Shown here: one piece after another, positions 1 to 64,000 of the stretch
Numbering within the stretch: the first letter of the stretch is position 1
Layout: each line of letters opens with the position of its first letter
IMG/VR virus record: IMGVR_UViG_3300042892_003674
Length of the DNA stretch: 64,000 nucleotides
Strand: one strand, 5' to 3'
Source: a virus
Taxonomy: Duplodnaviria > Heunggongvirae > Uroviricota > Caudoviricetes
Made by a program: the position numbers and the translations under genes
Notes under the pieces: model-generated
Told to the model about the DNA's origin: nothing
Seen by the model: only the letters and a program-made list of their open reading frames with translations
The model's database searches: none

Positions 1-73
1 GAAGAACTGGTATGACAGAAGTAAATTGGATTAAAATAAAAAGATAATATGGTTTTCTCTATTAGAAAGTAAC

Positions 74-505
74 TTATATCTTATCTACTATCTTTATATT
101 TATTCCCCAAATAGGATAATCTAAACCGGTTTTATCATTTATCACTTGGTCTAATGATAAATATCTTAATCCACTTGTAGTATTAAAACAAACGTAAATG
201 TGAGCAGTATCATCTAAATAAGGTAGTAACTCATATCTTCTTTGTAACATCTGTAAAAATGGTATGTAGTAATCTTTTACATCATTCCAATTGAATTTTT
301 GATAACCTACTGCATAGTTTTCTTCAGGTAAACCTAAACTTACGATTATATGGTTCCTCCCTGGATACTTTACTTGATCTCTTATAGATAAACTAACATT
401 ATATCCATCATCTAATAGATAAGCGAGTGAAGTCTCACAGAAGTCTTTTAACTCGTCAACCTCATCTGATTGTAAACTTTCATTAAACTTTTTTAAATGT
501 TTCAT
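74..505 (-). CDS. Orphan member of the N-leader array family (MKHLKKFNE; DFCETSLAYLLDDG; W-x-D-VKD-YYIPFL)
   Basis: Same three motifs as the 16025-27975 paralogs; TAATATATA motif just upstream. Confidence 0.85.
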   Translation of the reverse strand: MKHLKKFNESLQSDEVDELKDFCETSLAYLLDDGYNVSLSIRDQVKYPGRNHIIVSLGLPEENYAVGYQKFNWNDVKDYYIPFLQMLQRRYELLPYLDDTAHIYVCFNTTSGLRYLSLDQVINDKTGLDYPIWGINIKIVDKI

Positions 506-511
506 ATAATG

Positions 512-520
512 TATATATTA
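512..520 (-). promoter_or_regulatory. TAATATATA putative phage late-promoter motif
   Basis: Same motif recurs shortly before starts at 8519, 8796, 16025, 21717, 24857, 28654, 39301, 43687, 54392, 63656. Confidence 0.6.
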
Positions 521-535
521 TAAAATAAAATTACT

Positions 536-543
536 TATCTTTG
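536..543 (+). promoter_or_regulatory. Bacteroidota housekeeping sigma -7 element (TATCTTTG)
   Basis: Matches TAnnTTTG; sits 4 nt before the tRNA-like region. Confidence 0.7.
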
Positions 544-547
544 TAGA

Positions 548-577
548 AGTCATGTGCTGGAATGGTGTCCTGACTAC
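548..577 (+). pseudogene. Collapsed remnant of the tRNA-like element
   Basis: agtcatgtg..ggaatggt joined directly to gtcctgactac, i.e. the 5' and 3' ends of 628-730. Confidence 0.5.
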
Positions 578-627
578 AAGCAGGTGGGTTGTGAGTGACT
601 TCCCGGAAGTATGGAACTCTCATTTTT

Positions 628-729
628 AGTCAGGTGGTGAAATTGGCAACCACAGCATGTAAATCCCCGGGTATTGTGTTGAAAACTTACGAGTGATTAG
701 ATATACAGGTTCGAATCCTGTCCTGACTA
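628..729 (+). ncRNA. tRNA-like RNA with no canonical anticodon arm
   Basis: Acceptor AGTCAGG/CCTGACT, D arm GTG-AAATTGGCAAC-CAC, T arm ACAGG-TTCGAAT-CCTGT, ACT-TACG-AGT extra hairpin; 51-nt centre lacks a 7-nt anticodon loop. Confidence 0.75.
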
Positions 730-743
730 CTAAATAATAAATA

Positions 744-941
744 ATGAACGTAGGTGATATAGTAAAGATTAAAAGTATTCCAGGTTCAAGAGATATTATA
801 AAGTTTATTGGTAATAATGCAAAACATTTTATATATCTTGAGAATAGTTCATATCCATTCTTTGTATCTGAACTAGAACTTCACGAAGATCAAATAAAGC
901 TTAATAATAGAGAAATTAAACTAAATCAAATAGGAATATAA
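744..941 (+). CDS. Small hypothetical protein with C-terminal tag (NREIKLNQIGI)
   Basis: ORF, A-rich leader, tag motif. Confidence 0.75.
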   Translation: MNVGDIVKIKSIPGSRDIIKFIGNNAKHFIYLENSSYPFFVSELELHEDQIKLNNREIKLNQIGI

Positions 942-942
942 A

Positions 943-1305
943 ATGAATAAGGAAGAATTAAAAACAGTGATTGGTTCACTAATGTCAGACCTCAGAGGAA
1001 ACTGGGGCTATGATTATATTGAAAGAATGAGATTACTTATTGAACTATTAAATGAATTGAAATCATTAGATCCTGAACTCCAATCTGATTGTGATAACTT
1101 AATTAGTCATACAGAAGGTGAGATTGAAGATCCATATGATGGTAGAACTTTTAGAGGTGCATTTCTTTATGGATATGCAAGCGAAGAAGGTTGTACCAGA
1201 GAAGTACACACATATTTAGAAAGAGTTTTAACACACCCTGAATATAATAACATTAAAGTAAATATTTCTACAGAAAGAGACGAAAAACTAAATCAAATAC
1301 TATGA
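943..1305 (+). CDS. Hypothetical protein with C-terminal tag (ERDEKLNQIL)
   Basis: ORF, tag motif. Confidence 0.8.
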   Translation: MNKEELKTVIGSLMSDLRGNWGYDYIERMRLLIELLNELKSLDPELQSDCDNLISHTEGEIEDPYDGRTFRGAFLYGYASEEGCTREVHTYLERVLTHPEYNNIKVNISTERDEKLNQIL

Positions 1306-1448
1306 TAAAAAGTAAATGTTGTAATTCGACTGAACTAATCGAACCCGATTGGGATAAGGCAGAAGAAATGGGTAGTATGTGGAGAGCTTATGTTTGCTAT
1401 ATATGCAAAAAGTGTGGTAAAGTATGTGATGTACAAACCGATAAATAA
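1302..1448 (+). CDS. 48-aa Cys-rich putative Zn-binding protein (not in ORF track)
   Basis: ATGA overlap; MIKSKCC...YICKKCGKVC. Confidence 0.65.
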   Translation: MIKSKCCNSTELIEPDWDKAEEMGSMWRAYVCYICKKCGKVCDVQTDK

Positions 1449-1485
1449 AAATCAAATTAAGATTAGGTTATTCAATTTTTATACC

Positions 1486-1493
1486 TATCTTTG
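1486..1493 (+). promoter_or_regulatory. Bacteroidota -7 promoter element
   Basis: TATCTTTG upstream of 1511. Confidence 0.65.
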
Positions 1494-1510
1494 TAAAACA
1501 AAATCAAAAT

Positions 1511-1726
1511 ATGAGTAACTACTTTAAATCCGTACGTGACAACATCTTTATCTATATAGCTTATATGATAATAGTCGCTTTCCTATTATTTATCTCAATT
1601 GAAATGCTAAGACTAGCTAGACCTCTTAAAATTATAGGAATTCTAGGAACATTAGGTTCAATATGGGCAATCTTCAAATATCCAGACTTTCAAAAATACT
1701 TAACAACAAATAAAACAAAAAAATAA
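1511..1726 (+). CDS. Small membrane protein
   Basis: Two hydrophobic segments. Confidence 0.7.
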   Translation: MSNYFKSVRDNIFIYIAYMIIVAFLLFISIEMLRLARPLKIIGILGTLGSIWAIFKYPDFQKYLTTNKTKK

Positions 1727-2556
1727 TGAACTTAACATTTACAGGAATTTTAAAAATTTTAGCAGGACTCGGCCTTGTAATTACTCTCGCCATCTTTGTA
1801 TTTAGTGGTAAAACAATCAAACCCGGAGAAGAAGGGTTCCTCTTCGATAGCTTCGGCGGTGGTATCGATAAAACTATGACCTATAGTGAAGGGTATACAC
1901 CATACCTACCTTGGAAAGAAATGATTACCTACAACGTGCAGTATAAATCATATAAGTATACCGCCAAAGTACTCGATAAAGACGGAACCGAAGTAACCGT
2001 ATCCGTAACCGTGTCTGCGGCTTTACTAAGAGGTAAATCACCATTCATACACCTTAAACACGGTCCAGGCTATGAAGCTAGTGTAATTGATGTACAATCA
2101 TCCGGGGCTATTAAAGATGCTATTGGTAGATATGGATACGAACAAATATATGGAGCTAAACGTGAAAATGTAGAAAGTGAAATCGAAACAAGTATTAGAA
2201 CCTCACTAGCTAAAGAAAATATTCACGTTGCTTTCGCAGAGGTTACCGATGTTGATTTACCTGGTGCCATTGCTTCCGCTATTATCGCTAAACAAGAACA
2301 AGAACAACTTAACTTGAAAGCAGAGAAATTAAAAGCATATGAAACAAATATTGCAGCATCTACTGTAGAAGCAGCTAGAGGACGTTTTGAAACGGCTGAA
2401 TATGATACTAAAGCTAAAGCACTTATGTCTCAACCAGCAATCTTGAGATTGAAAGAACTTGAAATTGAAGAGAAGTGGGCCGATAAAGGAGTTTCTCGAT
2501 ATGGTAATAACAACGTCTTTGGTGCAGGAACAACTGTCATAAAAGGATTAAAATAA
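1726..2556 (+). CDS. SPFH/band 7/prohibitin-family membrane protein
   Basis: N-terminal TM, IKPGEEG, DVDLP-x-x-I-x-x-AI-x-x-K followed by Ala/Glu coiled coil. Confidence 0.85.
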   Translation: MNLTFTGILKILAGLGLVITLAIFVFSGKTIKPGEEGFLFDSFGGGIDKTMTYSEGYTPYLPWKEMITYNVQYKSYKYTAKVLDKDGTEVTVSVTVSAALLRGKSPFIHLKHGPGYEASVIDVQSSGAIKDAIGRYGYEQIYGAKRENVESEIETSIRTSLAKENIHVAFAEVTDVDLPGAIASAIIAKQEQEQLNLKAEKLKAYETNIAASTVEAARGRFETAEYDTKAKALMSQPAILRLKELEIEEKWADKGVSRYGNNNVFGAGTTVIKGLK

Positions 2557-2560
2557 TAAA

Positions 2561-2584
2561 AGAGGGTCTTATGACCCTCTCTTT
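2561..2584 (+). terminator. Hairpin terminator
   Basis: AGAGGGTC-TTAT-GACCCTCT then CTTT. Confidence 0.65.
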
Positions 2585-2615
2585 AGTTAAATAACAATTA
2601 TAAAAATTATAAATT

Positions 2616-2939
2616 ATGAAAAAAATCTTATCAATACTTATCCTATTATTCTTACTAACATCTTGTGAAGATAAAGGTGTAACCAGTCAAAAACTAACAG
2701 GTGACGAATCAACCTTACCCACAGAACTAAAAGGTCTTAAAGTTTATACCGTATCTACTGGTGATGGTAGCTACGTAAAAGTCGGTATTCTAAACAACCA
2801 AGCTATTTCTACGACATATCAATCAGGTAAACATTCACAATCAATAATCCTTTTGAATAACGAAACTAAAACAACAATCAATGTAGAATCAATTATATCT
2901 GAGAATGATTCTATTATAGTGATTAAAAAATCTAGATAA
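2616..2939 (+). CDS. Putative lipoprotein
   Basis: MKK + hydrophobic core + LLTSC lipobox. Confidence 0.75.
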   Translation: MKKILSILILLFLLTSCEDKGVTSQKLTGDESTLPTELKGLKVYTVSTGDGSYVKVGILNNQAISTTYQSGKHSQSIILLNNETKTTINVESIISENDSIIVIKKSR

Positions 2940-3139
2940 TGAAAGTTATAAATTCAGAGACCGTATTACAATCTATGGGAATCTATGTTATAATAACCTT
3001 GTTGAACCTTTTAATAGGTACAGGTTATTGTTTAGTAAATTCACTAGATGATTATTATATAAACTATGTAGTGATTAGTCAATTGATACTAATACCAGTA
3101 TCTATACTAATCTCAATCTTTATCAATAAAAAAATATAA
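2939..3139 (+). CDS. Small membrane protein
   Basis: Two hydrophobic helices, coupled start. Confidence 0.65.
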   Translation: MKVINSETVLQSMGIYVIITLLNLLIGTGYCLVNSLDDYYINYVVISQLILIPVSILISIFINKKI

Positions 3140-3165
3140 ACAATAAACTTAAAAGAATTAAAATT

Positions 3166-3474
3166 ATGGCATACACACGTGATGAAATAGAAAATAAACA
3201 CGGTCAATACATTGCAGATTTTTCTAGAGAGAAAGGAAATACTGAACTTGAGAAGTTTAGAAATTTTATTAAAGGTGGAAGTGGTGCTGAGTTTATCATA
3301 CCTGATAAACAAGGTTTAGACATGACTTGTATTGTTGATTTAGATGAAGGTCCAGAAGGTTATGCCTTAGTTTGTTTCAATCATCTTGGTGAAACTTTCT
3401 TTCAAACAGAAGATTGTTATAACCCAGATAAAGAATCAATTGTAGAATGCTTAAAAGATTATGATATTCTGTAA
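3166..3474 (+). CDS. Hypothetical protein
   Basis: ORF with A-rich leader. Confidence 0.75.
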   Translation: MAYTRDEIENKHGQYIADFSREKGNTELEKFRNFIKGGSGAEFIIPDKQGLDMTCIVDLDEGPEGYALVCFNHLGETFFQTEDCYNPDKESIVECLKDYDIL

Positions 3475-3477
3475 ACT

Positions 3478-4062
3478 ATGAACTTAAAAGTAAAAGATAA
3501 GGTTATACTAACCTGTGATGAAACAGATTTTGAAAACCAAGAACCGAGAAGAGATTGTATCAATAAAATAGTCACCATCAAACAAATCTTCTATGATGAT
3601 GATAATAACATTGATACATTCTTTGTAGAAGAGAATAAGTATGAATGGGTTCCTGAAAACATACTCACTAGAGTACCAAACAATATGACCCTACAAGAAA
3701 AAATCGATCTAGTCAAACAAGACATACTGACTAGGTTCCCAGATTGTCACCACACCATTAGAATACTTCTATGGGATGATAATACCGATATGGTTGAATG
3801 TAGACACGGAGACGGTGAAAAACTTTATATGTCTAGATACTATGATAATAAACTTACCTATGAAGAAATCGATCTAAGAGGTAGAGCCAATAGTATGTTG
3901 ATTGATGAAGAAGGAACTGAATACTTTCCAATGCCATACACAGACCATAGTATTACATCACAAGATTTTAAAAGCTGGTTGCAGTCAATAGATGATGATC
4001 AAACTGAATTAGAAGATTTGCACCTAGAATACCTAGCAGAGGTAAAGGCTAATAAACATTAA
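3478..4062 (+). CDS. Hypothetical protein
   Basis: ORF in tight operon. Confidence 0.75.
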   Translation: MNLKVKDKVILTCDETDFENQEPRRDCINKIVTIKQIFYDDDNNIDTFFVEENKYEWVPENILTRVPNNMTLQEKIDLVKQDILTRFPDCHHTIRILLWDDNTDMVECRHGDGEKLYMSRYYDNKLTYEEIDLRGRANSMLIDEEGTEYFPMPYTDHSITSQDFKSWLQSIDDDQTELEDLHLEYLAEVKANKH

Positions 4063-4065
4063 AAA

Positions 4066-4413
4066 ATGAGTAAAATAGAATTATACTTAGTTAAATCAAG
4101 TTCAGGTTCCTATGATGATTACAGAGAATCTAATGAAACTATTATCTATGCTACCTTAGAAGCAGCAGAGAAAAGAAAACAAGAAATTATTGATTCTCAT
4201 AAAGAAAAGCCATTCCCATTCGATTGGTGTACCGAACAGGAGTTTGATGAACTTAGATGTGAAGATGGTAAAGTAACTGATGAACAATGGACAATCTATG
4301 ACCAATGGGATTCAGATAACTATAATGCTAGAGAGTTTGGATCAGCGTGGGTACAACCAGTTGAGTTAGACCTACAAAGCTGGAGAGAAAGAAAACTAGA
4401 AAGTCTACTATAG
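4066..4413 (+). CDS. Hypothetical protein with C-terminal tag (WRERKLESLL)
   Basis: ORF, tag motif. Confidence 0.8.
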   Translation: MSKIELYLVKSSSGSYDDYRESNETIIYATLEAAEKRKQEIIDSHKEKPFPFDWCTEQEFDELRCEDGKVTDEQWTIYDQWDSDNYNAREFGSAWVQPVELDLQSWRERKLESLL

Positions 4414-4433
4414 GTTAGAGATAAAAAAATCCG

Positions 4434-4441
4434 TATATTTG
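4434..4441 (+). promoter_or_regulatory. Bacteroidota -7 element, probable leaderless transcript
   Basis: TATATTTG 4 nt before ATG 4446. Confidence 0.6.
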
Positions 4442-4445
4442 TAAT

Positions 4446-4838
4446 ATGAAACTAATCAAAGAAATAAAATCGAAAACCGGTGATATACACTTTAAACGAT
4501 GGGAAATACTTAAAACTCCCTTCGGCTCTATCTGGTTACACGCTATTCATAAAGCAGATACTGATAAACACCTTCATAACCACCCTTGGGACTTCATTTC
4601 AGTCGTTTTAAAGGGTTCTTATTATGAACAGACACCAAAGGGTAATAAGAAACAATACCCTGGTAAAATCAATGTAAGAAACGGTGAAGGATATCATAAG
4701 ATACTAGAAATGGTAAGTCCTGTTGTTTATACCTTATTCTTTGTGTCTCCACCAAAGAGACAGTGGGGTTATAGAGTTAGAGGTGAGTTTATAGATCACG
4801 AAACATATAGAGAAATGAAAAATAAAGGAGAGATATAA
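4446..4838 (+). CDS. Cupin-fold protein
   Basis: LHNHPW...VLKGSYYE...YHKI metal-binding pattern. Confidence 0.7.
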   Translation: MKLIKEIKSKTGDIHFKRWEILKTPFGSIWLHAIHKADTDKHLHNHPWDFISVVLKGSYYEQTPKGNKKQYPGKINVRNGEGYHKILEMVSPVVYTLFFVSPPKRQWGYRVRGEFIDHETYREMKNKGEI

Positions 4839-4925
4839 TATGAACATATTGACTCATGGTTGTCACTATGGGAAATAATGCCAGAAGACTTTACTCCACG
4901 AACATTAAATATAAAAAATATAGAT

Positions 4926-5138
4926 ATGAGAATTTTAGAAATTAAAGAAAAAGTACCACAAACAACAACGTTACCAGATGGTTCATATTTTGGTATATGG
5001 GGTGGTAGTGTAATTGAATTAGATTACAAAGGTAAAACTTATGAACTAACAACAGAAGAAGGTGTTAGAGGAATTGGTTATAAAGTAGTTGTAAACATCA
5101 AAGATGGTGTGGCAACGTTTACTGAGATTAAAAACTAA
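4926..5138 (+). CDS. Hypothetical protein
   Basis: ATG 4926 preferred over TTG 4860. Confidence 0.65.
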   Translation: MRILEIKEKVPQTTTLPDGSYFGIWGGSVIELDYKGKTYELTTEEGVRGIGYKVVVNIKDGVATFTEIKN

Positions 5139-5208
5139 TGTTAGTAGGTATCTTTGATTTACTGTGGGAAATAGTTGAAGGAATAATCAAGCTATTTAAA
5201 AAATAAGA

Positions 5209-5424
5209 ATGGAATCATATCTAATTATATCATTGATAGGTATATCTATCGCTGTTACCGGTTTAATACTAATAAACTGTGATATAAAGTATAAAGGTAA
5301 ATGTATTCTACACGATTGGGAATATAAGTTTGAGTACGGTGACTATTGGAAATATACAGGATCATTCCTGAAATCCAATAGAAGATATGTTTGTAATAAA
5401 TGCTATAAAGAAATAAAGGAATAA
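5209..5424 (+). CDS. Membrane-anchored C-x-x-H-x-W / CxxC putative Zn-finger protein
   Basis: TM + CILHDW...CNKC; similar layout to 29401-29595. Confidence 0.65.
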   Translation: MESYLIISLIGISIAVTGLILINCDIKYKGKCILHDWEYKFEYGDYWKYTGSFLKSNRRYVCNKCYKEIKE

Positions 5425-5425
5425 A

Positions 5426-5875
5426 ATGACGAAAGAACCTTGTATCTACAGAGGTCATAATACCGAAGAAAGAAGAGCTGCTATTGAAAGACCTGATGGT
5501 AAATCATATTGGGTAGACTTCCCAGATGATGAACCAAATGATAAAAATCTACTAACTTGGATTAAACCAATAGTAGAATCATTGACTATATCATATTGGA
5601 GAGATATAGCTTTAGATAAAACATTTAATATAAAAAGAGAACAGAGTGTCTGGGTAGAAGGACTATGGTTCTCATATGACTATAAAGACGGTGTAGTAGA
5701 AGTATATGATATAAGAAAAGATAAACATACTTTTGGTTCTATCTATAAGTCAGTAATGAGTTTATTCACAATTTCAGAAGAAACCAAACAAAAGATAAAA
5801 GATAGTATTGAAGATGTGGTAACTGATGTTACGTTCATTGATTATAAAGAAAATTCTAAATACATTAAAATATGA
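5426..5875 (+). CDS. Hypothetical protein (internal tag-like WRDIALDKTF)
   Basis: ORF in operon. Confidence 0.7.
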   Translation: MTKEPCIYRGHNTEERRAAIERPDGKSYWVDFPDDEPNDKNLLTWIKPIVESLTISYWRDIALDKTFNIKREQSVWVEGLWFSYDYKDGVVEVYDIRKDKHTFGSIYKSVMSLFTISEETKQKIKDSIEDVVTDVTFIDYKENSKYIKI

Positions 5876-6180
5876 TAATCAATAGTGTAAAAGAACTACA
5901 AGACATACTAATCTCTAGACCTGGTTACTTCGATAATATGTTAGAAGATAAGTTCAGTATAAAATTAGATGATCTTACTCCTGATAATATTAGTTGGGGT
6001 TCTATAGGTATGGATGACCTAGATAGTGTTGAAATGATTATGGACTTTGAAAAGTATTTCGATATAGAAATTCCAGATGATCTTATGAATAGTATTGAGG
6101 ATACAAATTTCTATGAGTTTTATAGTAAAGTATCTATAGCTAGAATTAGACAAGATAAATTAAACGAATTGGGAATATAG
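5872..6180 (+). CDS. Acyl-carrier-protein-like protein lacking the phosphopantetheine Ser, with C-terminal tag
   Basis: GMDDLDSVEMIMDFEKYFDIEIPDD versus ACP [25 protein letters not shown]. Confidence 0.75.
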   Translation: MIINSVKELQDILISRPGYFDNMLEDKFSIKLDDLTPDNISWGSIGMDDLDSVEMIMDFEKYFDIEIPDDLMNSIEDTNFYEFYSKVSIARIRQDKLNELGI

Positions 6181-6611
6181 TGGGTGTGGAAATAATTAAG
6201 GTAGGTGACTTAGTATCATCAAGAACATCATATCATCCACCAAAGATGATTTATGGTAACATTACAGAAATTAAAGATAGTAATGATGAAATACACGATC
6301 AATATGAAGTAATAACAGGAAACGGTGATAGAAACTCAAAACTAGAAGTCACAGTTAGTTATTTTGCGGAATTAGATGAAGATTATCATTATGATATAAC
6401 TGATGCAATAAAATACTTTGAAACTCCTTTAGTTAAAGTAGAAACTAATATGCACAATCTTGTATTTCATACAGATAAAAAAATAAAAGGTACATTTAAA
6501 CATTATAGAACTAAAATTACTAATATCAATAATAAAATAAACTTTCTAAAAAAACATAGAAATATAATAGAACAAAGAGAAGAGAAACTAGTTAGTTTAC
6601 TTGATAGATAA
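6180..6611 (+). CDS. Hypothetical protein with C-terminal tag (QREEKLVSLL)
   Basis: ORF, GTG start, tag motif. Confidence 0.7.
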   Translation: MGVEIIKVGDLVSSRTSYHPPKMIYGNITEIKDSNDEIHDQYEVITGNGDRNSKLEVTVSYFAELDEDYHYDITDAIKYFETPLVKVETNMHNLVFHTDKKIKGTFKHYRTKITNINNKINFLKKHRNIIEQREEKLVSLLDR

Positions 6612-6615
6612 AGTT

Positions 6616-6885
6616 ATGAAAGTGATGTGTGTTTATAATAGTTGTGAAGATTTAACTATTGGGAAAATATATGATGTTATACATTTGGAAAAATCTCGTA
6701 TATTACCTCGTATGTTACATTCTATACTTATTGTCAATGACAAAGATGAACAACAACTTTACTATATTGAAGATAATAAAAGAGTTTGGTTTGAAGATGC
6801 CACACCTTATATAAGAGATAATAAACTAAATGAATTAGAATTAGATAAATGGAGAGATAACCAAATAGAAAGTGTATTACAATGA
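6616..6885 (+). CDS. MKVxC small beta-barrel family protein with two tandem C-terminal tags
   Basis: MKVMCV..LTIGKIYDV..IRDNKLNEL-ELDKWRDNQIESVLQ. Confidence 0.8.
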   Translation: MKVMCVYNSCEDLTIGKIYDVIHLEKSRILPRMLHSILIVNDKDEQQLYYIEDNKRVWFEDATPYIRDNKLNELELDKWRDNQIESVLQ

Positions 6886-7106
6886 TAGTTAAATGTATAT
6901 CAACTAGTTCAACCTTTGATAGACCAGATGCTCTTCATTATAGATGGTTGACATTGGATAAGATTTATAATGTGATTGAATATAATAGTGATTTGACACA
7001 TTACGATATAAGAGATGATGGTGGAAATGTTTCATCATACCCTCAACATTGTTTTATGGATTTAATGTTGTGGAGGAATCAACAAATAGAAAGTGTATTA
7101 CAATGA
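6862..7106 (+). repeat. 24-bp exact direct repeat (6862-6885, 7083-7106) bracketing one gene
   Basis: caaatagaaagtgtattacaatga twice. Confidence 0.9.
6882..7106 (+). CDS. MKVxC family protein with C-terminal tag
   Basis: MIVKCI..LTLDKIYNV..WRNQQIESVLQ. Confidence 0.8.
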   Translation: MIVKCISTSSTFDRPDALHYRWLTLDKIYNVIEYNSDLTHYDIRDDGGNVSSYPQHCFMDLMLWRNQQIESVLQ

Positions 7107-7348
7107 GAGTGATGTGTATAAAGAAAATGATTTCTAGTGATGTTGTATTCTCTAGTATTAAAGTAGGTGACTGGATTGAAGTATATGAGAAATCTATATA
7201 CGATATGACTAATAAAGATCCCAATCATTCATCATGTTACTTTTATAGTCCATCACCTAGTAATGAGTATGCTTTTTATAAGAGTAACTTCATTACATTA
7301 GACCAGTGGAGAGAACAACAAATAGAAAAGTTATTGGATAATGAATAA
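7103..7348 (+). CDS. MKVxC family protein with C-terminal tag
   Basis: Start at ATGA overlap; MRVMCIKK..SNFITLDQWREQQIEKLL. Confidence 0.8.
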   Translation: MRVMCIKKMISSDVVFSSIKVGDWIEVYEKSIYDMTNKDPNHSSCYFYSPSPSNEYAFYKSNFITLDQWREQQIEKLLDNE

Positions 7349-7610
7349 GATAGTTTATACCGGACCAACCTGTTACTTAGGTCAATGGCATTTCACCACC
7401 TGTAAAACATATGATGTTCATCTGTATGAAAGAAGTGTGTATTATGTTATGGCAGATAATGATATACCTTATTATATAAATATGGGTAATTCACGTTCTA
7501 CATATATATCTCTGGAATCTGGAATTTTGGGTCTGTTCCCAGAGATAAATAGTAGTTTTATGACATTAGAACACTGGAGAGAGAATCAATTAAACAAGGT
7601 TGGAATATGA
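7341..7610 (+). CDS. MKVxC family protein with C-terminal tag
   Basis: FTTCKTYDV..FMTLEHWRENQLNKVGI. Confidence 0.8.
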   Translation: MNKIVYTGPTCYLGQWHFTTCKTYDVHLYERSVYYVMADNDIPYYINMGNSRSTYISLESGILGLFPEINSSFMTLEHWRENQLNKVGI

Positions 7611-7882
7611 AATATGTTAAATGTATTTATAAAGGCAGATTTTTAGGTAGTCCATATAGTGATTTAACCGCAGATAAGATCTATGAGGTTATAAATCATA
7701 ATTCAGATACTAAACCTCATAATAACCCCACCTATACAGGTAATATATGGAACGAATCAATTGATATTATTAACGACAAAAATGAATTGAGAAATTACTA
7801 TCTAATAGATACTGATGGTAGATGGTTTGAAGATGTCACATCCGAAATAAGAAATGATAAACTAAATGAATTAGGTATATGA
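7607..7882 (+). CDS. MKVxC family protein with C-terminal tag
   Basis: MKYVKCI..LTADKIYEV..IRNDKLNELGI. Confidence 0.8.
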   Translation: MKYVKCIYKGRFLGSPYSDLTADKIYEVINHNSDTKPHNNPTYTGNIWNESIDIINDKNELRNYYLIDTDGRWFEDVTSEIRNDKLNELGI

Positions 7883-7959
7883 AAGTTATATGTGTTAAGA
7901 AGAGTAATTTCATCACCTTACAACAATGGAGAGAGAATCAACTAAATAAAATATTATAA
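7879..7959 (+). CDS. 26-aa mini-member: family N-end fused directly to tag (not in ORF track)
   Basis: MKVICVKKSNFITLQQWRENQLNKIL, ATGA-coupled. Confidence 0.65.
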   Translation: MKVICVKKSNFITLQQWRENQLNKIL

Positions 7960-7974
7960 AAAGTTAAAATAATA

Positions 7975-8006
7975 TTTGGTAGTCTAATTTAGTTTACATA
8001 TCTTTG
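7975..8006 (+). promoter_or_regulatory. Complete Bacteroidota promoter
   Basis: TTTG-N20-TATCTTTG. Confidence 0.8.
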
Positions 8007-8027
8007 TATCTAATTTAATAAAATAAT

Positions 8028-8102
8028 ATGAGAAGAATTATCTGTAATTTCATCAGTAAGATTACCTCTGGAAAGATTTGTTTCGGTTGGTGTAAAAATT
8101 AA
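8028..8102 (+). CDS. 24-aa cationic Cys-containing peptide (not in ORF track)
   Basis: MRRIICNFISKITSGKICFGWCKN; own promoter and terminator. Confidence 0.65.
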   Translation: MRRIICNFISKITSGKICFGWCKN

Positions 8103-8107
8103 AACAT

Positions 8108-8135
8108 AATCCACTCGTTAAAGAGTGGGTTTTTT
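8108..8135 (+). terminator. Rho-independent terminator
   Basis: AATCCACTC-GTTAAA-GAGTGGGTT + T run. Confidence 0.8.
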
Positions 8136-8141
8136 AGTTTC

Positions 8142-8202
8142 ATATGGAACGAAACAATTGATATTTTTAAGAAATGATAAACTAAAACAACTGGGAATAT
8201 GA
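8142..8202 (+). pseudogene. Deleted, frameshifted relic of a 7607-like gene
   Basis: IWNETIDI followed out of frame by RNDKLKQLGI; both match 7607-7882. Confidence 0.6.
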
Positions 8203-8405
8203 AAGTGATGTGTATAGATCAATGTAATTTCAAAATGTGTGGATTTACTATTGAACCTGGTGACTGGTTAGAAGTTTATGATAATACCACAGATATAATT
8301 TCATATACATTTGAGAGAAATGGTAGTGAATGGTTTGTTGAGAAATATAAATTCATTACCGTTCAACAATTCAGACAGAAACAACTAGAAAAGATTGGTG
8401 TATAA
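8199..8405 (+). CDS. MKVxC family protein with C-terminal tag
   Basis: MKVMCI..FITVQQFRQKQLEKIGV. Confidence 0.8.
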   Translation: MKVMCIDQCNFKMCGFTIEPGDWLEVYDNTTDIISYTFERNGSEWFVEKYKFITVQQFRQKQLEKIGV

Positions 8406-8426
8406 AATCCGTACGTTTTTTATACT
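8399..8426. repeat. 28-bp palindromic site, copy 1
   Basis: tgtataaaatccgtacgttttttatac(t). Confidence 0.85.
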
Positions 8427-8518
8427 CTGTTTCACAGACTTAGAAGATGAAGACTTAATGTTTGACTTTTGTTAAAAAATAATGTGTTTTTTATTTAATA
8501 TATAAAAATAAAAATATT

Positions 8519-8773
8519 ATGATAATTAGAAAATTTAATGAAGAAAATGATAATCATTGGGATGATGATTTAGAAATTGAAAAGGGTGACTTAATAAAAG
8601 TAACCATGAAATTTGAAAACTTAATTGGAGTTGGATTTGTTTACTCTGAACCAGAGGAATCAAATCATTTAATTGTTGATTTATCTTGGCAAAGTGGAGG
8701 TTCAACAGAGTGTATGGAAATTAGTGAATTGCTTGAGACCCCACACACTAAAATAGAAGTTATTAATATATAA
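8519..8773 (+). CDS. Acidic protein with N-leader (MIIRKFNEE)
   Basis: Leader; TAATATATA at 8496. Confidence 0.75.
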   Translation: MIIRKFNEENDNHWDDDLEIEKGDLIKVTMKFENLIGVGFVYSEPEESNHLIVDLSWQSGGSTECMEISELLETPHTKIEVINI

Positions 8774-8795
8774 CCAATAAAAATAAAAATATATT

Positions 8796-8984
8796 ATGAA
8801 ACACATTAAAAAATTTAATGAGGATAATTCACAAACTAACACACAAGAACAAATGAAACAATTAGAAGATAAAATTATTGACTTGCTTGATGAAGCAGGT
8901 GAAAAGTTATCTAAGGATGACTTTGGAATACTTGCAGAGTCTATTATAGATTATATAGATGATATATCAAGAAGTAAAAGATAA
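8796..8984 (+). CDS. Small helical protein with N-leader (MKHIKKFNED)
   Basis: Leader; TAATATATA at 8764. Confidence 0.75.
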   Translation: MKHIKKFNEDNSQTNTQEQMKQLEDKIIDLLDEAGEKLSKDDFGILAESIIDYIDDISRSKR

Positions 8985-9033
8985 AAAAATACTATATTAA
9001 AAAATATATAGTATATAAAAAAATAATATTATT

Positions 9034-9282
9034 ATGATACACATTAAAAAATTTAATGATAAAGTAAATGAGGAATTTGGAGAACCTCTTAAAGATGTAA
9101 TGGGCACTAGAGTAGACCAACTTATAGAATATCTACAAGACTATAAACAAAAATTAGAATCAAGTGAAGATGAAGCTTATTCATTTGAGGATGAGACTGA
9201 AAAAGTAGATAAAATGTGGCAAGATGTATTCTATCCAGTACCTAATGACATCAACAGTAAAAGAAGTTCATTTAATAAATAA
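9034..9282 (+). CDS. Small acidic protein with N-leader (MIHIKKFNDKVNEE)
   Basis: Leader; AAATATATA at 9002. Confidence 0.75.
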   Translation: MIHIKKFNDKVNEEFGEPLKDVMGTRVDQLIEYLQDYKQKLESSEDEAYSFEDETEKVDKMWQDVFYPVPNDINSKRSSFNK

Positions 9283-9286
9283 TTTG

Positions 9287-9319
9287 AAAAAGACTAAATA
9301 ATTTGTTTAGTCTTTTTTT
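9287..9319. terminator. Hairpin terminator overlapping the next promoter
   Basis: AAAAAGACTAAATA-ATT-TGTTTAGTCTTTTT. Confidence 0.7.
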
Positions 9320-9333
9320 ATTATATATCTTTG
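9302..9333 (+). promoter_or_regulatory. Complete Bacteroidota promoter
   Basis: TTTG-N20-TATCTTTG. Confidence 0.75.
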
Positions 9334-9355
9334 TAGTCTACAATAAGTAAATAAC

Positions 9356-9898
9356 ATGAGAAAATTAGAAGCAGAATTAGTTAAATCAATCAGAAATAAT
9401 GATATTGATACATTTAAAGTATTAGTAAGACTCATTGATGTTAATAAACCAATTAAAATCACTTATTATGATGATGAATTGTTATGTACCCCATTACAAT
9501 TTATCTCAAGACTTGAATATGAGAGAAAAGATAATCTAAGATATAATGGTGTACAACCTAAAACAGATTTCAATTCTGACTATAAATTCACTAAAATTCT
9601 GATTGAAAATGGAGCTGATGTAAATTTAAAACAAAAAGGTATAAGTCCACTAATCAATTTTACTCAGTATAATAACATTGAACTTGTTAAGTTATTAATT
9701 GAAAATGGCGCAGACTTATCTACAACTGATAATAATCGTATGACACCATTATTGATTGCAACTGATAACAAACATAAAGATTTGATGAACTTATTACTAT
9801 ATAAAGGTAGTAATATAAATCATAAAAATATAAATGGTGAAGATTATAAAGTAATGTATAACTATAATTTTCATAATATACTATTACCCAAATGTTAA
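9356..9898 (+). CDS. Ankyrin-repeat protein
   Basis: TPL/SPL...LIENGAD repeats. Confidence 0.9.
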   Translation: MRKLEAELVKSIRNNDIDTFKVLVRLIDVNKPIKITYYDDELLCTPLQFISRLEYERKDNLRYNGVQPKTDFNSDYKFTKILIENGADVNLKQKGISPLINFTQYNNIELVKLLIENGADLSTTDNNRMTPLLIATDNKHKDLMNLLLYKGSNINHKNINGEDYKVMYNYNFHNILLPKC

Positions 9899-9901
9899 AA
9901 A

Positions 9902-10153
9902 ATGATAAAAAAAATTGTATGTATTTCTAAAGAACATAATGGTAGTATATATAATGGAGTTATTGTTGGCGAAATATACGATATAGTAGAATACCTACCT
10001 ACTGTTGCACCAAATGGTAGATTTAGAATAAAAGGTAAATTAGAAGGGATAGAATATTCTTCTGGTATAAAAACAATTGATCTTTTCCCAAAAGAACTAT
10101 TTATTACCTTACAACAATGGAGAGAACAACAATTAAATAAGATTGGAATATGA
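9902..10153 (+). CDS. MKVxC family protein with C-terminal tag
   Basis: KIVCI..VGEIYDI..FITLQQWREQQLNKIGI. Confidence 0.8.
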   Translation: MIKKIVCISKEHNGSIYNGVIVGEIYDIVEYLPTVAPNGRFRIKGKLEGIEYSSGIKTIDLFPKELFITLQQWREQQLNKIGI

Positions 10154-10350
10154 CACTAAAAGAATATATCGAACAACTACAAAAGTTCGCCGAAATGAAC
10201 CCCGAAACATTAGATATGGATGTTATCTACTCACGCGATGATGAAGGTAATGGATTCCAACAAGTTCATTATGCACCATCCAAAGGTAACTATGAAGATA
10301 TGGAGTTCCAAGAAGGTGATGAAGATGTAAATGCGGTTTGTATAAATTAA
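10150..10350 (+). CDS. Hypothetical phage protein
   Basis: ATGA-coupled ORF, DDEGNGF motif. Confidence 0.75.
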   Translation: MTLKEYIEQLQKFAEMNPETLDMDVIYSRDDEGNGFQQVHYAPSKGNYEDMEFQEGDEDVNAVCIN

Positions 10351-10355
10351 ATAAT

Positions 10356-10838
10356 ATGGAAGAAATAGAAAACGTTTACAAAATTATACATGATGAAACC
10401 TATAATAACCAGGTTCTTCTTGATATAGAACTTAGTAAAATTAGTGATCAAAAACTAGTAGTAGGTATGTTATGTGACCTTTATGCCAAAGAAGGTTATA
10501 AAGCAGATAAAGACGCAATGATATTAAGTATGAGAAACTACTGTGATATAGAACACCTTAATCTACAAGAATGTAATGCTTACTTTATTGATAAAATGAA
10601 AGAATATAGATCAACTAAAGTAAAGGCACCAAGCGCTGATAAACTTAAACAATTTTTATCTATTCTTCAATTAAGTATGAAACAAGCAGTTGATGGTCAT
10701 GTTACCCTACCTGAAAATAAAGAGTATGTTGACTTTGTTAAAGAACTATCCAATGATGAATTTGAATTCTTCAAAAATATCCTAATTGGTCAAGAACTAT
10801 ATGAAGAAGTAACTAATATGATAAACATCAGATTGTAA
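10356..10838 (+). CDS. Hypothetical protein
   Basis: ATG 10356 preferred over TTG 10338. Confidence 0.75.
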   Translation: MEEIENVYKIIHDETYNNQVLLDIELSKISDQKLVVGMLCDLYAKEGYKADKDAMILSMRNYCDIEHLNLQECNAYFIDKMKEYRSTKVKAPSADKLKQFLSILQLSMKQAVDGHVTLPENKEYVDFVKELSNDEFEFFKNILIGQELYEEVTNMINIRL

Positions 10839-11032
10839 TGGCAACTACTAGAAAAACACCACAGCGAGTTTTCTGTGAAGATACCTCAACCCTTCTCAAA
10901 ACAATACGTTCTCATAAAGAACACGGTAAAACAAAGGTTATAAATGGGATAACGTATGAGATTATAGGTGGTGATATGTTATTTAATACAAAAACAAATA
11001 GAATAGAACAAGTTAAAAGTTTAGAAAGATAA
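10838..11032 (+). CDS. Hypothetical protein
   Basis: Coupled ORF. Confidence 0.6.
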   Translation: MATTRKTPQRVFCEDTSTLLKTIRSHKEHGKTKVINGITYEIIGGDMLFNTKTNRIEQVKSLER

Positions 11033-11063
11033 ACTTTTAAAATCAATAAATAAAAATTAAACT

Positions 11064-12113
11064 ATGAGAGTAAAATTACTTTTCCTATTATTTCCCTTCT
11101 TTTGTCTAGCACAAATCCCTACATACTATACATCTATTGATTTCTCACAGACTGGTAACAATCTAAAAAACCAGCTTACCACTTTAATAACAAATACACA
11201 CACTACCTTTTTACCATATACAGCTACAGGAACTACTGATACTTGGGATGCTTTATATCAAACTGATTTAAACCCAACAAATACTAACAATGTTCTTTTA
11301 ATTTACGGTTGGGATGATAATGATAATGATTTCACAAATGATTACTCTCGTGATAAAACTTTATCATGTCATACGTCTTCATGTTCTGGTCTATGGCAAA
11401 GAGAGCATGTTTTCCCTCGTTCATTAGGTACTCCAAATTTAGGTTTTGAATTCGCTGGTTCAGATGCTCACAATTTAAGATCTATCGATGCTGACAGGAA
11501 TGGTGCAAGAAGCAACCGCATGTTTGAAGACAGTTCAAGCTCTGTGATGTCTTTTATTACGACATTAGGTAATTGGTATCCTGGTGACGAATGGCGTGGT
11601 GATGTCGCACGTATGATAATGTATATGTATGTTCGCTATCCTACTCAATGTGCCGCAACAAGTGTCGGTGCAGGAAGTACTACCTTCTCTGTTGATATGC
11701 CAAATGTTTTTTTAAATTGGAATGTAGCAGACCCTGTTTCTCAATACGAACTAAATAGAAATAATATACTTCAAAATATTCAAGGCAATAGAAATCCCTT
11801 TATTGACAATCCCTATCTAGCAACTGTTATTTGGAATGGTCCAAATGCTCAAAATCCTTGGGGTTCATTATCATCAAGCAATCAAAGTATTGCTAACATA
11901 TCAATATATCCTACTATAACAAAAAACATAGTACACATAACAAATCCTAACAACCAAAATTATCAATACTCTATTTTTAATACATTAGGTCAATTAATCA
12001 AGACCAATACCACTACTGATATTATAGATATTTCAAACAATTCAAAAGGAATATACTTTATCAATTTACAATTAGAAAATCAATCAAAAAATTTTAAAGT
12101 TATTCTAAATTAA
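11064..12113 (+). CDS. Secreted endonuclease I-family nuclease with T9SS C-terminal sorting domain
   Basis: Signal peptide; WQREHVFPRS, DAHNL, RGDVAR, QGNRNPFIDNP; IYPT..NTLGQLI..KGIYFI..KVI. Confidence 0.9.
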   Translation: MRVKLLFLLFPFFCLAQIPTYYTSIDFSQTGNNLKNQLTTLITNTHTTFLPYTATGTTDTWDALYQTDLNPTNTNNVLLIYGWDDNDNDFTNDYSRDKTLSCHTSSCSGLWQREHVFPRSLGTPNLGFEFAGSDAHNLRSIDADRNGARSNRMFEDSSSSVMSFITTLGNWYPGDEWRGDVARMIMYMYVRYPTQCAATSVGAGSTTFSVDMPNVFLNWNVADPVSQYELNRNNILQNIQGNRNPFIDNPYLATVIWNGPNAQNPWGSLSSSNQSIANISIYPTITKNIVHITNPNNQNYQYSIFNTLGQLIKTNTTTDIIDISNNSKGIYFINLQLENQSKNFKVILN

Positions 12114-12132
12114 ACAGATCTTTATCCCTAAA

Positions 12133-12160
12133 TGTATAAAATCCGTACGTTTTTTATACA
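12133..12160. repeat. 28-bp palindromic site, copy 2
   Basis: tgtataaaatccgtacgttttttataca. Confidence 0.9.
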
Positions 12161-12166
12161 CTTTAC

Positions 12167-12197
12167 TTGGTAGACACATATAATCTCCGTATCTTTG
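12167..12197 (+). promoter_or_regulatory. Bacteroidota promoter with no downstream ORF
   Basis: TTG-N20-TATCTTTG. Confidence 0.65.
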
Positions 12198-12201
12198 TAG
12201 T

Positions 12202-12290
12202 GTAATCTCGAAGAAAGTCGAGTAGTGGATGACGGGCGATGTGTAACACCAACACAGGAAGAGTAGACTCCACCCTATTTTTATATTTTT
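12202..12290 (+). ncRNA. Candidate structured small RNA
   Basis: CTCGA/TCGAG, GTGGA/TCCAC and TGTGT/ACACA stems, GC-richer than flanks, T-rich tail. Confidence 0.5.
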
Positions 12291-12298
12291 TAATATAA

Positions 12299-12326
12299 TG
12301 TATAAAAAACGTACAGATTTTATACA
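12299..12326. repeat. 28-bp palindromic site, copy 3 (inverted, 1 mismatch)
   Basis: tgtataaaaaacgtacagattttataca. Confidence 0.9.
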
Positions 12327-12338
12327 AAGAATCAAATA

Positions 12339-12503
12339 TTAATGAAAATGTTTATCAGAAAATAACCGATCGATGATTTTCATCCTCCTTATTGTATTAA
12401 ATACTGAAAGTGGCTCTAACAAACCACTACCAGTATTATAAGTTATATTCTTTAATCCCAACTTCCTCTCAATCGATTCCTTTATCCTCAATTTTAAATC
12501 CAT
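12339..12503 (-). CDS. 54-aa micro-ORF with basic tag (IRRMKIIDRLF)
   Basis: Manual translation MDLKLRIKESIERKLG...; abuts 12506. Confidence 0.6.
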   Translation of the reverse strand: MDLKLRIKESIERKLGLKNITYNTGSGLLEPLSVFNTIRRMKIIDRLFSDKHFH

Positions 12504-12505
12504 AA

Positions 12506-12748
12506 TCAAACCAATACCCCTATTGTTGTCATTAAACCACCATTAAACGTGTTCCTTGAAACATCTATAGCTCTTATAACATAAGTTACACCTTCATATA
12601 AAATCGTGTCTCCCACGTCAACTTTCGGTAACTCCTTCTCCCATACCTCAGAACATAAACCAGACTTAATGAAATCTATAATCAATACAACTCCACGACC
12701 AGTTAGGTTAAACTTATCCGTAACAACCAAATTATCCCAATTCTTCAT
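12506..12748 (-). CDS. Small beta-barrel-like hypothetical protein
   Basis: DKFNLTGRGVV..VGDTI pattern, reminiscent of EF-Tu domain II-like barrels. Confidence 0.65.
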   Translation of the reverse strand: MKNWDNLVVTDKFNLTGRGVVLIIDFIKSGLCSEVWEKELPKVDVGDTILYEGVTYVIRAIDVSRNTFNGGLMTTIGVLV

Positions 12749-12873
12749 AATACTTTCCTCCTTCTATATACAATACGATCCTCATCAAAAATACCAAAAA
12801 TCCTCCTTATCGCAGCCTTCCTCATTAAAACACGTAAGAACTCATACTCATAATCATCTATCATAACTATCAT
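12745..12873 (-). CDS. 42-aa micro-ORF with basic tag (MRKAAIRRIFGI)
   Basis: ATGA overlaps at both ends. Confidence 0.65.
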   Translation of the reverse strand: MIVMIDDYEYEFLRVLMRKAAIRRIFGIFDEDRIVYRRRKVL

Positions 12874-13052
12874 CTCAAATAGGTGATACTATTTTGATTA
12901 AAATGTAACTTAATATATTTCCACTCTAAATACTCCTTTGAATGTGTCTTGTCATAAATAACTAAAGAATCAATAGGTAAATGAAATAACCTCTCAACCT
13001 TTCTAACTCGCTGCAATCTTTTCATCATATTACCCTCTTTCTTTAAATTCAT
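12870..13052 (-). CDS. Micro-ORF with basic tag (QRVRKVERLF)
   Basis: Coupled ORF. Confidence 0.6.
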   Translation of the reverse strand: MNLKKEGNMMKRLQRVRKVERLFHLPIDSLVIYDKTHSKEYLEWKYIKLHFNQNSITYLR

Positions 13053-13056
13053 GACC

Positions 13057-13428
13057 CTAACTTAAAATCTTCTCTAACTTTATCTGCCTAATCTTTTGCG
13101 GTAAATCCTCAATAATTTCTGATCCACTTACCGAAATACCATCATATAAACATGATATATGAACCTGATGATATTTCTCATTATAAACCGAAGAGTTCCA
13201 AGTCATTGATGATAACTTCTCAATAATTCTTATCACCTTTATACTATGATAATCATTTAAACCAGGCTTCTCCTTCATAAGTATATCAAATACATCCTGT
13301 GCCAAAAACTCAGCAATCTTAGTATAATCAAAATCCTGACCACTAGTAGTAAAACTAAATGACTTATCGTCGTTCTCTATAAGAACATCAACCAATTCTC
13401 CAAAACTATTTTCAAATATCATATCCAT
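13057..13428 (-). CDS. Hypothetical protein with C-terminal tag (IRQIKLEKILS)
   Basis: ORF, tag motif. Confidence 0.8.
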   Translation of the reverse strand: MDMIFENSFGELVDVLIENDDKSFSFTTSGQDFDYTKIAEFLAQDVFDILMKEKPGLNDYHSIKVIRIIEKLSSMTWNSSVYNEKYHQVHISCLYDGISVSGSEIIEDLPQKIRQIKLEKILS

Positions 13429-13598
13429 GAGATCTTATTTGTTAAATTATAATACCAATCACCATTAGTCATCCCATCAGGTTTAAATAACCTGAAAATC
13501 TTTCCCATACGATTCATTACAACCCTATGCTGTCTAGGTGTTCTATTAGGCTTCGTACTCTGTGTATGCAGAGAGTGTTTCACACTACTACTACTCAT
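13419..13598 (-). CDS. 59-aa micro-ORF with basic tag (NRMGKIFRLF)
   Basis: Manual translation; ATGA coupling. Confidence 0.55.
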   Translation of the reverse strand: MSSSSVKHSLHTQSTKPNRTPRQHRVVMNRMGKIFRLFKPDGMTNGDWYYNLTNKISWI

Positions 13599-13708
13599 AT
13601 CAATCCTTTCAAAATATGAATTATCTTCATCTTTCTTACAACACGTCTTCTCTCAATCCAACCAGGTAGATGAGAGCTCATATACTCTTCATACCACTTA
13701 TTATCCAT
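13595..13708 (-). CDS. 37-aa micro-ORF with basic tag (VRKMKIIHIL)
   Basis: MDNKWYEEYMSSHLPGWIERRRVVRKMKIIHILKGLI. Confidence 0.6.
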   Translation of the reverse strand: MDNKWYEEYMSSHLPGWIERRRVVRKMKIIHILKGLI

Positions 13709-13832
13709 TCAATATCCTTTTAATCTTTTTCATCCGTGAGTTCTTTCTTATCCACTTTAAATTCGTCGGTCTGTGAACTCTCTTAGACCATTCGGTATAA
13801 CCCATACCATAAGTGACTATCGGAAGCGCCAT
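13701..13832 (-). CDS. 43-aa micro-ORF with basic tag (SRMKKIKRIL)
   Basis: Manual translation; overlaps neighbours. Confidence 0.6.
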   Translation of the reverse strand: MALPIVTYGMGYTEWSKRVHRPTNLKWIRKNSRMKKIKRILNG

Positions 13833-13939
13833 GACAAAATCCTTTTAATCTTATACTTTCTTGTTAGAATAACAGGTAACCTAGCTTCTCGTAACTTATG
13901 CTTTTTCCACCACCTCAATTGAGTAAAATCATTATTCAT
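13817..13939 (-). CDS. 40-aa micro-ORF with basic tag (TRKYKIKRIL)
   Basis: Manual translation; ATGA coupling. Confidence 0.6.
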   Translation of the reverse strand: MNNDFTQLRWWKKHKLREARLPVILTRKYKIKRILSWRFR

Positions 13940-14163
13940 ATAAAAATCCTTTTAATCTTATTCTTTCTTATTAGTCTAGTCGGTAGTGTAACGTGAAGTT
14001 TAGCACTAGGGTTCAGAATACCTAAACCAACATTTACTGCACTGTAGAGAGTAAAAATCTTTTTAATCTTTCTCTTTCTAGCAATCTTACTACTATAGGT
14101 TCCTTTCACAGCATAGTACGAACCCGGTGAAATACCTAAACTACCTTTTTTTATCGGTTCCAT
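13936..14163 (-). CDS. Basic protein with two tag copies (ARKRKIKKIF, IRKNKIKRIF)
   Basis: ORF track and motif. Confidence 0.65.
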   Translation of the reverse strand: MEPIKKGSLGISPGSYYAVKGTYSSKIARKRKIKKIFTLYSAVNVGLGILNPSAKLHVTLPTRLIRKNKIKRIFI

Positions 14164-14338
14164 ACTTATTCAAAAACTCTTCTAAGATACATTCGATCAA
14201 TTCGTTTCTCTTATATTGGTTCGTCTCACAGTACAACTCAAACTGGTCATAAACCTCTTTGTTCATAAAGAAGTTTATCCTTTGCTTTTTTGGTTTAGGT
14301 GGTTTAAAACCTTTCTTCGCTCTTTCAAACATCGTCAA
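14141..14338 (-). CDS. Ribbon-helix-helix (CopG/Arc-like) DNA-binding protein
   Basis: KQRINFFMNKEVYDQFELYCE...KRNELIECILEEFL. Confidence 0.7.
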   Translation of the reverse strand: MTMFERAKKGFKPPKPKKQRINFFMNKEVYDQFELYCETNQYKRNELIECILEEFLNKYGTDKKR

Positions 14339-14558
14339 CTATTTTCTTTCTATATATATTCTAAATAATGCGAAAAGTTATCCACAATCGCAAATAAATG
14401 TAATGACCTTGAAAAGGTTTTTGGAACAACCTTACAAACACGAATAGGATCAACTAAAAATTTGTATAAAAAACGACCGGATTTTATACACTTTTGGTAA
14501 TTACACTTATTTTCACTATATTTAGGTAACTTCACGATACTATACTAATATAATGTAA
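14339..14558. other. Putative replication origin
   Basis: Divergent intergenic gap at C-rich to G-rich skew switch; DnaA box TTATCCACA at 14378-14386; palindrome copy 4. Confidence 0.55.
14463..14490. repeat. 28-bp palindromic site, copy 4 (inverted, 2 central mismatches)
   Basis: tgtataaaaaacgaccggattttataca. Confidence 0.9.
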
Positions 14559-14723
14559 ATGGATGATAAAAATATTGATAAAGTATGTACTGTTTTGGCT
14601 ACTCGAAAGTGTATGACTTTATATGGTTTTTACAGAAGTATAAGTAAGAATATGGTAAGATATGTTTTAAGACAAGCTAAGATTGTTTCAATATTTAAAG
14701 AGAGATTTGATTATGAAGAGTAA
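14559..14723 (+). CDS. 54-aa micro-ORF with tag (LRQAKIVSIF)
   Basis: Manual translation MDDKNIDKVCTVL... Confidence 0.55.
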   Translation: MDDKNIDKVCTVLATRKCMTLYGFYRSISKNMVRYVLRQAKIVSIFKERFDYEE

Positions 14724-15111
14724 TAAGAATTATCATAAGGATATGATAGAAAGTATAAAAGATTATACAAAGCATTATACTATAATAAGAGGTTATTGTG
14801 ATGTTTTTATAGATCCTAACAGAACACTTGTTCCACTTTATAGTGTTACTAATAATGACTATTGGATTGTGTTGGGTAATTTATCTGATGAGGCAATCGA
14901 TGATTTATTTGAGGATAGTTCTTTTAGTGATGAGGATGGTATTGAACGAGAAGGTTGTTATGAGTATTCGGCTTGTTTGTATTATTCTTCTGGTAGTTGG
15001 GATGAGCAATCAGAAAGTTACATTGATTATATAGATTTTAATTTTGTGGAGACTTTTGAGAGTAGGGATCGAGATAAGAAGTTGAATGAGTTATTGGGTT
15101 TTGATTTTTAG
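14713..15111 (+). CDS. Acidic hypothetical protein with C-terminal tag (DRDKKLNELLG)
   Basis: ATG 14713 preferred over TTG 14683. Confidence 0.8.
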   Translation: MKSNKNYHKDMIESIKDYTKHYTIIRGYCDVFIDPNRTLVPLYSVTNNDYWIVLGNLSDEAIDDLFEDSSFSDEDGIEREGCYEYSACLYYSSGSWDEQSESYIDYIDFNFVETFESRDRDKKLNELLGFDF

Positions 15112-15716
15112 TTTAGATTCCAGTCTATAGGTGTTATATTATTCTGTAATAGATATTGATTAGTTTTACTAAAGTGTTTATTATTGAACCATTTCCCTTG
15201 GTTGGCGGATAGGGGTGATGGATGGCCAGACTTGAGTATAAGGTGTTTTGTGCTATCGATTAGTTTTTCTGTTTTGTGAGCTTGTGAACCCCATAGAATG
15301 AATACGAGGTTTTCTTTATTATTATTTAGTTCTGATATAATATTATTGGTAAATTGTTCCCATCCTTTATTCTTATGTGAGTTGGGTTGGTTCTTTCTTA
15401 CTGTTAGTATTGTATTAAGAAGTAGTACACCTTGGTTATGCCAATGAGTTAGATTCCCGTGAGATGGTATTGTGATGTTTAAGTCGTTATTAAGTTCTTT
15501 AAAGATGTTTTTCAGAGAAGGTGGAATAGTTGTATCTAGGGTGGAGAAAGCTAGACCGTGAGCTTGGTTTTCACCGTGGTACGGGTCTTGACCTATGATG
15601 ATTACTTTAGTGTTATTAAGGTTGGTTAGTGCGTTAAGTATTAAATCTTTAGGTGGGAAGCATTGGTGTTGGGAATATTCTTTATCTATGAATTTTTTTA
15701 ATTCGGATGGTATCAT
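15108..15716 (-). CDS. ung: Uracil-DNA glycosylase, family 1
   Basis: GQDPYH, AHGLAFS, PPSLKNIFKEL, GVLLLN, HPSPLS. Confidence 0.97.
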   Translation of the reverse strand: MIPSELKKFIDKEYSQHQCFPPKDLILNALTNLNNTKVIIIGQDPYHGENQAHGLAFSTLDTTIPPSLKNIFKELNNDLNITIPSHGNLTHWHNQGVLLLNTILTVRKNQPNSHKNKGWEQFTNNIISELNNNKENLVFILWGSQAHKTEKLIDSTKHLILKSGHPSPLSANQGKWFNNKHFSKTNQYLLQNNITPIDWNLN

Positions 15717-16000
15717 GACAGGAGTAATTTTATTCTAAAGTTTCTTATTGTTTGTTTATCTGCTTTGGCAAGTTCTAGTGCGTATAGTAGTGCGCTTTCG
15801 TATGTTGGTAGTGTTATTTCGTTATTTGTGCCGTAGCCGCCGCATATAGCTGTTCCTAGTTGGTGTGTTACGGTACAGGAGTATCGGTTACCTTTGTGTG
15901 TAGTATCGTAGAAAGCATCAATTTCGATGGTTGTGTATTGGTCTAGTTGTATTGTTTCTATTATATTTTTGGTATAGTACTTTGATTTTGGTAATTTCAT
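15713..16000 (-). CDS. Hypothetical protein with C-terminal tag (IRNFRIKLLLS)
   Basis: Coupled to ung. Confidence 0.7.
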   Translation of the reverse strand: MKLPKSKYYTKNIIETIQLDQYTTIEIDAFYDTTHKGNRYSCTVTHQLGTAICGGYGTNNEITLPTYESALLYALELAKADKQTIRNFRIKLLLS

Positions 16001-16024
16001 TATGATGATTTAATATATAAGTAT

Positions 16025-16441
16025 ATGATGAGGTATTTAAAAAGTTTTATGGAGTCTGATTTTTATGTTAGGTTGAAAGGTGATGATTTGCAGGATGAAT
16101 TGGATGATGTTTGTGAGCAATTTTTGGCACCATTGGCGGATGATGGGTTTACGTATGAGGTTAGACCTGCTTGGAATGGTGAGTTTGATATAAGGTTATC
16201 TTTTACTGATGGTGGTCGTACGAATAAGTTATATGATTATTCTTTGGTGATGGATAGGTTTATCCCGTTGGTTCGTATGTTATCTAGGAGGTATGATTTA
16301 CATGATACTGTTTATTTTTATAGTACAGAGGTTTATGATATGGATAGGAAATCTTTTACGGTTGGGCAGATATTGAATGATGAGGCGCCGGATTTTTTGG
16401 TTACTACGGTTAAGTTGACGGTTAAGTCGAGGAAAGGTTAG
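16025..16441 (+). CDS. N-leader array paralog 1
   Basis: MRYLKSFMES; VCEQFLAPLADDGF; DRFIPL; TAATATATA at 16011. Confidence 0.85.
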   Translation: MMRYLKSFMESDFYVRLKGDDLQDELDDVCEQFLAPLADDGFTYEVRPAWNGEFDIRLSFTDGGRTNKLYDYSLVMDRFIPLVRMLSRRYDLHDTVYFYSTEVYDMDRKSFTVGQILNDEAPDFLVTTVKLTVKSRKG

Positions 16442-16540
16442 GATTGTGGTGGGACCAATCAGGGGTTCGGGGAGCCGTTGCCTTCGGCAAGTAGTTTGAG
16501 GGTCGTCGGAGTCGTAAACGTGCTGACGCACGTGGGGTTT
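16442..16540. other. GC-rich multi-hairpin non-coding island
   Basis: TGGT/ACCA, TTGCC/GGCAA and ACGTGC/GCACGT stems in an AT-rich genome. Confidence 0.6.
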
Positions 16541-16557
16541 TAAAATAAATTGTAGTG

Positions 16558-17028
16558 ATGAGATACATAAAGAAGTATAACGAAAGTAATTCAGAAGGTT
16601 TAACTGAGGAAGTAATAAAGGATTTCTGTGAGATGAATCTAGCTTATCTAATGGATGATGGTTTAAAGGTTTTGGTTTCACCAGATTATTTTGATTTAAA
16701 GGTTATAGATTATAAGGTGACGTTATCGTTTAGATTATTTGTTAATAAGAGGTGGGGTCAGATAAAGGATCAGGTTATACCATTTTTAACACATTTAAAG
16801 AATGAGTATGATTTAGTAGCAGATTTAGGTAATATGGGGGTTTCTGATTATTCTCAAAAGGTATTTTTAAAGAATAATATAAGGATTGAGATGATTGGTT
16901 CGGTAACTACATATCCTGATTGGTTTAATATAGATGATGTTATATCGGAGAAGATTGTTCCGGCTGGTCGTCTCCAAGACGATTATAAGATTTATACAAT
17001 TCAGTTTAAAATTAAAGGTAAGAAATGA
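16558..17028 (+). CDS. N-leader array paralog 2
   Basis: MRYIKKYNES; DFCEMNLAYLMDDG; WGQIKDQVIPFL. Confidence 0.9.
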   Translation: MRYIKKYNESNSEGLTEEVIKDFCEMNLAYLMDDGLKVLVSPDYFDLKVIDYKVTLSFRLFVNKRWGQIKDQVIPFLTHLKNEYDLVADLGNMGVSDYSQKVFLKNNIRIEMIGSVTTYPDWFNIDDVISEKIVPAGRLQDDYKIYTIQFKIKGKK

Positions 17029-17441
17029 AATACATAAAGACTAGTGAGACATTGAAATCAGAGGCAGATGTTGCTTATCAGAAAAGGATGGAGTTACAGG
17101 AGTTTGCTAATGATTGTTTAGTTTATCTTATAGATGATGAATGGTCGGTATCGGTGTGGGGATTTACTACATCGTTTAAGATTGTTTTGTTATCACCTAG
17201 GTCGGTTAAGAGAAATAGAGTTCATCATGATGATGTTACTTGGTTATCGGTAAAGAATCATGTTATTCCATTTGTTCAGATGTTATCTAATAGGTATCAT
17301 TTGGGTTATGAGGCAAGTTCATCGATTATTAGGATAGAGGCGACTTATTCGGATGATATACATATTAAGGATATAAAACAGTTAGAGGATTTATCGGATG
17401 ATATGTTATTTTATAGTTTTTCGATTGTAGTAAAAAAATAG
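17025..17441 (+). CDS. N-leader array paralog 3
   Basis: MKYIKTSE; FANDCLVYLIDD; WLSVKNHVIPF. Confidence 0.85.
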   Translation: MKYIKTSETLKSEADVAYQKRMELQEFANDCLVYLIDDEWSVSVWGFTTSFKIVLLSPRSVKRNRVHHDDVTWLSVKNHVIPFVQMLSNRYHLGYEASSSIIRIEATYSDDIHIKDIKQLEDLSDDMLFYSFSIVVKK

Positions 17442-17448
17442 GTTAGGT

Positions 17449-17955
17449 ATGAAACATTTGAGAAAGTTTAATGAGAGTATAGATGAGAATGAATTAAGGG
17501 ATTTCTGTGAGATCAATTTAGCTTATTTGTTAGATGATGGTTTTGAGATAATGATTAGTGGTAATAATTTCAGTGGAGATTCTTTTAAAAGTATAAAAAT
17601 AACTAATCCAAGGTCTTTAGATGATCGTCAGGATGGTACGGTAAATTATTTTAAATGGAATGACATTAAAGATCATTTTATACCATTTTTTACACGTTTA
17701 TTAAATCAGTATTCACTTTATGGTAACTTTATAGTGGCGGATGGTATATTGTTTCACTATATTGCACCTATGTATGCTCATGATAGAAGTACTAATTGGT
17801 ATAAATTCTCTGGGTTAAGGACTACAAAGTTGTATAAACCATCTTTAGATAATGTATTAAATGATGAGGTATATGATGATGTAAGTACAATACATAATGG
17901 TAATCATTGTATGAATTACTTATATAGTATTGAATTATTAGTAAAAGAAAAGTAG
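17449..17955 (+). CDS. N-leader array paralog 4
   Basis: MKHLRKFNES; DFCEINLAYLLDDGF. Confidence 0.9.
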   Translation: MKHLRKFNESIDENELRDFCEINLAYLLDDGFEIMISGNNFSGDSFKSIKITNPRSLDDRQDGTVNYFKWNDIKDHFIPFFTRLLNQYSLYGNFIVADGILFHYIAPMYAHDRSTNWYKFSGLRTTKLYKPSLDNVLNDEVYDDVSTIHNGNHCMNYLYSIELLVKEK

Positions 17956-17961
17956 TAAGGT

Positions 17962-18420
17962 ATGAAACATTTAAGAAGGTATAATGAGAGTTTAGATAAA
18001 GATGAGTTAGAGGATTTCGTAGAGAGTTGTTTAGCTTATTTATTGGATGAGGGTTTTAATGTTTTTATTCCTAGATCATCTGGTGATGATTCTGTTGCGA
18101 TTTGGTTAGCTATTTCTAATCAATATTCTACTAATTCAACTTCATTCACTTGGGATCAGATAAAGGATCATTACATACCGTTATTGAAGTTATTATCTAA
18201 TAGGTATGATATAATTGGATTTGGTGAGCCGAGTAGAGATGGTCGTTCTATTGAGATGGATTCGACTGCTCAGATAAGATTTAGATTACAACCGGAATAT
18301 AGTAGTGATGCGTTTAGGGATTTTCCGTTATACAAGGTGATGAATGATACTTTATTTGGTTCTTATTCGTATGAGCCAAGTTTATATTCGGTGGGTATTA
18401 TGATTAAAGAAAAAAGATAG
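17962..18420 (+). CDS. N-leader array paralog 5
   Basis: MKHLRRYNES; CLAYLLDEGF. Confidence 0.9.
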   Translation: MKHLRRYNESLDKDELEDFVESCLAYLLDEGFNVFIPRSSGDDSVAIWLAISNQYSTNSTSFTWDQIKDHYIPLLKLLSNRYDIIGFGEPSRDGRSIEMDSTAQIRFRLQPEYSSDAFRDFPLYKVMNDTLFGSYSYEPSLYSVGIMIKEKR

Positions 18421-18422
18421 GT

Positions 18423-18935
18423 ATGAAACATTTAGTACGAAGTACTCTTTACGGAGGTAAAGTAAGAAGATTCAATGAAGGTTTGTCTTCTAATGAATTT
18501 GATGAGTTAAAAGATTTTAGTGAAAGTTGTTTAGCTTATTTATTGGATGAGGGTTTTGAGCTTGAGTTGGTGGATAGATATGGTCGTGATTCAAATGACC
18601 CTTCGTATGAGATTGACTCGGATTACTTTTGGATTGATCTTTATGGTCCGTTTATTACTCAGCCTGATATGTATGGTGCAGTTCCTAATGATAGAAGTTA
18701 TAGTTGGAATCAGATAAAAGATTATTATATTCCATTTCTTCAGTTATTAAAGGCGAGGTATGTATTAGTAGATGATGAAAGAAGTTATAAAGGAGATGTG
18801 GTTTACTTTAAGATACTAGAAGGCGCAGATGTTGATACGGCATTTAAAGAGTTTAAACTTGACGAGGTTATAGGAGATAAGATTACATTAGATAGTATCT
18901 TTTCAGTATCAATAAAAGTAAGTAGTAAGATATGA
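18423..18935 (+). CDS. N-leader array paralog 6 (10-aa insertion in leader)
   Basis: MKHL[VRSTLYGGKV]RRFNE. Confidence 0.9.
   Translation: MKHLVRSTLYGGKVRRFNEGLSSNEFDELKDFSESCLAYLLDEGFELELVDRYGRDSNDPSYEIDSDYFWIDLYGPFITQPDMYGAVPNDRSYSWNQIKDYYIPFLQLLKARYVLVDDERSYKGDVVYFKILEGADVDTAFKEFKLDEVIGDKITLDSIFSVSIKVSSKI
18433..18464. mobile_element. 28-bp double-hairpin insertion flanked by TA
   Basis: TA-GTACGAAGTACTCTTTACGGAGGTAAAG-TA. Confidence 0.55.
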
Positions 18936-19459
18936 AACATTTGAGAAAGTTTAGTACGAAGTACTCTCTGCTAGAACAGAGTAATGAGAGTTATACTCAG
19001 CAAGATTTAGATGAGTTAAAAGAGTTTTGTGATGATCACTTATCATATTTGATTGATGAGGATTATAAGGTTTCTGTTCAAGATTTTGAGACAAATGCTG
19101 GTAGTGTATTACAGGTTGTTGTTAGACCACCGAAGGTTATGAGAAAGAATAATTGGGCAACAAGATTAAAAACGAATTTAATTGAGGAAGAGTTGGGAAC
19201 ACCTTTTTCACATTTCAAGGATAGGTTGATACCATTTGTTTATATGTTATTGAAGGATTATCGTTTGATAACCAATGAAGAGATGGATAGAATGGAATTA
19301 GGTCATGATGAGGGTGGTATGGGTTTTGCGATGCCTAATCCTAATAGTAACATATTAGATACGAAAATGGTACGTGTTAGTTCTTTAGAACATTTAGAAC
19401 AGGTTGAAGATAATCTAATGGTTTCAACATTTTATATAAGAATAAAAAAGAAAGATTAG
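18932..19459 (+). CDS. N-leader array paralog 7 (10-aa insertion in leader)
   Basis: MKHLRKF[STKYSLLEQS]NES. Confidence 0.9.
   Translation: MKHLRKFSTKYSLLEQSNESYTQQDLDELKEFCDDHLSYLIDEDYKVSVQDFETNAGSVLQVVVRPPKVMRKNNWATRLKTNLIEEELGTPFSHFKDRLIPFVYMLLKDYRLITNEEMDRMELGHDEGGMGFAMPNPNSNILDTKMVRVSSLEHLEQVEDNLMVSTFYIRIKKKD
18952..18983. mobile_element. 28-bp double-hairpin insertion flanked by TA
   Basis: TA-GTACGAAGTACTCTCTGCTAGAACAGAG-TA. Confidence 0.55.
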
Positions 19460-19461
19460 TT

Positions 19462-21162
19462 ATGAGAAAGTTTTTATTAACTATATTATTAATGTTAGCT
19501 ACAATTGCCGTTACAGCTCAAAGTGTTACCGCTCCTCCAGCAACATCATATAATCAAAATACTTCAAATCAAAGTGCTACGGGATTTTCGGTATCAGGAT
19601 TTGTACCGACATCTACTTTATTAGTTACTGTTGGGTTAGTTAATCCTCCGTCAGGTACTACTTTAAGATTTTCGACGACATCAGGAGTAACTGCGAGCAC
19701 AGGATATGCAATGACATCTAATTTTACTAGAATTAGTTTTACAGGCCTTCAAGCAAATGTAAATACAGTTCTAGCATCACTTTTAGTAAACACAGGTTCA
19801 ACACCTGGGAATTTATATATAGCAGTTACTGCAACAGAAAATCCGGCAGGTTATTTTTATTTACCGACAAATGGTCACTTTTATCGACCAATCGCCGCGG
19901 GAGCAACTTATACCAATGCAAGAGCTGCTGCATTGAATACGACATTTAGAGGTCAGCAGGGATATTTAGTAACTATCACTTCTGCTGATGAAGATTTGTT
20001 TATCTTTAACAACGTTCCTCAATCTCAAATATGGTTTGCATTAACAGATGAAGGAGTAGAAGGACAGTGGAGAATTGATGCTGGTCCAGAAGCCGGTACA
20101 TTAATCAAGACATCTAATGGTCAGACAGCAGGTAACATTGCAGGTCAGTATAATAATTGGGCAGGTGGAGAACCTAATAACTCTGGTAATGAAGATTATG
20201 CAGTAACAAAGTGGAATGGTTCTCAATGGAATGACTTACCTAACAGTTTTTCATGTCCTTATGTAATTGAATATGGTACATGGTCTGATCCTGCAAATCA
20301 AACTTTTACAAATTTCTATACAGGATTCGTAACTCATCAAATAGCGTGTAGTCCTGCAACCTCACCAACAACTCCTAACGGAGTTAATGGCTCTAGATCA
20401 TTAGCAGGAACAGTTTCTTTATCAGCAACGACAGCAGCGGGTACGACTGTAGATTGGTATGCTAATGCAACAGGTGGTAATGTACTTTCTGGAGGTTCTG
20501 GAACTTTATCATTTACGACTCCTAGTATTTCAGAAACTAAAACATATTACGCTCAAGCTAGGAATTCAACGACAGGATGTGTTAGTTCATCAAGAACTGC
20601 TGTGGTGGCTACTGTAAATTACCCAACACCATTTACATACTCAGGCACTATTAATAGTTCTTTAGGAGCTGGAGTACCAAATATTGCAGTTAAGGTTTAC
20701 TATAAAACAAAGGCAGGATCTACATATACATTGTTACAAACATATACGACAGATAATTTTGGTATATTTTCAATTTCAACTTCGCTAGATATTTCAAGTT
20801 ATGACTTTCAAATAGTTATTGATAGCATACCTATTACATCTCCTTCTGTATCCGATGCATTAATATTTAATCAAAAGGTATTATTTCAAACGTTTGATGC
20901 AAAGGATTATTATAGAATGAATACCAATGGTAATTCTAATTTAACAGTCGCTGATATATTTTTAATCTATAGAAGAATTAATGGTACTTCATTTTCAGTA
21001 CCAGTATATAGATTATTTACACAAACCGAATGGAGTATTATTAATGCATCGACTGCAAATTTAACAGCCTCATATACAGGCACACAAACTATAACTTTAA
21101 CTAACCCAACAGCAGGTGGTAATTCAACATTCTACCTAATTAAAACAGGATTCGCTAACTAA
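19462..21162 (+). CDS. Secreted C-type lectin / Ig-like domain protein
   Basis: Signal peptide; GHFY..YLVTITSADE..WAGGEPNN..WND..YVIEY; VDWY..TPSISETKTYY Ig-like; dockerin-like NTNGNSNLTVAD. Confidence 0.85.
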   Translation: MRKFLLTILLMLATIAVTAQSVTAPPATSYNQNTSNQSATGFSVSGFVPTSTLLVTVGLVNPPSGTTLRFSTTSGVTASTGYAMTSNFTRISFTGLQANVNTVLASLLVNTGSTPGNLYIAVTATENPAGYFYLPTNGHFYRPIAAGATYTNARAAALNTTFRGQQGYLVTITSADEDLFIFNNVPQSQIWFALTDEGVEGQWRIDAGPEAGTLIKTSNGQTAGNIAGQYNNWAGGEPNNSGNEDYAVTKWNGSQWNDLPNSFSCPYVIEYGTWSDPANQTFTNFYTGFVTHQIACSPATSPTTPNGVNGSRSLAGTVSLSATTAAGTTVDWYANATGGNVLSGGSGTLSFTTPSISETKTYYAQARNSTTGCVSSSRTAVVATVNYPTPFTYSGTINSSLGAGVPNIAVKVYYKTKAGSTYTLLQTYTTDNFGIFSISTSLDISSYDFQIVIDSIPITSPSVSDALIFNQKVLFQTFDAKDYYRMNTNGNSNLTVADIFLIYRRINGTSFSVPVYRLFTQTEWSIINASTANLTASYTGTQTITLTNPTAGGNSTFYLIKTGFAN

Positions 21163-21246
21163 AAATTTACTATTTTTACTGTTAAGTTGAAGATGGTTTA
21201 ATGTTTTCTACGTTTTATATATAAGAGTTAAAAGAAAGATTAGTTT

Positions 21247-21702
21247 ATGAAACATTTAAGAAAGTTCAATGAGGGGTTAAAAGAAGAGTTACAGGATTTC
21301 TGTGAGACTTACCTAGCTTATTTGATTGATGAGGGGTTTAAAGTAAGGATTTCAAAGTTTGAAGGAGATGACTTTCATCAGATAATGTTGGGTTATGCAA
21401 CAGACGGTTCGGGATATGGTAATAATAATCGTTTATGGTCAGAGATGAAGGATCAGGTTTTGCCGTTCTTACATTTTTTATTTAAGGATTACGAATTGTA
21501 TTGGGATAACGGTGTAGAAGCACCGATGGGTATTATTTATCATTTAATGGGTGGTTCTGGTACATCTGGTTCTCTTAGACAAAGTAGTCTAACATTGAAG
21601 CAGATAAATGATTTACCTGATGATACTGAGATAGCTACTTTATTTATTAGGGTTATTAAAAAGGAAGAAAAGGTTGAAAAAGCTTGGTTTAGAAAATTTT
21701 AA
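21247..21702 (+). CDS. N-leader array paralog 8
   Basis: MKHLRKFNEG; DFCETYLAYLIDEGF. Confidence 0.9.
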   Translation: MKHLRKFNEGLKEELQDFCETYLAYLIDEGFKVRISKFEGDDFHQIMLGYATDGSGYGNNNRLWSEMKDQVLPFLHFLFKDYELYWDNGVEAPMGIIYHLMGGSGTSGSLRQSSLTLKQINDLPDDTEIATLFIRVIKKEEKVEKAWFRKF

Positions 21703-21716
21703 ATAATATATACATT

Positions 21717-22163
21717 ATGAAGTATTTAAGAAGTATTTTTGAAGAGGTCAATCAAAATGAGTATGAAGAGTTAAAAGATTTCTGTGAGATGTATTTAGCT
21801 TACTTATTAGATGATGGTGATTGGCGAATAGACATTTCTATGAGAACTCAGGTTTATCCACATACTGGTTTTTATGACGTTATGATTTGGAGAAGATATG
21901 AGACGAATGCAGATGGATCACATAGTTATCCTAATTGTACTTGGGATGATGTATCTGATTATTTTATACCATTTTTCAAAGTTTTGATAGATAATTATGA
22001 GTTAGTGCCTAGTGTTTCTCGTAGTATGAAAACGGGAGAGCTTGTTGATAATTTAGTGGAGTTTTCAGGGGCAAATGTACCAAAGGAAAAGATATTAGGT
22101 AATTTGATACCGGGTAATCAACCAGCTAGAAAAATAAGTTTTAAAGTAAAACGTAAGATATGA
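21717..22163 (+). CDS. N-leader array paralog 9
   Basis: MKYLRSIFEE; TAATATATA at 21704. Confidence 0.9.
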   Translation: MKYLRSIFEEVNQNEYEELKDFCEMYLAYLLDDGDWRIDISMRTQVYPHTGFYDVMIWRRYETNADGSHSYPNCTWDDVSDYFIPFFKVLIDNYELVPSVSRSMKTGELVDNLVEFSGANVPKEKILGNLIPGNQPARKISFKVKRKI

Positions 22164-22612
22164 GGTATTTAAAGAAGATTTTCGAGAACGATTTATATAA
22201 ACAGGTTGATTCGGATGAGTTAAAAGATTTCTGTGAGACTTACTTAGCTTATTTATTGGACGATACTAGTTTTAAGATAGAGGTTATTGATACAGAAAAG
22301 TGGGATTCATATACTATCTGGTTGGGTAAGACTTTAGTAGATCGTCGTATTCAGACTTTTAGTTGGGATGACATTAAAGATTATTATATTCCATTTGTTA
22401 CGATTTTATCAAGAGAATATGATTTGAATGATATAGATTTAGATCAGAGAAGTTCGAGTATTATTATCAATTTTATGTCTGGTAATCAATTATTTGTTAC
22501 TGCGTCTGGTATTGAAGATTGGGATGGTAGACTTACAAAAAGACCAGATTTTTATAACGGTAATGGTATCAAAGAGATTGGTATTGTAGTAAAAAATACT
22601 ATAAAGATATGA
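22160..22612 (+). CDS. N-leader array paralog 10
   Basis: MRYLKKIFEN; WDDIKDYYIPF. Confidence 0.9.
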   Translation: MRYLKKIFENDLYKQVDSDELKDFCETYLAYLLDDTSFKIEVIDTEKWDSYTIWLGKTLVDRRIQTFSWDDIKDYYIPFVTILSREYDLNDIDLDQRSSSIIINFMSGNQLFVTASGIEDWDGRLTKRPDFYNGNGIKEIGIVVKNTIKI

Positions 22613-23067
22613 GGTATTTAAAAACATTTGAGTCTATTGATTTAGAGAAAGATTTAAGAGATTTTTGTGAGACTTATCTAGCTTATTTGTTAGATGGTGA
22701 TTTTGAATTATCTGTTATTTGGCAGGGTCATAATCCTTTTCTGGTCCCATATAACCGTTATAATATAAATCTAGTTAAGTTAAATGATTATGGAGCTACT
22801 GGATTTACTTGGAATGAGGTTAAAGATTACTATATTCCTTTTTTACATATGTTGAATAAAGATTATGAGATAATGGATGAAGGTGAAGCAAGTAGAAACG
22901 CGGGGCAGTGGGATGTTCCTTGTATTTGTTTATATAATGGTAGTCAAAACTTTTGTGTTTCGGTTAAGGATATTTTATCTGGTGAGCCTTTACCTGGTAG
23001 ATATGATGATAGACCTTTATTAGAGATTACACTTCAGGTTGCGTTCAAAAATAAATTGGTAGAATGA
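22609..23067 (+). CDS. N-leader array paralog 11
   Basis: MRYLKTFES; WNEVKDYYIPFL. Confidence 0.9.
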   Translation: MRYLKTFESIDLEKDLRDFCETYLAYLLDGDFELSVIWQGHNPFLVPYNRYNINLVKLNDYGATGFTWNEVKDYYIPFLHMLNKDYEIMDEGEASRNAGQWDVPCICLYNGSQNFCVSVKDILSGEPLPGRYDDRPLLEITLQVAFKNKLVE

Positions 23068-23945
23068 GATATTTAAAAAGATTTAATGAGTCAGTTGATT
23101 TAAAATCACAACTACGTGATTTTAGTGAGTCTTATCTAGTTTATTTGTTAGATGATGGTTATACGGTAAATATTACACAAGCAAGTGATCATTCAGGTGG
23201 TGGTGGTTTGCCACCAAATGCATTTTTGATAAAATTGAGTAATGACATTGATTTTACTTGGTTAGATGTTAAAGAGTCATATATTCCATTTTTACATATG
23301 TTAAATAGAGACTACAATATAGTAGATCAGTCTATAATGATTTATGATTATAATGATGATACTGAGTTTGGTATTGAAACAATTTTATCTGGTAATCCTT
23401 TACCATTTGATAATAAAAGTTTAATAGAGATTTTAGTTTGGGTCACTTTTGATAAACCTATTAAAGAGTCTGTTGAATTGAAGACAGATGATGTAGAACA
23501 TTATTTGGTTGAGTTATTGGATTCTGGATTTGATGATGTCAGGGTTACTAAAAGTGCTGATAGATATAAGGATGTTGAACCAATGACTGCAATTTCTATG
23601 GAGAGAAAGCTTACTACTGATGAGTGGCAATCTATTTTAAGAACTGGTATTATATATGAGAATGTGATAATTGGTGTGAGATCTGAACCGATGAGAGTAT
23701 TTACTTCTAGTCAATTTAAGAAGCCAGTTCCTTTATCTATTTTTAAATCTGATATATTGAATCAGGTTGAGTTTTTCGCACAGGATGCTGCAGATAAGAT
23801 TTTATTGAGTTTATCTGATAAGTTTGTTAGTAAGAAGATTGTGATGTCTTTTAAGGCAGGTGCAGGTCAGGTTCAACGATATAATTTTGGTGACATTTCG
23901 ATTAGATTACAGATTATTTTAACAGAAAAGGAAGATACAAAATGA
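23064..23945 (+). CDS. N-leader array paralog 12, two domains joined at IKE-S
   Basis: Second YLVELLDSGF motif after KPIKESV. Confidence 0.9.
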   Translation: MRYLKRFNESVDLKSQLRDFSESYLVYLLDDGYTVNITQASDHSGGGGLPPNAFLIKLSNDIDFTWLDVKESYIPFLHMLNRDYNIVDQSIMIYDYNDDTEFGIETILSGNPLPFDNKSLIEILVWVTFDKPIKESVELKTDDVEHYLVELLDSGFDDVRVTKSADRYKDVEPMTAISMERKLTTDEWQSILRTGIIYENVIIGVRSEPMRVFTSSQFKKPVPLSIFKSDILNQVEFFAQDAADKILLSLSDKFVSKKIVMSFKAGAGQVQRYNFGDISIRLQIILTEKEDTK

Positions 23946-24370
23946 AATATTTAAAGAGGATTTTTGAGAATTTAGATAAGGATGAGTTACAAGATTTCTG
24001 TGAGATGAACTTAGCTTATTTATTGGATAATGAAGATTTTAGGATAGACATTGAATACTTTGATGACTTGATAGGTCAGTATTTGGTTGTTATTAAATTG
24101 GTTAAAATGGTTGAGCTTAGTGCTGGTGGAAGAATGACGACGATGTATCAGTGGCAAGAGGTTAAAGATTATATTGTACCGTTTATTGTACAATTGAATA
24201 AGAGTTATAGTTTGAATACAACTTGGAATGATAATAAAGGTTCGATTACTATTCGTCAGGAACAAGAGTGGAGAAACTTTTCTTATGAGAAGTTTATGAG
24301 GGTTGTTGATAATTGGTATGAAGATGATGATGAGATAAGATATATTGAAATAATATTAGATAATAAATGA
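23942..24370 (+). CDS. N-leader array paralog 13
   Basis: MKYLKRIFEN. Confidence 0.9.
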   Translation: MKYLKRIFENLDKDELQDFCEMNLAYLLDNEDFRIDIEYFDDLIGQYLVVIKLVKMVELSAGGRMTTMYQWQEVKDYIVPFIVQLNKSYSLNTTWNDNKGSITIRQEQEWRNFSYEKFMRVVDNWYEDDDEIRYIEIILDNK

Positions 24371-24840
24371 AACACTTAAAAAAATACAATGAAGCGGTTG
24401 GTGGTGTGAATGGAGTTAATGATTTCTGTGAGGGTTACTTAGCAAATATTTTAGATGATGATTCTTATCAGTTTAATGTAACAGAGCAAATGTCTGGCCA
24501 TAGGGTATCACCATCGTATTATTTTAGTTTATACAAAGTAGGTAATGGTGCATATGATATAATTCAGTGGGATGAGATTAAGGATCAGATTATACCATTT
24601 TTACATATGTTGATAAGAGAGTATAGTATTGAACCTATGAGACTTATAGATCAATCGAAGCTAACCTATCAAACAAAAAACGTTTATATAGATGATAATC
24701 CTAGAAACAGAACGATTCAGTTTAACAGGTATTTACCGGATACTTATAGTTCTGATCTTTATTATATGGATGTGAGGAATGTTATAAAGGACGAGGATGT
24801 TCCTGAAAAATTCTATCGAATACAATTACAATTTTACTAA
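24367..24840 (+). CDS. N-leader array paralog 14
   Basis: MKHLKKYNEA. Confidence 0.9.
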   Translation: MKHLKKYNEAVGGVNGVNDFCEGYLANILDDDSYQFNVTEQMSGHRVSPSYYFSLYKVGNGAYDIIQWDEIKDQIIPFLHMLIREYSIEPMRLIDQSKLTYQTKNVYIDDNPRNRTIQFNRYLPDTYSSDLYYMDVRNVIKDEDVPEKFYRIQLQFY

Positions 24841-24856
24841 TATAATATATAGTTCT

Positions 24857-25324
24857 ATGAAATACTTAAAACCATTTAACGAAGCCGTAACACAAGACGA
24901 CATTGAATTATGTTGTGTTGATTTATTTGATGATGGATTTGAATTAAATGGTTATAATAAGACTGGTAAAACAATAATTCAGTTAGTGAAGAATATTACT
25001 TCTTCATTACCAGACGATCAATCTAATATAGTTGTAGTTGATGAACATTCAAAGAATTATAGACAAGGTACAATAACTATATCAGGTAGAAATTTTGATC
25101 ACGTTATTGCAAAAGAAAGATCTAGTGATCTACCATTTACTGAGAATGAGAATAAACTTATAAGTCAAGTTAGTGATGCTGCAAATCTATTGAGACATTA
25201 TAGTAGTACTAATGGTGGGACTGATCGTGTTGTTATTACTATAACAAGTAGAGGAATACAGAATCCTATGAACTTTGAATATGAAAGATACTTAACACAA
25301 ATAAATATATTATTCTATATATGA
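24857..25324 (+). CDS. N-leader array paralog 15 (LCCVDL subfamily)
   Basis: Start moved to MKYLKPFNEA; TAATATATA at 24843. Confidence 0.9.
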   Translation: MKYLKPFNEAVTQDDIELCCVDLFDDGFELNGYNKTGKTIIQLVKNITSSLPDDQSNIVVVDEHSKNYRQGTITISGRNFDHVIAKERSSDLPFTENENKLISQVSDAANLLRHYSSTNGGTDRVVITITSRGIQNPMNFEYERYLTQINILFYI

Positions 25325-25830
25325 GATACTTAAAAGGGTTTAATGAAGCTATTGAACAAGACAACATTGATTTATGTTGTGTTGATTTATATGATGATGG
25401 ATTTCAGTTACTAGGTTATAACAAGACTGGTAATACCTTGATTTCATTACAGAAGAAAATAGTTAGTCAATTAGATCAGTGGGATGGTCACACAGGAACA
25501 GATACTAGAGCAGGAGTTATGTGGGATGAACATTTAAGTAAGTATCAACCGGGAACTATTACTATTACTGGTGATAATTTTGATAAGGTTGAAACTAGTT
25601 TTAGACAAACTTGTGGTTGGGATAGAACTAGACCATTACCATTTACTGATGATGAGAATAAACTTATAAATCAAGTTACTGATGCGGCTAGTATATTGAC
25701 ACATTATAGTGATACTGAGGTAAAAAGAAAAAGAGTTGAAATACAAATTTCTAGTAGAGGTTTACAAAATCCTATGAACTTTGAATATGATAAATACTTA
25801 ACAATATTAAAGGTAACATTCTTCTTATGA
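25321..25830 (+). CDS. N-leader array paralog 16 (close duplicate of 15)
   Basis: LCCVDL, GYNKTG, LPFT..ENKLI, QNPMNFEY shared. Confidence 0.9.
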   Translation: MRYLKGFNEAIEQDNIDLCCVDLYDDGFQLLGYNKTGNTLISLQKKIVSQLDQWDGHTGTDTRAGVMWDEHLSKYQPGTITITGDNFDKVETSFRQTCGWDRTRPLPFTDDENKLINQVTDAASILTHYSDTEVKRKRVEIQISSRGLQNPMNFEYDKYLTILKVTFFL

Positions 25831-26768
25831 GATACTTAAAGAGATTTAATGAGGCAATTGAACCAGATGAGATAAAAGACTTCTGTGAGCAGTATCTAGC
25901 TTATTTGTTAGATGATGGTTATGCTTTAGCTTTTAGAGAATCTGGTAGAATAACTCAAGTAGACTTTGTTAAACCAAAGGAAAATCCTTTACACGGTAGA
26001 TGGAGTCCTGGTTTTGGTGGACCGGTTGATTGGATGGATTGGGATCATATAAAAGATAGTTTTATTCCTTTTTTAAAGATGTTAGATAAGGAGTATGATG
26101 TTAAGGATAATCTTATAACTTTTCAATGTCCTAGCGCGATACAAATTCAAATATCTTTTCAGGATGTTATTGATGATAAAGTAAAAGATATACTTCATGA
26201 CAAACTTACATTAGATGCTAGAGATAGAATTAGTTCTGTTAGAATAAATGTTATCGATCATAGTGTTAAGGATTATGCTTGGCAGGTTAAAGAAGCTAAA
26301 GAAGATTGGAGAAGAAACTTCAGTGATGATGAGTTACAAGAAGTTTGTGATACATTTTTACCTTATCTTTATGATGAGGGTTTTGTTGTACACACCACGG
26401 TGCCTACTTATTTTATGTTTAAGAAAAACATTATTACACTTTGGAAAGAACAAGAAAAAGGTGATGGTCGAGGATTAGAGACTCTTCCATTTTATTGGCA
26501 TGAGATAAAAGATAGATTTCTACCACTTTTTGATTATTTGAATAAGAATTATCCGTTGGGTAAGGTTAGATTGGTTCATTATTATAATTCTTGGGAAAGA
26601 AAAGAGAACAAGAAAGAAGTGGTTTTTAAATCGGATAATGATAAAGAATCTTGGAGTGGACTTCCATTTAGTAAGTTTGAGGAGATTATGTCGAGAGATG
26701 CCGCTTATAGAAGACCAATGAAGATTGGTGAGATAATAATAGAAGTACAAAATTTAGATGAGTTATGA
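25827..26768 (+). CDS. N-leader array paralog 17, two domains joined at VKE-A
   Basis: Second VCDTFLPYLYDEGF and WHEIKDRFLPL. Confidence 0.9.
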   Translation: MRYLKRFNEAIEPDEIKDFCEQYLAYLLDDGYALAFRESGRITQVDFVKPKENPLHGRWSPGFGGPVDWMDWDHIKDSFIPFLKMLDKEYDVKDNLITFQCPSAIQIQISFQDVIDDKVKDILHDKLTLDARDRISSVRINVIDHSVKDYAWQVKEAKEDWRRNFSDDELQEVCDTFLPYLYDEGFVVHTTVPTYFMFKKNIITLWKEQEKGDGRGLETLPFYWHEIKDRFLPLFDYLNKNYPLGKVRLVHYYNSWERKENKKEVVFKSDNDKESWSGLPFSKFEEIMSRDAAYRRPMKIGEIIIEVQNLDEL

Positions 26769-27154
26769 GATATATAAAGTTATTTGAGGGTTTTAAAGAT
26801 GATTTACTTGGATTTACTCAGGACCGCTTAGCTTATCTTATGGATGATGGATTTGATCTTACAACAAATGACACACAGAATGGTTACTGGCGTGAATATA
26901 ATGTTGATTGTGGAAAAATTTCAATAGTTAAACGTTCAGGTTTCACTTGGGAGGAAATTACTGATAGATTCTCACCGTATATTTATATGTTGAATAAAGA
27001 ATATAGTATTTTAGAAATAGTATTTCATCAGAGTGGTGGAAGACAACAACAATATGATACTAGAAAAGATATAGAAGAACTTGTAAGTGGTGAATCGGAT
27101 CAGTATCTTACCAATAAGTTGTATTGGATGATAACAATAATAGTAAACAAATGA
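26765..27154 (+). CDS. N-leader array paralog 18
   Basis: MRYIKLFEG; LAYLMDDGF. Confidence 0.9.
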   Translation: MRYIKLFEGFKDDLLGFTQDRLAYLMDDGFDLTTNDTQNGYWREYNVDCGKISIVKRSGFTWEEITDRFSPYIYMLNKEYSILEIVFHQSGGRQQQYDTRKDIEELVSGESDQYLTNKLYWMITIIVNK

Positions 27155-27975
27155 GATATATAAAATTATTTGAAGTATTTGATAGATGGTCAAGAGATCA
27201 GAAATCTGAACTACAAGATTATTGTGAGACTAATCTAGCTTATCTTATGGATGATGGTTTTAAAATAAGAGTTGGTCAAAACATTGATAAAACAGTTCGT
27301 AATGTTACAATTCAAATAACTAAAAAAGATTCCGTGGATACTAGTGATATAGATAGAGAAGATTTCTTTTGGGAAGATGTTAAGGATCAAATTATACCAT
27401 TTGTTTTGAGATTAGAAAATAAGTATGATATTGAAAAGATTAGAATTTTAGGTGAGGATAATTATCGTTATATGAGAGATAATTTTGAATTTGAATTGGA
27501 TACACTACCTATTTACAAAGTATCTTATATAGATATATTTTTATCAGGTGAGAAAGATGTACTTAATGAGAGTATGTCACACAAAGAAGAGATTGAAGAC
27601 TTTTGTGATACATATTTATCTTATCTTACTGATGAAGGATTCTATATTGAGTATGAAGAGCTTTATGGTGGTCATTGCACCAATGTAACAATTAGACATT
27701 CAAAGAGAGAGGATAGTAGGTACTCTCATGATTTTAGTTGGGATGAGGTTAAAGATCGTTTCATACCATTCTTACAAATGTTATCAAAGGAATATAAACT
27801 ATTTAACTTCCATCATGAAGATTTTAATTGTAAAAGAAATCAAGTGGTTTGTATGAGAAGGTTAGATGATCTTTTATCTAGTGATTATTATAGTTATGAT
27901 GATGTTATTAAAGATACTATAAATGCAGATTTTCTCTTCTACATAAAGTTAAAGGTTGGTGGTAAACTTACCTAA
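27151..27975 (+). CDS. N-leader array paralog 19, two domains joined at LNE-S
   Basis: Start moved to MRYIKLFE; second DFCDTYLSYLTDEGF. Confidence 0.9.
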   Translation: MRYIKLFEVFDRWSRDQKSELQDYCETNLAYLMDDGFKIRVGQNIDKTVRNVTIQITKKDSVDTSDIDREDFFWEDVKDQIIPFVLRLENKYDIEKIRILGEDNYRYMRDNFEFELDTLPIYKVSYIDIFLSGEKDVLNESMSHKEEIEDFCDTYLSYLTDEGFYIEYEELYGGHCTNVTIRHSKREDSRYSHDFSWDEVKDRFIPFLQMLSKEYKLFNFHHEDFNCKRNQVVCMRRLDDLLSSDYYSYDDVIKDTINADFLFYIKLKVGGKLT

Positions 27976-28196
27976 GCTTGTTTGTTAAACGAAAATAGTT
28001 TTCTCTTAGCCACTTGTTCTAACGTTAAAAAGTATAATTTCTTTATAATATAAATATCGTGGTCAAATAAGAACATATAGCAATTATCATATTCAGATAA
28101 GGTATCATAGACTTGACCTCTCTTAAATACAATTCTTACATTACCAGTCTCACATTTGTGAGTGGCTTCATATCCTATGTTACAGATTACTTTCAT
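27972..28196 (-). CDS. MKVxC family protein
   Basis: MKVICN..RGQVYD..FLTLEQ. Confidence 0.7.
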   Translation of the reverse strand: MKVICNIGYEATHKCETGNVRIVFKRGQVYDTLSEYDNCYMFLFDHDIYIIKKLYFLTLEQVAKRKLFSFNKQA

Positions 28197-28596
28197 TTAA
28201 TATTTTTTCAATTTCTTTATATTCGTCTTTAGATAAACCAATCCAACTACGACATTTTACCACATTATTTATATGTCTTTCTATATCAGAAGTTTTATCA
28301 TCTATGATAACAAAGTTATCAACAGAGTTATTTTTTAACCATTCTTTTATTTCTATTCCTCTGTCTGCCTGATCTATATGAGGTGTAAAATCATAAATTT
28401 CAAAGTTTATTCCTTGTTCTTTGAAGATGGTATTTAACTGCTCTTTGGTGTGATTTAATCTCCACGTTGAGGTAATCACTATCTTTAGATCAAACTGCTC
28501 ACATAGTTGATTATATATGCATATAGCGGGTTTACTCCACTTGGTTCGCCAGTGTGGGTTTAGAACTCCGTCAATATCGGTAAATAGTACTCTCAT
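28180..28596 (-). CDS. HAD-superfamily protein (Swiss Army Knife RNA-repair-like HAD)
   Basis: FTDIDGVLN, IVITSTWR, RGIEI..WL, VIIDD; TAnnTTTG at 28605-28612. Confidence 0.85.
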   Translation of the reverse strand: MRVLFTDIDGVLNPHWRTKWSKPAICIYNQLCEQFDLKIVITSTWRLNHTKEQLNTIFKEQGINFEIYDFTPHIDQADRGIEIKEWLKNNSVDNFVIIDDKTSDIERHINNVVKCRSWIGLSKDEYKEIEKILNESNL

Positions 28597-28653
28597 ATTA
28601 GATACAAATATAGTGATAAAATTATAATATATATAATAAAAAATTATATTATT

Positions 28654-29337
28654 ATGGCAACCGCGTCATTAACTGCTACATCTTTTAGTGGTTACTTGTT
28701 GAGAGATGATGTATTAGTATTTGATCCTTCAACAGAGTGGTCGAATACCGTAAATGCTACTACTGCAACAACAGTTTATACATGGCAATCTAATGCTCAG
28801 GTAATGGCTGATACAAGTTTTAATTTACGTATAAATAGATTATATTTAGTTTTTGATACATCATCAATACCACCAAGTGCTGTAATAACATCAATCTCAT
28901 TAAAACTATATGTTGCAACTAAGTTAGGTGATACAGATTTTAAAATATACAAAACTTCTTCGCCAACCTTATCAACAACTTTACAAGTATCTGATTATAA
29001 TTTAACTAACTTTTCAACTGATTATGGTGATGGTAATGCATTTACTGTAACTTCTACAGGTGCTTATGATATTATACTGAGTCCAACCGGAAGTTTAGCA
29101 AGTGATGTGAAAAGTTTAAATGAACTTTCAATAGTTTTTAGAAATATATATGATTATGATAATACTGTACCACCAGGAACCTATAATGCAGTAAGTTTTA
29201 GATTGTCACAATCACCATCACCTTACATATCAGTTACATATACTACCGGATATGGAAATAAAGTAGATTCCATTTTAAATATGGCAAGTGTTAATGGTGT
29301 TAGTAAATCTAATATTAGTAAGATAGACGGAATATAA
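28654..29337 (+). CDS. Putative virion-surface beta-sandwich protein
   Basis: YLVFDTSSIP..A.ITS.SLKLY pattern; Ser/Thr-rich; TAATATATA at 28625. Confidence 0.6.
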   Translation: MATASLTATSFSGYLLRDDVLVFDPSTEWSNTVNATTATTVYTWQSNAQVMADTSFNLRINRLYLVFDTSSIPPSAVITSISLKLYVATKLGDTDFKIYKTSSPTLSTTLQVSDYNLTNFSTDYGDGNAFTVTSTGAYDIILSPTGSLASDVKSLNELSIVFRNIYDYDNTVPPGTYNAVSFRLSQSPSPYISVTYTTGYGNKVDSILNMASVNGVSKSNISKIDGI

Positions 29338-29348
29338 ATATCATTTTT

Positions 29349-29380
29349 TTTGTGAGTATGTATATTTTTTCTTATATTTG
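29349..29380 (+). promoter_or_regulatory. Complete Bacteroidota promoter
   Basis: TTTG-N20-TATATTTG. Confidence 0.75.
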
Positions 29381-29400
29381 TAAAACAAAACAAAAACATT

Positions 29401-29595
29401 ATGGACTTATCTTTCTTCTTTTTATGTGCTGCTGCGGTAGCTATTGTTTATCTTAGACGTGACAAGTGTCTTCACAATTGGGAAGACAAGAGCGTGGAGA
29501 ATACGGTTGGTTTAGGTGAATCAAAATATAAAGTCATTCGTCAGAAGTGTACTAAGTGTGGAAAAAATAACATTGAAAAATTCCATATAAACTAA
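29401..29595 (+). CDS. Membrane-anchored C-x-H-x-W / CxxC putative Zn-finger protein
   Basis: CLHNW...CTKCGK. Confidence 0.7.
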   Translation: MDLSFFFLCAAAVAIVYLRRDKCLHNWEDKSVENTVGLGESKYKVIRQKCTKCGKNNIEKFHIN

Positions 29596-29656
29596 AAACA
29601 TGTAACATCATGATATATAACTAATAATAAATAAATGTCGGGTTTTTTCTCGACAT

Positions 29657-29941
29657 TTATTGTTTAATTAGTTGACTGATTTTTTTATCTCGTTGTTTAA
29701 TAGTTTGTATCATTTCATGAATTTTCTCAAAATTATATTCGTAATGGTTATCAAACTTTAAATCTTTGCCATAATAAACTCTTATTGCCCAGTCGTAATC
29801 TTCATCATAAACTCTTATTAGAAGAACAAGTGGTTTACCGTATTGGTCTTTATAGATTTCACAATCTCTTGTTTCTTTACAATAAGAAACAATTGTTGCT
29901 TTATTATCATTTACCCAATTATCTTTTTCAAGTTTTGTCAT
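29657..29941 (-). CDS. Hypothetical protein with C-terminal tag (QRDKKISQLI)
   Basis: ORF, tag. Confidence 0.75.
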   Translation of the reverse strand: MTKLEKDNWVNDNKATIVSYCKETRDCEIYKDQYGKPLVLLIRVYDEDYDWAIRVYYGKDLKFDNHYEYNFEKIHEMIQTIKQRDKKISQLIKQ

Positions 29942-30312
29942 ATTCCTAATTGTTTGAGTTTTCTTTCTCTTTCTAATTCTATGAAGTTTTTTAGTAAAAA
30001 AGGATACTTTTTAATATATTTTGTTTCTAAAATCTCATTCGCTTCTATATCTTTATGAAGAAGTAAATTTAGAGATCTGCATATTTCAGTTTTCCATTTT
30101 GGATCTTGTATGTGACCCCACGGAGTTTCTGCAGTTAGTACTCTTCTTAAATATGTAAATCTTTTATTAGTACAACCAGGATAAGTAACTACACGAATAT
30201 ATTCAGCGATTTGAATACCGAATAGTAATTTTATATTACGAATGTATATTACATCTAAAGGGAATGTGGCTCTAGAGTCTGACTTTTTAGTTTTCCATTT
30301 AGAATTTATCAT
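29938..30312 (-). CDS. Hypothetical protein with C-terminal tag (ERERKLKQLGI)
   Basis: ORF, tag. Confidence 0.75.
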   Translation of the reverse strand: MINSKWKTKKSDSRATFPLDVIYIRNIKLLFGIQIAEYIRVVTYPGCTNKRFTYLRRVLTAETPWGHIQDPKWKTEICRSLNLLLHKDIEANEILETKYIKKYPFLLKNFIELERERKLKQLGI

Positions 30313-30361
30313 AGGTCTTATATTTGATATTTTATATATAGTTTATAAAAATATAACAAAT

Positions 30362-33112
30362 ATGTCAGAACTTCCAAATACAGATCAACAACCATCAATA
30401 GGAAAGATGGGAAGAATTTCCTTAGCATCAATAAATACATTGGCAGGACTATCTATGTTAAGTGTGGCAAAAGTAGATGGACTTGATATTGGTGGTAAAA
30501 CACTTACTGGTAATTTTAAAAGTACTTGGAACACAAATAAAGCTGGTGTCACTAACACCAACTCAATACAATTACCTCTTGTAAATAGTGGTACATATGA
30601 CTTTACCGTTGATTGGGGAGATGGTAATACAGATTATATTACTTCTTATAATCAAGCAGAGACGTTACACGAATATGGTTCAACAGGTACATACTCAATA
30701 GCTATAAGTGGTACGTGTAGTGGTTGGTCATTTGAGCAACAACCAGATACTAGTGAGGAAGGTGGTACTTCACCATCAAATCCTTTAACCGATAGACTTA
30801 AAATTTCTTCAATTGAAGAATGGGGTTGTCTTAGATTAGGTACAGAGAACTGTAATTTTGGAGATTGTAAAAATTTAACATTAAATTCAGTAGTTGATGT
30901 TCTTAATCTATCTGGAACTGTTGACTTATATGGATTATTTCATGGATGTACTTCGTTGACAACTATTAATAAACTTAACCAATGGAATTTATCTAATATT
31001 TCAAAGGCCGATTATATGTTTTTTGGTTCCGAGTTATTTAATCAAAATATTGGTGATTGGGATGTTTCTTCAGTAACTACTATGAAAGCTATGTTTAGTA
31101 CTAGAGGAAAAACTATAATGATTTTTAACAATGGTTCAGACACTTCTATTAATAGCTGGGATACATCATCAGTAACTGATATGTCTTATATGTTTAAACA
31201 ATCTAATTTTAATCAACCAATTGGAAATTGGAACACATCACAGGTTACAAATATGAGAGCTATGTTTCTATCTAATAACTTATTTAATCAACCAATTATT
31301 AGATCAGGTACTAGTTGGAATACTAGTGATGTTACTGATATGAGTGCAATGTTTTATAATGCATATGACTTTAATCAAGATATTAGTAATTGGATAACAA
31401 CAAATGTAACTGATATGAATCTTATGTTTGCCAATGCTTATGATTTTAATTATCCTCTTACATCTTATGATGATGGATTACTTAATATTTGGAAAGTTAG
31501 TAATGTAACCGATATGACTAGTATGTTTGCAGGAACTATTTTATTTAACCAACCCCTTAATAGTTGGGATGTTAAAAACGTACAAAGTATGTCTAATATG
31601 TTTGCATACTCACAAGCATTTGATCAACCGTTATCAAATTGGGATGTTACTAATGTAGTTAATATGAATTCTATGTTTGCTGGAACTATATTCAATCAGG
31701 ATATTAGTAATTGGCAACCATATAATGTATATTATATGTCCTTTATGTTTGGTCAATCAACATTTAATAATGGTGGATCGAGTTTAATCAGCAATTGGTT
31801 TCCAGTAGGTCCCCCTTATGCACCTCAACAATGGGTTATACAAGATATGTCTTTTATGTTTTATAATTGTTTATTTAATCAACCAATTCCAGATTGGAAT
31901 ACATCAAATGTAACTACTATGGAGGGAATGTTTGGTGGATCTGCATCAGTATTCGATCAAGATATTTCTAGTTGGGATGTTGGTAATGTTACTAACTTTT
32001 CACAATTTATGTCGGATGGTGTTCTTGGAAATACTAGAACAACACCATTTACACATTTAGATGCTATATATGGAACTGTAAGTGGATGGGCTAGTCGTAG
32101 TATGCAATCCGTAGTTGGTAAATATATTGACTTTGGTGGTGCTTATTATAATTCAACTGTCCAAGCAGGTAGAGATGAAATTACTGGTTATGGTTGGATT
32201 CCTCGAGATAATTTAGTATCAGTTGGTTATTCAATTGGTGGCCCAACTGGTTCATCAGTTACTTTCGCGAGTCTTGGTGTAGGTAAATTTCCTCAAGGTA
32301 TTATTACAGACAGTTTAGATAATGTTTATGTATATAATTCAGGTGGTTCTCCTAATACTATTATTAAGATAACACCGTTAGGAGCGACTAGTAATTTTAC
32401 GAATATAACAGTTGGATCAACCGGTAGAATGACCATAGATAGTTCGGATAATATTTATATACCATTAACTAATAATGATACAGTTGGTAAAATAAACCCT
32501 GCTGGTGTTTTAATAGCAACATATTCAACAGGAGACCAACCATATTCTTGTGCACTTGATAGTAATGGTAATCTATTTGTTGTAAATTCACAATCAAATA
32601 ATGTTACTAAAATAACACCAGGTGGTACATCGAGTGTATTTGCCAATGTTGGGACAAGTCCAACTGATGTTGTAATTGACGAATTAAATAATTTATATGT
32701 TATGAATAACATGAGTAGTAATATATCTAAAATCACACCAGGTGGTACATCAAGTATATTTGCCAATGTTGGTTCGGGTATATTTTCTTATAGTATTAAG
32801 AGGGATAGTATCGGTAATTTTTATGTTGTTGATTTCGATAATACGGCAAGTGTTGTCAAAAAAATCACACCAGGTGGTACAGTAAGTACCTTTGCAACCT
32901 TAGGTGCTTGGTGTCAATATATAGAGATAGATGTAAATGATAATTTATTCGTCAATGCAAGAAATAATAATTATATTTATAAAATAACACCAGGTGGTAC
33001 ATCGAGTGTTTATGCTACAACTGGAATGGGCCCTTATGCAATTGCAATTGATAGTTTGGGTAATAAATATACCGCAAACTATAATGATAATAATGTTACT
33101 AAAATATCATAG
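30362..33112 (+). CDS. PKD-like + DUF285/BspA-type repeats + NHL-like beta-propeller protein
   Basis: VDWGDG; many W-x-T/V-S-x-VT-x-M-x-x-MF and FNQ-x-I-x-x-W repeats; KITPGG repeats; start moved to 30362. Confidence 0.85.
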   Translation: MSELPNTDQQPSIGKMGRISLASINTLAGLSMLSVAKVDGLDIGGKTLTGNFKSTWNTNKAGVTNTNSIQLPLVNSGTYDFTVDWGDGNTDYITSYNQAETLHEYGSTGTYSIAISGTCSGWSFEQQPDTSEEGGTSPSNPLTDRLKISSIEEWGCLRLGTENCNFGDCKNLTLNSVVDVLNLSGTVDLYGLFHGCTSLTTINKLNQWNLSNISKADYMFFGSELFNQNIGDWDVSSVTTMKAMFSTRGKTIMIFNNGSDTSINSWDTSSVTDMSYMFKQSNFNQPIGNWNTSQVTNMRAMFLSNNLFNQPIIRSGTSWNTSDVTDMSAMFYNAYDFNQDISNWITTNVTDMNLMFANAYDFNYPLTSYDDGLLNIWKVSNVTDMTSMFAGTILFNQPLNSWDVKNVQSMSNMFAYSQAFDQPLSNWDVTNVVNMNSMFAGTIFNQDISNWQPYNVYYMSFMFGQSTFNNGGSSLISNWFPVGPPYAPQQWVIQDMSFMFYNCLFNQPIPDWNTSNVTTMEGMFGGSASVFDQDISSWDVGNVTNFSQFMSDGVLGNTRTTPFTHLDAIYGTVSGWASRSMQSVVGKYIDFGGAYYNSTVQAGRDEITGYGWIPRDNLVSVGYSIGGPTGSSVTFASLGVGKFPQGIITDSLDNVYVYNSGGSPNTIIKITPLGATSNFTNITVGSTGRMTIDSSDNIYIPLTNNDTVGKINPAGVLIATYSTGDQPYSCALDSNGNLFVVNSQSNNVTKITPGGTSSVFANVGTSPTDVVIDELNNLYVMNNMSSNISKITPGGTSSIFANVGSGIFSYSIKRDSIGNFYVVDFDNTASVVKKITPGGTVSTFATLGAWCQYIEIDVNDNLFVNARNNNYIYKITPGGTSSVYATTGMGPYAIAIDSLGNKYTANYNDNNVTKIS

Positions 33113-33352
33113 TATACCTAAGTATTTTAACTTTTTATTACGTTCTTCTGCTTTGTTTACTCGTTTGAAACTATCACTATAGAAACATTCAGTGTAACCT
33201 AAATCATTTTCAATAAGATAACTTTCTTCGGAAGAACCTTGTTCTATTATATTATAAATACCGACTTGATACTCTTTACCAGTAGTAAGAGTATCATAGT
33301 AGTCGTCGATATAAACAACGGTAAATGTTCCGTATGCTGATCTATTAGTCAT
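33107..33352 (-). CDS. MKVxC-like barrel protein with C-terminal tag (ERNKKLKYLGI)
   Basis: LTTGKEYQV..YLIENDLG. Confidence 0.75.
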   Translation of the reverse strand: MTNRSAYGTFTVVYIDDYYDTLTTGKEYQVGIYNIIEQGSSEESYLIENDLGYTECFYSDSFKRVNKAEERNKKLKYLGIL

Positions 33353-34047
33353 TATGAATTTATCATATAGTTTGATAAGTCTTGCCAAGTATTCTTGTAA
33401 GAATGTCTAATTTTAGACACCATTATCAATGTTCTAAGGTTTAAGTTATCACTTTCTTTATTCTCTGATAAGAATTTTAAAGCATCTTTCTTAACAGCTA
33501 ACTCATAGTCTGGTAAGATATTAGGTAAGATGTATTCCATTCTTTCAATTTTTTCATCTGGTGTCATACTCAAATCAACAGTTAAACTTCTTGATAAAAT
33601 AGCACCATCGATTTTAGATTTGTCTTTATTAGAGATAAAGATAATTCTTCCAGTGAAGTCAAATGATTGTGGATAAACATCTGCCTTATTCATACGAGCA
33701 GACCAAGTGATTGTTCTTTTTTCGTAAGAGTCAAGTGCTGATTTTAAGATGTTTAAAGCCACTTTATCTTCTAAAACAGAGTCACAGTCGTCAAAAACGA
33801 TTAGCTTTCCGTTATTATCATATAAAGTATTGTAAAGACCTCTTGCAGTTGAGTAACCTTTGATGAATAAGAAGTTATTTTCATCAACATCATTACCTTT
33901 AATAGTTGCTGTTACAGAGTGAGTTTTACCCAAACCTCCTTCACCGGTCACGATCAATGATGGTGTGATGTTGGTAACTACCATAGTAGTTAAGTCACTT
34001 AAAAAGTCGAATTTTTGATTTATTGTAAAGTCTGTAGTTTTTGTCAT
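33352..34047 (-). CDS. P-loop (AAA+) ATPase
   Basis: GEGGLGKT, IVFDDCD, IFISN, AILSR; TAnnTTTG at 34066-34073. Confidence 0.85.
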   Translation of the reverse strand: MTKTTDFTINQKFDFLSDLTTMVVTNITPSLIVTGEGGLGKTHSVTATIKGNDVDENNFLFIKGYSTARGLYNTLYDNNGKLIVFDDCDSVLEDKVALNILKSALDSYEKRTITWSARMNKADVYPQSFDFTGRIIFISNKDKSKIDGAILSRSLTVDLSMTPDEKIERMEYILPNILPDYELAVKKDALKFLSENKESDNLNLRTLIMVSKIRHSYKNTWQDLSNYMINS

Positions 34048-34133
34048 ATCTCTTATTTTGTTTTACAAAGATAGTAAAAAAATACTAATAATTAAATTTA
34101 ATATATATAAATAAACAATTAAAACTATAAATT

Positions 34134-34316
34134 ATGGTTAAACTAATCTTATTGTCATTATTAGAAATGACTAGTAAAAAAATTGTAATGACTACAGGGA
34201 AAAAAGCACCTGTTAGTGGAATCTATAGAAGTGGAAAAGAATACATTCCTCTATCAAAAGGAGAAAGATTTCCTCCTTCTATTGATTTAAAATGGATATT
34301 GGTAGTAAGTATTTAA
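34134..34316 (+). CDS. YjzC-like small protein
   Basis: TG-x-KAPVSGIY..LSKGERFPP..W; true start may be downstream. Confidence 0.65.
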   Translation: MVKLILLSLLEMTSKKIVMTTGKKAPVSGIYRSGKEYIPLSKGERFPPSIDLKWILVVSI

Positions 34317-34329
34317 TTAGGTTTAGTAC

Positions 34330-34788
34330 CTATAAGTATTTCGTAAATATTTCAATAGGAATTCTATGTCCTATATCTTCTTTATTATACTTAAACTCAC
34401 CTACACCATTTTTCATAAAATAAGCCGTAGATTTAATCGGATCAATCACATCATCATTTATACCTAATACAACAGAATGTAATGATGGTTTATCCCCTAA
34501 TTCTACAACTGGATCAAAAGATCTACCAATCACAGCAGGATTGAATAATAAAGTAGGTATACCAGTCATTGTAGATAAACAATAAGCAAAGTATCCACCC
34601 ATCGATGAACCAATAAGTAATTGTATATCTCTCTCTTTTATTTCTTTTAAAACAGTATCAAATAAATTTGGGTCTCGATAGTCCATAGCGGGAGCATAAA
34701 CATTAGATTCACCAAAATGTTTTACTAATTCTATGTTCTTTTCACTATGTGGTTTTGACTCTAGGCCGTGGAAAAATGCTACTCTCAT
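34330..34788 (-). CDS. YqiA-like alpha/beta-hydrolase (esterase)
   Basis: FFHGLES, GSSMGG, LFNPA, D and H triad candidates. Confidence 0.85.
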   Translation of the reverse strand: MRVAFFHGLESKPHSEKNIELVKHFGESNVYAPAMDYRDPNLFDTVLKEIKERDIQLLIGSSMGGYFAYCLSTMTGIPTLLFNPAVIGRSFDPVVELGDKPSLHSVVLGINDDVIDPIKSTAYFMKNGVGEFKYNKEDIGHRIPIEIFTKYL

Positions 34789-34855
34789 ATTGTATTTTAT
34801 GCAAATATAGATAAAAGTTTTGTAAAACAAAAATTATATTTTAAGTATAATTACT

Positions 34856-35788
34856 ATGAATAAAATTGCATTGATAAGTACTTTCTGTGACACACAAGAA
34901 AAATTAGATATTTTAGAAAAGAATATAAAAACTATAAAGTCATATGATATAGATGTTATGGTTATAAGTCCTTTCTATCTTGAAAAAAATATAGTTGATT
35001 TATGTGATTATTTCTTCTTAACAAAAGATAATCCTATATTAGATTGGCCACAAAAGTCAATGTTACAATGGACAATTAGATCTTTTAATGATAAAGAATA
35101 TAAATTTTCTAGAACTTATCCAGATTATGGATTCTCTGGTTTATCACAAGTTAAACAATTAAGTGATATTGCACTCAATCTAAATTATGACCAGTATCAT
35201 CATATGATTTATGATTTAATTATTGATCAAAATGTTATTGATGGACTTCTATCTGATAAAAATTGTAGTGTTTATCCATCAAAAAGAGAAGATACAATTT
35301 GGGCAGTTGGATTACATTATATGATTTATAATAAACAGAAATTGATAGAGTTTGTTTCTCATATAACATTAGAGAACTATCTATCTTGTAATGATGGTGA
35401 TGCGTTTGTTTGGTTACATAATTTACAACCTATTATTGGATATCAAATCGAGGAAACGCCAGTAGAAGACGCGATCTATTTTTATCAGAATTTTGACTTT
35501 TTTAATTATTTAACAATACCTGATATTAAAATGTTTGTACATAAAAATGACTGGATGTTTAATCCTGATGTAGATACTATAAAACTAGTATTCTATGACA
35601 CATTTAAAGATATAAAGATATTTGTTGATGGTGTTGAATCACAATATAATGTAAATGAGTTTCTAATTGTTGATTTACAATTTAATAAGACAAACTACAA
35701 GAATGTTGTAATTGAATTTGATTCAATTCAATATGATATTACTAAAATAATTGTAGATATAAAACATAACGCAATAGAATATGATTGA
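34856..35788 (+). CDS. Hypothetical protein, possibly glycosyltransferase-like
   Basis: Rossmann-like start, first gene of acetyl/methyltransferase operon. Confidence 0.5.
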   Translation: MNKIALISTFCDTQEKLDILEKNIKTIKSYDIDVMVISPFYLEKNIVDLCDYFFLTKDNPILDWPQKSMLQWTIRSFNDKEYKFSRTYPDYGFSGLSQVKQLSDIALNLNYDQYHHMIYDLIIDQNVIDGLLSDKNCSVYPSKREDTIWAVGLHYMIYNKQKLIEFVSHITLENYLSCNDGDAFVWLHNLQPIIGYQIEETPVEDAIYFYQNFDFFNYLTIPDIKMFVHKNDWMFNPDVDTIKLVFYDTFKDIKIFVDGVESQYNVNEFLIVDLQFNKTNYKNVVIEFDSIQYDITKIIVDIKHNAIEYD

Positions 35789-36326
35789 GAATATACACTT
35801 ATGGCACTCTGATCGAGGAACATACTTTGATCGTAATGTAAATATAATTAGTTGGAGTGATGATTACCATATTAAAGTTGGTAAGTATTGTTCTATAGGG
35901 AGAGACTGTACATTCTTCTTACACGCAAATCATCGACCAGACTGGATCACAACAAGTTCTCAATTATGGGGACCTGTTACACCAGAGATTGCGGATATGC
36001 ACATGAGAATGGGTCATCCTTCTTGTAAAGGCGATATAATTATTGGTAATGATGTTTGGATTGGTGCAAAAGCTACCATAATGTCCGGTATTACAATAGG
36101 TGATGGTGCTATTATTGCAGCTGGTTCTGTTGTAGTTAAAGATGTTGAGCCTTACTCAATGGTTGGTGGTAACCCGGCTAAACATTTAAAGTTTAGATTT
36201 ACAGAGAAACAAATCGATTCATTGTTAAAAATTTCTTGGTGGAATTGGACAGAAGATAGAATAAAATCAGATGCAATGATGATGTGGTCTGATAGTATAG
36301 ATGAATTTATAGATAAAAACTTATGA
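35781..36326 (+). CDS. CatB/Vat-related hexapeptide O-acetyltransferase
   Basis: VGKYCSIG, IGNDVWIG, VGGNPAK, WWNW. Confidence 0.9.
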   Translation: MIENIHLWHSDRGTYFDRNVNIISWSDDYHIKVGKYCSIGRDCTFFLHANHRPDWITTSSQLWGPVTPEIADMHMRMGHPSCKGDIIIGNDVWIGAKATIMSGITIGDGAIIAAGSVVVKDVEPYSMVGGNPAKHLKFRFTEKQIDSLLKISWWNWTEDRIKSDAMMMWSDSIDEFIDKNL

Positions 36327-37153
36327 TAGACATAGATTATTCAAACGGAAAGATTAAGATAAACACCGGTGATTTAGCTGGATTATTCACTAATCTACCT
36401 TTAAAATTTAAAATAAAGAAAGTTATTTCAAAAGAAATAGTTTGGGAAACTGACTTATATAGTTTTATGTGGGCGGAATTTGGTACAAATGAGATCAATG
36501 ATGTTATCGTAGAAGATAGTTTAGGTAATTTTGTTTATCAGTATCACTGGGATGTAATTCAACACGGTTCTATCTTTTATAAATCATTGTGGTTATATTG
36601 TAAGTCATTGATAAATCGTGGTGTGAAACCACGTGGAGTTGTTGTGGGAACACATGATGGAGAGTTTGGTGAATGGGTTCCATTAGTGAGAAACTTTATG
36701 TCTGATATGTTATTAGTAGAAGCATCACAGAAACAATTTGATAAACTTCATCAGAACTTTATTGATAAACCAGGTATTATATTTCTAAATGATTTGATTA
36801 CAACTGATGGCTCTGATGTTGAGTTCTTTGAAGGTGGTGCTGGTTACACGAATACTGTGGTTGAGAGAGTTATTAGACATTGGGAAACAGAGGAAGTTCA
36901 TTCATCAAAAAGAACATCGACTAGTTTTAATACTTTGATTGAGAGCTATGGTAAGGTTGATTGGTTACATTTAGATGTAGAGGGATTGGATGCAAAGTTA
37001 TTGATGTCATTAAAGGAAGAGAATATACCTAATTTTATAATCTTTGAAGATTATAATTTGGACACTGAAGAGTTTAGTAAAGTATCTACTTTTTTTAAGG
37101 ATAGAGGGTTTAGATTACATTCGGAAGGTGGAATATGTATGGCTTTTAAATAA
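36323..37153 (+). CDS. FkbM-family methyltransferase
   Basis: VVGTHDG, LLVEA, LHLDVEGLD, IIFE. Confidence 0.8.
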   Translation: MIDIDYSNGKIKINTGDLAGLFTNLPLKFKIKKVISKEIVWETDLYSFMWAEFGTNEINDVIVEDSLGNFVYQYHWDVIQHGSIFYKSLWLYCKSLINRGVKPRGVVVGTHDGEFGEWVPLVRNFMSDMLLVEASQKQFDKLHQNFIDKPGIIFLNDLITTDGSDVEFFEGGAGYTNTVVERVIRHWETEEVHSSKRTSTSFNTLIESYGKVDWLHLDVEGLDAKLLMSLKEENIPNFIIFEDYNLDTEEFSKVSTFFKDRGFRLHSEGGICMAFK

Positions 37154-37535
37154 AAAACCATCCAGATGGGTTATGTGATATATAATATTCTGATAAGGAT
37201 AAATATAATCTAACTTCTTCTTCATCAGCACCAGTCATATCCATTATTTTATGCTTAATAGTAGGATATTCAATCTTTATTTTATATAAAGATTCTTGAA
37301 TTCTATTAAATAAGTTAGATCTCATCTCAACTCTTTTAATGAATTCATTTATTGAATTGGATAAATTGATTGATGAACTATCTGCCATATCAATAGTAAT
37401 CTCACAAGTTTTATTATCTGTGTGAAACTTAATTATAAAGTTATCTTCGTCGATAAAATCAACGAAACACATTTCAATATAATCTTTATCAATTATATCT
37501 TGGTCTATATTTTCAAATAGTTTTATGTATTTCAT
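37146..37535 (-). CDS. N-leader protein (MKYIKLFEN), distant array relative
   Basis: IEMCFVDFIDE. Confidence 0.8.
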   Translation of the reverse strand: MKYIKLFENIDQDIIDKDYIEMCFVDFIDEDNFIIKFHTDNKTCEITIDMADSSSINLSNSINEFIKRVEMRSNLFNRIQESLYKIKIEYPTIKHKIMDMTGADEEEVRLYLSLSEYYISHNPSGWFFI

Positions 37536-37536
37536 A

Positions 37537-38019
37537 TTATATTTCGTTTTTAACTATTGTAATTGAAATTGATATAAAGTCTCTACTCCATACTTTTTCA
37601 TCTAATACATGAAAGTAAGTATCATTTGCAGTAACTGCGTCTTGTCTAATAATCTTCTCGATCTTTGCACCATTCCATCTTCTGTCTAACAAAGCTAGAA
37701 GTGTTTCAAAACAGTCAGTTATCTTATCTTTAAATTCTTCGGACTTATTGTTCTGTACTGTTCTTTGGAAATCTACTACATCTTCATCTTGGTCCTTATG
37801 TCTTACAAGTCTAATATAAACAACATTACATTGATTATAACTTTCAGCCATACGAGTTGTATAATCATTGATACGTGACTTAACTCTTTGTTGTAATAGA
37901 ATTTGTGGTGAAAATCCTTCATCTATCAAATCAACAAAAATCATTTTAATTGTCTCTCTGAATTGATCTAGTTCTTCTTTACCTTCTTTTAACGATTCAA
38001 GTGTTTTTACGTATCTCAT
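37537..38019 (-). CDS. N-leader protein (MRYVKTLES), distant array relative
   Basis: MIFVDLIDEGF. Confidence 0.8.
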   Translation of the reverse strand: MRYVKTLESLKEGKEELDQFRETIKMIFVDLIDEGFSPQILLQQRVKSRINDYTTRMAESYNQCNVVYIRLVRHKDQDEDVVDFQRTVQNNKSEEFKDKITDCFETLLALLDRRWNGAKIEKIIRQDAVTANDTYFHVLDEKVWSRDFISISITIVKNEI

Positions 38020-38020
38020 A

Positions 38021-39301
38021 TTACATATCCATTTCTAATTCATCATCACCTTCTCTATCAGGATCATATCCATAAACATCAGCTCTGTGTTTATTCATCA
38101 TTGACATAAATGTTTCATCACCTAATTCAATACCATAACTTTCAATTTCTTTCTCAAGTTTAACCATCTCATCATTTAATGGTCCCCACTCATCTCTGAA
38201 TAATTTTATAGATTCTTCGTTTCTACCTTCTTTGTTTAATTCTTGTATTTTTTTATTTACAACTTTAAATCTTGTAGTTATGTCTCCCATTCTATCGATT
38301 GTATCTAAAATAGGTTCATCATCCATTGAAAATAGATCTAATCTTTTCTTTTCTATATCAGTTAAAGATGTTAGGCCAGTATCATTTATCTTATCTAATA
38401 ATTCATTAAACTCATCTGTTTCAACAAATTTACTTTTCTCAAAGATTTGATTGAATTGTGTAAAGTTTTGTATATTACTTTCAAAACTGTATTTCTTATT
38501 AAGATTATCTAACATTCTTTTGGCAGCATTCAATTCATTTTGAAGTGCTTCTTTATCAGAACCGCTAGCTCTTTTTAATTGTTCTTCTCTTAATTTAACT
38601 GTATCTTTTAAGTTTTGATACATTGCTCCTTTTGGATGATCTCTCCACTTTGGTGGTGTACTACTAGATCTTTGTTGAGAAGAACCACTTGATCTACCTG
38701 ATGAACCTGATGAAGAACCTTTTCCATAACTATCATATCTATCGTAACCAGATCTACCACTTGCAGGTCTTGATGTACCCTTCTTAATCATTTCATTTGC
38801 TAAATCTATAAATTTACCTGACCATATAGAACCAAGTGTATAAATATGAGTTTCCGATTCTAACTGGTATCTATTATCAGTAGAATTCTTATACATTCTG
38901 ATAACTTTCCCATTCTCAAATGTATAGTAGAAAGCAGTTTTACCATTTCTTTGTGGTGTACTAATCTTATCTGAATAACGAGCTGAAGTAAAATCTGAAA
39001 TTATTGATCGATAAAGAGTATTAAGATCTCTTTCAATTTTTTCTTGCTGTTCTCTTTCATCTGCTTCTTTTCTCCAAGCATTATATCTATCTTGTTGTTC
39101 TTTTCTCTCTTTTTCTGCTTTTTCTCTAGCTTCTGCTCTTTTTTTAGCTTCTGCTCTAAGTTTATCTTGTTTTTCTTTTTCAAGTTTAGCGGCCTTTCTT
39201 TTAGAAGGTTCGCCACTAATATCATCACCAGTATTGACTTCAAAGTCAACAAAGTTTCTTAACCACTCTGGGCTTCTGTATTTAGCTTCATTCAATTTCA
39301 T
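38021..39301 (-). CDS. Multi-module protein with short leader (MKLNEA) and internal leader-like site
   Basis: FESNIQNFTQFNQIFEK then LLDKINDTGLTSLT; TAATATATA at 39306-39314. Confidence 0.85.
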   Translation of the reverse strand: MKLNEAKYRSPEWLRNFVDFEVNTGDDISGEPSKRKAAKLEKEKQDKLRAEAKKRAEAREKAEKERKEQQDRYNAWRKEADEREQQEKIERDLNTLYRSIISDFTSARYSDKISTPQRNGKTAFYYTFENGKVIRMYKNSTDNRYQLESETHIYTLGSIWSGKFIDLANEMIKKGTSRPASGRSGYDRYDSYGKGSSSGSSGRSSGSSQQRSSSTPPKWRDHPKGAMYQNLKDTVKLREEQLKRASGSDKEALQNELNAAKRMLDNLNKKYSFESNIQNFTQFNQIFEKSKFVETDEFNELLDKINDTGLTSLTDIEKKRLDLFSMDDEPILDTIDRMGDITTRFKVVNKKIQELNKEGRNEESIKLFRDEWGPLNDEMVKLEKEIESYGIELGDETFMSMMNKHRADVYGYDPDREGDDELEMDM

Positions 39302-39364
39302 ATTGTATATATTAAAGTTTTTAAACTAAAAGTAATTTTTTAATATAAAAAAGAAAACACAATT

Positions 39365-39769
39365 ATGAAAAAAGATGAATTATCAGGTTTATTAGTAAGT
39401 GATACTAGAAGTTTTGATAGAAAAGGTTGGACTATCATAGGTTCTATATTTTTAATTTTACTACTATTGTTTACTAACCCTTCACAAGATGAACATAAAT
39501 TAGCTTTAAAAGATAAGTTTGTTGTTAGTATTACTAAAGAATTGGAAAAACAAAAACAAAAAACTGGTATGGAAGGTTTACAATCAGTTGTTGCCACAAT
39601 GTTTATTGATAATATGGTTGATAAAACAGTTACATCAGAAAACTGGTTATTATTTTCTACTACAAAGATAACTATTGAAGGTAATGAAAAGACAATAGGT
39701 TTTGGAATTCTAGGTCACGTTTACTTATCAAGTTCAATAGATGAAGCACTTAACGAAGGATTAAAATAA
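39365..39769 (+). CDS. Membrane-anchored DUF4359-like protein
   Basis: TM-TNPS..H; NWLLFSTT; GFGILG. Confidence 0.65.
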   Translation: MKKDELSGLLVSDTRSFDRKGWTIIGSIFLILLLLFTNPSQDEHKLALKDKFVVSITKELEKQKQKTGMEGLQSVVATMFIDNMVDKTVTSENWLLFSTTKITIEGNEKTIGFGILGHVYLSSSIDEALNEGLK

Positions 39770-39796
39770 AAAAAGAGAGCAATTGCTCTCTTTTTT
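39769..39796. terminator. Bidirectional terminator
   Basis: AAAAAAGAGAGC-AATT-GCTCTCTTTTTT between convergent genes. Confidence 0.85.
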
Positions 39797-39868
39797 GTGT
39801 CTAAACTGTACCAGATATATGTCCTGTCTTTCAACCTCTCAGACTTTTAATCCTATTTAGAACTTATT

Positions 39869-40171
39869 TTAGTTTAAATGTATTTTAGCTTTACAACGAA
39901 ATGTTTTTCTTCCTAATGTTGCAGGACAGTCTAAAAGAAACATTTGTTCTTTTTCGTCATTATACTTTACCTCTAAAACTATTTTAGATCTATTTGGCCA
40001 CTTAGAAGTATCTTCACTTTCATCTAACATCAAGTGAACTAAAAAGGGAGTTCTATTAGGGGCCCACTCAACCTCTTCTACAATTGCACCTACTTTTACA
40101 TCAGATTTATCATCTGATAAAGTCATACTTAATTTCGTTCCGTACTTGTATTCAGTAAAATCGATTATCAT
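39869..40171 (-). CDS. Hypothetical protein
   Basis: Preceded by both TAATATATA and TAnnTTTG. Confidence 0.75.
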   Translation of the reverse strand: MIIDFTEYKYGTKLSMTLSDDKSDVKVGAIVEEVEWAPNRTPFLVHLMLDESEDTSKWPNRSKIVLEVKYNDEKEQMFLLDCPATLGRKTFRCKAKIHLN

Positions 40172-40214
40172 ATACTATATATTATTTTTCTATAGCAAAG
40201 ATACGAATTTTTAC

Positions 40215-40574
40215 TTAAATAATGAATAAACTTTCTAATTTATATTCTCTGATTTCTGTTTTAAAAAGTGCGTTTAAATCCAACTCACCTAATATACAAA
40301 GGTCTCTATCATTTAATGACAAAGTATATGTAATACAATTATCAGAGTGTATTTTTATGAATAGTGGAGTTGCTAATCTAACAACTGCATCTAATCTATC
40401 ATTACCACTTTGTAGTTTGTGGTAGTTTACTATATTTTCATAGCAAGGTTGACTCTTACTAATAAAACCATCATAACATACTTTATATAAAGTGTTACCA
40501 TTAGGTTCTAACCCTAAGTGTTTAAGTATTGTGTAATCTAATGCTTTTGTCAATCCTTTCATTTCTCTAATCAT
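40215..40574 (-). CDS. Hypothetical protein with C-terminal tag (IREYKLESLF)
   Basis: ORF, tag. Confidence 0.75.
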   Translation of the reverse strand: MIREMKGLTKALDYTILKHLGLEPNGNTLYKVCYDGFISKSQPCYENIVNYHKLQSGNDRLDAVVRLATPLFIKIHSDNCITYTLSLNDRDLCILGELDLNALFKTEIREYKLESLFII

Positions 40575-40776
40575 TTTCTTTTTTTAACCAAGTACTATCA
40601 ATCCAATCATTATATCCTTCCACCTTAATCCATTGACTTGAGGTGGCACCAGTTATGTCAGATGTATCTTTTACATCTATAACAAGTTTCTCTCCACTTG
40701 TGAGAAAATCACCATCTTCAAAAGGATTTGATTTTAAGATAACTTTATCTCCGACTTCAAATTGTTGTAGTGTCAT
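40567..40776 (-). CDS. Small SH3-like hypothetical protein
   Basis: FEVGDKV pattern. Confidence 0.7.
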   Translation of the reverse strand: MTLQQFEVGDKVILKSNPFEDGDFLTSGEKLVIDVKDTSDITGATSSQWIKVEGYNDWIDSTWLKKEND

Positions 40777-40781
40777 ATATA

Positions 40782-41015
40782 TTATTTTAAATTTTCATTA
40801 AGTTTCATTTTTTCCAATTGTTCTTTAAACTCTTCAATAGTTCTAAAGGAACTTATAGGTGCGGCAGAAACAATTTTCTTATCATTTACAACCCAATGAT
40901 ATCCAGTATCATATATATCAGGATCATTTATAAAACGATAAACCCTTCCATAAGTAAAGTTGTGTAACTTCTTACTGGTACAAACCATTAAACCTTTAAT
41001 AACTCTTACTATCAT
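40782..41015 (-). CDS. MKVxC-like family protein
   Basis: MVCT..FTYGRVY..VVND..FRTIEE. Confidence 0.7.
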   Translation of the reverse strand: MIVRVIKGLMVCTSKKLHNFTYGRVYRFINDPDIYDTGYHWVVNDKKIVSAAPISSFRTIEEFKEQLEKMKLNENLK

Positions 41016-41350
41016 TTTAAAATTTCAATAAGTTTTTCGTTTCTAATATTTTGTAATGATAACATTTCTTTACCGAAGTCAGTCAGTTCATAAGTTATGT
41101 GCCAAGCGTCTTCAACATGATCTATTAAGTTATATTTTAATAGTTCTGAAGTTAGGTAGTAAGTACCACCGTGATTACGATTTAAAAAATAATCTTCTGT
41201 TTGAAAGGTAGTTTTATCATCATCTACACGAAAATCTTCTAATGATTCCCAACGAGTATCTCTATACTCTGCGTAACCTTCTTTCTGAATAGAAAGTAAG
41301 AGAGTATATGCGTCATCAGATAATTCAAATGTGTACGTAAATGTTTTCAT
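41012..41350 (-). CDS. Hypothetical protein with C-terminal tag (IRNEKLIEILK)
   Basis: YELTDFGK wing-like; TAnnTTTG at 41355-41362, 4 nt before ATG. Confidence 0.8.
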   Translation of the reverse strand: MKTFTYTFELSDDAYTLLLSIQKEGYAEYRDTRWESLEDFRVDDDKTTFQTEDYFLNRNHGGTYYLTSELLKYNLIDHVEDAWHITYELTDFGKEMLSLQNIRNEKLIEILK

Positions 41351-41418
41351 ATAGCAAATATAATAAAAATAATTTTAAATATATTAAATAATTTTACATA
41401 TATTTGCATATAATAATT

Positions 41419-41625
41419 ATGAAGAATATACTATACTTTTCTAGTTTATCACCAGTTGAAAGAGTTTCATTCATAGAAACATTACCTTTCTGTGAATTGG
41501 TAGTACTTAGAAATATATTAGAAGAAACTTATCAACAAAATGGTATGTGGGAAGCTTATGTAATTCAATGTGATAAAGAAATAGCAAAACGTAGAGAAGA
41601 TAAAATAAACGAAATATTAAAATGA
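41419..41625 (+). CDS. Hypothetical protein with C-terminal tag (RREDKINEILK)
   Basis: TATATTTG at 41399-41406; ATG 41419. Confidence 0.75.
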   Translation: MKNILYFSSLSPVERVSFIETLPFCELVVLRNILEETYQQNGMWEAYVIQCDKEIAKRREDKINEILK

Positions 41626-42326
41626 AACCAAAATTATATTATAGAGTAGATGAAAATGGTGTACCGTTCGATAACTTTTGTTCGGATGCAGCCATTGGTG
41701 CCAATGATGCAGGAATTGAATGTATTCCTTTCTCTGACATAAAACAAGTCAATATGAATCCTTACAACATCGTTGTAACATCTGTTGAGGAATCGCTAGA
41801 GTGGTTATGTCAAAACATTCAGGCAATTGATGATAAATGGGCCACTGACTTTAAGAAAAGAAAAGAAGTTATTACAACTATAGATGAAATAACTGAGTAT
41901 CCTTGTTTTATCAAACCTTACAAACATATTAAAGCATTTACTGGTATTGTTGTGAGTGATGTAAGAGAAGCTAAGTTATTCACACAAGATTTTAAAGATA
42001 GTGTTTCTTGTCAAGAGATTGTAGAATTTGAATCTGAGTACAGAGTTTATATTCATAAAGATAGAGGTATCTTAGGAGTTAAACATTACTTAGGTGATCC
42101 TTATATTGTACCTGATAAATCTTTTGTTGATGAGATTTATCAATTGTCGAAGTCTAACTTAGATCAAAATAGTTATACATTAGATATTGGTATAGATGAT
42201 AAGGGAACTAACTATTTGATTGAAATAAATGATGGTTGGTCAGTTGGTAATTATGGTTTGAACCCAAGTGATTACTTTAGTTTTGTTAAATCTAGATGGT
42301 TACAGATAACAGGAATTTTAAAATAA
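41622..42326 (+). CDS. ATP-grasp domain protein (R2K/DUF4343-like)
   Basis: FIKP..K.FTG, EYRVYI, YTLDIG, LIEINDGWSVG. Confidence 0.8.
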   Translation: MKPKLYYRVDENGVPFDNFCSDAAIGANDAGIECIPFSDIKQVNMNPYNIVVTSVEESLEWLCQNIQAIDDKWATDFKKRKEVITTIDEITEYPCFIKPYKHIKAFTGIVVSDVREAKLFTQDFKDSVSCQEIVEFESEYRVYIHKDRGILGVKHYLGDPYIVPDKSFVDEIYQLSKSNLDQNSYTLDIGIDDKGTNYLIEINDGWSVGNYGLNPSDYFSFVKSRWLQITGILK

Positions 42327-42331
42327 GAAAT

Positions 42332-42892
42332 ATGAGTAATAAGTTTAAGTTTATTTTATTCCATTTTTTTGGAATTAGTTTGGTTATTTTAGGTGCAATT
42401 TTATGTACTTATTTAGGTAAAATATGTCTTAAAGATGAGAACTCTGGTTTACCGGAGTTGTTTTTCTCCGGTTTATTCTTCTTTTTAATATGGTGTTTAA
42501 TAACAAATGGTCTTATAGGTGGTGCCATAATGGATGGTAAGAAAAGTATATTTAACTATCTTTTGAATTTTAAGAGATATAGAAATATAAAATGGATTTA
42601 TCATTCTGAGTTAGGTTATTTCCCATCAGTAATCGGTAAGAAAAAACTTTTATTATATAGACAGAATATATTTACGGTAGATGAACTATTGGATATAGAT
42701 ACTAGTGGTCGTAGTATAAAGTATATATCTGATACTGCTAAATCTCACTTAGATTGGCTTTATAAAAATCAATTAGATGATAATAAAAGAGCAGAACAAA
42801 TTAAGGCTAAGAATGATGAAATTAGAAAATGGGATGGATTTTTAGATGTTCCTTCACGAAGAGATAAAAAAATAGACGAACTACTTAAATAG
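42332..42892 (+). CDS. Membrane protein with C-terminal tag (RRDKKIDELLK)
   Basis: Two TM helices; tag. Confidence 0.75.
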   Translation: MSNKFKFILFHFFGISLVILGAILCTYLGKICLKDENSGLPELFFSGLFFFLIWCLITNGLIGGAIMDGKKSIFNYLLNFKRYRNIKWIYHSELGYFPSVIGKKKLLLYRQNIFTVDELLDIDTSGRSIKYISDTAKSHLDWLYKNQLDDNKRAEQIKAKNDEIRKWDGFLDVPSRRDKKIDELLK

Positions 42893-42908
42893 TTCGTCTA
42901 TTTTTTTT
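42866..42908. terminator. Bidirectional terminator
   Basis: AAAAAAATAGACGAACTA-CTTAAA-TAGTTCGTCTATTTTTTT. Confidence 0.8.
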
Positions 42909-43617
42909 ACCATTGAAATGAACCTGCACTAGTACTTTCTACTATACCTTCAAATAAATCAACCCACTCTTTAGTAAATTCAAACTCTTCTTTATTATCT
43001 AAAATAAAGTCAATCTTTAAATCCCTTCTTTGAACTCTATTTCTAGAAACTTGCTCCCAATCTCTACTTTCTAATTTAGCTCTTCTATGTTGTGCTCTTT
43101 CATATGAGTACATTTGAGCATCTTTATTTTCACTATATTGTTTATTTAAACAATGTAAAATAGCAGACTCACAATTTTCATAGAGAACTCCATTGGACCA
43201 ACTCACACCACAACAACTAAAATCTACATTTCCTATAAGATTTTTAAAGTTATCTGCATAGTTTTGTTGTTCTGATTTATCATTTGACATTGATTGTATT
43301 CTAGGTCTAATCAATTGAACTACTTTAGTTCCTTTAATCCAAGTACGTGGTTCTGATATAACGTGTATTGTTGAATAAAGATTAGTAATGTCAACCGATG
43401 TAAGTTTTTCAAAGTGATGGTATCCATTTTTTTCTAAAATATATTCTAGTTTTCTAAGTGATTGTGCACCACATAAGATGTCAACATCATTGATTGGTTG
43501 GTCTGCAATACTATCACGAATTGCACCACCAAAGATTCTCACCATTGAGTCCATATAAAGTTGATTATTATCGAACTCTAAATACTCATTTAGTCGATCA
43601 TTTATTTTTTGTATCAT
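42907..43617 (-). CDS. Nucleotidyltransferase-like protein (poly(A) polymerase/CCA head-like)
   Basis: FGGAIRD, NDVDI, VDFSC; near-terminal RRDLKIDFIL tag. Confidence 0.7.
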   Translation of the reverse strand: MIQKINDRLNEYLEFDNNQLYMDSMVRIFGGAIRDSIADQPINDVDILCGAQSLRKLEYILEKNGYHHFEKLTSVDITNLYSTIHVISEPRTWIKGTKVVQLIRPRIQSMSNDKSEQQNYADNFKNLIGNVDFSCCGVSWSNGVLYENCESAILHCLNKQYSENKDAQMYSYERAQHRRAKLESRDWEQVSRNRVQRRDLKIDFILDNKEEFEFTKEWVDLFEGIVESTSAGSFQW

Positions 43618-43686
43618 AAGGTATATTTTTAGTTATATAAAAACATGAATTAAAGGTTTTGGGAAAAATAATTTAATATATAGTTT

Positions 43687-45072
43687 ATGAGTGAAATTAT
43701 AAAATTTACAGATTATACAGAAATAAATGAGAATGTTATAATACCTGTTGTTGATGCGGTTATTAGTGATAGTGGTATTCTTAATACCAAAACTGCTACT
43801 GGACTTCCTTTAAAAGGAAGTGTAGAGTTAAATACAATACCTGTTTTTGACATAGAAACTGGAAAGAAGGTAATGGCAGTTTCAAGAACAGTAGGACAAG
43901 ATTCAAAAGCACAAAAAACAAAGAAAGTTGTTTCTGGTATAAAGGGTAATGATGGTAAATATTATCCTGGAGGATTAGACAAAAACGGTACTTTAGTTGG
44001 TGTGAATTTTGATGAAAATAATTACTTATTGACACTAGGTGCAACTGAATCGAGAACAAGAATTCCTATAGATCCAGAATCACAATCAAAATTAGATACA
44101 AAGTATCAAGATATAGAATTTTGGAATAAAGATGTTGATTATATTAAATGTGTTCCAAATATATCAACTGGTTGGGTAAATGTTAAAATTGATATGGAAG
44201 TAATTAAAAGAGTTAGAAGATATTCTGCTGGTTTAGTTGAAAAAGAGAAAGCTAGTGATAATAGTCACTTAACATTTGTAAGTAAGTTAAAAAGTTTAGA
44301 TAGAATAAGTAATAGAACTATAAAAATTGATAATATTACTAGACAGAAAATTCAAAAACAAATGTCTGCAATTATTTTATTACATTATATAAATGAGATT
44401 AAAACATTCTTTACACCATCTGCAGCAGGTTTATTATTTGAATCATTTATAGGTGGTCTAATTCCGTATGCTAAAGTTACTGAAGATAATGGTAAGGCAG
44501 ATATTACAGTTCCTACTGATGATGGAAAAATCGAATATCAAGTTAAGTTATATAGTACTGCAGCACAGTACATAGATATTGCAGTGAATAGATATGATGA
44601 TGATTCTATTCATCCTAATAGGGAAGTACCATTAGATTACTACTTAATATGTATAAAGAAGAGTGATGAAGTTATTATTTATGTTTTAAATAATGATCCA
44701 ACTTCTCCTGGATATTATAGTAATTTTAGAACATCTGGTAGAAATAGTAAGTCAAAAACTTTTTCTGTTAATGAATTAAATAATAGTAAGCTAGATTTTA
44801 GAACTGGTACAAAATTTATTTTATCACTTACTAATTTAGAGGAAAGAATTAAAAACTTAGGTGATAGTTTAAAAGGATGTTTAGATGAATTATATCGTTT
44901 ATTGAGTCAGTTTCAATATAATGTTGAAACAATAATAACTGGTGTAGATCAGGATGGTAAAAAAGTTAGTGAAACAGATTTTTCAAAACATTCTACTGAT
45001 GCCACCAATAATGTGAAATCTATGAGTGAGAAACTGGATGAACTTATTAAAGAGGTCAACATTAATAGATAA
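43687..45072 (+). CDS. Hypothetical protein with possible PD-(D/E)xK nuclease-like core
   Basis: GLLFESFIGGL..KADI..EYQVKLY; TAATATATA at 43674. Confidence 0.55.
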   Translation: MSEIIKFTDYTEINENVIIPVVDAVISDSGILNTKTATGLPLKGSVELNTIPVFDIETGKKVMAVSRTVGQDSKAQKTKKVVSGIKGNDGKYYPGGLDKNGTLVGVNFDENNYLLTLGATESRTRIPIDPESQSKLDTKYQDIEFWNKDVDYIKCVPNISTGWVNVKIDMEVIKRVRRYSAGLVEKEKASDNSHLTFVSKLKSLDRISNRTIKIDNITRQKIQKQMSAIILLHYINEIKTFFTPSAAGLLFESFIGGLIPYAKVTEDNGKADITVPTDDGKIEYQVKLYSTAAQYIDIAVNRYDDDSIHPNREVPLDYYLICIKKSDEVIIYVLNNDPTSPGYYSNFRTSGRNSKSKTFSVNELNNSKLDFRTGTKFILSLTNLEERIKNLGDSLKGCLDELYRLLSQFQYNVETIITGVDQDGKKVSETDFSKHSTDATNNVKSMSEKLDELIKEVNINR

Positions 45073-45550
45073 TAGAATTTATTTTATGTTCTCTCATATC
45101 AATAAAGTATTCATTAAACTCACCTTCTGTGATATAAATCTTTTGATTTTCTGCAAATACTACTAAGTTTTCATTTGGAAAAAATCCTTCTAACTCACAA
45201 TATAAATAAGTAATACTAGGATAAAACTTGGCATTTGACTTTACTTGAAAGAATTTAGTACAAACACAGAACTTTGTTGGATATGGTTCACCATTATATT
45301 TAAAGATAAATGCTTCTAACTTTCTTTTCTTTAGAACCTTTACACGATTGTATATAATTACTTTATTATGAATTTCCTTCTTGTGTTTATCAAACTCTTT
45401 TACAAGTGGTCCTCTCTCTAATCCTAACTTATCCGCAAACTTCTCAGGTGAGAAACGGATGAAACCATTTAGTAAATCAATATTATCCTCATCAACATCT
45501 AAGTTTTTAACTTTTTCAATCCATTGATTTAATTCTTGTAAACTATTCAT
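45062..45550 (-). CDS. Hypothetical protein with C-terminal tag (MREHKINSII)
   Basis: ORF, tag. Confidence 0.75.
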   Translation of the reverse strand: MNSLQELNQWIEKVKNLDVDEDNIDLLNGFIRFSPEKFADKLGLERGPLVKEFDKHKKEIHNKVIIYNRVKVLKKRKLEAFIFKYNGEPYPTKFCVCTKFFQVKSNAKFYPSITYLYCELEGFFPNENLVVFAENQKIYITEGEFNEYFIDMREHKINSIIY

Positions 45551-45595
45551 ATTTAATTTATATAAGTATATTACGATAAAGTTTTTTTAAAAATA

Positions 45596-45626
45596 TTTGT
45601 TTATTAAAAATAATGTCGTATATTTG
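45596..45626 (+). promoter_or_regulatory. Complete Bacteroidota promoter
   Basis: TTTG-N19-TATATTTG. Confidence 0.75.
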
Positions 45627-45649
45627 TACTCTAAATAAAAAATAAAACT

Positions 45650-46054
45650 ATGATGTGGTTTAATAACTCTGATAAATTACCAAAAATGACTGAAGACGAA
45701 ACTAAAATGTACAACGTCATCACTAACTTAATTATACAACCTGATTGTATTATCGAGGTAAATCCTGAGAATATGGATTATATGTTGTGTCTTGAAAAAG
45801 AGCAATACTTTTTACTTATTGATGGTAATGGTGTTCAATTCAGTAACCACGGATTTGTAGTTATTGAAAGATATTCAGATGTAATACTTACAGCATACAA
45901 AAAAGTTGTTAAGACCGAAACAATTCGTAGAAGAACTGCTCGTCGTAACGAAATCTTTAAGAACAAATGTAACTTACTTGATAGTATCAATGATAAGTTG
46001 ATTAAAAGAACTCCAGTAGTTGTTGTAGATGAAACAGTAGTAGAAACAGTATAA
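45650..46054 (+). CDS. Hypothetical protein
   Basis: ORF between promoter and terminator. Confidence 0.8.
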   Translation: MMWFNNSDKLPKMTEDETKMYNVITNLIIQPDCIIEVNPENMDYMLCLEKEQYFLLIDGNGVQFSNHGFVVIERYSDVILTAYKKVVKTETIRRRTARRNEIFKNKCNLLDSINDKLIKRTPVVVVDETVVETV

Positions 46055-46055
46055 T

Positions 46056-46083
46056 AAAAAACCCATCTTATGATGGGTTTTTT
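46056..46083. terminator. Bidirectional terminator
   Basis: AAAAAACCCATC-TTAT-GATGGGTTTTTT. Confidence 0.85.
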
Positions 46084-46628
46084 ATTTGCTCTATTTTATC
46101 TGTATAAATCTTATTTATCTTTTGTAATGTTTCTTCTTTTAATGTTCCAACTGTGTTGAATGCTTCTAAGTAAGATTGTAATGTTTCAATTTTATTTACT
46201 GATTGTAATTTATTTTCTAACACTCCGATTAAAATCTCTTCATCATATTTTTCTAATAAACTTTTTACTTTATGAATTGTTTTGAATTTATCTCCAAGTA
46301 ATTTCTCATTAAGATCTTCAATTTTATTATCAATCGTTTCCCAGTCTCTTACGTCACTTTTTAAACTTTCTAATAGTTTTGCTTGTTCTTTAACTGTTTT
46401 CTCATCTAATAAGCTTAAAATCGCATCTGCTGCCATTTCTTTTCCTTTTATTGTAATTGATCCTGCTCTCAAGTATCTATCGACAGGACCATAAGTCTCA
46501 ATTGAAAGAAATTGTTCTAATAGATTGATTACTTTTAATCTAAAAAGATCTGCTTCATCTATTTTATATTCTACTTCTACTGGTTTCTCACCAACTACAT
46601 AATTTGATATATTACTAAATTTCTTCAT
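46068..46628 (-). CDS. Helical hypothetical protein
   Basis: Weak leader-like start MKKFSNI. Confidence 0.8.
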   Translation of the reverse strand: MKKFSNISNYVVGEKPVEVEYKIDEADLFRLKVINLLEQFLSIETYGPVDRYLRAGSITIKGKEMAADAILSLLDEKTVKEQAKLLESLKSDVRDWETIDNKIEDLNEKLLGDKFKTIHKVKSLLEKYDEEILIGVLENKLQSVNKIETLQSYLEAFNTVGTLKEETLQKINKIYTDKIEQIKNPS

Positions 46629-46636
46629 TATTTGTT

Positions 46637-47170
46637 TTATTTTTTAATTATCTCATAGTTATTATTATCTAACCATTCTATAAATTCAGAGTTTAATCCA
46701 CCCTGTTCAGCATCTGGATTTTGTGACCAGAAATTGTATAGTATACCATCAAATCCTTTCCAATTACCATCTTTAAATATTTCAAAATCATTATCTTCTA
46801 ACCAATCTGATAATCCTATGTAATCTTTATCATAATTACTTCTCCAAAAATCATATAATAATTTACCACTTTTAGAGTTTATTGATATATCTAAATCATC
46901 ATCACTTGCTATATAACTTTCATTCCAAGAAGGTTTTCCCATACCATCTTGCCACCCACCTCTACTATCGTTACTATCATCATAATGTTTATCATCTCTT
47001 GGATACATTCCGTCTGGATCTTCTTTACGAACTCTTTCTTCTCTTTCTTCTCTTTTCTTAGCATCTTCTTTAGCACTATGTGGGAAGTTAGAAATTTGAT
47101 TTCTTTTAGCTTTTTCTTTATCTTTCTTATCAAGATCAGAATAATCTTCAAATGTTTTTAAGTTTTTCAT
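46637..47170 (-). CDS. N-leader protein (MKNLKTFED) with internal NE-S site and duplicated LYxFW..WL motif
   Basis: Translation. Confidence 0.8.
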   Translation of the reverse strand: MKNLKTFEDYSDLDKKDKEKAKRNQISNFPHSAKEDAKKREEREERVRKEDPDGMYPRDDKHYDDSNDSRGGWQDGMGKPSWNESYIASDDDLDISINSKSGKLLYDFWRSNYDKDYIGLSDWLEDNDFEIFKDGNWKGFDGILYNFWSQNPDAEQGGLNSEFIEWLDNNNYEIIKK

Positions 47171-47176
47171 AATTTT

Positions 47177-47542
47177 TTATTTTAATTGTTTTAGTATAAC
47201 TTGAATAACAGAATCTACATCATCTGCATTATAATCACCAAGATTTTCTGTTATACCACCATCTTTTTCTACAGTAACTACTACAGTTGTGTTGTTATCA
47301 GTCAGTGATAAACTAAAAGTTAAGTCCTCTAGTACAAACTTTAAGTAGTCATTAAACATTTTACCGAATCTAACATCCGATAGTTCACGTATTTTAGTGC
47401 CATATATGTCACGTTGTAATTTATACCATATTTCAATCAGTGATGTGGTAGGTTTCAATAAAGTATCTTTAGAATCTCCTCTTTCAATGAAAACTGAGCC
47501 ATACTTTCCACGACTTTCGTTAAAACTTTTTAAGTATTTCAT
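47177..47542 (-). CDS. N-leader protein (MKYLKSFNES)
   Basis: Start moved to leader; TTATATATA upstream. Confidence 0.8.
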   Translation of the reverse strand: MKYLKSFNESRGKYGSVFIERGDSKDTLLKPTTSLIEIWYKLQRDIYGTKIRELSDVRFGKMFNDYLKFVLEDLTFSLSLTDNNTTVVVTVEKDGGITENLGDYNADDVDSVIQVILKQLK

Positions 47543-47606
47543 AATCTGCATTATTTTTATAATGTATATATAAAAAAAATCAAGCTAAAAACTTGATTTT
47601 TTATCA

Positions 47607-47822
47607 TTATATTTTACCTTTATAGTCTTGAACATCTGTTCGTACTTCTTGTGATAATCTTTTTAGCTCTTGCATAACCTTTCTTATACGAGTCCCTGCA
47701 GTTTTATTACCTCTGATGAAAAACTTCTCAAAGTCATCCTTCAAGTTAAATTTCTTTCCATCTACTTCTACTTCTTCAGTAAGAATTTTAACTAATTGGT
47801 CATATTTATCTAAATATTCCAT
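47607..47822 (-). CDS. Histone H1-like Hc1-family protein
   Basis: KF..RGNKTAGTRIRKVMQELKRLSQEVR. Confidence 0.75.
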   Translation of the reverse strand: MEYLDKYDQLVKILTEEVEVDGKKFNLKDDFEKFFIRGNKTAGTRIRKVMQELKRLSQEVRTDVQDYKGKI

Positions 47823-47886
47823 AGTATTTTATTATTTTTTATGAATTATATATTCTATTATTGTTGCTCTCTATCAACCATAATAA

Positions 47887-48492
47887 TTAACTTATTTCTT
47901 CTATTAAAAGATTTAATGGTGCTATAAAACTTTCTCCATTATTGAATATCCTTATTTCGTAATCTGGAGTTGGTCCATACGTCAATGTATTGTTCACGAA
48001 TAACTTTAGTATTCTTACTTCACCACCATTTGCTTTAGCTGCATAATTAATACTACCAGTAGCTTGTACTATACTAACAGGACCATTTGGGTCTACAAAA
48101 TAACTTAAATAGCATTCATATTTTACCAAACTTTCTTCTCCGGCCTCATTATTTATATTTCCTACGTCAAAGGTAAAATCATATGTTGTACTATTAGTTA
48201 CATCATAAAGTTGTTGTATTATATTTATATCATACCCATCATATGGTTTTAAGAAATACATTGTTATTCTAAAAGTTCTTCCATCATCTGCATTTAAAAA
48301 ATAATTTTGAGGAAGATAATTTGTGCCTTTATAGTTCACTAAATTGGATTTTATTGTTTCAAAAACTTCTTTGGCATCATCTACTTTTCTTGCTTCAGTA
48401 GCTTGATAATTATACAAAACTTTAGTTGTAAATCCTGATGTTAAATGATCTTTTTTATTTGGGGTATATACCCATGTTGCACTTGCTGGCAT
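47887..48492 (-). CDS. Putative virion protein downstream of the fibre gene
   Basis: Beta-rich, co-oriented with fibre. Confidence 0.6.
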   Translation of the reverse strand: MPASATWVYTPNKKDHLTSGFTTKVLYNYQATEARKVDDAKEVFETIKSNLVNYKGTNYLPQNYFLNADDGRTFRITMYFLKPYDGYDINIIQQLYDVTNSTTYDFTFDVGNINNEAGEESLVKYECYLSYFVDPNGPVSIVQATGSINYAAKANGGEVRILKLFVNNTLTYGPTPDYEIRIFNNGESFIAPLNLLIEEIS

Positions 48493-48513
48493 AATTTCAT
48501 ATTATTTTTATTA

Positions 48514-51500
48514 TTAGTAAACTGCTCTTAATATTAATCTTGATGTTAAGTTAATATTTGTAACTTCTCCATTTCCTAAATTAGCATCTATATCTACTGA
48601 TATTTGTGTTCCATTATTATATACCCTAAATGTTACTCCTGATGCACTTCCTATAGATAATATATCAGTCTCTGACCAATTTATAACTGACATATCTGCT
48701 AAGAACACTGCTCTTATGGTTCCACTTCTCATAATATTATTTGAAGATGCTTCTTGAAATACATAGTCTAAGAAGAATCCTGAGTATACATTTGGGTCTA
48801 TTACAAGTATAGGTGTTGATCCACCATCTCCTACTCCAATAGTAGTAGGTGCCCAGAAGTGTGGATATCCGAAGTAGTCATCACTATTTTTACTAATACT
48901 TAATGTATTATCCCCGTTAAAAGAATTACCTGTAGGATAATAATCTAAACCATTTCCTATAATAATATTTTGACTTCCTCCAACAATACTTTGACCGGCA
49001 CTTACACCAATAACAAGATTATTTGATCCCTCGGTATTTCCTGACAAAGAATACGCACCAATTCCTATATTATTATTACCTATTTGGTTAGCGGCTACCG
49101 CTCCAAATCCTATAGCAGTATTAAATTGACCACTATTGTTGTCTGATAAAGAACTATATCCTACTGCAGTATTGTAAGTACCACTAGTATTAGATAACAT
49201 AGATACAGCACCTACTGCGGTATTATAATTACCTGAGGTATTATTATTTAAAACAGATAATCCTATTGCAGTATTTTCTACAAGATTTCCATTTCCTCTA
49301 CCAAATCTTAACGAATTTATTAAAGCATCCCCACTTACACCTAGTTTATAACCAGAACTAAATGTTCCTATTCCTACATCACCACTTGAGGTGATACGCA
49401 TACGTTCTGTATTAGCATCCGATCCAGCGGGTGTTGTGTAGAATGACATATATCCACTATATCCACCTCCTGATACTTCTTTTAATCCTTTTATCTGTGC
49501 AAAAGTATAAGGTGTTGAACCTGCTTCACTTCCTCCTCCGAATGCAATAGAACCTCCCTTATTTTGGGTTGATGTTGTATCTGTTGTTCCTAAGAATAGT
49601 GTTGGGTAGGATGAATTAAATGAACTTACAAATGTTGCTGCTAATCCATAAGAATAACCTCCTGTCCCTGTATAGTTACCTATTTGTAAAGGTGAATAAG
49701 GCGCCGTTGTTCCAATACCTACGTTACCTGATATTAAAGTGTTTGTAGGTCCAAATTGTATCCCTGTACCATTTTGTATACCAACAGTAAAGTAATTTGA
49801 TGCAGGACCAAATAATATTGATCCTCCTGCAACACTTAAACCATTGTAACCTCCACTAGAAACATATGGAACATATACTAAAGTATTTGTACTATCTCCT
49901 ACATATAGAGCGGGTGTGTTAGTGCTAGAAACTCCTCTATTTATGTCTAATTTGGCACCTGGAGTTGTAGTTCCAATACCTACATTTGTTCCGTTATCAT
50001 AGATAATAGTATTACCAATTGTAGTTGATGAAGTAAATTTAACAACATAGTTTGTAGTTCCACTTACTGTAACAGATGTACCGCTTGTACCTGAAGTACC
50101 ATCAATACCATTTACTCCAGATAGACCGGATGTTCCAGAAGAACCACTACTACCGGATGAACCAGAAGATCCACTCGATCCTGACTTTCCACTTGAACCG
50201 CTAGATCCAGATGTACCAGATGAACCACTTGTACCAGAACTACCAGAAGAACCAGAACTACCAGAAGAACCAGATGTACCTGAACTTCCGGATGTACCAC
50301 TAGTACCTCCACCAACAATTAAAGCGGCAGTAAACCATGTACCTGAACTTGCACCATTTATATTTTGTGATGTGGTGTTACCTGTGAAGGCAGTAACCTC
50401 GATATAATCAGTACTACCGTTAAAATACACAATGATGTCAATTTCCTGACCATATCCGGCACCTGTTAAAATTTGTGTTTGTTGGATAGCTACTTGGGTA
50501 CTGCCATTTTTTCTTAGTTGGATATTATTTTGATTGGTAGAAATTGAACCTGCATCCCACCATACTGCTGTTTGTATATTATAATATCCTGCAAGTGTAG
50601 GCTGGAACTTATTGGAGGTTAACCAGTTATTTTGATCAAATTCATCAATAAATGTAACAACAACATCAGAACCGGACGTTATTGTTTGTACACTACCACC
50701 TTTAATACCCTTAACGACATAATTGGAAGCAACCAATCCTGTCGGTGACGTTCCGCTGGTTCCTGATGAACCACTAGAACCTGAACTACCAGAAGAACCA
50801 GAAGTTCCGGAGCTTCCTGAAGTTCCACTTGTTCCTGATGCTCCATTTACACCATTTACACCACTAGTTCCAGAAGAACCACTTGAACCAGATGTACCAG
50901 AGCTACCACTTGAACCAGATGTACCAGAGCTACCACTTGAACCAGAGCTACCTGATTTTCCACTTGAACCAGAACTACCAGATGAACCAGATGTACCAGA
51001 ACTACCAGATGAACCAGATGTACCAGAAGATCCACTAGAACCAGATGTACCAGATGAACCAGAACTACCAGAAGAACCGGATTTACCAGAACTTCCAGAT
51101 GAACCACTTGAACCAGAACTACCAGATGAACCAGATGTACCAGAAGATCCACTAGAACCAGATGTACCAGATGAACCAGAACTACCAGAAGAACCGGATT
51201 TACCAGAACTACCAGATGAACCAGAACTACCAGAAGAACCAGATGTACCAGAAGATCCACTAGAACCAGATGTACCAGATGAACCAGAAGATCCACTAGA
51301 ACCAGATGTACCAGATGAACCAGATGAACCAGAACTACCAGAACTACCTGAAGAACCAGATGTACCAGACGAACCAGATGTACCTGAAGAACCAGATGTA
51401 CCAGACGAACCAGATGAGCCACTAGAACCTGAACTACCAGAACTACCAGATGTACCAGAACTACCAGATGTACCAGATGTACCAGAAGATCCACTAGAAC

Positions 51501-53958
51501 CAGATGTACCAGATGAACCAGAACTACCAGATGAACCAGAACTACCAGAAGAACCAGATGTACCAGAAGAACCAGATGTACCAGAAGATCCACTAGAACC
51601 AGATGAACCACTAGAACCGGAACTACCAGAAGAACCACTTGTACCAGAAGTTCCTGCAATTGCACCAACTGATGTTACAACAAATGAGTAATATGAGTTA
51701 CCTTCAGTATAATAAACAACTGAATGTGTTGTTGAATCATTATTAGTAAGATATAATCTAACAATCATCCTGTTTGTTGGATCTATAGTTGTTGTTGGTA
51801 ATACTATATCAACATTAACTTCAACCGGTATTACTGAACTAACCCAACCAATTAACGTAATATTAGACATGATTGTTGGTCCTATAGGTGTGCCCGTTGA
51901 ATTAGTTAGTTGTATTTCAACATAAGCATCAATATCATCATTACTTGCTTGTTTTAAAAAATGTAAATGAAATCTTTGTACACCACCCGGAATTACTGAA
52001 AAACCTAATTGTGGTGTTATATAATCGGAAACCATCACATTTTGTTGACTCCCTGTTAAATTTGTCGTTACTGTTTGTGTTGTTGTGATTGATGGATATA
52101 AATCTAATAATTTATAACCTGAAATATCTGAATCTTGACTTTCATTTAAGTAGTATGCCTGACCCGCAGATATACCATTTTCACCAGAAGTACCGGATGA
52201 ACCGGATGTACCACTAGAGCCAGAGCTACCAGATGTACCTGAACTACCGGATGAACCGGATGTACCACTAGAACCAGAAGAACCACTAGAGCCGGATGTT
52301 CCACTAGATCCCGAAGAACCGGATGAACCACTAGATCCAGAAGAACCACTTGTACCAGATGTACCTGAACTACCGGATGAACCGGATGTACCACTAGAAC
52401 CAGAAGAACCGGATGAACCACTAGATCCAGAAGAACCACTTGTACCAGATGATCCTGAGCTACCGGATGAACCACTTGAACCAGAAGTACCGCTAGATCC
52501 CGATGTACCGGATGAGCCACTTGAACCAGAAATACCAGATGTACCAGAGCTACCGGATGTACCAGATGCCCCATCAATACCACTAACACCGGATGTACCA
52601 CTACTACCTGAAGTTCCACTTGTTCCGGAACTACCTGAACTACCAGAAGTACCTGAGCTACCAGAATTACCAGAAGTACCTGAGCTACCAGAATTACCAG
52701 AAGTACCTGAGCTACCAGAATTACCAGAAGTACCTGAGCTACCAGAATTACCAGAAGTACCTGAGCTACCAGAAGTACCAGAAGAGCCAGAATTACCACT
52801 CGAACCACTAGATCCTGAACTACCAGAATTACCAGAAGTACCTGAACTACCAGATGAACCAGAAGTACCGCTCGAACCGCTAGATCCTGAACTACCAGAT
52901 GAACCAGAGCTACCAGATGAACCAGAGCTACCAGAAGAACCTGAACTACCAGATGTACCAGAAGTACCTGAACTACCAGATGTACCAGAAAAACTTGCTA
53001 GAGTTGTTTGAGTAAAAGAGTAATGTATCGAACCTTCAGATTTAAGGTACACTACTGGTGGTGGATAAATACTACTAATTAAACTATTCATAGATTTAAC
53101 CTTAATTAGTATCCTATCCGTTATATCTAATGAACTACCATTTTGATATGTATCCGTATTTATCATATTTAGTGTAGTAGGTACTACAACAGGTTCCGTT
53201 GAGAATAATAAAGTTTCTACCCCAGTAATGTCAACCTTATAAACTTCACAAAAAATAGATAAGTTTGAGGTATAAATAGGATCACCATCATCAAATGATT
53301 CTCTATAACAATGAAGATAAAAAGACCAAATACCTGAGTTTATCCTTGTTATATTTGGATAATCTACTGGTGTTAAATAACTAGCAACCGTTACTGTAGA
53401 ATTTAGAGTAACTGACGCACTCGCTGTACTTTCTGTAGCACCACTTGAAATTGTAGATATTTCATTATAAGAATATGTTCCTATTGATTGTGTTGTAGAT
53501 GTATTAAGGTATAATATTTGACCAGCTGAAATTCCATTTACACCATCCGATCCACTTGTTCCTGATGTTCCTGAAGATCCATCTATCCCTGATTTTCCAG
53601 AACTACCAGATGAACCACTAGACCCTGAAGATCCATTTATCCCTGAATTTCCGGATGTTCCTGAACTACCAGAACTACCAGATGAACCACTAGATCCTGA
53701 AGATCCATTTATTCCTGAATTTCCGGATGTTCCTGATGTACCTGATGTACCATCTGAACCAGTTGCACCGTTTATCCCATCTATCCCTGAAGTACCAGAT
53801 GTACCTGAAGTTCCTGCATCACCTTGAGGTCCTACTGAGGAAGTTCCTCCACCTAAATCTAATAAGTTACCAAATCCATCGTAATATAAACCACCAACTA
53901 TTTGTACTAATCGACCATATGTATTTGAGACTGTAAGGCCTGTTAAATTATTACTCAT
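48514..53958 (-). CDS. 1814-aa tail fibre/fibril protein with long Gly-Ser-Ser/Gly-Thr-Ser repeats
   Basis: G-X-X tracts, duplicated SAGQxxYLN modules, C1q-like PTLAGYY domain, NVGIGTT.P and NTAVG repeats. Confidence 0.8.
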   Translation of the reverse strand: MSNNLTGLTVSNTYGRLVQIVGGLYYDGFGNLLDLGGGTSSVGPQGDAGTSGTSGTSGIDGINGATGSDGTSGTSGTSGNSGINGSSGSSGSSGSSGSSGTSGNSGINGSSGSSGSSGSSGKSGIDGSSGTSGTSGSDGVNGISAGQILYLNTSTTQSIGTYSYNEISTISSGATESTASASVTLNSTVTVASYLTPVDYPNITRINSGIWSFYLHCYRESFDDGDPIYTSNLSIFCEVYKVDITGVETLLFSTEPVVVPTTLNMINTDTYQNGSSLDITDRILIKVKSMNSLISSIYPPPVVYLKSEGSIHYSFTQTTLASFSGTSGSSGTSGTSGSSGSSGSSGSSGSSGSSGSSGSSGSSGTSGSSGSSGTSGNSGSSGSSGSSGNSGSSGTSGSSGTSGNSGSSGTSGNSGSSGTSGNSGSSGTSGNSGSSGTSGSSGSSGTSGTSGSSGTSGVSGIDGASGTSGSSGTSGISGSSGSSGTSGSSGTSGSSGSSGSSGSSGTSGSSGSSGSSGSSGSSGTSGSSGSSGTSGTSGSSGSSGSSGSSGSSGTSGSSGSSGSSGTSGSSGSSGTSGSSGSSGTSGSSGTSGENGISAGQAYYLNESQDSDISGYKLLDLYPSITTTQTVTTNLTGSQQNVMVSDYITPQLGFSVIPGGVQRFHLHFLKQASNDDIDAYVEIQLTNSTGTPIGPTIMSNITLIGWVSSVIPVEVNVDIVLPTTTIDPTNRMIVRLYLTNNDSTTHSVVYYTEGNSYYSFVVTSVGAIAGTSGTSGSSGSSGSSGSSGSSGSSGTSGSSGTSGSSGSSGSSGSSGSSGTSGSSGSSGTSGTSGSSGTSGSSGSSGSSGSSGSSGTSGSSGTSGSSGTSGSSGSSGSSGSSGSSGTSGSSGSSGSSGTSGSSGSSGTSGSSGSSGSSGSSGKSGSSGSSGSSGTSGSSGSSGTSGSSGSSGSSGSSGSSGKSGSSGSSGSSGTSGSSGSSGTSGSSGSSGTSGSSGSSGSSGKSGSSGSSGSSGTSGSSGSSGTSGSSGSSGTSGVNGVNGASGTSGTSGSSGTSGSSGSSGSSGSSGTSGTSPTGLVASNYVVKGIKGGSVQTITSGSDVVVTFIDEFDQNNWLTSNKFQPTLAGYYNIQTAVWWDAGSISTNQNNIQLRKNGSTQVAIQQTQILTGAGYGQEIDIIVYFNGSTDYIEVTAFTGNTTSQNINGASSGTWFTAALIVGGGTSGTSGSSGTSGSSGSSGSSGSSGTSGSSGTSGSSGSSGKSGSSGSSGSSGSSGSSGTSGLSGVNGIDGTSGTSGTSVTVSGTTNYVVKFTSSTTIGNTIIYDNGTNVGIGTTTPGAKLDINRGVSSTNTPALYVGDSTNTLVYVPYVSSGGYNGLSVAGGSILFGPASNYFTVGIQNGTGIQFGPTNTLISGNVGIGTTAPYSPLQIGNYTGTGGYSYGLAATFVSSFNSSYPTLFLGTTDTTSTQNKGGSIAFGGGSEAGSTPYTFAQIKGLKEVSGGGYSGYMSFYTTPAGSDANTERMRITSSGDVGIGTFSSGYKLGVSGDALINSLRFGRGNGNLVENTAIGLSVLNNNTSGNYNTAVGAVSMLSNTSGTYNTAVGYSSLSDNNSGQFNTAIGFGAVAANQIGNNNIGIGAYSLSGNTEGSNNLVIGVSAGQSIVGGSQNIIIGNGLDYYPTGNSFNGDNTLSISKNSDDYFGYPHFWAPTTIGVGDGGSTPILVIDPNVYSGFFLDYVFQEASSNNIMRSGTIRAVFLADMSVINWSETDILSIGSASGVTFRVYNNGTQISVDIDANLGNGEVTNINLTSRLILRAVY
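50750..51650 (-). repeat. 9-nt degenerate tandem repeat encoding GSS/GTS (longest tract)
   Basis: accagaact/accagatgt/accactaga units; further tracts near 50080-50310, 52180-52990, 53540-53820. Confidence 0.9.
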
Positions 53959-54007
53959 AATGTATATATAATTTCAAAGGCAGTGTAATTTTAAAAATAT
54001 ATAGATT

Positions 54008-54355
54008 ATGTTACAAAAAAAATACTTGAAATGGGAAGAGGTTGACTCTGTTTGGGAAGAAACAAATTATCTTTGGGAAGATGTTGCTATTCTTATTGAG
54101 ATAGAACAAGCCGTTCTTAGAGGTGGTGGAGATTATGCTGCTTATGTAAAAGGAAATCCGTGGGAACAAGTTAGAAAAGACTTAGGTGAAGAAAAAACTA
54201 AACGAGTTATTAAACTTTATTGTAACTATAAAGGTATTGAATATGATAAATCAATTGAGATAAATGAGAGTAAAGTTAAAGTAACCGCATCAGAATTTGA
54301 ACAGTTTATCAAAACTAGTATTAGAGAATCGATAAGTATAAAAGTGAATTTTTAA
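54008..54355 (+). CDS. Hypothetical protein
   Basis: AAATATATA at 53995. Confidence 0.8.
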   Translation: MLQKKYLKWEEVDSVWEETNYLWEDVAILIEIEQAVLRGGGDYAAYVKGNPWEQVRKDLGEEKTKRVIKLYCNYKGIEYDKSIEINESKVKVTASEFEQFIKTSIRESISIKVNF

Positions 54356-54391
54356 ATTTAATATATAAAATAAGAAAAATAATAAAAAAGT

Positions 54392-54994
54392 ATGGAAGAT
54401 GTTTTTAATTTTGATGAGTTTTTAAGTGGAACTCCAAAACCTATTATTAAAGAATCTATAAAAGAAGAAGAAGTACCAACCGAAGTAACTAAGTTCAAAC
54501 AACCTGAAGTTGAAAAAGAACTTAAATCTGAAGTAGTTAAAGAAGTAGAACCTAAAGAAACAGAAGAAGTTATGGGAACTCATATTGAAGAGTTTATACC
54601 AACAACTGAATCAGTTGAGGATGATACTTTCTATAAACTATACAAAGACATAAATGAAGAATTTGTTTGTGATATTGCAATCGAAGGTTCTTCACCAGAA
54701 GATACTTACGCCAGAATTATTGTTGAATCTGATGAATGGTCTTTAATGTTCCCAGGTGAAATCAGAAATGGTAAATGTATCGTTCCTATTAAGAAATTAG
54801 GAATCTTAAAAGAAGGTGAAATGGGTACAATTAAACTAGAAGTAGTTGCAGAAGGTAACCTATTCATACCTTGGGAGGATACATTCAAAGTAAAACTTTC
54901 AAAGAAAGTAACAGTTTCTCTTAATGAAACAAAACAACAACAAAGAAAACCAATTGTAAATAATAAAGTCGGTGTTAAAGTAAATGTAAGATAA
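54392..54994 (+). CDS. Glu-rich hypothetical protein
   Basis: TAATATATA at 54359; several I/L-x-E sites. Confidence 0.8.
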   Translation: MEDVFNFDEFLSGTPKPIIKESIKEEEVPTEVTKFKQPEVEKELKSEVVKEVEPKETEEVMGTHIEEFIPTTESVEDDTFYKLYKDINEEFVCDIAIEGSSPEDTYARIIVESDEWSLMFPGEIRNGKCIVPIKKLGILKEGEMGTIKLEVVAEGNLFIPWEDTFKVKLSKKVTVSLNETKQQQRKPIVNNKVGVKVNVR

Positions 54995-55023
54995 AAAAAG
55001 AGAACGTAATGTTCTCTTTTTTT
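54994..55023. terminator. Bidirectional terminator
   Basis: A-run GAGAAC-GTAAT-GTTCTC T-run. Confidence 0.8.
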
Positions 55024-55115
55024 GTTAAAATATAAACGATAGTATCCACGACCATAGTTTATAACCAATAAAAATTATTATTGTCCACGTTATTAAAAAC
55101 GTCCAGTTTAATCTT

Positions 55116-55967
55116 TTAATTTTGTTCCACATAGTTAGTTATTATTATTTCAGTTGTTTCTTTATTTCCTTTTCTTGATACTTTATTGTAATCATATTTA
55201 ATCTCTTTATAAGTGAATCCATCTGTTATTAACTTATCTAACATCCAACAAGTTTTACCATCGTGGTGAAGAACCCCTGATACCATAAACGAAGCACCAA
55301 TCGAATCAATCTTCTTAATAAACTCATAAAGTTTCATATCATCTTCTTGTTTCCAAAAAGCGTTATATCCTGCTTCTGAGATTTGTTTCTTTCCAATTTT
55401 ACCGTCATCATTCTTAATTCTACCATAAGGTGGATCTAAATAAATCATCATATCAGACTGAATCTCAATATTTTCAAATGCTGTAGATAAATATACTAAA
55501 TTATCTTTAAACTTCCTAATATGTTCTGTAAAATTATTTACTTTTCTTTGTGTTGCATCCGAAAAACCACGATCACCATAAGTTTGATTAAACTTAAACT
55601 TTTGGTTGAATCTCATCATGTTGTTGGTACAAGACAACATAAGAGCCCATAACCCTTCAGGTGAAGGGTTATCATTATAATTCTCTCTAAGTGTCCCATA
55701 ACCAACCGGATTGCTTTTACCAGGACATAATGACTTAGTTTTATTTACTATATCATCAGATTCAAGTAAGCCTTTATGTATTCCAATAAGATCAGTTATT
55801 ATATCGTTAGCAATTACTGATTTATATTTATCTAAAACATTAGTATAAACAGAACCACCACCTGTGAAGACATCAACAAATGTTGATTTTGTTGTGTCAA
55901 ACTCAGGTAGTAGTTGTTCTAATAATTTAAACTTGCTTCCCGTATAGTTAAATGGTGTTTCTATCAT
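55116..55967 (-). CDS. DNA adenine methyltransferase (Dam/D12 class)
   Basis: FNYTGSK, DVFTGGGSV, IYLDPPY; target specificity unknown. Confidence 0.9.
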   Translation of the reverse strand: MIETPFNYTGSKFKLLEQLLPEFDTTKSTFVDVFTGGGSVYTNVLDKYKSVIANDIITDLIGIHKGLLESDDIVNKTKSLCPGKSNPVGYGTLRENYNDNPSPEGLWALMLSCTNNMMRFNQKFKFNQTYGDRGFSDATQRKVNNFTEHIRKFKDNLVYLSTAFENIEIQSDMMIYLDPPYGRIKNDDGKIGKKQISEAGYNAFWKQEDDMKLYEFIKKIDSIGASFMVSGVLHHDGKTCWMLDKLITDGFTYKEIKYDYNKVSRKGNKETTEIIITNYVEQN

Positions 55968-57058
55968 TACTCTATATTAAAGTGTTTTCTTAATGTTTCA
56001 AATGCCATATCCCTTTGTTTACCAAAGTATTTAGCAGAACCACTTACTTTAATAATATTAAGATTTGCAATTACTTTTACAAAATTGATAACATCTTTTG
56101 GAAGTACTATAATGTCAGATGCTTTACACATATCAATTATTGCTTTGTTAGATGGTAACTTTTGATTTACCTTAGTATCTTCTGTAAAGATAACCTTTAA
56201 CATCTCATCATACAATAACCATTTTTGATAATTTGGATCTTTCTCAATCTTATCTCTAAACTCATTGTAACTTCTAAATTTATAGTATTCATTGAAGAAT
56301 ACACCTGCAAGTATAGTTAGTTCAATTAAAGTAGAAATAATAATAAACATTATAGAGTTTTTACTATTATCTTCTTTCTGACCTGCTGCTTCTGTTGTTA
56401 CACTTGCTTCATGTTCTTTAATCTTAGTGGCTAATTCTGTTTTCTTATCAGTAACTTGTTGTTGAATATCTTTTTTCTGTGTACTCAAATCACTAATAGT
56501 TGTTCTTTGATCTTTAGATAATCTTTGTGTTAAAGCTAAGTTTTGTAAGTTTGTAAGTGTCTCATCTTTAGACTTGAATGAATCTTCTAATCCTTTAATT
56601 TCATCTGTATAAACTTTAGTTAAACTATCATTGTATGTTTTAATAGTTTCTTTACCTTTTACTTCAATCTCTGCACTTTTAGAAGAAAACTCACTTGCAC
56701 CTTTGATAGATGCATAAAATGATAAACTTATTATTGTTAAACTTATAAAGAACAAAGGTAATACTTCTTTTGTTATTCCTTTTAACTTTAAGAAAGAAAT
56801 ACTAAACTTATCAAACATATCTCTTTTAAGTAATTCTAATCCAGCTAAAAGAATAACTGATGCAACTCCTGCTACAATTATATTACCAGTCATAGCACCT
56901 TCAATTACCTTTGATAACATGAAGTATGCCAAAAATATGGATGCAATATGTCCAAAATAAGATAATACGGTAAGTACTATGTTTATAGTCTTATAACTTT
57001 GATTGAAGTTTTGCCCGTTTATTTTCTTCTCTAATTCTTTAAATTTCTCTATTTTCAT
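55967..57058 (-). CDS. Multi-TM membrane protein with coiled coil
   Basis: Three N-terminal TM, coiled coil, further TM. Confidence 0.75.
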   Translation of the reverse strand: MKIEKFKELEKKINGQNFNQSYKTINIVLTVLSYFGHIASIFLAYFMLSKVIEGAMTGNIIVAGVASVILLAGLELLKRDMFDKFSISFLKLKGITKEVLPLFFISLTIISLSFYASIKGASEFSSKSAEIEVKGKETIKTYNDSLTKVYTDEIKGLEDSFKSKDETLTNLQNLALTQRLSKDQRTTISDLSTQKKDIQQQVTDKKTELATKIKEHEASVTTEAAGQKEDNSKNSIMFIIISTLIELTILAGVFFNEYYKFRSYNEFRDKIEKDPNYQKWLLYDEMLKVIFTEDTKVNQKLPSNKAIIDMCKASDIIVLPKDVINFVKVIANLNIIKVSGSAKYFGKQRDMAFETLRKHFNIE

Positions 57059-57380
57059 CTTTAGTTATTATTTTTCCTGTCCATCTTTCCTTAAAGGTCA
57101 GATTTCTATTTTTTATACTTGAAATATAGTCTTCTTTATTTGCAAGTTTTACCTGTAAATCAAATTCACTTTTCTTTTTTACTTCAAGTTGTTCTTCTAC
57201 TTTTAATAATTTATCTTCTAAACTCATTTTAGACTGTTCACTTCTACCTTGAAACAATCTAAAGAAATATCTCCATTTTACTAAAAGATATTTAAGCTCT
57301 TCCGGAGAATAATCTCCTTCAAAATCACTTGTCATTAAAAAATTAAGAATATCTTCATCATTTAATTCTGAAATTTTCAT
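57039..57380 (-). CDS. Coiled-coil hypothetical protein
   Basis: Coupled ORF. Confidence 0.75.
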   Translation of the reverse strand: MKISELNDEDILNFLMTSDFEGDYSPEELKYLLVKWRYFFRLFQGRSEQSKMSLEDKLLKVEEQLEVKKKSEFDLQVKLANKEDYISSIKNRNLTFKERWTGKIITKDENREI

Positions 57381-58459
57381 TGTAATCCTATTTTTTTATA
57401 CTCTTTACTATTAGTCTTCTTAATTATATCAACTAATTTAGTTTTGTTTTTATATTTTTTTGAGTGATTTAAGTGTTTACTCAAATCATTCGACTCTTCT
57501 TTAGATAGATACTCAAATTCAATTACATCTAATAAAGAGTTTGAATCTAATAAAGCGTGATCGATTTCTGTATCATCATCAACATTAAATATTGTTATAA
57601 TGTTGACCTGTATTGAATCCGATAAAAGTCCCTCTACCATCTGTAAAAGATTATTAACATATATATTAGATTTTGTAAATAGTTCATTAAAAATCATTTC
57701 ACAATCATCAATAACGATAATAGGTTTATGATATTTTTTTAAAAAACTTCTAAACTCTGAATTATTCAATGTTGCTTCCAGTAAACTATTTGGTATATAA
57801 ATTACGATCCTATCAACCTTTTCACTTATATGACTGATTATACTTGTTTTACCAGTACCTCTCTCACCATAAATAATACTCAACCCTTTATCAGATTTTT
57901 TAATAGTTTTACATAATTTATCTATAGACTTTATAGTTTTCTCATTATAATAAAGTTCTATATTATCATCTAAGTTTATTCTACTTATTGGTTCGACTTC
58001 TAAACCAGTAGGTGCGATATAAATAGTATTTAGTTTACACCCAGATTCATCATCATCATCAAAATCAATTTGACAATCAGATAATTCATTAGATATTTTA
58101 TCAACTAATTCAGAATCATCTTGATAACTTTTAAAATAGAAACTTATTTCGTGTATAAATGATGAATCACTTTCTCTATCTAACAAAATATATGAAATAT
58201 AAATAGTTTCAGAAACTTTTATAAAATAAATATCATTTATAATATTAAATTCATCTGCAGGAACTACCTCACTTGAAAAGCTTTTTTCTATGGTATACTT
58301 ATCAATAACCTCGTTAAAATCATTTTTTGAGTAGCTATTATACATTTTAATTTTATTTGGTCGATCACCAAATTTATCCCAACAATAAAGAAAATTGTTA
58401 TCATTATCTTCTTTACTTATATTTATCGACAGTTTTGTATTTTTTTTTACGGATTTCAT
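57377..58459 (-). CDS. AAA-family ATPase
   Basis: YGERGTGKT, IVIDDCE, TIFN, IDHALL. Confidence 0.8.
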   Translation of the reverse strand: MKSVKKNTKLSINISKEDNDNNFLYCWDKFGDRPNKIKMYNSYSKNDFNEVIDKYTIEKSFSSEVVPADEFNIINDIYFIKVSETIYISYILLDRESDSSFIHEISFYFKSYQDDSELVDKISNELSDCQIDFDDDDESGCKLNTIYIAPTGLEVEPISRINLDDNIELYYNEKTIKSIDKLCKTIKKSDKGLSIIYGERGTGKTSIISHISEKVDRIVIYIPNSLLEATLNNSEFRSFLKKYHKPIIVIDDCEMIFNELFTKSNIYVNNLLQMVEGLLSDSIQVNIITIFNVDDDTEIDHALLDSNSLLDVIEFEYLSKEESNDLSKHLNHSKKYKNKTKLVDIIKKTNSKEYKKIGLQ

Positions 58460-58519
58460 AAAAATCAATTTTTTTTTTTATATATAGATTACAATAAACT
58501 ATAAACTATTACATTTTTT

Positions 58520-58735
58520 ATGAGAAATTCAGAATTAAATTCTATCCTATTGGTAAATTTGTACTTTACTGGTTGTAAATTACAAAAGCCTTCATGTCCT
58601 AGGACAGAAATGGTTAGAAAGTATCTAAGTAAAAGAATAAATAAAGCTCTAATTGAAAGAAATAGTACAGGTCGTACTTCACTTACAAGTAAAGCTTTTA
58701 TTGTTCTAGGTATTTTTGCAATATTAGTGAACTAG
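58520..58735 (+). CDS. Possible small protein
   Basis: Fills the gap; TATATATA upstream. Confidence 0.35.
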   Translation: MRNSELNSILLVNLYFTGCKLQKPSCPRTEMVRKYLSKRINKALIERNSTGRTSLTSKAFIVLGIFAILVN

Positions 58736-58736
58736 A

Positions 58737-59075
58737 CTATTGTAAGTCATTTTCATTTATTTGTTCATCCTCTGGTTGAACAATACTCTCATCTACTACA
58801 GGTATATCAATAATATCTGCAACCGGTCCACCTAAAGTTGGTCCATCAAATGTCAATAAGTCACCATCAAATGACAAAGGTCCACCCATTAAAGGACCAT
58901 TCATCATTGGTCCTGCTGGTACATTATCAAATGCTCCTTTTTCTTGTTCTTGTTTAATTAAATTCATTATGAACTCTTTTTGTGCTTTTTGAATTTTAGT
59001 ACTCTCATTCTTAACTGCGGTATTACGTGCAGCAACTTTTTGTTTGTGATTCTTTCTTGTTTTTGACTTTGGCAT
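58737..59075 (-). CDS. Hypothetical protein, basic N-terminus and acidic tail
   Basis: MPKSKTRKNHKQKV; GP repeats. Confidence 0.75.
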   Translation of the reverse strand: MPKSKTRKNHKQKVAARNTAVKNESTKIQKAQKEFIMNLIKQEQEKGAFDNVPAGPMMNGPLMGGPLSFDGDLLTFDGPTLGGPVADIIDIPVVDESIVQPEDEQINENDLQ

Positions 59076-59123
59076 AATTTTTAGTATTTTATTTCTAATT
59101 ATATCTATTTAGTCAAATAAGTT

Positions 59124-62100
59124 TTAAAATGTGAAGTCAAAATCAAATTCCTTATTTTGTTCAATGAATAAATCTAACTGATCTCTATCTAAAAATGACT
59201 TCGTTGTACCATCTGGTAATTTAACTTCATACATGAAACCTTGTACTACAGGATTCAAAGAATCAACTGCACTTGTATTACTACCAGTAATTGGATTTGG
59301 TATATTACTACCTGTAACTCCCTTTGGTTCAATACCATCTAAAACTTTCTTAATGTCTTCCGGTGACATATTAGTAGTATCTTCAGGTACAATTTTGATA
59401 TGTGGTGCTTTAATTAAAGCTTCTATACCAAGTAAAGACCAAATAAAATCAATTACACCATTTATAAACTTTTGTATCATCTGAAAGATTGTAAGTAATC
59501 TTAATGGTTGTACTCCTTTTAGTAGATTTTTATATTGATCAGCTGTATAAGTTGGTAATGTTGGAATCATATTTACACTAATATACTTACTTAAATCTGC
59601 CTTACCTGATGCAAGTTTATCACCTACTTTACCTGCCTTACCACCTACTGCTTTACCACTAGCCGCTGCCGCTGCTGCCGCATAAGGTATTAAAGTAAGT
59701 GGACTAAATTTTAATCCAAATATTGCTAATATACCAGTTGGTGTAAAAAATTGAAGAATCCATTGAAAAGATAAGAACTCTTTCATTTTACTGGCAAGTG
59801 TCATAGGATTTGTTAAACTTGCAAAGAAATCAAACATCCATTTTATTATGTCTGCAACGACTTTAATTGGAAATGTTGTTAGTCCAAGTATAGCTTTTAA
59901 TAAGGGTTGTAAGTTTTTAGCAAATGATTCATTCTTATCAGATAACTCTTTTAATTTATCATCAATTGCAGAATTATTAGGAAAGTTTTTCTTTGCTTCA
60001 TCTAATTTTTCTTTTGCTTTATCTAAATCTTCTTGAGTACCACTTTCTAATAAAGTATCAACATCTACAAATGTTTTATTTATTTCCTCTGTAACATAAA
60101 TGAAATTATATTTATTTTGATTAGTCAAAACAAATGTTTGTAAAGAATCTTTGGGAATATACTCTACCGAACCATCCTCAAACTTTATTTGAACTTTATT
60201 TACGTCCTCATTAAAGTTAATAGTTTTATTTTTAAATGGTGGTTGTTTGTCTAGTGCAGATAACTGACTTTGAACTGGTGTCTTTAAATCTAATACCTCT
60301 TGCTTAACAATGTTTTCTAGTGGTTGACCGGTATTTTTAGCAGTTGGTTTTGCATTATCAATTAAGTATTGAACATTTTTGAAAATGTTTTTACTATCAG
60401 GAAAAATTAGTTTTAGTGGTGGTTTATTAGGTACACTACCCATATTCATTGCAATACCAAAGTTTAATTTTGCACCAAATACTGATAATGGAATTGTTGC
60501 ACCGCCATCTAATGTAAAAATACTTTGTAGATTAGTTTCATCTACATAAACATAGTTTGATAATATTGAATTCTTATAGTGTTCTCTTAATTTAGCAACT
60601 GCTTGTTTCTTTTTATCTACAACCTTTTGTAATTTACTTATTCTTTCCTCTGTCTTTTTATTTATATCTTCTACCATTTTTTTGGCTTGTGATTGTTCCA
60701 AATCACTTTTACCTTGTGCATCAGTTACTACTTTACTAGATAATTTACTGGATTCTATTCTAATACTATCAATGTTTTGTTTAATATTATCAATATCAAT
60801 GTCTTTATTACCAATTTGACTCCTCAACTGACCTGCTTTCTGAAATGTTGAAATAGCATCGCTAGATAAAAACTCAAAGTTCTTTGTCAATTTTTCGGAC
60901 ATAATATCTGTTACAAATTTAGCAGGGTTTTGAAATAATGCCATCAGCTTACTAATCTTTGGAAGTAACTTAACTCCTATATCAATCAGTAGTCTAATAA
61001 ATACACCACATGCACCAATTGCATGAGGTAGTCTATACCAACCACCGCCACCTTTACCACGACCAGCATTCTTTCTTTTACCATTCTCATCGGTATCAAA
61101 CTCATTATCATTTTTTAAAATACCTTCGACAATATAATATGACTCTTCATCTAAATCAGTTAAAGCATATCTCTTTATTATACCTAATGTTTGTGGATCA
61201 TCGGGTGCGCCGTGTCCATACCAAAGTGGATCTTTAGTAAATAAATCCGCAGTTGTTAAAAAATCATTAGTTACCTGTGTAGGATCAATAATTTTAGAAT
61301 TACTATATCTATCATCTACTTTTAATCTCCAGATTGGAATTGATTTATCAGTTACATCTATTGTATCTTTTTCGTAGTTTATACTAATACTTCTTTCTAT
61401 ACCAAATGCGGGAAGGTTATATTGAGTATTAGGTCCTTTAAATGTTTCATTATAAATATAATACCATCTTTTTATTATACCATCTTCTGAATAAACTGCT
61501 GCTTTTGTATCACCTAAAAAGTTTATACCATTTTTAATATAGTTGTTTGCAGTTGATGAGTAATACCAAATACCATCTTTTTTAGTAATTCTATAGTAAT
61601 CAGGTGTTTGTAATTGCATTGAGAAAGAAGCACCATTTGTTCCAGGTATAACTATTTTTAATGGTGCTCGTTCAACACTCCATTGATAATGATTATTAGT
61701 AAATCTAGTTGGTGCTAATTCAGACCAAACACTTATATCGTATGTATTTGTATTTTTAATTGTATTATTTTCATAATTCCAGTTCTCAAATGTATAATCA
61801 CTAATTTTATCAAAAATTTGTGTATCTGCACCATTCTTTGATATACTTAAACTAAAAGTTGCACCATTTGAAAAAGAAAACTTAACTCTATTTTTAACAA
61901 ACTTTCTAATACTTGTTCTTATCTCTGGTGTTCCTACTGCATCCAAATACTCAATTGAAGTAACCGGATCAATACGAATAACTTTCATATCATAATCTGC
62001 TTCTGGATCAATCCAGATCATACCTGCTTTACTTCCTCTTTGAACTGCTAGTTTTGCTAACTCAGGATCTTTTGCTGCGTCCGGTATAAAAACTTCAAAT

Positions 62101-63608
62101 GGTTTATATGATTTTTTCATAGCTTCTGGAAAAGCTTCTTTGTTATTTACTTTGTTATAGATAGAGGCTTTGGTGTGTCCATATAAATAAGTCAATTCTA
62201 TCTGAGGTTTTATATCTAAACGACCATTTATATCTTTATTTATTTGTACTTTCTCTTCTTTGGATAAATCTACATTACCATTCAAACCTATATCAATTAG
62301 ATCATTATAATATTTTTTGTGACTTTCTGATTCAATTGTATCAAAACTTTGTATTACAGGATCTTTGGGTATTGCTGGATTACCAGTTAAAATATTTTTA
62401 TCACCTGCTTTATACCTCTTGATTGAGTAGTTCACACCAGGACTTTTTTTACTAACTTTAGTATTTATACCACCAAATAAAGTTTGTTCTTGCCAAATAA
62501 AGTTAGGTGTTCCAAAGTTTGGCCACTCAATCATATCTTGTGGTAGTTTCCATTTTTCAGAACGTAAAATCCACTCTGCTCTTTTAAATGGAGTTACTTC
62601 CTCTGTTCTATCATTACCCTTTAAACCAATAGTTTTTAAATACTCATTGGGATCTAAAGCCTCACCTTTTGAATTATAAATACCAAATATCATTGTCTTT
62701 GGTTTATATGGGTCAAATGGGTCGGTATCTTCAATTTGTACAGGATCAACCTCTGGTAAAGGTTCATCTGCGGGTAGATTTATATAAGTATACGTATAAT
62801 CTAAATTAGGTTCAAATACCCCTGTTGAATAAACTGTTGAAAGAACCTTCCAATATTGACTGTTGAATCCACTTGTATTAGTGTTTTGATTTTTAATATC
62901 TAAACTAACATCATTAGGGTTTGTAGTTTCATTTTGTGCCTTAGTTTCTTTTGGTTTAGTACTTGCTTGAATTGAATTAAGTTTCTGTAACTTTTCTTTT
63001 GTTTCTGCAGCACCTTTATAACCAATTGCTTTTGGTCTTGATGTACCAGAACCTGCATTACCTACTGGTTTTCTTGACTTAACCGTTAAAGGGTCACCAA
63101 AGAAAGGCATGACTCTTGCTATAACATCTTCTGCTTTGGCAACTGAACCAATAGCAACACCAACAATTTCCATAAATGGCTTTTGTGTATCAAAGATAGA
63201 TTGTAAGGTAGTTTTCTCAAATGCCTTAAACCCGGTCATATTAAATTCATCCGGTATTTTAATTTGATCTTTAGGTATTACAAATTTATTACCTTTCTTA
63301 AACTTACTTATATCACCAACATCAATTTTATTCTGTTTAGCAAATTGTCTAAATACTGCTTCATCTTTAGATGCAATAGGACTATTCATATTTTTGAATA
63401 ACATATTCCTAATAAAGGAATCACTGATTCCTAAATCTCCTTCTGCAAACTTTTGAATATAATCTGTGTTTGGTAGTACTAAACCCGTTGAAGAGTTTAG
63501 TCCAATAGACTTAGATGCTTCACTAAGAGGTCCAAAGAAAGCTAATGATACGTTGTAATTTCCACTACCGAGTGGTCCGTAATACGGATATTGTGCTGAT
63601 AATCCCAT
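59124..63608 (-). CDS. Large hypothetical protein (about 1490 aa), probably virion-associated
   Basis: Long ORF, amphipathic helices; GAATATATA just before ATG 63608. Confidence 0.7.
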   Translation of the reverse strand: MGLSAQYPYYGPLGSGNYNVSLAFFGPLSEASKSIGLNSSTGLVLPNTDYIQKFAEGDLGISDSFIRNMLFKNMNSPIASKDEAVFRQFAKQNKIDVGDISKFKKGNKFVIPKDQIKIPDEFNMTGFKAFEKTTLQSIFDTQKPFMEIVGVAIGSVAKAEDVIARVMPFFGDPLTVKSRKPVGNAGSGTSRPKAIGYKGAAETKEKLQKLNSIQASTKPKETKAQNETTNPNDVSLDIKNQNTNTSGFNSQYWKVLSTVYSTGVFEPNLDYTYTYINLPADEPLPEVDPVQIEDTDPFDPYKPKTMIFGIYNSKGEALDPNEYLKTIGLKGNDRTEEVTPFKRAEWILRSEKWKLPQDMIEWPNFGTPNFIWQEQTLFGGINTKVSKKSPGVNYSIKRYKAGDKNILTGNPAIPKDPVIQSFDTIESESHKKYYNDLIDIGLNGNVDLSKEEKVQINKDINGRLDIKPQIELTYLYGHTKASIYNKVNNKEAFPEAMKKSYKPFEVFIPDAAKDPELAKLAVQRGSKAGMIWIDPEADYDMKVIRIDPVTSIEYLDAVGTPEIRTSIRKFVKNRVKFSFSNGATFSLSISKNGADTQIFDKISDYTFENWNYENNTIKNTNTYDISVWSELAPTRFTNNHYQWSVERAPLKIVIPGTNGASFSMQLQTPDYYRITKKDGIWYYSSTANNYIKNGINFLGDTKAAVYSEDGIIKRWYYIYNETFKGPNTQYNLPAFGIERSISINYEKDTIDVTDKSIPIWRLKVDDRYSNSKIIDPTQVTNDFLTTADLFTKDPLWYGHGAPDDPQTLGIIKRYALTDLDEESYYIVEGILKNDNEFDTDENGKRKNAGRGKGGGGWYRLPHAIGACGVFIRLLIDIGVKLLPKISKLMALFQNPAKFVTDIMSEKLTKNFEFLSSDAISTFQKAGQLRSQIGNKDIDIDNIKQNIDSIRIESSKLSSKVVTDAQGKSDLEQSQAKKMVEDINKKTEERISKLQKVVDKKKQAVAKLREHYKNSILSNYVYVDETNLQSIFTLDGGATIPLSVFGAKLNFGIAMNMGSVPNKPPLKLIFPDSKNIFKNVQYLIDNAKPTAKNTGQPLENIVKQEVLDLKTPVQSQLSALDKQPPFKNKTINFNEDVNKVQIKFEDGSVEYIPKDSLQTFVLTNQNKYNFIYVTEEINKTFVDVDTLLESGTQEDLDKAKEKLDEAKKNFPNNSAIDDKLKELSDKNESFAKNLQPLLKAILGLTTFPIKVVADIIKWMFDFFASLTNPMTLASKMKEFLSFQWILQFFTPTGILAIFGLKFSPLTLIPYAAAAAAASGKAVGGKAGKVGDKLASGKADLSKYISVNMIPTLPTYTADQYKNLLKGVQPLRLLTIFQMIQKFINGVIDFIWSLLGIEALIKAPHIKIVPEDTTNMSPEDIKKVLDGIEPKGVTGSNIPNPITGSNTSAVDSLNPVVQGFMYEVKLPDGTTKSFLDRDQLDLFIEQNKEFDFDFTF

Positions 63609-63655
63609 TTTGTATATATTCAAACAAAAGGTATTCCTAAAATAATATATAAGTT

Positions 63656-64000
63656 ATGAAGTATTTAAAACGATTTGATGAGAGATTAGGTATATCTCAA
63701 GACATGGAGCAACAAGTTGATGATTATATGAAAACTATTAGAAGTAAACCAATTTCAAAAGTTTTTAAATTACTTTATAAATGTGATTTAGGTAATTATT
63801 ATTTTAAACTAGTGATAGATCCGAAAATAACTAGTGAAGGTTATTTTACTAGTGATCCAAGTTCAATTACTGGATTAGAAATCCATTTAAAAGATAGAGA
63901 GGATGAATCAACATTATTACATGAGGTTAAACATTTAGACTTTCATTTAAGAAAAAAAGGTAAAACCAAAACAAACTTTACTAAAGCACAAAAGTCTATA
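63656..64000 (+). CDS. N-leader protein with HExxH motif (partial, runs off window)
   Basis: MKYLKRFDE...TLLHEVKH; TAATATATA at 63643. Confidence 0.8.
   Translation, partial: MKYLKRFDERLGISQDMEQQVDDYMKTIRSKPISKVFKLLYKCDLGNYYFKLVIDPKITSEGYFTSDPSSITGLEIHLKDREDESTLLHEVKHLDFHLRKKGKTKTNFTKAQKSI

Follow-up and report, generated by a model that had tools for sequence, protein, structure and literature searches.

A portable N-terminal leader on many proteins of huge phages, with a possible T4-like role in capsid loading

The internal proteins of bacteriophage T4 are basic, and polyvalent (ART-PolyVal) effectors, which phages and conjugative elements encode, have been proposed to accompany DNA into the recipient cell. 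The T4 capsid-targeting sequence (CTS), MKTYQEFIAE (PMC8442874), is carried by IPI, IPII and IPIII, all internal proteins, and by Alt (Mullaney & Black 1996, reviewed in PMC9026906), residues 4 and 7 being needed for targeting and residues 8 and 10 for processing (PMC9026906). In phiKZ-like phages (phiKZ, 201phi2-1 and SPN3US), head and ejection proteins bear long N-terminal propeptides, whose inferred role is to direct proteins to the interior of the prohead (PMC5694885).

A preliminary description of the window, the whole 64,000-nt stretch of viral DNA analysed herein (IMG/VR record IMGVR_UViG_3300042892_003674), had reported a shared start peptide on 28 genes, and this is borne out, with all earlier coordinates rechecked in the sequence. 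Each of the 28 begins with M-K/R-H/Y-L/I-K/R-x-F/Y-(N)-E or a sequence close to it; L or I at position 4 and F or Y at position 7 occur in almost every copy, and the Glu, at position 8 or 9, is all but invariant. The literature searched contains no account of a tag like this in huge phages. The genes are as follows (coordinates, strand, description and any promoter-like box).

74..505 (-): array-type domain, leader MKHLKKFNES; TAATATATAC box at 511-520
8519..8773 (+): small acidic protein, degenerate leader MIIRKFNEE; box 8496-8505
8796..8984 (+): small acidic protein, leader MKHIKKFNED; box 8764-8773
9034..9282 (+): small acidic protein, degenerate leader MIHIKKFNDK; box 9002-9011
16028..16441 (+): array gene 1, MRYLKSFMES; box 16011-16020
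16558..17028 (+): array gene 2, MRYIKKYNES
17025..17441 (+): array gene 3, degenerate MKYIKTSET, position 7 without aromatic
17449..17955 (+): array gene 4, MKHLRKFNES
17962..18420 (+): array gene 5, MKHLRRYNES
18423..18935 (+): array gene 6, split leader MKHL-VRSTLYGGKV-RRFNEG; in-frame 30-bp double-hairpin insert 18435-18464
18932..19459 (+): array gene 7, split leader MKHLRKF-STKYSLLEQS-NES; in-frame 30-bp insert 18953-18982
21247..21702 (+): array gene 8 (the member modelled with AlphaFold), MKHLRKFNEG
21717..22163 (+): array gene 9, MKYLRSIFEE; box 21704-21713
22160..22612 (+): array gene 10, MRYLKKIFEN
22609..23067 (+): array gene 11, MRYLKTFES
23064..23945 (+): array gene 12, MRYLKRFNES, two domains, second copy without leader
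23942..24370 (+): array gene 13, MKYLKRIFEN
24367..24840 (+): array gene 14, MKHLKKYNEA
24857..25324 (+): array gene 15, MKYLKPFNEA; box 24843-24852
25321..25830 (+): array gene 16, MRYLKGFNEA
25827..26768 (+): array gene 17, MRYLKRFNEA, two domains, second copy without leader
26765..27154 (+): array gene 18, MRYIKLFEG
27151..27975 (+): array gene 19, MRYIKLFEV, two domains, second copy without leader
37146..37535 (-): divergent array-family member, leader MKYIKLFEN
37537..38019 (-): divergent array-family member (…VDLIDEGF), leader-like MRYVKTLES; operon headed by box 39305-39314
46637..47170 (-): leader MKNLKTFED, unrelated cargo (ISNFPH…EDPDGMYPRDD family)
47177..47542 (-): leader MKYLKSFNES, unrelated cargo
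63656..64000 (+): HExxH protein, leader MKYLKRFDE, cut by the window end; box 63643-63652

Three of the 19 array genes (17025, 18423 and 18932) have imperfect leaders; elsewhere, the leader at 8519 is one residue short, that at 9034 has D for E and that at 38019 has L for F. The 10-residue insertions within the leader are retained in two array members and in their homologues from other genomes, with the same insert as in array gene 7 (18953-18982) present in homologues P0075 and P0117. When the strict pattern [KR][HY][LI][KR]x[FY]x{0,1}E is sought immediately after Met1, it is found in 17 of the 114 called genes of the window, whilst the one match within 20,414 internal residues is a mis-called start, leaving the strict motif at no true internal site of the window's proteins. 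The complete relatives LR745206 and LR756502 have it at the N-terminus of 48 of 990 and 52 of 1009 genes, with 7 and 2 internal matches, respectively, most of which likewise come after a Met. Across the window and relatives, the strict motif thus occupies 5-15 % of N-termini, compared with an internal rate of 1-5e-5 per residue, and chance is therefore excluded. Use of the motif as an internal polyprotein cleavage site was also rejected, because practically no internal copies exist.

With regard to codon choice, the Glu at position 9 is encoded by GAA in 53 % and GAG in 47 % of leaders (genome usage 66 and 34 %), and the His at position 3 by CAT in 51 % and CAC in 49 % (genome usage 69 and 31 %). 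Synonymous codons in the leader therefore track genome usage, from which it follows that selection acts on the peptide; a motif at the RNA or DNA level was rejected by this test.

The preliminary description had further held that the sequence behind the leader can be unrelated from protein to protein. This does not stand for 22 of the 28 window copies, which belong to one diverged, fast-evolving family comprising the 19 array genes together with 74-505, 37146 and 37537, but it does for the six distinct leader proteins at 8519, 8796, 9034, 46637, 47177 and 63656. The last of these, the HExxH protein, has an ortholog in LR745206 in which the leader and HELKH are both retained. After removal of the tag, 152 leader proteins form 109 BLAST clusters. 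Searches of the window's leader proteins against Pfam and PHROGs returned no match, and only 2 of 54 leader proteins from LR745206 have a Pfam match. The cargo is acidic, with a median pI of about 5. As a module, the leader is portable, N-terminal and under selection as a peptide.

Both complete relatives contain 80-100 leader genes each, and the leader pattern is present in at least 120 stretches of IMG/VR. It is nearly absent from prokaryotes, with 29 stretches in a 596-Gb genome set, more than half of them from one MAG; the tag is virus-specific. No cultured relatives were detected among 50,697 phage records, either by megablast or by tblastn with the array protein and a widespread leader family. 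The tagged genes turn over fast: homologues in LR756502 exist for only 27 % of the leader proteins of LR745206, compared with 53 % of its other proteins, and within ortholog pairs the leader is 73 % identical, against 48 % for the remainder. Proteins shared between the window and its relatives are 34-66 % identical, and it is on these relatives that the argument for capsid loading leans.

Upstream of the leader genes, a promoter-like box recurs. There are 13 such TAATATATA-type boxes in the window, all on the coding strand and 4-26 nt upstream of a start codon.

39305..39314 (-): TAATATATA-type box
511, 8496, 8764, 9002, 16011, 21704, 24843, 40175, 43674, 53995, 54359, 63643: the further 12 TAATATATA-type boxes

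The box precedes 46 % of leader genes versus 18 % of others (OR 3.8, p 2e-16), whilst the reverse holds for a host-type TAnnTTTG box (2.5 % of leader genes versus 9.3 % of others), behind which the large genes are those of DNA metabolism. In LR745206 and LR756502 the TAATATATA box lies upstream of the portal, protease and capsid genes, and in the window upstream of the tail fibre. It probably denotes a late class, the timing being read from the head genes that share it. Before many of the leader ATGs the box ends at a distance of just 4-8 nt, and the 5′ UTR of many transcripts may therefore be close to nil.

A gp21-like protease, and x-x-E sites in capsid and scaffold genes, had been proposed as evidence to look for elsewhere in the genome; both are found in relatives, whilst no head gene lies inside the window. 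An exact 38-mer of the window gave no match in IMG/VR, and one window protein led to short contigs only. Five related huge phages encode a gp21-family prohead protease and a scaffolding core, and in the complete relatives, which have a head module of T4 type, the protease is fused to the scaffold. This protease-scaffold matches phrog_207 at 2.7e-30 and keeps the GEFDHP and VSSRAAG motifs, and its homologues are gp21-family proteases in 713 phage records. The scaffold part contains about 12 repeats of xYSEYIAENLDK, resembling both the T4 CTS and the …EWLAEN of gp22. The repeat (AYSEYIAE) is closer to the T4 CTS than to the window leader, of which it is not a copy, and only the Φ-N-E-S junction sites are leader-like. 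In each of the five huge phages, an [LIV]-N-E-[SA] sequence comes after the protease domain; Φ-N-E-S is only modestly enriched within the protease-scaffold (3 sites, uncorrected p 0.002). The capsid protein of the relatives is a gp23 homologue in which the last propeptide Glu sits in I-N-E|N, the corresponding sites in more distant phages being M-N-E, I-H-E and L-Y-E. The P3 residue is I, L or M at the scaffold and capsid sites, whilst of the leader forms F-N-E has F or Y there, the long YK[IL]FE has I or L, and LKxFE varies; this short form is without a hydrophobic P3, and hence without a canonical cleavage site.

The leader had been interpreted from the outset as a T4-like loading signal. 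Portability, the match to T4 at residues 4, 7 and the Glu, the protease-scaffold of the relatives and the box shared with head genes lend this partial, circumstantial support, and make capsid targeting the best reading, whilst the LKxFE form with no canonical site, the F or Y at P3 of the F-N-E form, the modest Φ-N-E-S enrichment, the acidity and great number of the cargo proteins, the insertions inside two array leaders and the presence of the box at 18 % of untagged genes sit poorly with it. By analogy, the leader would be a portable address peptide, the likeliest job of which is that of the T4 CTS, an assignment to which we give close to, but not quite, an even chance. We infer docking, encapsidation, cleavage and injection of leader proteins along the following lines. 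Tagged proteins would be made late, alongside the head proteins, and their basic amphipathic N-terminus, with its hydrophobic residue 4 and aromatic residue 7, would dock on the acidic repeat scaffold of the gp21-type protease. Each would be enclosed as the capsid shell forms, whereupon the protease would cut after the conserved Glu (…F-N-E|S), freeing the cargo within the head to enter the cell together with the DNA.

A late destination other than the capsid interior, whether a chaperone, an export route, a compartment built by the phage or a different part of the virion, would account equally well for a tag that is portable, selected as a peptide, virus-specific and of the late class, and the likeness to the T4 CTS would then be convergent. 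The abundance and acidity of the cargo are also in keeping with this, as is a second tag, the C-terminal R[DE]xK[IL]xx[IL]L, which is found on about 10 % of proteins in the same genomes. The two tags are mutually exclusive (1 co-occurrence versus about 21 expected), the C-terminal tag sits in the promoter class opposite to that of the leader, and the pair hints at a wider sorting scheme. Nonetheless, no receptor or compartment gene was found for such a destination, and the head module is the only machinery with a shared sequence logic, in the form of Φ-N-E sites, acidic repeats and a T4-type protease. Furthermore, a membrane-like segment is present in only 2 of 152 tagged proteins, and export or membrane targeting is therefore unlikely. 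Overall, an address for some other late destination is a less probable explanation, though not a remote one.

Alternatively, the leader could be the inherited N-terminal helix of one huge, fast-diverging superfamily, serving for instance in oligomerisation or stability, with the apparent portability arising from divergence and a few recombinations. The predominance of a single family amongst the window copies would fit, and an iterative profile gathers 89 members in three genome sets, nearly all of them tagged. The AlphaFold model of 21247-21702 shows the leader as an extension of helix 1 and no more, with residues 1-7 unpacked and at pLDDT below 50; as modelled, the leader is not part of the array-domain fold. 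Comparisons of that domain using Foldseek against PDB and BFVD gave no match at E ≤ 0.001, and the best VIA-align Z of 6.6 lies inside the noise range, several tail-terminator or neck proteins scoring about 5-5.7. Against inheritance of a helix, leader proteins from IMG/VR carry the tag and then a linker of 15-30 residues ahead of complete ART-PolyVal (residues 24-186), SET (37-141) and ankyrin domains, and GNAT, HNH, GIY-YIG and methyltransferase domains, amongst other unrelated Pfam domains, are also tagged. Moreover, the tag is missing from the second domain copies of two-domain array proteins and from a few family members, and homologues of the 46637..47170 family bear one or the other form of the leader, or else a different N-terminal tag, so that one cargo family has two tag types in different lineages; an AlphaFold model of this family was uninformative (mean pLDDT 52). 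Such an origin for the leader is improbable.

Action of the leader in the mRNA or in translation, as an initiation enhancer for nearly leaderless late transcripts, a regulator site or a recombination hotspot, is very improbable, since, for all the shortness of the gap between box and ATG and the very AT-rich leader codons, synonymous sites vary as freely as in the rest of the genome, substitutions are conservative in the protein (K/R, H/Y, L/I, F/Y), array-internal genes with no box of their own are still tagged, untagged genes have the same box spacing (38021, 43687, 39869 and 54008), and the leader is absent from the genes with the highest expression, the capsid gene amongst them.

Returning to capsid loading, the leader both looks and is regulated like the T4 head-loading tag, and these phages may therefore pack and inject a large arsenal of proteins. 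In its fullest form, which we put forward tentatively and at somewhat short of even chances, huge Bacteroidota-type phages would employ a T4-like N-terminal address to bring roughly a tenth of their proteome (80-100 different small proteins per genome) into the capsid for injection with the DNA; amongst this cargo would be effectors of the ADP-ribosyltransferase, SET, GNAT, ankyrin and nuclease kinds as well as the products of tandem, hypervariable arrays, the 19-gene array being one example, with the mutually exclusive C-terminal tag marking an equally large early set. To our knowledge, such a number of different tagged proteins per genome is unprecedented as head cargo, and, if true, no known effector arsenal delivered by virions would come near it in size. 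If head loading is indeed what the tag does, it would provide a sequence rule with which to read the injected proteome straight from the genomes of uncultivated huge phages, would partly explain their large genome size, and would single out hundreds of unknown small proteins as factors of host takeover or anti-defence in the first minute; as a packaging handle, the tag could also be of use in engineering. Should the destination differ, it would still be an undescribed sorting signal on about 10 % of the proteins of a major phage clade.

When compared with T4, the leader is similarly a peptide of approximately 10 residues situated directly at Met1 of otherwise unrelated proteins, and at the sequence level it keeps M1, K2, the hydrophobic residue 4, the aromatic residue 7 and the closing Glu. 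The lineage of the relatives has a gp21-family protease, a Φ-x-E-rich scaffold and a gp23-type capsid protein, as does T4, and in both cases the cargo is fast-evolving, with an ADP-ribosyltransferase (Alt in T4) and tandem hypervariable cargo genes. In contrast, the Glu is at position 8 or 9 of the leader and 10 of the CTS, P3 is F/Y or variable as opposed to Ile, and the leader has basic residues at 2, 5 and 6; its cargo is acidic whilst that of T4 is basic, and 80-100 genes are tagged per genome here, set against a handful in T4. From the sequences, common descent of the leader 9-mer and the T4 CTS cannot be shown.

The phiKZ-like giants likewise possess many paralogous internal head proteins, cut after Glu by a gp21-related protease (PMC5694885). 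Their propeptides, however, range from 20 to more than 100 residues in length and share no short motif, the cleavage motif is A/S/G-x-E, and processing involves about 8-20 proteins (PMC5694885) instead of about 100. The conserved part of the leader extends over 9-12 residues, with an aromatic or aliphatic P3, and is thus unlike a propeptide of the phiKZ/SPN3US type. Encapsulin cargo-loading peptides are also short and portable, and send diverse cargo into an HK97-fold shell, but mostly sit at the C-terminus, contact the shell protein itself, stay uncleaved and are non-viral. Finally, the polyvalent proteins (PF18760) resemble the leader cargo in their enzymatic domains, such as ART, methyltransferase and nuclease; whilst they are giant multidomain fusions, the leader effectors are separate small proteins, each with a tag of its own.

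All 28 gene starts listed in the preliminary description do bear the N-terminal leader M-K/R-H/Y-L/I-K/R-x-F/Y-(N)-E, either exactly or in slightly altered form. The window that carries them (64 kb, 30 % GC) is made up of closely packed small ORFs, and also encodes a DNA methyltransferase, a tail fibre and a tRNA-like gene:

48514-53958, collagen-like tail fibre
628-729 (+), tRNA-like gene of 102 nt

The latter scores 37.5 bits against Rfam RF00005 (gathering threshold 29) and is not called by ARAGORN; approximately 30 additional bases between its anticodon region and T arm might form a long variable arm, or else represent an intron or insertion. A 1499-residue window protein has only two published matches, in the uncultivated huge phages LR745206 (634,780 bp; 37 % identity) and LR756502 (642,428 bp; 33 %), and 55116-63623 forms a syntenic block with LR745206 at 38-66 % amino-acid identity. 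Both relatives were taken complete, with genes called by the same simple procedure as for the window. The number of genes with the strict pattern directly after Met1 is 17 of 114 for the window, 48 of 990 for LR745206 and 52 of 1009 for LR756502, against a rate of 1-5 × 10−5 per residue at internal positions across all three; nearly all of these internal matches have a Met just before them, indicating a gene start called too early. A slightly wider pattern, which also picks up the long form MKHLKxYK[IL]FES, yields some 80-100 tagged genes per complete genome, or about 10 % of genes.

That the leader precedes unrelated cargo, as first proposed, holds for six window proteins found to be unrelated by BLAST and profile search, whilst a single family dominates the window. 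Once trimmed of their first 12 residues, 152 tagged proteins form 109 clusters by BLAST. IMG/VR and prokaryote genomes were scanned with a degenerate DNA pattern for MK[HY]LKxFNE, which in IMG/VR matches at least 120 stretches, many on contigs of 150-500 kb. Among the matches listed, 90 ORFs start at the pattern, several with complete, unrelated Pfam domains following a 15-30-residue linker:

residues 24-186 of 190, ART-PolyVal domain in a tagged IMG/VR ORF
residues 37-141, SET domain (full profile) in a tagged IMG/VR ORF
after a 15-30-residue linker, ankyrin repeats in a tagged IMG/VR ORF
beginning further in, GNAT, HNH, GIY-YIG, methyltransferase, LRR and DUF7487 domains in tagged IMG/VR ORFs

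The family of leader gene 46637 has one cargo behind either an 8-residue or a 9-residue form of the leader. Elsewhere (on contigs including one of 631,525 bp) this cargo begins instead with MNDIINFSKFF or MDGVKHFSDFF, variants that keep a hydrophobic residue at position 4, Phe7 and often Glu9, but lose the lysines. As judged from these comparisons, the leader is a portable tag. The DNA pattern is nearly absent from prokaryote genomes, with 29 stretches in 596 Gb, more than half of them in one MAG at up to five matches per 8 kb. This MAG, 'Ca. Muiribacterium halophilum' bin 137, has matches on several JALOAD01 contigs (L195, L199, L209 and L218), and huge-phage DNA has probably been mis-binned into it.

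Upstream of many start codons, at 4-8 or 20-26 nt, lies a phage promoter-like box of the TAATATATA type. The window has 13 strict boxes, every one located between genes and oriented with the gene that follows. Of these, seven stand immediately ahead of one of the 28 leader or leader-like genes, and another is at the front of the operon containing leader genes 37537 and 37146. A close variant precedes the tail-fibre gene, and the box also stands ahead of the portal, protease-scaffold and capsid genes of LR745206 and LR756502. Across three sequence sets, it lies within 60 nt of 46 % of tagged and 18 % of other genes (odds ratio 3.8, p = 2 × 10−16), whereas the Bacteroidota host-type element TAnnTTTG precedes 2.5 % and 9.3 %, respectively (p = 4 × 10−4). 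The largest genes behind TAnnTTTG encode a DNA ligase, an HNH nuclease, a nucleotidyltransferase and a NUDIX protein, and those behind the box large uncharacterized proteins, plus a single homolog of a head-decoration protein. The box shared with head genes and the scarcity of TAnnTTTG place the tagged genes in the structural, presumably late, class. Early-only expression, which the preliminary description had regarded as incompatible with packaging, is thus disfavoured, judging from promoter classes. Window TAnnTTTG elements, e.g. TATCTTTG and TATATTTG, lie upstream of 1511, 4446, 9356, 29401, 34047(-) and 45650 and point to a Bacteroidota host; the gene sets behind the two elements differ, so that the window's promoters can be mapped simply as two classes.

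Another portable tag, with the C-terminal sequence (W)R[DE]x[KQ][LI]xx[LI][LG], ends 17 of 110 window proteins, for example:

744-941, C-terminally tagged
7341-7610, C-terminally tagged
9902-10153, C-terminally tagged
41404-41625, C-terminally tagged
42296-42892, C-terminally tagged

In the complete relatives it ends about 95 proteins each, compared with roughly one expected by chance, and it and the leader are mutually exclusive (one co-occurrence observed against about 21 expected). The TAATATATA box is almost never found ahead of C-terminally tagged genes (1.4 % against 18 %), suggesting that this tag marks a different, probably early, gene class.

Our leading reading of the leader, held tentatively and at slightly less than even confidence, is that it would act as a capsid-targeting tag akin to the T4 capsid-targeting sequence (CTS). 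Several features argue against this. The leader's short form lacks a hydrophobic P3 residue, the promoter class is broad, and the cargo is acidic, unlike T4 internal proteins; tagged proteins are small (median approximately 155 residues), with a median pI of about 5, and soluble, only 2 of 152 having a membrane-like segment. The number of tagged proteins is also unprecedented, one copy of each amounting to 1.6-1.8 MDa. Finally, two genes of the array retain a 10-residue insertion within the leader, as do homologs of theirs in other genomes. The insertion stems from two 30-bp in-frame insertions among the leader codons (18435-18464 and 18953-18982), each comprising two small hairpins placed at TA, GTAC-GAA-GTAC followed by CTTTAC…GTAAAG or CTCTG…CAGAG. 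Homologs in other genomes share it with the first hairpin compensated (SAMHSLLEQS in P0075, a homolog of array gene 18932-19459), and it looks like a tiny mobile element. That the same address tag serves some other destination is rather less probable. A search of the literature returned no account of a tag like this from huge phages. The tag is conserved and the cargo quickly replaced: between LR745206 and LR756502 (82 % identity of their proteases), a homolog in the other genome exists for only 27 % of tagged proteins, against 53 % of others, and 13 ortholog pairs are 73 % identical over the first nine residues and 48 % over the remainder. This would look like the pattern expected of an accessory arms-race set.

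That the leader is purely a helix internal to the array family is improbable. The 19 array genes (16028-27975) share a domain with 74-505, 37146 and 37537 (core DELxDFCExxLAYLLDDGF…WxxIKDxxIPF). An AlphaFold model of array protein 21247-21702 (39 sequences) predicts an α/β domain at a mean pLDDT of 79, in which residues 1-7 fall below 50 and the leader would lengthen helix 1 without packing against the domain; no significant match was found among solved or predicted viral structures. Three array proteins have two domains, and in each of them the second copy starts at the core, without a leader; a few family members in relatives also begin directly there. The array is broken up by one gene:

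19462-21162 (+), 566-residue protein without a leader

Its start is signal-peptide-like, and it has Ig_7 (CHU_C-associated) and C-type lectin domains.

An mRNA-level signal is very improbable. Codon choice at synonymous sites of 81 leaders, aligned in register, is in line with that of the genome as a whole (E9 GAA/GAG 53/47 % against 66/34 %; H3 CAT/CAC 51/49 % against 69/31 %) and substitutions are conservative (K/R, H/Y, L/I and F/Y); neither an RNA motif nor a recombination site can thus be the main explanation. Selection on the leader is at the level of the peptide, not of nucleotides.

With regard to capsid targeting, the gp21-like protease and x-x-E sites sought by the preliminary description are predicted in five related huge phages, whilst the window carries no head gene. 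Portal, a 630-810-residue protease-scaffold and capsid protein are adjacent in LR745206, LR756502 and the more distant LR756501, LR756504 and LR756500, and their likeness to T4 suggests T4-like head machinery in this clade. For the protease part, the hit is to the head-maturation protease family (2.7 × 10−30), and 713 phage records, chiefly of the T4 superfamily, contain homologs. Around its catalytic residues the protease has GEFDHP (His) and VSSRAAG (Ser), which correspond to GELNHP and VSSRGLG of T4 gp21, and its N-terminus, VLIIE-9, corresponds to LLIE-9. Behind the protease, in the same protein, the scaffold consists of some 12 tandem repeats of 14 residues, xYSEYIAENLDK (L070, LR745206 198546-200669; homologs L072-L074), the core of which, YSEYIAE, is near to TYQEFIAE of the CTS and …EWLAEN… of gp22; the repeat resembles the T4 CTS rather than the huge-phage leader. 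Directly after the protease domain, all five phages have a Φ-N-E-[SA] site (Φ, hydrophobic) where T4 gp21 has RIVNEG, and further Φ-N-E-S sites flank the scaffold repeats, a modest enrichment (3 sites in 692 residues, p = 0.002, without correction). The capsid protein is homologous to gp23 (E = 2 × 10−8), its N-terminal KKWSPVLEN aligning with T4 NKWKPLLEG. In each of the five, the Glu that comes last before the long, Glu-free stretch opening the mature capsid domain belongs to I-N-E|N, M-N-E|N, I-H-E|N or L-Y-E|N. The predicted cleavage sites of these head proteins thus share their final N-E with the common leader form F-N-E|S. In the T4 CTS, MKTYQEFIAE (PMC8442874), residues 4 and 7 are the main determinants of targeting, while processing relies on residues 8 and 10, according to a review (PMC9026906). 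The huge-phage leader places its Glu one or two positions earlier, but retains M1, K2, the hydrophobic residue at 4 and the aromatic residue at 7.

Follow-up and report, generated by a model that had tools for sequence, protein, structure and literature searches.

A portable C-terminal helix on many otherwise unlike proteins of huge Bacteroidota phages, with a possible docking role

Why should so many of the small proteins encoded in one stretch of phage DNA, about one in four, share a C-terminal helix motif of 10 residues? The stretch (64,000 nts, the whole of which is here called the window) was the subject of an earlier note that listed carriers of such a C-terminal tag and proposed that it is an address for docking or degradation. 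The form of the tag, its spread among related phages and what might recognise it are considered here.

The tag in the window

The consensus is phi-R-[DEN]-x-[KQR]-[LI]-x-x-[LIV]-[GL]-[I/polar], and it is C-terminal in 24 of the 109 window ORFs of at least 50 aa when these are scored for R..[KQR][LI]..[LIVF] within the last 13 residues. In 16 of the 24, the distance from the R to the C-terminus is exactly 10 residues. Internal matches (11 in 19,351 positions) lead to an expectation of 0.38 C-terminal ones, and 2000 protein shuffles gave a mean of 0.20 and a maximum of 3, so that the C-terminal enrichment claimed earlier stands as 24 observed to 0.2 shuffled. No match was seen at the N-termini of window ORFs.

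Every carrier that had been listed was recovered, some with shifted coordinates, as starts were moved to the first in-frame start (6616 to 6601, 7103 to 7049, 14713 to 14683, 41419 to 41404 and 42332 to 42296). ORF 29938-30312 (-), dropped from the non-overlapping greedy ORF set by a 71-nt overlap, is a further carrier. The earlier total of about 35 comes down on recount to about 30, and five of the nine micro-ORFs claimed are convincing (7879-7959, 8125-8202, 13595-13708, 13701-13832 and 13817-13939). The carriers and near-carriers are as follows.

744..941 (+), 65-aa carrier with a G-I end; R 10 residues from the C-terminus, tag codons about 894-938
943..1305 (+), 120-aa carrier; tag 1261-1302, kept in the L001 and G008 orthologs
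4066..4413 (+), 115-aa carrier; tag 4369-4410, kept in the G008 ortholog (L025 75-434)
5872..6180 (+), acyl carrier protein (ACP) with appended tag, 6133-6177
6180..6611 (+), 143-aa carrier; tag 6561-6602, then 3 extra residues
6601..6885 (+), 94-aa barrel-family carrier; tandem tags whose R residues lie 23 and 10 from the C-terminus
6882..7106 (+), 74-aa barrel-family carrier; tag 7059-7100
7049..7348 (+), barrel-family carrier that probably starts near 7103; tag 7295-7336 with 3 residues after it
7341..7610 (+), 89-aa barrel-family carrier; tag 7563-7607
7607..7882 (+), 91-aa barrel-family carrier; tag 7835-7879
7879..7959 (+), 26-aa micro-ORF; first strand of a barrel gene fused straight to the tag, probably the remnant of a collapsed gene
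8125..8202 (+), 25-aa micro-ORF; full tag at its end
8199..8405 (+), 68-aa barrel-family carrier; tag 8358-8402
9902..10153 (+), 83-aa barrel-family carrier; tag 10106-10150
13057..13428 (-), 123-aa carrier; tag 13063-13104
13595..14163 (-), four tiny ORFs (37-75 aa); K/R-rich tail variant R-x-x-K-I-K-R-I-hydrophobic, conserved in L001 and G004 (L016)
14683..15111 (+), 142-aa carrier; tag 15055-15096 with 4 residues after it, tails beyond the tag longer in orthologs
15713..16000 (-), 95-aa carrier; weaker tag 15719-15760, R replacing K/Q, L001 ortholog tagged too
29657..29941 (-), 94-aa carrier; tag 29666-29707
29938..30312 (-), 124-aa carrier; L-G-I end, tag about 29941-29973
33107..33388 (-), 93-aa carrier; tag 33116-33157
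40215..40574 (-), 119-aa carrier; tag 40224-40265
41012..41350 (-), 112-aa carrier; tag 41018-41059
41404..41625 (+), 73-aa carrier; tag 41578-41619, true start probably 41419
41622..42326 (+), R2K ATP-grasp enzyme; weak C-terminal match
42296..42892 (+), 198-aa carrier; two predicted membrane spans, tag 42845-42886
42907..43617 (-), nucleotidyltransferase; internal tag-like segment
45062..45550 (-), 162-aa carrier; tag 45068-45109

The match in the R2K ATP-grasp enzyme (Pfam R2K_2, 2.7e-33, reaching residue 219 of 234) is probably due to chance, its G008 homolog being without the motif. In the nucleotidyltransferase (Pfam PolyA_pol head, 2.4e-5) the motif said to lie near the end is present, but it is internal, 39 residues from the C-terminus.

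A logo of 253 tags has R0, K3, L4, L7 and G/L8 as its prominent positions. The tag often opens with a T/S-x-x-E N-cap, continues as phi-R-[DE]-x-K-[LI]-x-[EKQ]-[LI] and finishes as G-I-stop or L-polar; as a whole it is one capped helix, about 12 residues long. Those residues that are conserved (phi-1, R0, K3, L4, L7 and L/G8) occupy one stripe of the helix, and the remaining positions are as variable as the protein bodies. Of the carriers, 57% have the R 10 residues from the end and the other 43% run on for a further 1-5 or more residues, mostly polar, the distance from motif to stop ranging from 8 to >15 residues. Carriers are 50-731 aa long.

Distribution among huge phages

The tag marks huge Bacteroidota phages of one clade, which is related to LR756502 and LR745206, both 'Mahaphage' genomes. 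In the published 642-kb LR756502 it is on 124 of 999 ORFs, where about 3 are expected from the internal match rate, and in two IMG/VR genomes on 80 of 505 and 39 of 413; in such relatives 9-16% of all ORFs are tagged, and genomes of 280-640 kb are spanned by the tag. The consensus is identical in eight genomes, which fits a single conserved reader. The earlier note did not recognise the tag as a described system and no description of it was found in the literature. The tag is all but missing from the 735-kb phage LR756501 (2 of 1042 ORFs; composition like that of LR756502, measured GC 32%), from Tenacibaculum phage PTm1 (one marginal profile match), whose genome we take to be AT-rich, and from bacterial genomes. 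A second signature, an N-terminal leader, is present in the same genomes as the tag and is likewise absent from LR756501. The two are mutually exclusive: in three genomes no protein has both, where about 17 were expected.

Carriers in LR756502 are clustered in small-gene arrays near the genome ends and depleted at about 520-580 kb, a block syntenic with the tail-fibre region at 46-64 kb of the window. An ATGA overlap with the next gene is found for 33% of carriers and 12% of other ORFs, and TGA stops for 46% and 20%, respectively. These biases could suggest that the tail acts as nascent peptide, within the ribosome exit tunnel at termination, to couple termination to the overlapping downstream start. 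This is very improbable, for the distance from motif to stop is too variable to suit it, many carriers end operons or precede gaps of >60 nts (20%), and the overlap bias is explained by the dense small-gene arrays in which the carriers lie.

Selection on the peptide and unlike carriers

That the tag is instead a translated DNA or RNA element (a recombination site, promoter or terminator), or a by-product of AT-rich composition, is effectively refuted, and we give it next to no credence. In its favour, the window compared with L001 has mosaic breakpoints at tag-coding ends, and one gene has two fused tags. (The L001 ortholog of that gene, 6601..6885, ends after the first tag, so the double tag looks like the product of a deletion or recombination that joined two gene tails.) However, among 990 pairs of the same residue within the motif, 533 have the same codon, and 512 are expected from genome codon usage. 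The differing codons pointed out earlier are thereby upheld in quantity: the likeness at synonymous sites does not exceed that set by codon usage, so it is the peptide that is selected and not the DNA, as had been proposed. Both outcomes that the earlier note would have taken as refutation, a motif no commoner at C-termini than after shuffling and conservation of the DNA in place of the codons, are contradicted. Composition is contradicted by the near-absence of the motif from LR756501 and from PTm1, and by the yield of the protein shuffles.

The tag is portable. With tails removed, BLAST sorts 253 carriers into 223 groups, of which 188 have a single member. An iterated profile unites 56 of 407 pooled carriers (14%) as one SH3-like barrel family, to which seven window carriers belong (6601, 6882, 7049, 7341, 7607, 8199 and 9902). 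Most of the carriers appear to be sequence-unrelated ORFans, an independence judged by missing BLAST similarity, and some may be remote homologs. Recognisable folds are the ACP and, in relatives, riboflavin kinase and a BtpA-like protein; DUF7448 and DUF6011 carriers are also found, and 14 carriers have predicted membrane spans. The earlier description of the carriers as unrelated is supported for these and for the hundreds of BLAST-unrelated ORFans, but not for the seven barrel paralogs of the window.

In the ACP and riboflavin kinase carriers the tag lies beyond a complete domain. The former, 5872..6180 (Pfam PP-binding 4.6e-5; PHROG ACP 1.2e-10), aligns with solved ACPs over residues ~11-88 only, and its AF2 model has the ACP fold with an extra terminal helix, 89-99. 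All 21 aligned homologs have the tag, with every core position unchanged in 20. The tag of the barrel protein 9902..10153 is kept in 11 of 11 database homologs, and AF2 predicts an SH3-like barrel with a helix at 70-80 (mean pLDDT 84); the helix pLDDT is ~75-93 in both models. More widely, the strict tag is kept in 74 of 102 ortholog-like pairs and a relaxed tag in nearly all the others. While the bodies of such pairs are ~30-50% identical, the constrained tag positions are ~70% identical and the free tag positions follow the body.

A structural or self-association role in one or a few hugely diverged paralog families, of which the tail would be the single slowly evolving part, would need no common external reader. 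There are two variants, one in which the helix caps its own small domain and one in which it drives dimerisation or oligomerisation. The barrel family, in which the tail is nearly always present, fits such a role, and AF2 confidently puts the helix beside the barrel; on the models, the tag helix may in at least a subset of carriers lie against the protein that bears it. Huge phages are rich in paralog expansions, one family having 24 members, and R0 and K3 could form helix-helix salt bridges with D/E1 and E6. We nevertheless consider this unlikely, if worth keeping in view. The tail is found behind known domains that are complete and unrelated to one another, most carriers are without a BLAST relative once it is removed, and their lengths differ widely. 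The identical R and K are retained on all bodies; own-fold packing is hard to reconcile with two charged residues being kept inside a hydrophobic stripe across hundreds of different ones.

What might read the helix

We favour, tentatively and at a little short of even confidence, a portable, protein-level docking or address helix with a candidate single conserved partner. We infer that one conserved site, phage- or host-encoded, would read the conserved helix face, and that 9-16% of phage ORFs, mostly small accessory ORFans with a few enzymes and membrane proteins, would be handled as one class. Handling might be localisation, assembly, loading or turnover. If the tag is such an address, a cytoplasmic hub or proteostasis machine (a protease or a phage Hsp70 system) has the best chance, short of half; procapsid cargo loading has a clearly smaller one, other handling one smaller again, and pairing with the N-leader protein class the smallest. 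Phylogenetic profiling for a reader gave 44 candidate genes, none compelling, and no specific support was found for the host protease, RNA polymerase, scaffold or AAA ATPase suggested earlier. Relatives of the window AAA ATPase (57377-58468) also occur in phages that are not known to be tagged.

Several known systems have an address shared by unlike proteins. Encapsulin cargo-loading peptides are, as the tag is, short, C-terminal, portable and on unrelated proteins, and they are read by one binding site, as the tag would be. They differ in being extended and Gly/Ser/Leu-rich where the tag is a capped, R/K-containing helix, and in being on few carriers per genome where tag carriers number hundreds by our comparison and include membrane and metabolic proteins. 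The tag does not fit their consensus, presumably LGIGSL-like, as the logo has no G-S-L core.

The coat-binding helix of P22 scaffolding protein resembles the tag in form. At the extreme C-terminus of both there is identical aromatic-R-x-x-K-(4 residues)-G-I spacing, and a terminal helix has basic residues at i and i+3, putatively in the case of the tag on its binding face; R293 and K296 of the P22 protein are, we assume, the residues that bind coat. In P22 it is a helix-turn-helix of ~30 residues on one protein, with other hydrophobic positions, and the tag profile A2 has no match in the P22 genome or PDB sequences. The resemblance may be due to chance. It bears on the proposal that the tail is a procapsid cargo-loading peptide that binds inner capsid or scaffold in the manner of encapsulin cargo peptides and the P22 scaffolding C-terminus, with the carriers being packaged and injected with the DNA, which we think improbable. 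The C-terminal position and this spacing suit it, as do carriers that are numerous, small and mostly soluble. However, metabolic and membrane-spanning proteins would be poor capsid cargo, a cargo of 124 kinds would be without precedent, and both the depletion at ~520-580 kb of LR756502 and the concentration at its genome ends count against it, as does the failure to match P22. The leader, moreover, is closer than the tag to the T4 capsid-targeting sequence. That sequence is, like the tag, a phage-specific address common to unrelated proteins, but it is N-terminal, is cleaved (prohead-protease site L/I-x-E) and is on <10 proteins; in the present phages the T4-style leader is on a separate set of proteins.

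Among phage replication and transcription proteins, T4 gp43, gp33 and gp55 have clamp-binding ends and T7 gp2.5 and gp4 have acidic tails; in such systems several unlike proteins reach one partner by a shared C-terminal peptide. These tails are aromatic or acidic and occur on few proteins, all of which handle DNA, and what reads them is known; the tag, with no aromatic pair and no acidic character, is on a far larger share of ORFs. A sliding-clamp motif (QL[SD]LF; PIP box Qxx[LIM]xx[FY][FY]; T4 type) was rejected, aromatics being rare at +4 to +9; only 9% of carriers have Q at +3.

The ssrA tag and the MuA tail are C-terminal degrons and, as ClpX-type labels that bring many substrates to one machine, are a possible parallel. 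The tail could be a stability determinant, either a degron clearing early proteins or a cap against host C-terminal proteolysis; its placement and the likeness of its carriers to early accessory genes, in tight small-ORF arrays at genome ends, are in keeping with that. We rate the chance as low. Such degrons are disordered and need a free hydrophobic end, while the tag is a capped helix, unlike LAA-type ends, and tolerates polar residues beyond it; it has no fixed free hydrophobic C-terminal residues, and an ssrA/MuA-type degron was rejected.

Two further candidates were set aside. For a membrane helix of the MinD/FtsA type the mean moment (0.24) and the mean discrimination factor (0.57) are too low, the latter against 1.6-1.7 for reference peptides that we take to represent MinD and FtsA. 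Nor is the tag the C-terminal domain of type IX secretion, which is a beta-sandwich of ~70-100 aa: carriers are without Por_Secre_tail, which in the window is confined, by Pfam, to the endonuclease at 11064-12113.

A shared C-terminal peptide and the level at which it is conserved

With every ORF of the window translated, the small proteins that an earlier note had listed as ending in one helical tag do share an ending, phi-R-[DEN]-x-[KQ]-[LI]-x-x-[LIV]-[GL], where phi is hydrophobic or aromatic and the last residue before the stop is usually I or polar. Tag positions are here counted from the conserved arginine (R0), and a carrier is a protein ending in the tag. For counting, a non-overlapping set of 109 window ORFs of at least 50 aa was used, and a match to R..[KQR][LI]..[LIVF] within the last 13 residues made an ORF a carrier. 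The tag is real. There are 24 carriers, 16 of them with the arginine exactly 10 residues before the end, against 0.38 predicted from the internal rate (11 matches in 19,351 positions) and a mean of 0.20, with a maximum of 3, in 2000 shuffles per protein. The N-termini of window ORFs give no match. ORF 29938-30312, excluded from the set by the non-overlap rule, is an extra carrier. That the tag is an artefact of composition is ruled out by the shuffles, and by its near-absence from the 735-kb huge phage LR756501 and Tenacibaculum phage PTm1. The nine tag-bearing micro-ORFs also claimed reduce to five that are convincing.

The 24 tags were aligned on the arginine, and codons were compared wherever two carriers have the same amino acid. 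The same codon is used in 533 of 990 such pairs, where genome-wide codon usage predicts 512; five different codons are used for leucine, and several each for glycine, arginine and isoleucine. Conservation therefore acts on the peptide, as had been proposed, and a DNA-level element as the cause of the tag is ruled out. The breakpoints of the mosaic between the window and L001 (a metagenomic relative) coincide with tag-coding ends, and given the codon result we take this to be gene shuffling among neighbouring paralogs, not a DNA signal. The gene at 6601-6885 (plus strand) has two tandem tags where its L001 ortholog ends after the first, and in the 26-aa micro-ORF at 7879-7959 (plus strand), apparently left by a deletion, the opening strand of a barrel gene runs straight into the tail. 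Both are footprints of deletion or recombination within the paralog array.

A logo of 253 tags, in which R0 is fixed by the search itself, shows strong constraint at R0, K/R/Q3, L/I4, L/I7 and G/L8. D/E/N1 is also constrained, positions −1 and −4 are mostly hydrophobic, and positions 2, 5 and 6 vary as much as the protein bodies do. T/S-x-x-E, a helix N-cap, often lies directly N-terminal of the tag. Each genome has tags that close with L-G-I-stop as well as tags in which I-L precedes one to five polar residues. Plotted on a helical wheel, the constrained residues line up in a single stripe centred on R0 and K3, because of which the hydrophobic moment is low (0.24); at 0.57 the discrimination factor for lipid binding falls far short of the values for the membrane peptides of MinD and FtsA. 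Of 102 ortholog-like pairs drawn from different genomes, 74 have a partner that matches the strict regular expression, and nearly all of the others have a relaxed tag, with K3 replaced or the tail longer; there is one clear loss. Where the bodies are about 33% identical, identity is about 69% at the constrained positions and 32% at the free ones, a comparison biased by the requirement that both partners match the expression. The same consensus is present in every genome compared, with no genome-specific switching of the kind that would be a sign of co-evolution with a reader.

Also in the window (13595-14163, minus strand) are tiny, very basic ORFs of 37-75 aa with tails of the form R-x-x-K-I-K-[RK]-I-hydrophobic. 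The cluster is conserved in L001 (15141-15385) and in a second relative, G004 (positions 2130-2461 of its piece L016). These tails are a K/R-rich cousin of the tag and may form a class of their own.

The proteins that carry the tag

How far the carriers are unrelated, as the earlier note had them, depends on which are considered. With tails removed, BLAST connects just a few window carriers. However, those at 6601, 6882, 7049, 7341, 8199 and 9902 are, by alignment with database homologs, one small-barrel family in which the first strand and the tail are conserved, and 7607 joins it by BLAST; for these paralogs the description fails. Its AlphaFold model (mean pLDDT 84) is an SH3-like barrel followed by a helix at 70-80, for which Foldseek finds weak SH3 matches alone (E about 0.2). 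By iterated profile the family accounts for 56 of 407 pooled carriers in eight genomes. BLAST divides a set of 253 carriers into 223 groups, 188 of them singletons, though for the ORFan majority independence means absence of BLAST similarity after tail removal. Lack of relationship does hold for the minority with known folds.

Pfam and PHROG scans recognise almost nothing among the carriers. In the window there is an acyl carrier protein (ACP); a riboflavin kinase, a BtpA-like protein, DUF7448 and DUF6011 occur in LR756502 (a published tag-bearing huge phage, 642 kb) and in relatives from IMG/VR.

Carriers with a recognised domain preceding the tag
Window 5872-6180: acyl carrier protein
LR756502 38957-39598, minus strand: riboflavin kinase (Pfam Flavokinase, 1.7e-23)

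Solved ACP structures cover residues ~11-88 of the ACP model, and the tag is an additional terminal helix at 89-99, kept in all 21 aligned homologs with a G-to-A in one as the sole change. In the kinase, found in LR756502 only among five genomes searched, the Pfam domain is the N-terminal 128 residues, and an 86-residue extension then ends in the tag. Membrane spans are predicted in 14 of the 253 carriers, including 42296-42892. The tag thus lies past complete folds and on membrane proteins alike, and merits the word portable that had been applied to it. Among PDB sequences its profile has no match.

Distribution among huge phages and an excluded N-terminal leader

Deposited phages include no close DNA-level relative of the window. 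L001, at 75-95% identity, has 18 carriers in 51 ORFs and a mosaic gene order. The AAA ATPase at 57377-58468 is 52-82% identical to proteins of IMG/VR contigs, 57.6% to its counterpart in the published 635-kb tag-bearing phage LR745206 and 50% to that in LR756502. A 14-column tag profile, run against contigs and phage genomes as the earlier note had advised, finds 47 matches on a 172-kb contig, 13-31 on each of four others, 11-12 in LR745206 and LR756502, one marginal match in PTm1, and none in P22 or LR756501. Carriers were also counted in four genomes reassembled from 20-kb pieces.

Carriers counted by regular expression in reassembled genomes
LR756502: 124 of 999 ORFs
G005 (window relative, 344 kb, GC 37%): 80 of 505 ORFs
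G006 (window relative, 281 kb): 39 of 413 ORFs
LR756501 (GC 32%, 532 small ORFs): 2 of 1042 ORFs

Carriers in LR756502 cluster at both ends of the record (30 of 55 ORFs at 620-640 kb, 16 of 55 at 0-20 kb), and the two ends are probably contiguous. They are sparse at 520-580 kb, a block syntenic with the tail-fibre region of the window at 46-64 kb. The exact coding pattern R-[DE]-x-K-L-N-E-L-G-I-stop occurs 18 times on 10 IMG/VR contigs, almost always where carriers are dense, but bacterial and archaeal genomes totalling 596 Gb yield a single occurrence, on a GC-rich MAG contig without other carriers. This rules out host use. From the genome counts and the pattern scan, the tag is a trait of one huge-phage clade and not of hosts or of AT-rich sequence.

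Other proteins of these genomes begin with a leader, M-[KR]-x-[LIV]-[KRQ]-x-[FY], which is on 86 ORFs in LR756502, 19 in G005 and 39 in G006. In the window it heads a tandem array of ~150-aa paralogs at 16025-27975 (plus strand). LR756501 has neither leader nor tag. Tag and leader never meet on one protein in LR756502, G005 and G006, against about 17 expected if independent, and meet once against 18 in a pooled sample; the counts are not independent, as leader proteins include large paralog families. This pattern, with the two in the same genomes but on different proteins, is consistent with alternative addresses or with partners that pair mutually. The tag is on 9-16% of ORFs, and the leader, in the form M-K-x-[LI]-K-x-[FY], on a separate 4-9%. 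It is rather unlikely, though worth stating, that the two form a proteome-scale address code in which each label has a dedicated, conserved phage receptor leading to a different destination, or in which the labels pair with each other. The destinations could then be capsid cargo on the one hand and a cytoplasmic factory or turnover machine on the other.

What may read the tag

Purifying selection at the peptide level maintains this short helix, which hundreds of different bodies have acquired or retained throughout the divergence of the clade. Bodies with nothing else in common have the same charged residues within the hydrophobic stripe, which suggests that the helix would be read by one conserved site; packing on each protein's own fold would not demand conserved stripe charges. 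A portable docking or address helix with one conserved partner is plausible but unproven, and we hold to it tentatively. Rival readings are a degron, a self-association element and a termination-coupling element. A narrower form of docking is capsid loading, with the tag as a procapsid cargo signal. In its favour, the last residues of the P22 scaffolding protein, whose role is coat binding, have the same aromatic-R-x-x-K...G-I spacing; against it are the ACP, riboflavin kinase and membrane carriers, and the depletion of carriers in the 520-580 kb block of LR756502.

For a reader of the docking helix, LR756502 proteins were sought that two further tag-positive genomes share and LR756501 lacks, a profile that, having little power with one negative genome, leaves 44 candidates. 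Those annotated are GrpE, UvdE, a 2H phosphoesterase, PRA-PH, an OmpH-like protein and a PD-(D/E)XK nuclease. GrpE is present in all four tag-positive genomes and absent from the one negative, while all five encode Hsp70 and DnaJ. Acidic residues in its core make the tag a poor DnaK-type site.

Hsp70 (DnaK), DnaJ, and GrpE adjoining DnaJ
LR756502: 483694-496075
G005: 118810-139878
G006: 76698-84180
LR745206: 461713-475432

Unannotated clade-specific core genes of the window, minus strand, present in LR756502, G005 and G006, with no homologs in LR756501
46068-46628
55967-57058
57039-57380
59124-63623

One of the proteins of this second group has 1499 aa, and the block adjoins the tail-fibre gene. 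That gene (48514-53958, minus strand) encodes a collagen-like protein of 1814 aa with many PHROG tail-fibre matches, the best at 4e-117, and lies in a stretch of 40% GC, against about 30% in the rest of the window.

In kind the tag is a shared terminal recognition peptide, like those of encapsulin cargo and T4 internal proteins, clamp-binding or acidic tails, and degrons. However, it misses the sequence or physical criteria of each known terminal-peptide system that could be compared, and a literature search that included the papers on these huge-phage genomes found no description of the motif, in agreement with the initial impression that the system was undescribed. What stands out is the scale, the paired exclusive leader, and that the claim can be checked in the published genomes LR756502 and LR745206. 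Most huge-phage genes are unannotatable ORFans; one label on at least a tenth of them would unite hundreds of dark proteins in one functional class, and the peptide would serve as a single experimental handle on their docking partner. Targeting signals that operate across a whole proteome are characteristic of cells that have compartments or sorting machines. One such signal, and perhaps a second, in phages of 280-640 kb would matter for how these viruses organise infection, and a tag that is short, portable and apparently phage-specific could be a useful tool.

Flanked by tag carriers at 41622-42326 (plus strand) is an R2K-clade ATP-grasp enzyme (Pfam R2K_2, 2.7e-33), of a group proposed to be protein or peptide ligases. 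Its own match to the tag expression is probably due to chance; as a tag-modifying enzyme it was considered on position alone and rejected. The Bacteroidota −7 promoter box (TAnnTTTG) is not enriched in the window, and its occurrence upstream does not differ between carriers, leader genes and other genes. The endonuclease at 11064-12113 (plus strand) has an Endonuclease I domain (Pfam, 1.5e-44) and a type IX secretion C-terminal sorting domain (7.4e-9), and is apparently a phage-encoded nuclease exported via the type IX system of the host; the sorting domain fits a Bacteroidota host for the phage.

Follow-up and report, generated by a model that had tools for sequence, protein, structure and literature searches.

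A minus-strand operon of basic microproteins sharing a short peptide motif in a huge Bacteroidota-type phage

Huge phages carry hundreds of genes of unknown function. In the phage studied here, which is of the huge, Bacteroidota type, one short motif organizes an entire operon of microproteins, some of them overlooked by gene finders, and this motif resembles the C-terminal "tag" found on dozens of unrelated proteins of the same genome. Are these microproteins real genes, and does their motif belong with the tag? We addressed this in a stretch of 64,000 nucleotides from IMG/VR virus record IMGVR_UViG_3300042892_003674, the whole of which is called the window below.

The minus strand from 12339 to 14338 is a single operon, with an Arc/ribbon-helix-helix (RHH) repressor gene first and a palindromic hairpin at the end. 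An earlier, sequence-only reading had listed nine ORFs here, all of which are present, and had described them as tiling the region with short overlaps; this is borne out once 14141-14332, 13057-13428 and 12506-12748 are set beside the minus-strand ORFs that it listed. Together, 11 ORFs cover 99.8% of the operon (2000 Markov shuffles averaged 18% and never exceeded 53%), and they join in overlaps of 4-23 nt, with one 4-nt gap. Eight of the 11 products are microproteins of 37-75 aa with a net charge of +3 to +16, in which Arg and Lys abound outside the motif as well as within it. From upstream to downstream the features are:

14559..14723, plus strand: ORF p1, 54 aa, with RQAKIVSIF at 14670-14696
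14464..14489, plus strand: AT-rich palindromic hairpin, upstream copy, in the divergent gap before the operon
14141..14332, minus strand: gene 1, Arc/RHH-type repressor, 63 aa (PHROG profile match)
13936..14163, minus strand: microprotein 2, 75 aa, net charge +16
13817..13939, minus strand: microprotein 3, 40 aa, net charge +11, motif RKYKIKRIL at 13835-13861
13701..13832, minus strand: microprotein 4, 43 aa, net charge +10, motif RMKKIKRIL at 13710-13736
13595..13708, minus strand: microprotein 5, 37 aa, net charge +4, motif RKMKIIHIL at 13610-13636
13419..13598, minus strand: microprotein 6, 59 aa, net charge +8, motif RMGKIFRLF at 13485-13511
13057..13428, minus strand: gene 7, ordinary small acidic protein, 123 aa, net charge -9
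12870..13052, minus strand: microprotein 8, 60 aa, net charge +7, motif RVRKVERLF at 12984-13010, near the N-terminus
12745..12873, minus strand: microprotein 9, 42 aa, net charge +3, internal motif RKAAIRRIF at 12796-12822
12506..12748, minus strand: gene 10, ordinary small protein, 80 aa, without the motif
12339..12509, minus strand: microprotein 11, 54-56 aa, net charge +5, the operon's last gene
12300..12325, plus strand: downstream copy of the palindromic hairpin, immediately past the last operon gene

The hairpin (26 bp, fold energy -6 to -7 kcal/mol) occurs four times in the 64-kb window against an expectation of 0, and two of its copies bracket the operon. The copy at 12300..12325 is likely the end of the transcription unit; in one relative (Rel-A) a copy likewise sits after the last micro-gene. 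The upstream copy is kept 5' of the repressor gene in relatives. The suggestion that the microproteins flank a putative origin found no support. A perfect DnaA box does lie 40 bp upstream of the operon, at 14378-14386, but four relatives lack it and a further one carries it with a single mismatch; near this position, upstream of the repressor gene, it is the hairpin and a promoter-like block that are conserved.

The same operon is found in at least eight metagenomic lineages of one huge-phage group, with contigs of up to 0.5-0.65 Mb. Between the window and its relatives, pS is 0.370 and pN 0.133, differences fall on the three codon positions in the ratio 123:115:225, and the dN/dS of the micro-ORFs is 0.06-0.5, no higher than the values of the operon's two ordinary genes. 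The conservation that had been proposed as a check on these ORFs is thus plainly there, and by these substitution patterns the micro-ORFs of all families are almost certainly real genes under purifying selection in their annotated frames.

Gene by gene, the repressor matches phrog_876 (1.2e-7), phrog_3180 (Arc-like repressor, 2.9e-7) and, weakly, Pfam RepB-RCR_reg (0.022), and is 98% identical in Rel-A (dN/dS 0.18). Microprotein 2 is a fusion of two tandem units with the motif copies RKRKIKKIF (14053-14079) and RKNKIKRIF (13942-13968); its homologues, 80-99% identical, vary in unit number and show hybrid junctions. The last 20 codons of microprotein 3, at its C-terminal end, are kept in four lineages (dN/dS 0.06-0.30), and orthologues exist in six lineages for microprotein 4 (0.08-0.49) and in four to five for microprotein 5 (0.24-0.49). 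Microprotein 6 carries in its N-terminal part a 30-bp in-frame double-hairpin insertion (13556-13587), and its family has only 15 cluster representatives among 1.84 billion proteins, all of them microproteins of 43-73 aa. Only the N-terminal, motif-bearing part of microprotein 8 is kept in Rel-A and a second relative (L014), the tail having diverged. Microprotein 9 is 95% identical in Rel-A, with five synonymous and two non-synonymous changes (dN/dS 0.08), and microprotein 11 has orthologues in Rel-A and another relative, L015 (0.18-0.24). As for the ordinary genes, gene 7 is kept in three lineages (0.22-0.49) and gene 10 in Rel-A and L015 (0.37-0.53). The AlphaFold2 model of gene 7's product is unusable (pLDDT 47). 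The product of gene 10, which may recall translation-factor domain II, had no family match in Pfam or PHROGs and only insignificant rows in the PDB sequence search. The evidence for p1, which overlaps the start of the tagged gene at 14713-15111, is thin because the sole relative that has it is 96% identical (three synonymous and two non-synonymous differences); p1 is absent from Rel-A.

A blastn search of the region against INPHARED phages gave no match, tblastn of microprotein 2 returned noise only, and IMG/VR scans with gene 7, gene 10 and the repressor found no relatives. Mahaphage LR756501 shares with a window protein only a 34-residue N-terminal stretch, and a 40-kb sample of that phage held no C-terminal tags. 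No significant match to Pfam or PHROGs was obtained for microproteins 2-6, 8, 9 and 11, for p1 or for three additional micro-ORFs from relatives; searching PDB sequences with microprotein 4 found nothing (all rows for it and for gene 7 were insignificant), the ESM Atlas held no match for microprotein 6, and Foldseek of its model against the PDB gave nothing below E = 1. Literature searches on the operon and the motif strings yielded nothing relevant; the bS21 "RLY" C-terminal motif (PMC7550191) was considered and ruled out as a different protein and a different motif.

Common to all eight microproteins is the consensus R1-[KM]-x-K4-I5-x-R7-[IL]8-[FL]9, and the peptides from which the motif had first been read (TRKYKIKRIL, SRMKKIKRIL, VRKMKIIHIL, NRMGKIFRLF) are correct. 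Its strict form, R..[KA][IV]..[IL][FL], has nine matches in 12 ORFs where residue shuffles predict 0.028 (maximum 2 in 20000), so local composition fails to explain it. The sequence-only reading had every ORF carry the motif; the nine strict matches support this, with the exception that the ORF at 12339 (microprotein 11) needs one extra residue (RRMKIIDRLF, 12360-12389). Since four of these nine matches arose by recent tandem duplication and have the DNA 17-mer AAGATTAAAAGGATTTT in common, at a spacing of 107-125 bp, there are roughly six independent motif copies. A looser basic pattern matches nine times in the region and five times, always poorly, in the other 61.6 kb. The motif lies within five residues of the C-terminus in 18 of 42 copies and at least 25 residues from the end in nine; copies elsewhere are internal or N-terminal, and the carriers are 28-90 aa long. 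All 27 distinct basic 9-mers keep R1, K/R/A4, I/V5 and I/L8; position 2 is K, M, I, L, V, F or Y, with Gln in p1 only. In one alignment of the microprotein 6 family (A1), the columns that never vary are precisely positions 1, 4, 5, 7, 8 and 9 of the motif. Most of these ORFs are not, as had been described, "little more than the tag": each orthologous family keeps 15-30 further conserved residues.

Selection acts on the peptide and not the DNA, since the motif Arg, while always kept, is written with five different codons (CGG, CGT, CGA, AGA and AGG at Arg1 of microprotein 4). Lys4 is invariably AAG; a constraint at the DNA level behind this was ruled out by an operon-wide preference for that codon (46 AAG vs. 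29 AAA, a usage from which the rest of the window differs). At the same time the microprotein families are rapidly rearranged: genes duplicate in tandem, cross over unequally where the motif DNA is repeated, change frame and gain small in-frame insertions. In one relative (L008) the motif is borne on a different N-terminal body, and an allele common among relatives, in which 10 residues are inserted into the motif between RKY and KIKRIL, persists.

How, then, does this motif stand to the tag? The canonical C-terminal tag, R-[DEN]-x-[KQ]-[LI]-x-x-[LI]-[GL](-I), ends about 24 ORFs in the window and more in the genome's other windows; its information content has a 3-base periodicity with weak third positions, so that the tag is itself a peptide signal. 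The two classes have Arg1, Lys4 and aliphatic residues 5 and 8 at the same positions, are both helical (for the basic motif, by prediction) and are both kept at the peptide level. They are also interleaved: gene 7 ends in the canonical-type tag RQIKLEKIL-S (13063-13089; 20.3 bits under a position matrix built from 23 canonical tags), and L015 likewise has a canonical-tagged gene within the operon. Intermediates between motif and tag occur (RMRKIERIL, RVRKVERIF, RQAKIVSIF). Under the same matrix, however, the basic motifs score -9 to +10 bits versus 18-29 for real tags, with individual p-values mostly >0.01; the best-scoring window is the motif, in register, in 9/9 motif-bearing ORFs, a coincidence that is to some extent circular, since the tag skeleton served to define the motif in the first place. 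The microprotein motif is basic at positions 2, 3, 6 and 7 where the tag has acid or amide, it fixes Arg7 and prefers Ile5 and Phe9 where the tag has Leu5 and Gly/Leu9, and it often stands internally or N-terminally. The proposal that the motif is a basic sub-class of the tag thus survives in part: the constrained positions (R1, K4, I/V5, I/L8 and F/L9) coincide, but given the low matrix scores, the lack of Asp/Glu/Asn/Gln at position 2 and the class's own Arg7/Ile5/Phe9, the basic class is at best distinct, not a clear sub-class.

In the AlphaFold2 model of microprotein 6, the motif lies in a helix (residues 20-36, pLDDT ~80). On a helical wheel, positions 1, 4, 5, 8 and 9 fall at 0, 300, 40, 340 and 80 degrees, and so would share one face, on which Arg/Lys and Ile/Phe are mixed within an arc of about 140 degrees. 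Such a mixed face would suit a docking helix better than a membrane-seeking amphipathic one. The hydrophobic moment is only 0.03-0.29 in six of eight copies because Arg1 and Lys4 interrupt the hydrophobic face at its centre (microproteins 6 and 4 reach 0.57 and 0.42). In the model of microprotein 6 (overall pLDDT only 69), the helix with the motif packs onto another helix of that protein, so the hydrophobic face of the former may be buried and not free to dock.

Because the motif positions are those fixed in the widespread tag, we read the microproteins as possible small basic adaptor or competitor peptides. We hypothesize that the motif helix docks on the same partner as the C-terminal tag, or on a paralogous one, with the Arg/Lys-rich remainder binding nucleic acid or acidic surfaces. 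Taken whole, this explanation—a selected microprotein operon whose motif helix shares the tag's partner—is tentative, plausible rather than probable; its gene-level part is near certain, and a docking helix on basic adaptor-like peptides would be the most likely function, going by the pattern of conserved residues.

Alternatively, and in our judgment rather unlikely, the microproteins could be independent nucleic-acid-binding peptides whose resemblance to the tag is superficial or convergent, with Arg/Lys-rich helices like the arginine-rich motifs of lambdoid N proteins or in the manner of tiny polybasic ribosomal or DNA-condensing proteins. Nucleic acid is the usual ligand of very small, very basic proteins, and the charge of these peptides both within and outside the motif, the low canonical-matrix scores, the additionally conserved Arg7, the many copies away from the C-terminus, the DNA-binding repressor that leads the operon and the adjoining conserved hairpin sites would all fit. 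Against this, three large hydrophobic conserved positions, which are atypical for arginine-rich RNA-binding peptides, share a face with R1 and K4, and neither Pfam, PHROGs and PDB sequences nor Foldseek pointed to a nucleic-acid-binding family. That the microproteins are instead charge-complementary "anti-tags", capping or bridging the proteins with mostly acidic or neutral C-terminal tags, strikes us as quite improbable. Here the basic helix would pair with the tag helix via shared Ile/Leu, like designed E-coil/K-coil pairs; the hydrophobic spacing is equal, positions 2, 6 and 7 are opposite in charge character and the two classes are interleaved in one operon. Yet the motif, at only about 1.3 heptads, falls short of the length that a coiled coil needs to be stable by itself, and Arg1 and Lys4 are common to both classes, not complementary.

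The composition of the motif (Lys/Arg with Ile/Leu/Phe) resembles that of the MinD tail motif, and the moments of microproteins 6 and 4 are in keeping with cationic amphipathic peptides that act on or are targeted to membranes, like the MinD/FtsA targeting helices, perhaps in host takeover, superinfection exclusion or lysis control. We consider this very improbable: most copies have a low hydrophobic moment, the microproteins have no transmembrane segment or signal peptide, and charged residues conserved at fixed positions point to a specific interaction. Hardly credible, finally, is the view that the peptides are themselves functionless. The repeat would then be a signal at the DNA or RNA level (either iterons or operators close to an origin, or the A-rich region where translation of the next gene begins), or else the ORFs would be relay frames that only hand ribosomes on along the operon. 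The exact 17-mer of the four tandem copies and its spacing, the DnaA box and the overlap of C-terminal motif codons with the A-rich region at -15 to -9 before this phage's starts speak for this view; the variety of Arg1 codons and the dN/dS values, however, already largely refute it. Outside the four recent duplicates the DNA differs and the peptide is kept, third-position changes are about twice those at first or second positions, copy 2a and the copies of microproteins 6, 8, 9 and 11 have no gene start after them, and the DnaA box is not conserved. Nor does the phage use Shine-Dalgarno sites (4 of 75 genes vs. 3.5 at random), which also rules out a Shine-Dalgarno role for the "AAAAGGA" in the tag.

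More broadly, the microproteins might be trans-acting components of a peptide address system in which more than 100 phage proteins would bear a helical C-terminal tag; we regard this broader proposal as speculative and unlikely. The microproteins would compete for the tag receptor or pair directly with tags, and the phage would in this way time or gate where tagged proteins go. To our knowledge, regulated addressing by short linear motifs with "tag-only" regulators has not been described for any phage. Were the two motifs to share a partner, synthetic peptides would be an easy handle for the receptor of the tag system, and that receptor would show how a 0.5-Mb phage sorts its proteome.

Among known systems, the capsid-targeting sequence (CTS) of T4 internal proteins and the cargo-loading peptides of encapsulins are short terminal peptides on unrelated proteins of phages or HK97-type shells. 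The likeness lies in short shared peptides and in polymorphic, fast-evolving loci of small proteins; the microproteins differ in having no sequence similarity to either, and their motif is C-terminal or internal where the T4 CTS is N-terminal. With the arginine-rich motifs of lambdoid N and the MinD/FtsA helices they have in common short basic helical segments in small proteins, and searches of PDB sequences, Pfam and PHROGs detected no homology to either group of peptides. The fixed Ile/Ile/Phe triad is found in the microprotein motif and not in the arginine-rich ones, and in place of the clean apolar face of MinD/FtsA there is a moment below 0.3 in most copies, Arg1 and Lys4 lying within the hydrophobic arc.

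Even without the link to the tag, the operon is a clean example of microprotein families that are strongly selected yet rapidly rearranged. The hyperplastic regions of T4-type phages reportedly consist of tiny early genes shuffled via repeated promoter-stem-loop cassettes. As there, dense runs of very small, strain-variable genes stand in a large phage genome, copy number shifts by recombination at a repeat and hairpins mark unit borders; the repeat in those regions is an intergenic regulatory cassette, whereas here it lies inside the coding sequence and encodes a selected peptide motif, so that repeated coding motifs, too, can act as recombination points.

All of the short basic ORFs picked out by the sequence-only reading are present where it placed them, and its description of tiling with short overlaps holds: those on the minus strand, with three more ORFs, cover 12339-14338, with junction overlaps of 4-23 nt and one 4-nt gap. 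ORF cover of this interval is 99.8%, against a mean of 18% and a maximum of 53% in 2000 Markov shuffles. The leading gene of the operon encodes a 63-aa Arc/ribbon-helix-helix (RHH) repressor (phrog_876 at 1.2e-7; phrog_3180 at 2.9e-7).

Genes and palindromes of the locus
14713-15111, plus: p2, tagged gene
14559-14723, plus: p1, micro-ORF
14464-14489: 26-bp AT-rich palindrome, bracketing the operon
14141-14332, minus: RHH repressor gene
13936-14163, minus: #2, two fused tandem units (2a, 2b)
13817-13939, minus: #3, micro-ORF
13701-13832, minus: #4, micro-ORF
13595-13708, minus: #5, micro-ORF
13419-13598, minus: #6, micro-ORF
13057-13428, minus: #7, ordinary gene, acidic and tagged
12870-13052, minus: #8, micro-ORF
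12745-12873, minus: #9, micro-ORF
12506-12748, minus: #10, ordinary gene
12339-12509, minus: #11, micro-ORF
12300-12325: palindrome, bracketing the operon
12134-12159: palindrome
8400-8425: palindrome

The window contains the palindrome (GTATAAAAAACG-N4-GATTTTATAC) four times, against 0 expected, and every copy lies at a gene end; its orientation tracks the strand of the upstream gene, and copies are found in relatives too. Folded as RNA, the copies give weak hairpins (-6 to -7 kcal/mol), and they could be either terminators or protein-binding sites. Codon usage in 12339-14338 is also unlike that of the rest of the window (AAG:AAA 46:29 vs 150:345; AGG:AGA 21:21 vs 42:205), and the coding strand is very G-rich (plus-strand GC skew about -0.38).

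A search that took in 5.8 billion predicted proteins returned homologues 80-99% identical to #2 and 59-98% identical to #6, and with their metagenomic contigs the lineages that carry this operon number at least eight (the window, Rel-A [L001-L007, L011], L008, L009, L010, L012/L013, L014 and L015), each with the RHH gene followed by microgenes; most micro-ORFs on these contigs had already been predicted by independent gene callers. Between the window and the other lineages the annotated frames of the micro-ORFs give pS 0.370 and pN 0.133, with differences by codon position of 123:115:225; the compared pairs are phylogenetically non-independent, and each ORF taken singly points in the same direction. 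The sequence-only reading had proposed dN/dS against relatives as a check, and the per-ORF values are 0.06-0.5, at or below those of the ordinary operon genes #7 (0.22-0.49) and #10 (0.37-0.53). There are two exceptions: the ratio for #2 is uninformative because its synonymous divergence from Rel-A is almost nil (dS 0.02), and in #8 only the motif-bearing N-terminal third is conserved. On this comparative evidence the micro-ORFs are almost certainly real genes. The plus-strand p1, which overlaps the start of p2, is probably a gene as well, on thin evidence: it is absent from Rel-A and has one relative, 96% identical, with three synonymous and two non-synonymous differences.

The pattern R..[KA][IV]..[IL][FL] matches nine times in the 12 ORFs, whereas the residue-shuffled controls, the test by which local composition might have accounted for it, give 0.028. 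A looser basic pattern likewise has nine matches in these 2.4 kb and five poor ones in the remaining 61.6 kb. Four of these matches share one DNA 17-mer, spaced at 107-125 bp, and arose by recent tandem duplication, so the independent copies number about six, which is still far above chance. Across eight lineages, 42 copies (27 distinct 9-mers) give the consensus R1-[KM]-x-K4-I5-x-R7-[IL]8-[FL]9. Position 1 is invariably Arg, encoded by AGA, AGG, CGT, CGA and CGG, and an alignment of the #6 family made without reference to the motif has its invariant columns at exactly positions 1, 4, 5, 7, 8 and 9. Read from codons and alignment together, the basic motif is a signal at the peptide level. That Lys4 is always AAG was considered as a DNA signal and ruled out, as AAG and AGG are preferred operon-wide, unlike in the remainder of the window. 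The idea that the motif merely reflects the region where the following gene is initiated also fails, since no gene starts after the copies in 2a, #6, #8, #9 and #11 and the phage uses no Shine-Dalgarno sites.

The sequence-only reading took these peptides for a basic sub-class of the canonical tag, the C-terminal R-x-x-[KQ]-[LI]-x-x-[LI]-[GL] that some 24 window ORFs carry 0-4 residues before the stop. That tag is real and is itself a peptide signal as well; its information content follows a 3-base period, third positions being almost free and the codons for Leu and Arg mixed. The skeleton is indeed shared: the same constrained positions are kept, intermediates exist (RMRKIERIL, RVRKVERIF, RQAKIVSIF), and tagged genes lie within the same operon (#7 in the window, three in L015). 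However, on a matrix derived from 23 canonical tags the basic copies reach -9 to +10 bits where true tags reach 18-29 (single p-values mostly >0.01), the tag's acid or amide residue at position 2 is not retained, Arg7, Ile5 and Phe9 are peculiar to the basic class, and the motif lies within five residues of the C-terminus in just 18 of 42 copies. We conclude from these comparisons that the basic motif is best described as a distinct motif class on the canonical tag's skeleton. To call the peptides little more than the tag was an overstatement, as 15-30 further residues are conserved in each of the #4, #5, #6, #9 and #11 families.

AlphaFold2 run on the #6 alignment places the motif in a helix at residues 20-36, with a second helix after it; pLDDT is about 80 locally and 69 for the whole model. 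Positions 1, 4, 5, 8 and 9 fall at 0, 300, 40, 340 and 80 degrees on the helical wheel, and thus on one face, where Arg/Lys are mixed with Ile/Phe; this mixture leaves six of eight copies with a low hydrophobic moment, 0.03-0.29. Such geometry speaks for a surface on which a protein, or possibly nucleic acid, docks specifically. The same mixed face and low moment argue against a classical membrane-seeking helix, and membrane-active peptides seem improbable. The microproteins are extremely basic over their whole length, which suggests, from general knowledge, that the remainder outside the motif binds nucleic acid or acidic surfaces; that they are nucleic-acid binders independent of the tag is a real, if rather unlikely, alternative. 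Taken together, the mixed face of low moment and the basic remainder lead us to favour, tentatively and on motif geometry and context, the reading that these are small basic peptides acting as adaptors or competitors, with a motif helix that would dock on the canonical tag's partner or a related one. Charge-complementary "anti-tags" are an improbable alternative, though slightly less so than membrane activity, and peptides with no function of their own are the least probable reading of all.

Phage gene arrays of this kind, tiny-gened and fast-evolving, are familiar, and so are short peptide motifs that are portable. What is unusual is that one selected helical motif unites non-homologous microprotein families. 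The motif's resemblance to a genome-wide tag is unusual too. The microproteins have no match in Pfam, PHROGs, PDB sequences or the ESM Atlas, and a literature search found nothing relevant. An exhaustive profile search of 1.84 billion proteins with the #6 family returned 15 cluster representatives, all of 43-73 aa, and no fused or longer forms.

Units 2a, 2b, #3 and #4 are tandem paralogues in which the motif is the best-conserved part, and unit number varies among relatives. Hybrid junctions lie inside motif DNA (e.g., a 2b body joined to a #3 tail), a frame change in L014 re-partitions #4, L008 carries the motif on a different N-terminal body, and further micro-ORFs with the motif, absent from the window, occur in Rel-A, L009 and L015. 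Motif DNA thus serves as a recombination point, with the peptide still under selection. At the 5' end, the repressor gene and #2 (window 13936-14332 vs L002 4827-5268) have dS 0.02-0.07 to Rel-A, against 0.26-1.2 in the rest of the operon, which suggests that this end was recently exchanged or underwent gene conversion. A 30-bp TA-flanked double-hairpin micro-element (e.g., TA-CTCTGC-GGAT-GCAGAG-AGTGC-TTT-GCACT-A-TA) has also been inserted in frame, adding 10 residues, at no fewer than five different operon sites across strains.

Copies of the 30-bp double-hairpin element
Window 13556-13587, minus
L002 5206-5235 and 5292-5321
L009 about 440-470 and 505-535
L014 about 5350-5380

One insertion of this element interrupts the basic motif in a gene of a relative (RKY|SADAESALHY|KIKRIL), an allele found on at least 15 contigs. 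A 42-bp in-frame insertion (L014 5090-5131, and P0020/P0021), adding 14 residues directly after the #6 motif in one lineage, may be a second kind.

The micro-ORFs had been thought to flank a putative origin, but the perfect DnaA box in the divergent gap (TTATCCACA, plus strand, 14378-14386) has one mismatch in Rel-A, is absent in L008, L012, L014 and L015, and in its perfect form is peculiar to the window's lineage. Conserved upstream of the repressor gene are the palindromic hairpin, a promoter-like stretch and a TTAGTTGATCCTATTCG block; judged by these elements the gap, in which an origin stays putative, resembles a divergent promoter region under regulation. Lineages differ in the genes that separate the operon from the uracil-DNA glycosylase gene (window 14559-15111 and 15108-16000 vs L002 3423-4608): the window has the plus-strand p1 and p2, and in Rel-A the gene order is different and a 44-aa Cys-rich ORF bears a canonical tag.

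Several features make the window read as DNA of a phage with a Bacteroidota host. Its G+C is 30%, it encodes a secreted endonuclease I whose C-terminal domain is of the type IX secretion kind, and its gene starts are not enriched in Shine-Dalgarno sequences and have an A-rich region at -15 to -9 instead, which is the Bacteroidota pattern. The phage is a huge one, because close relatives of the operon region sit on metagenomic contigs from lakes, of 515,853 bp (k141_1259128 of ENA ERZ27263685) and 648,731 bp; for the genes tried, neither IMG/VR nor the INPHARED phage records yielded a relative. In a 426-aa protein (38021-39301, minus) the first 34 residues are 71% identical to LR756501.1 530871-530972, a 735-kb "uncultured phage" record; the match goes no further, and a 40-kb sample of that record around the site contains no C-terminal tags. 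Paralogous small genes stand in long arrays in the window, and a large tandem array of ~150-aa paralogues with a common N-terminal M-K-H-L-K-K-F-N-E leader occupies 16025-27975 and 74-505.
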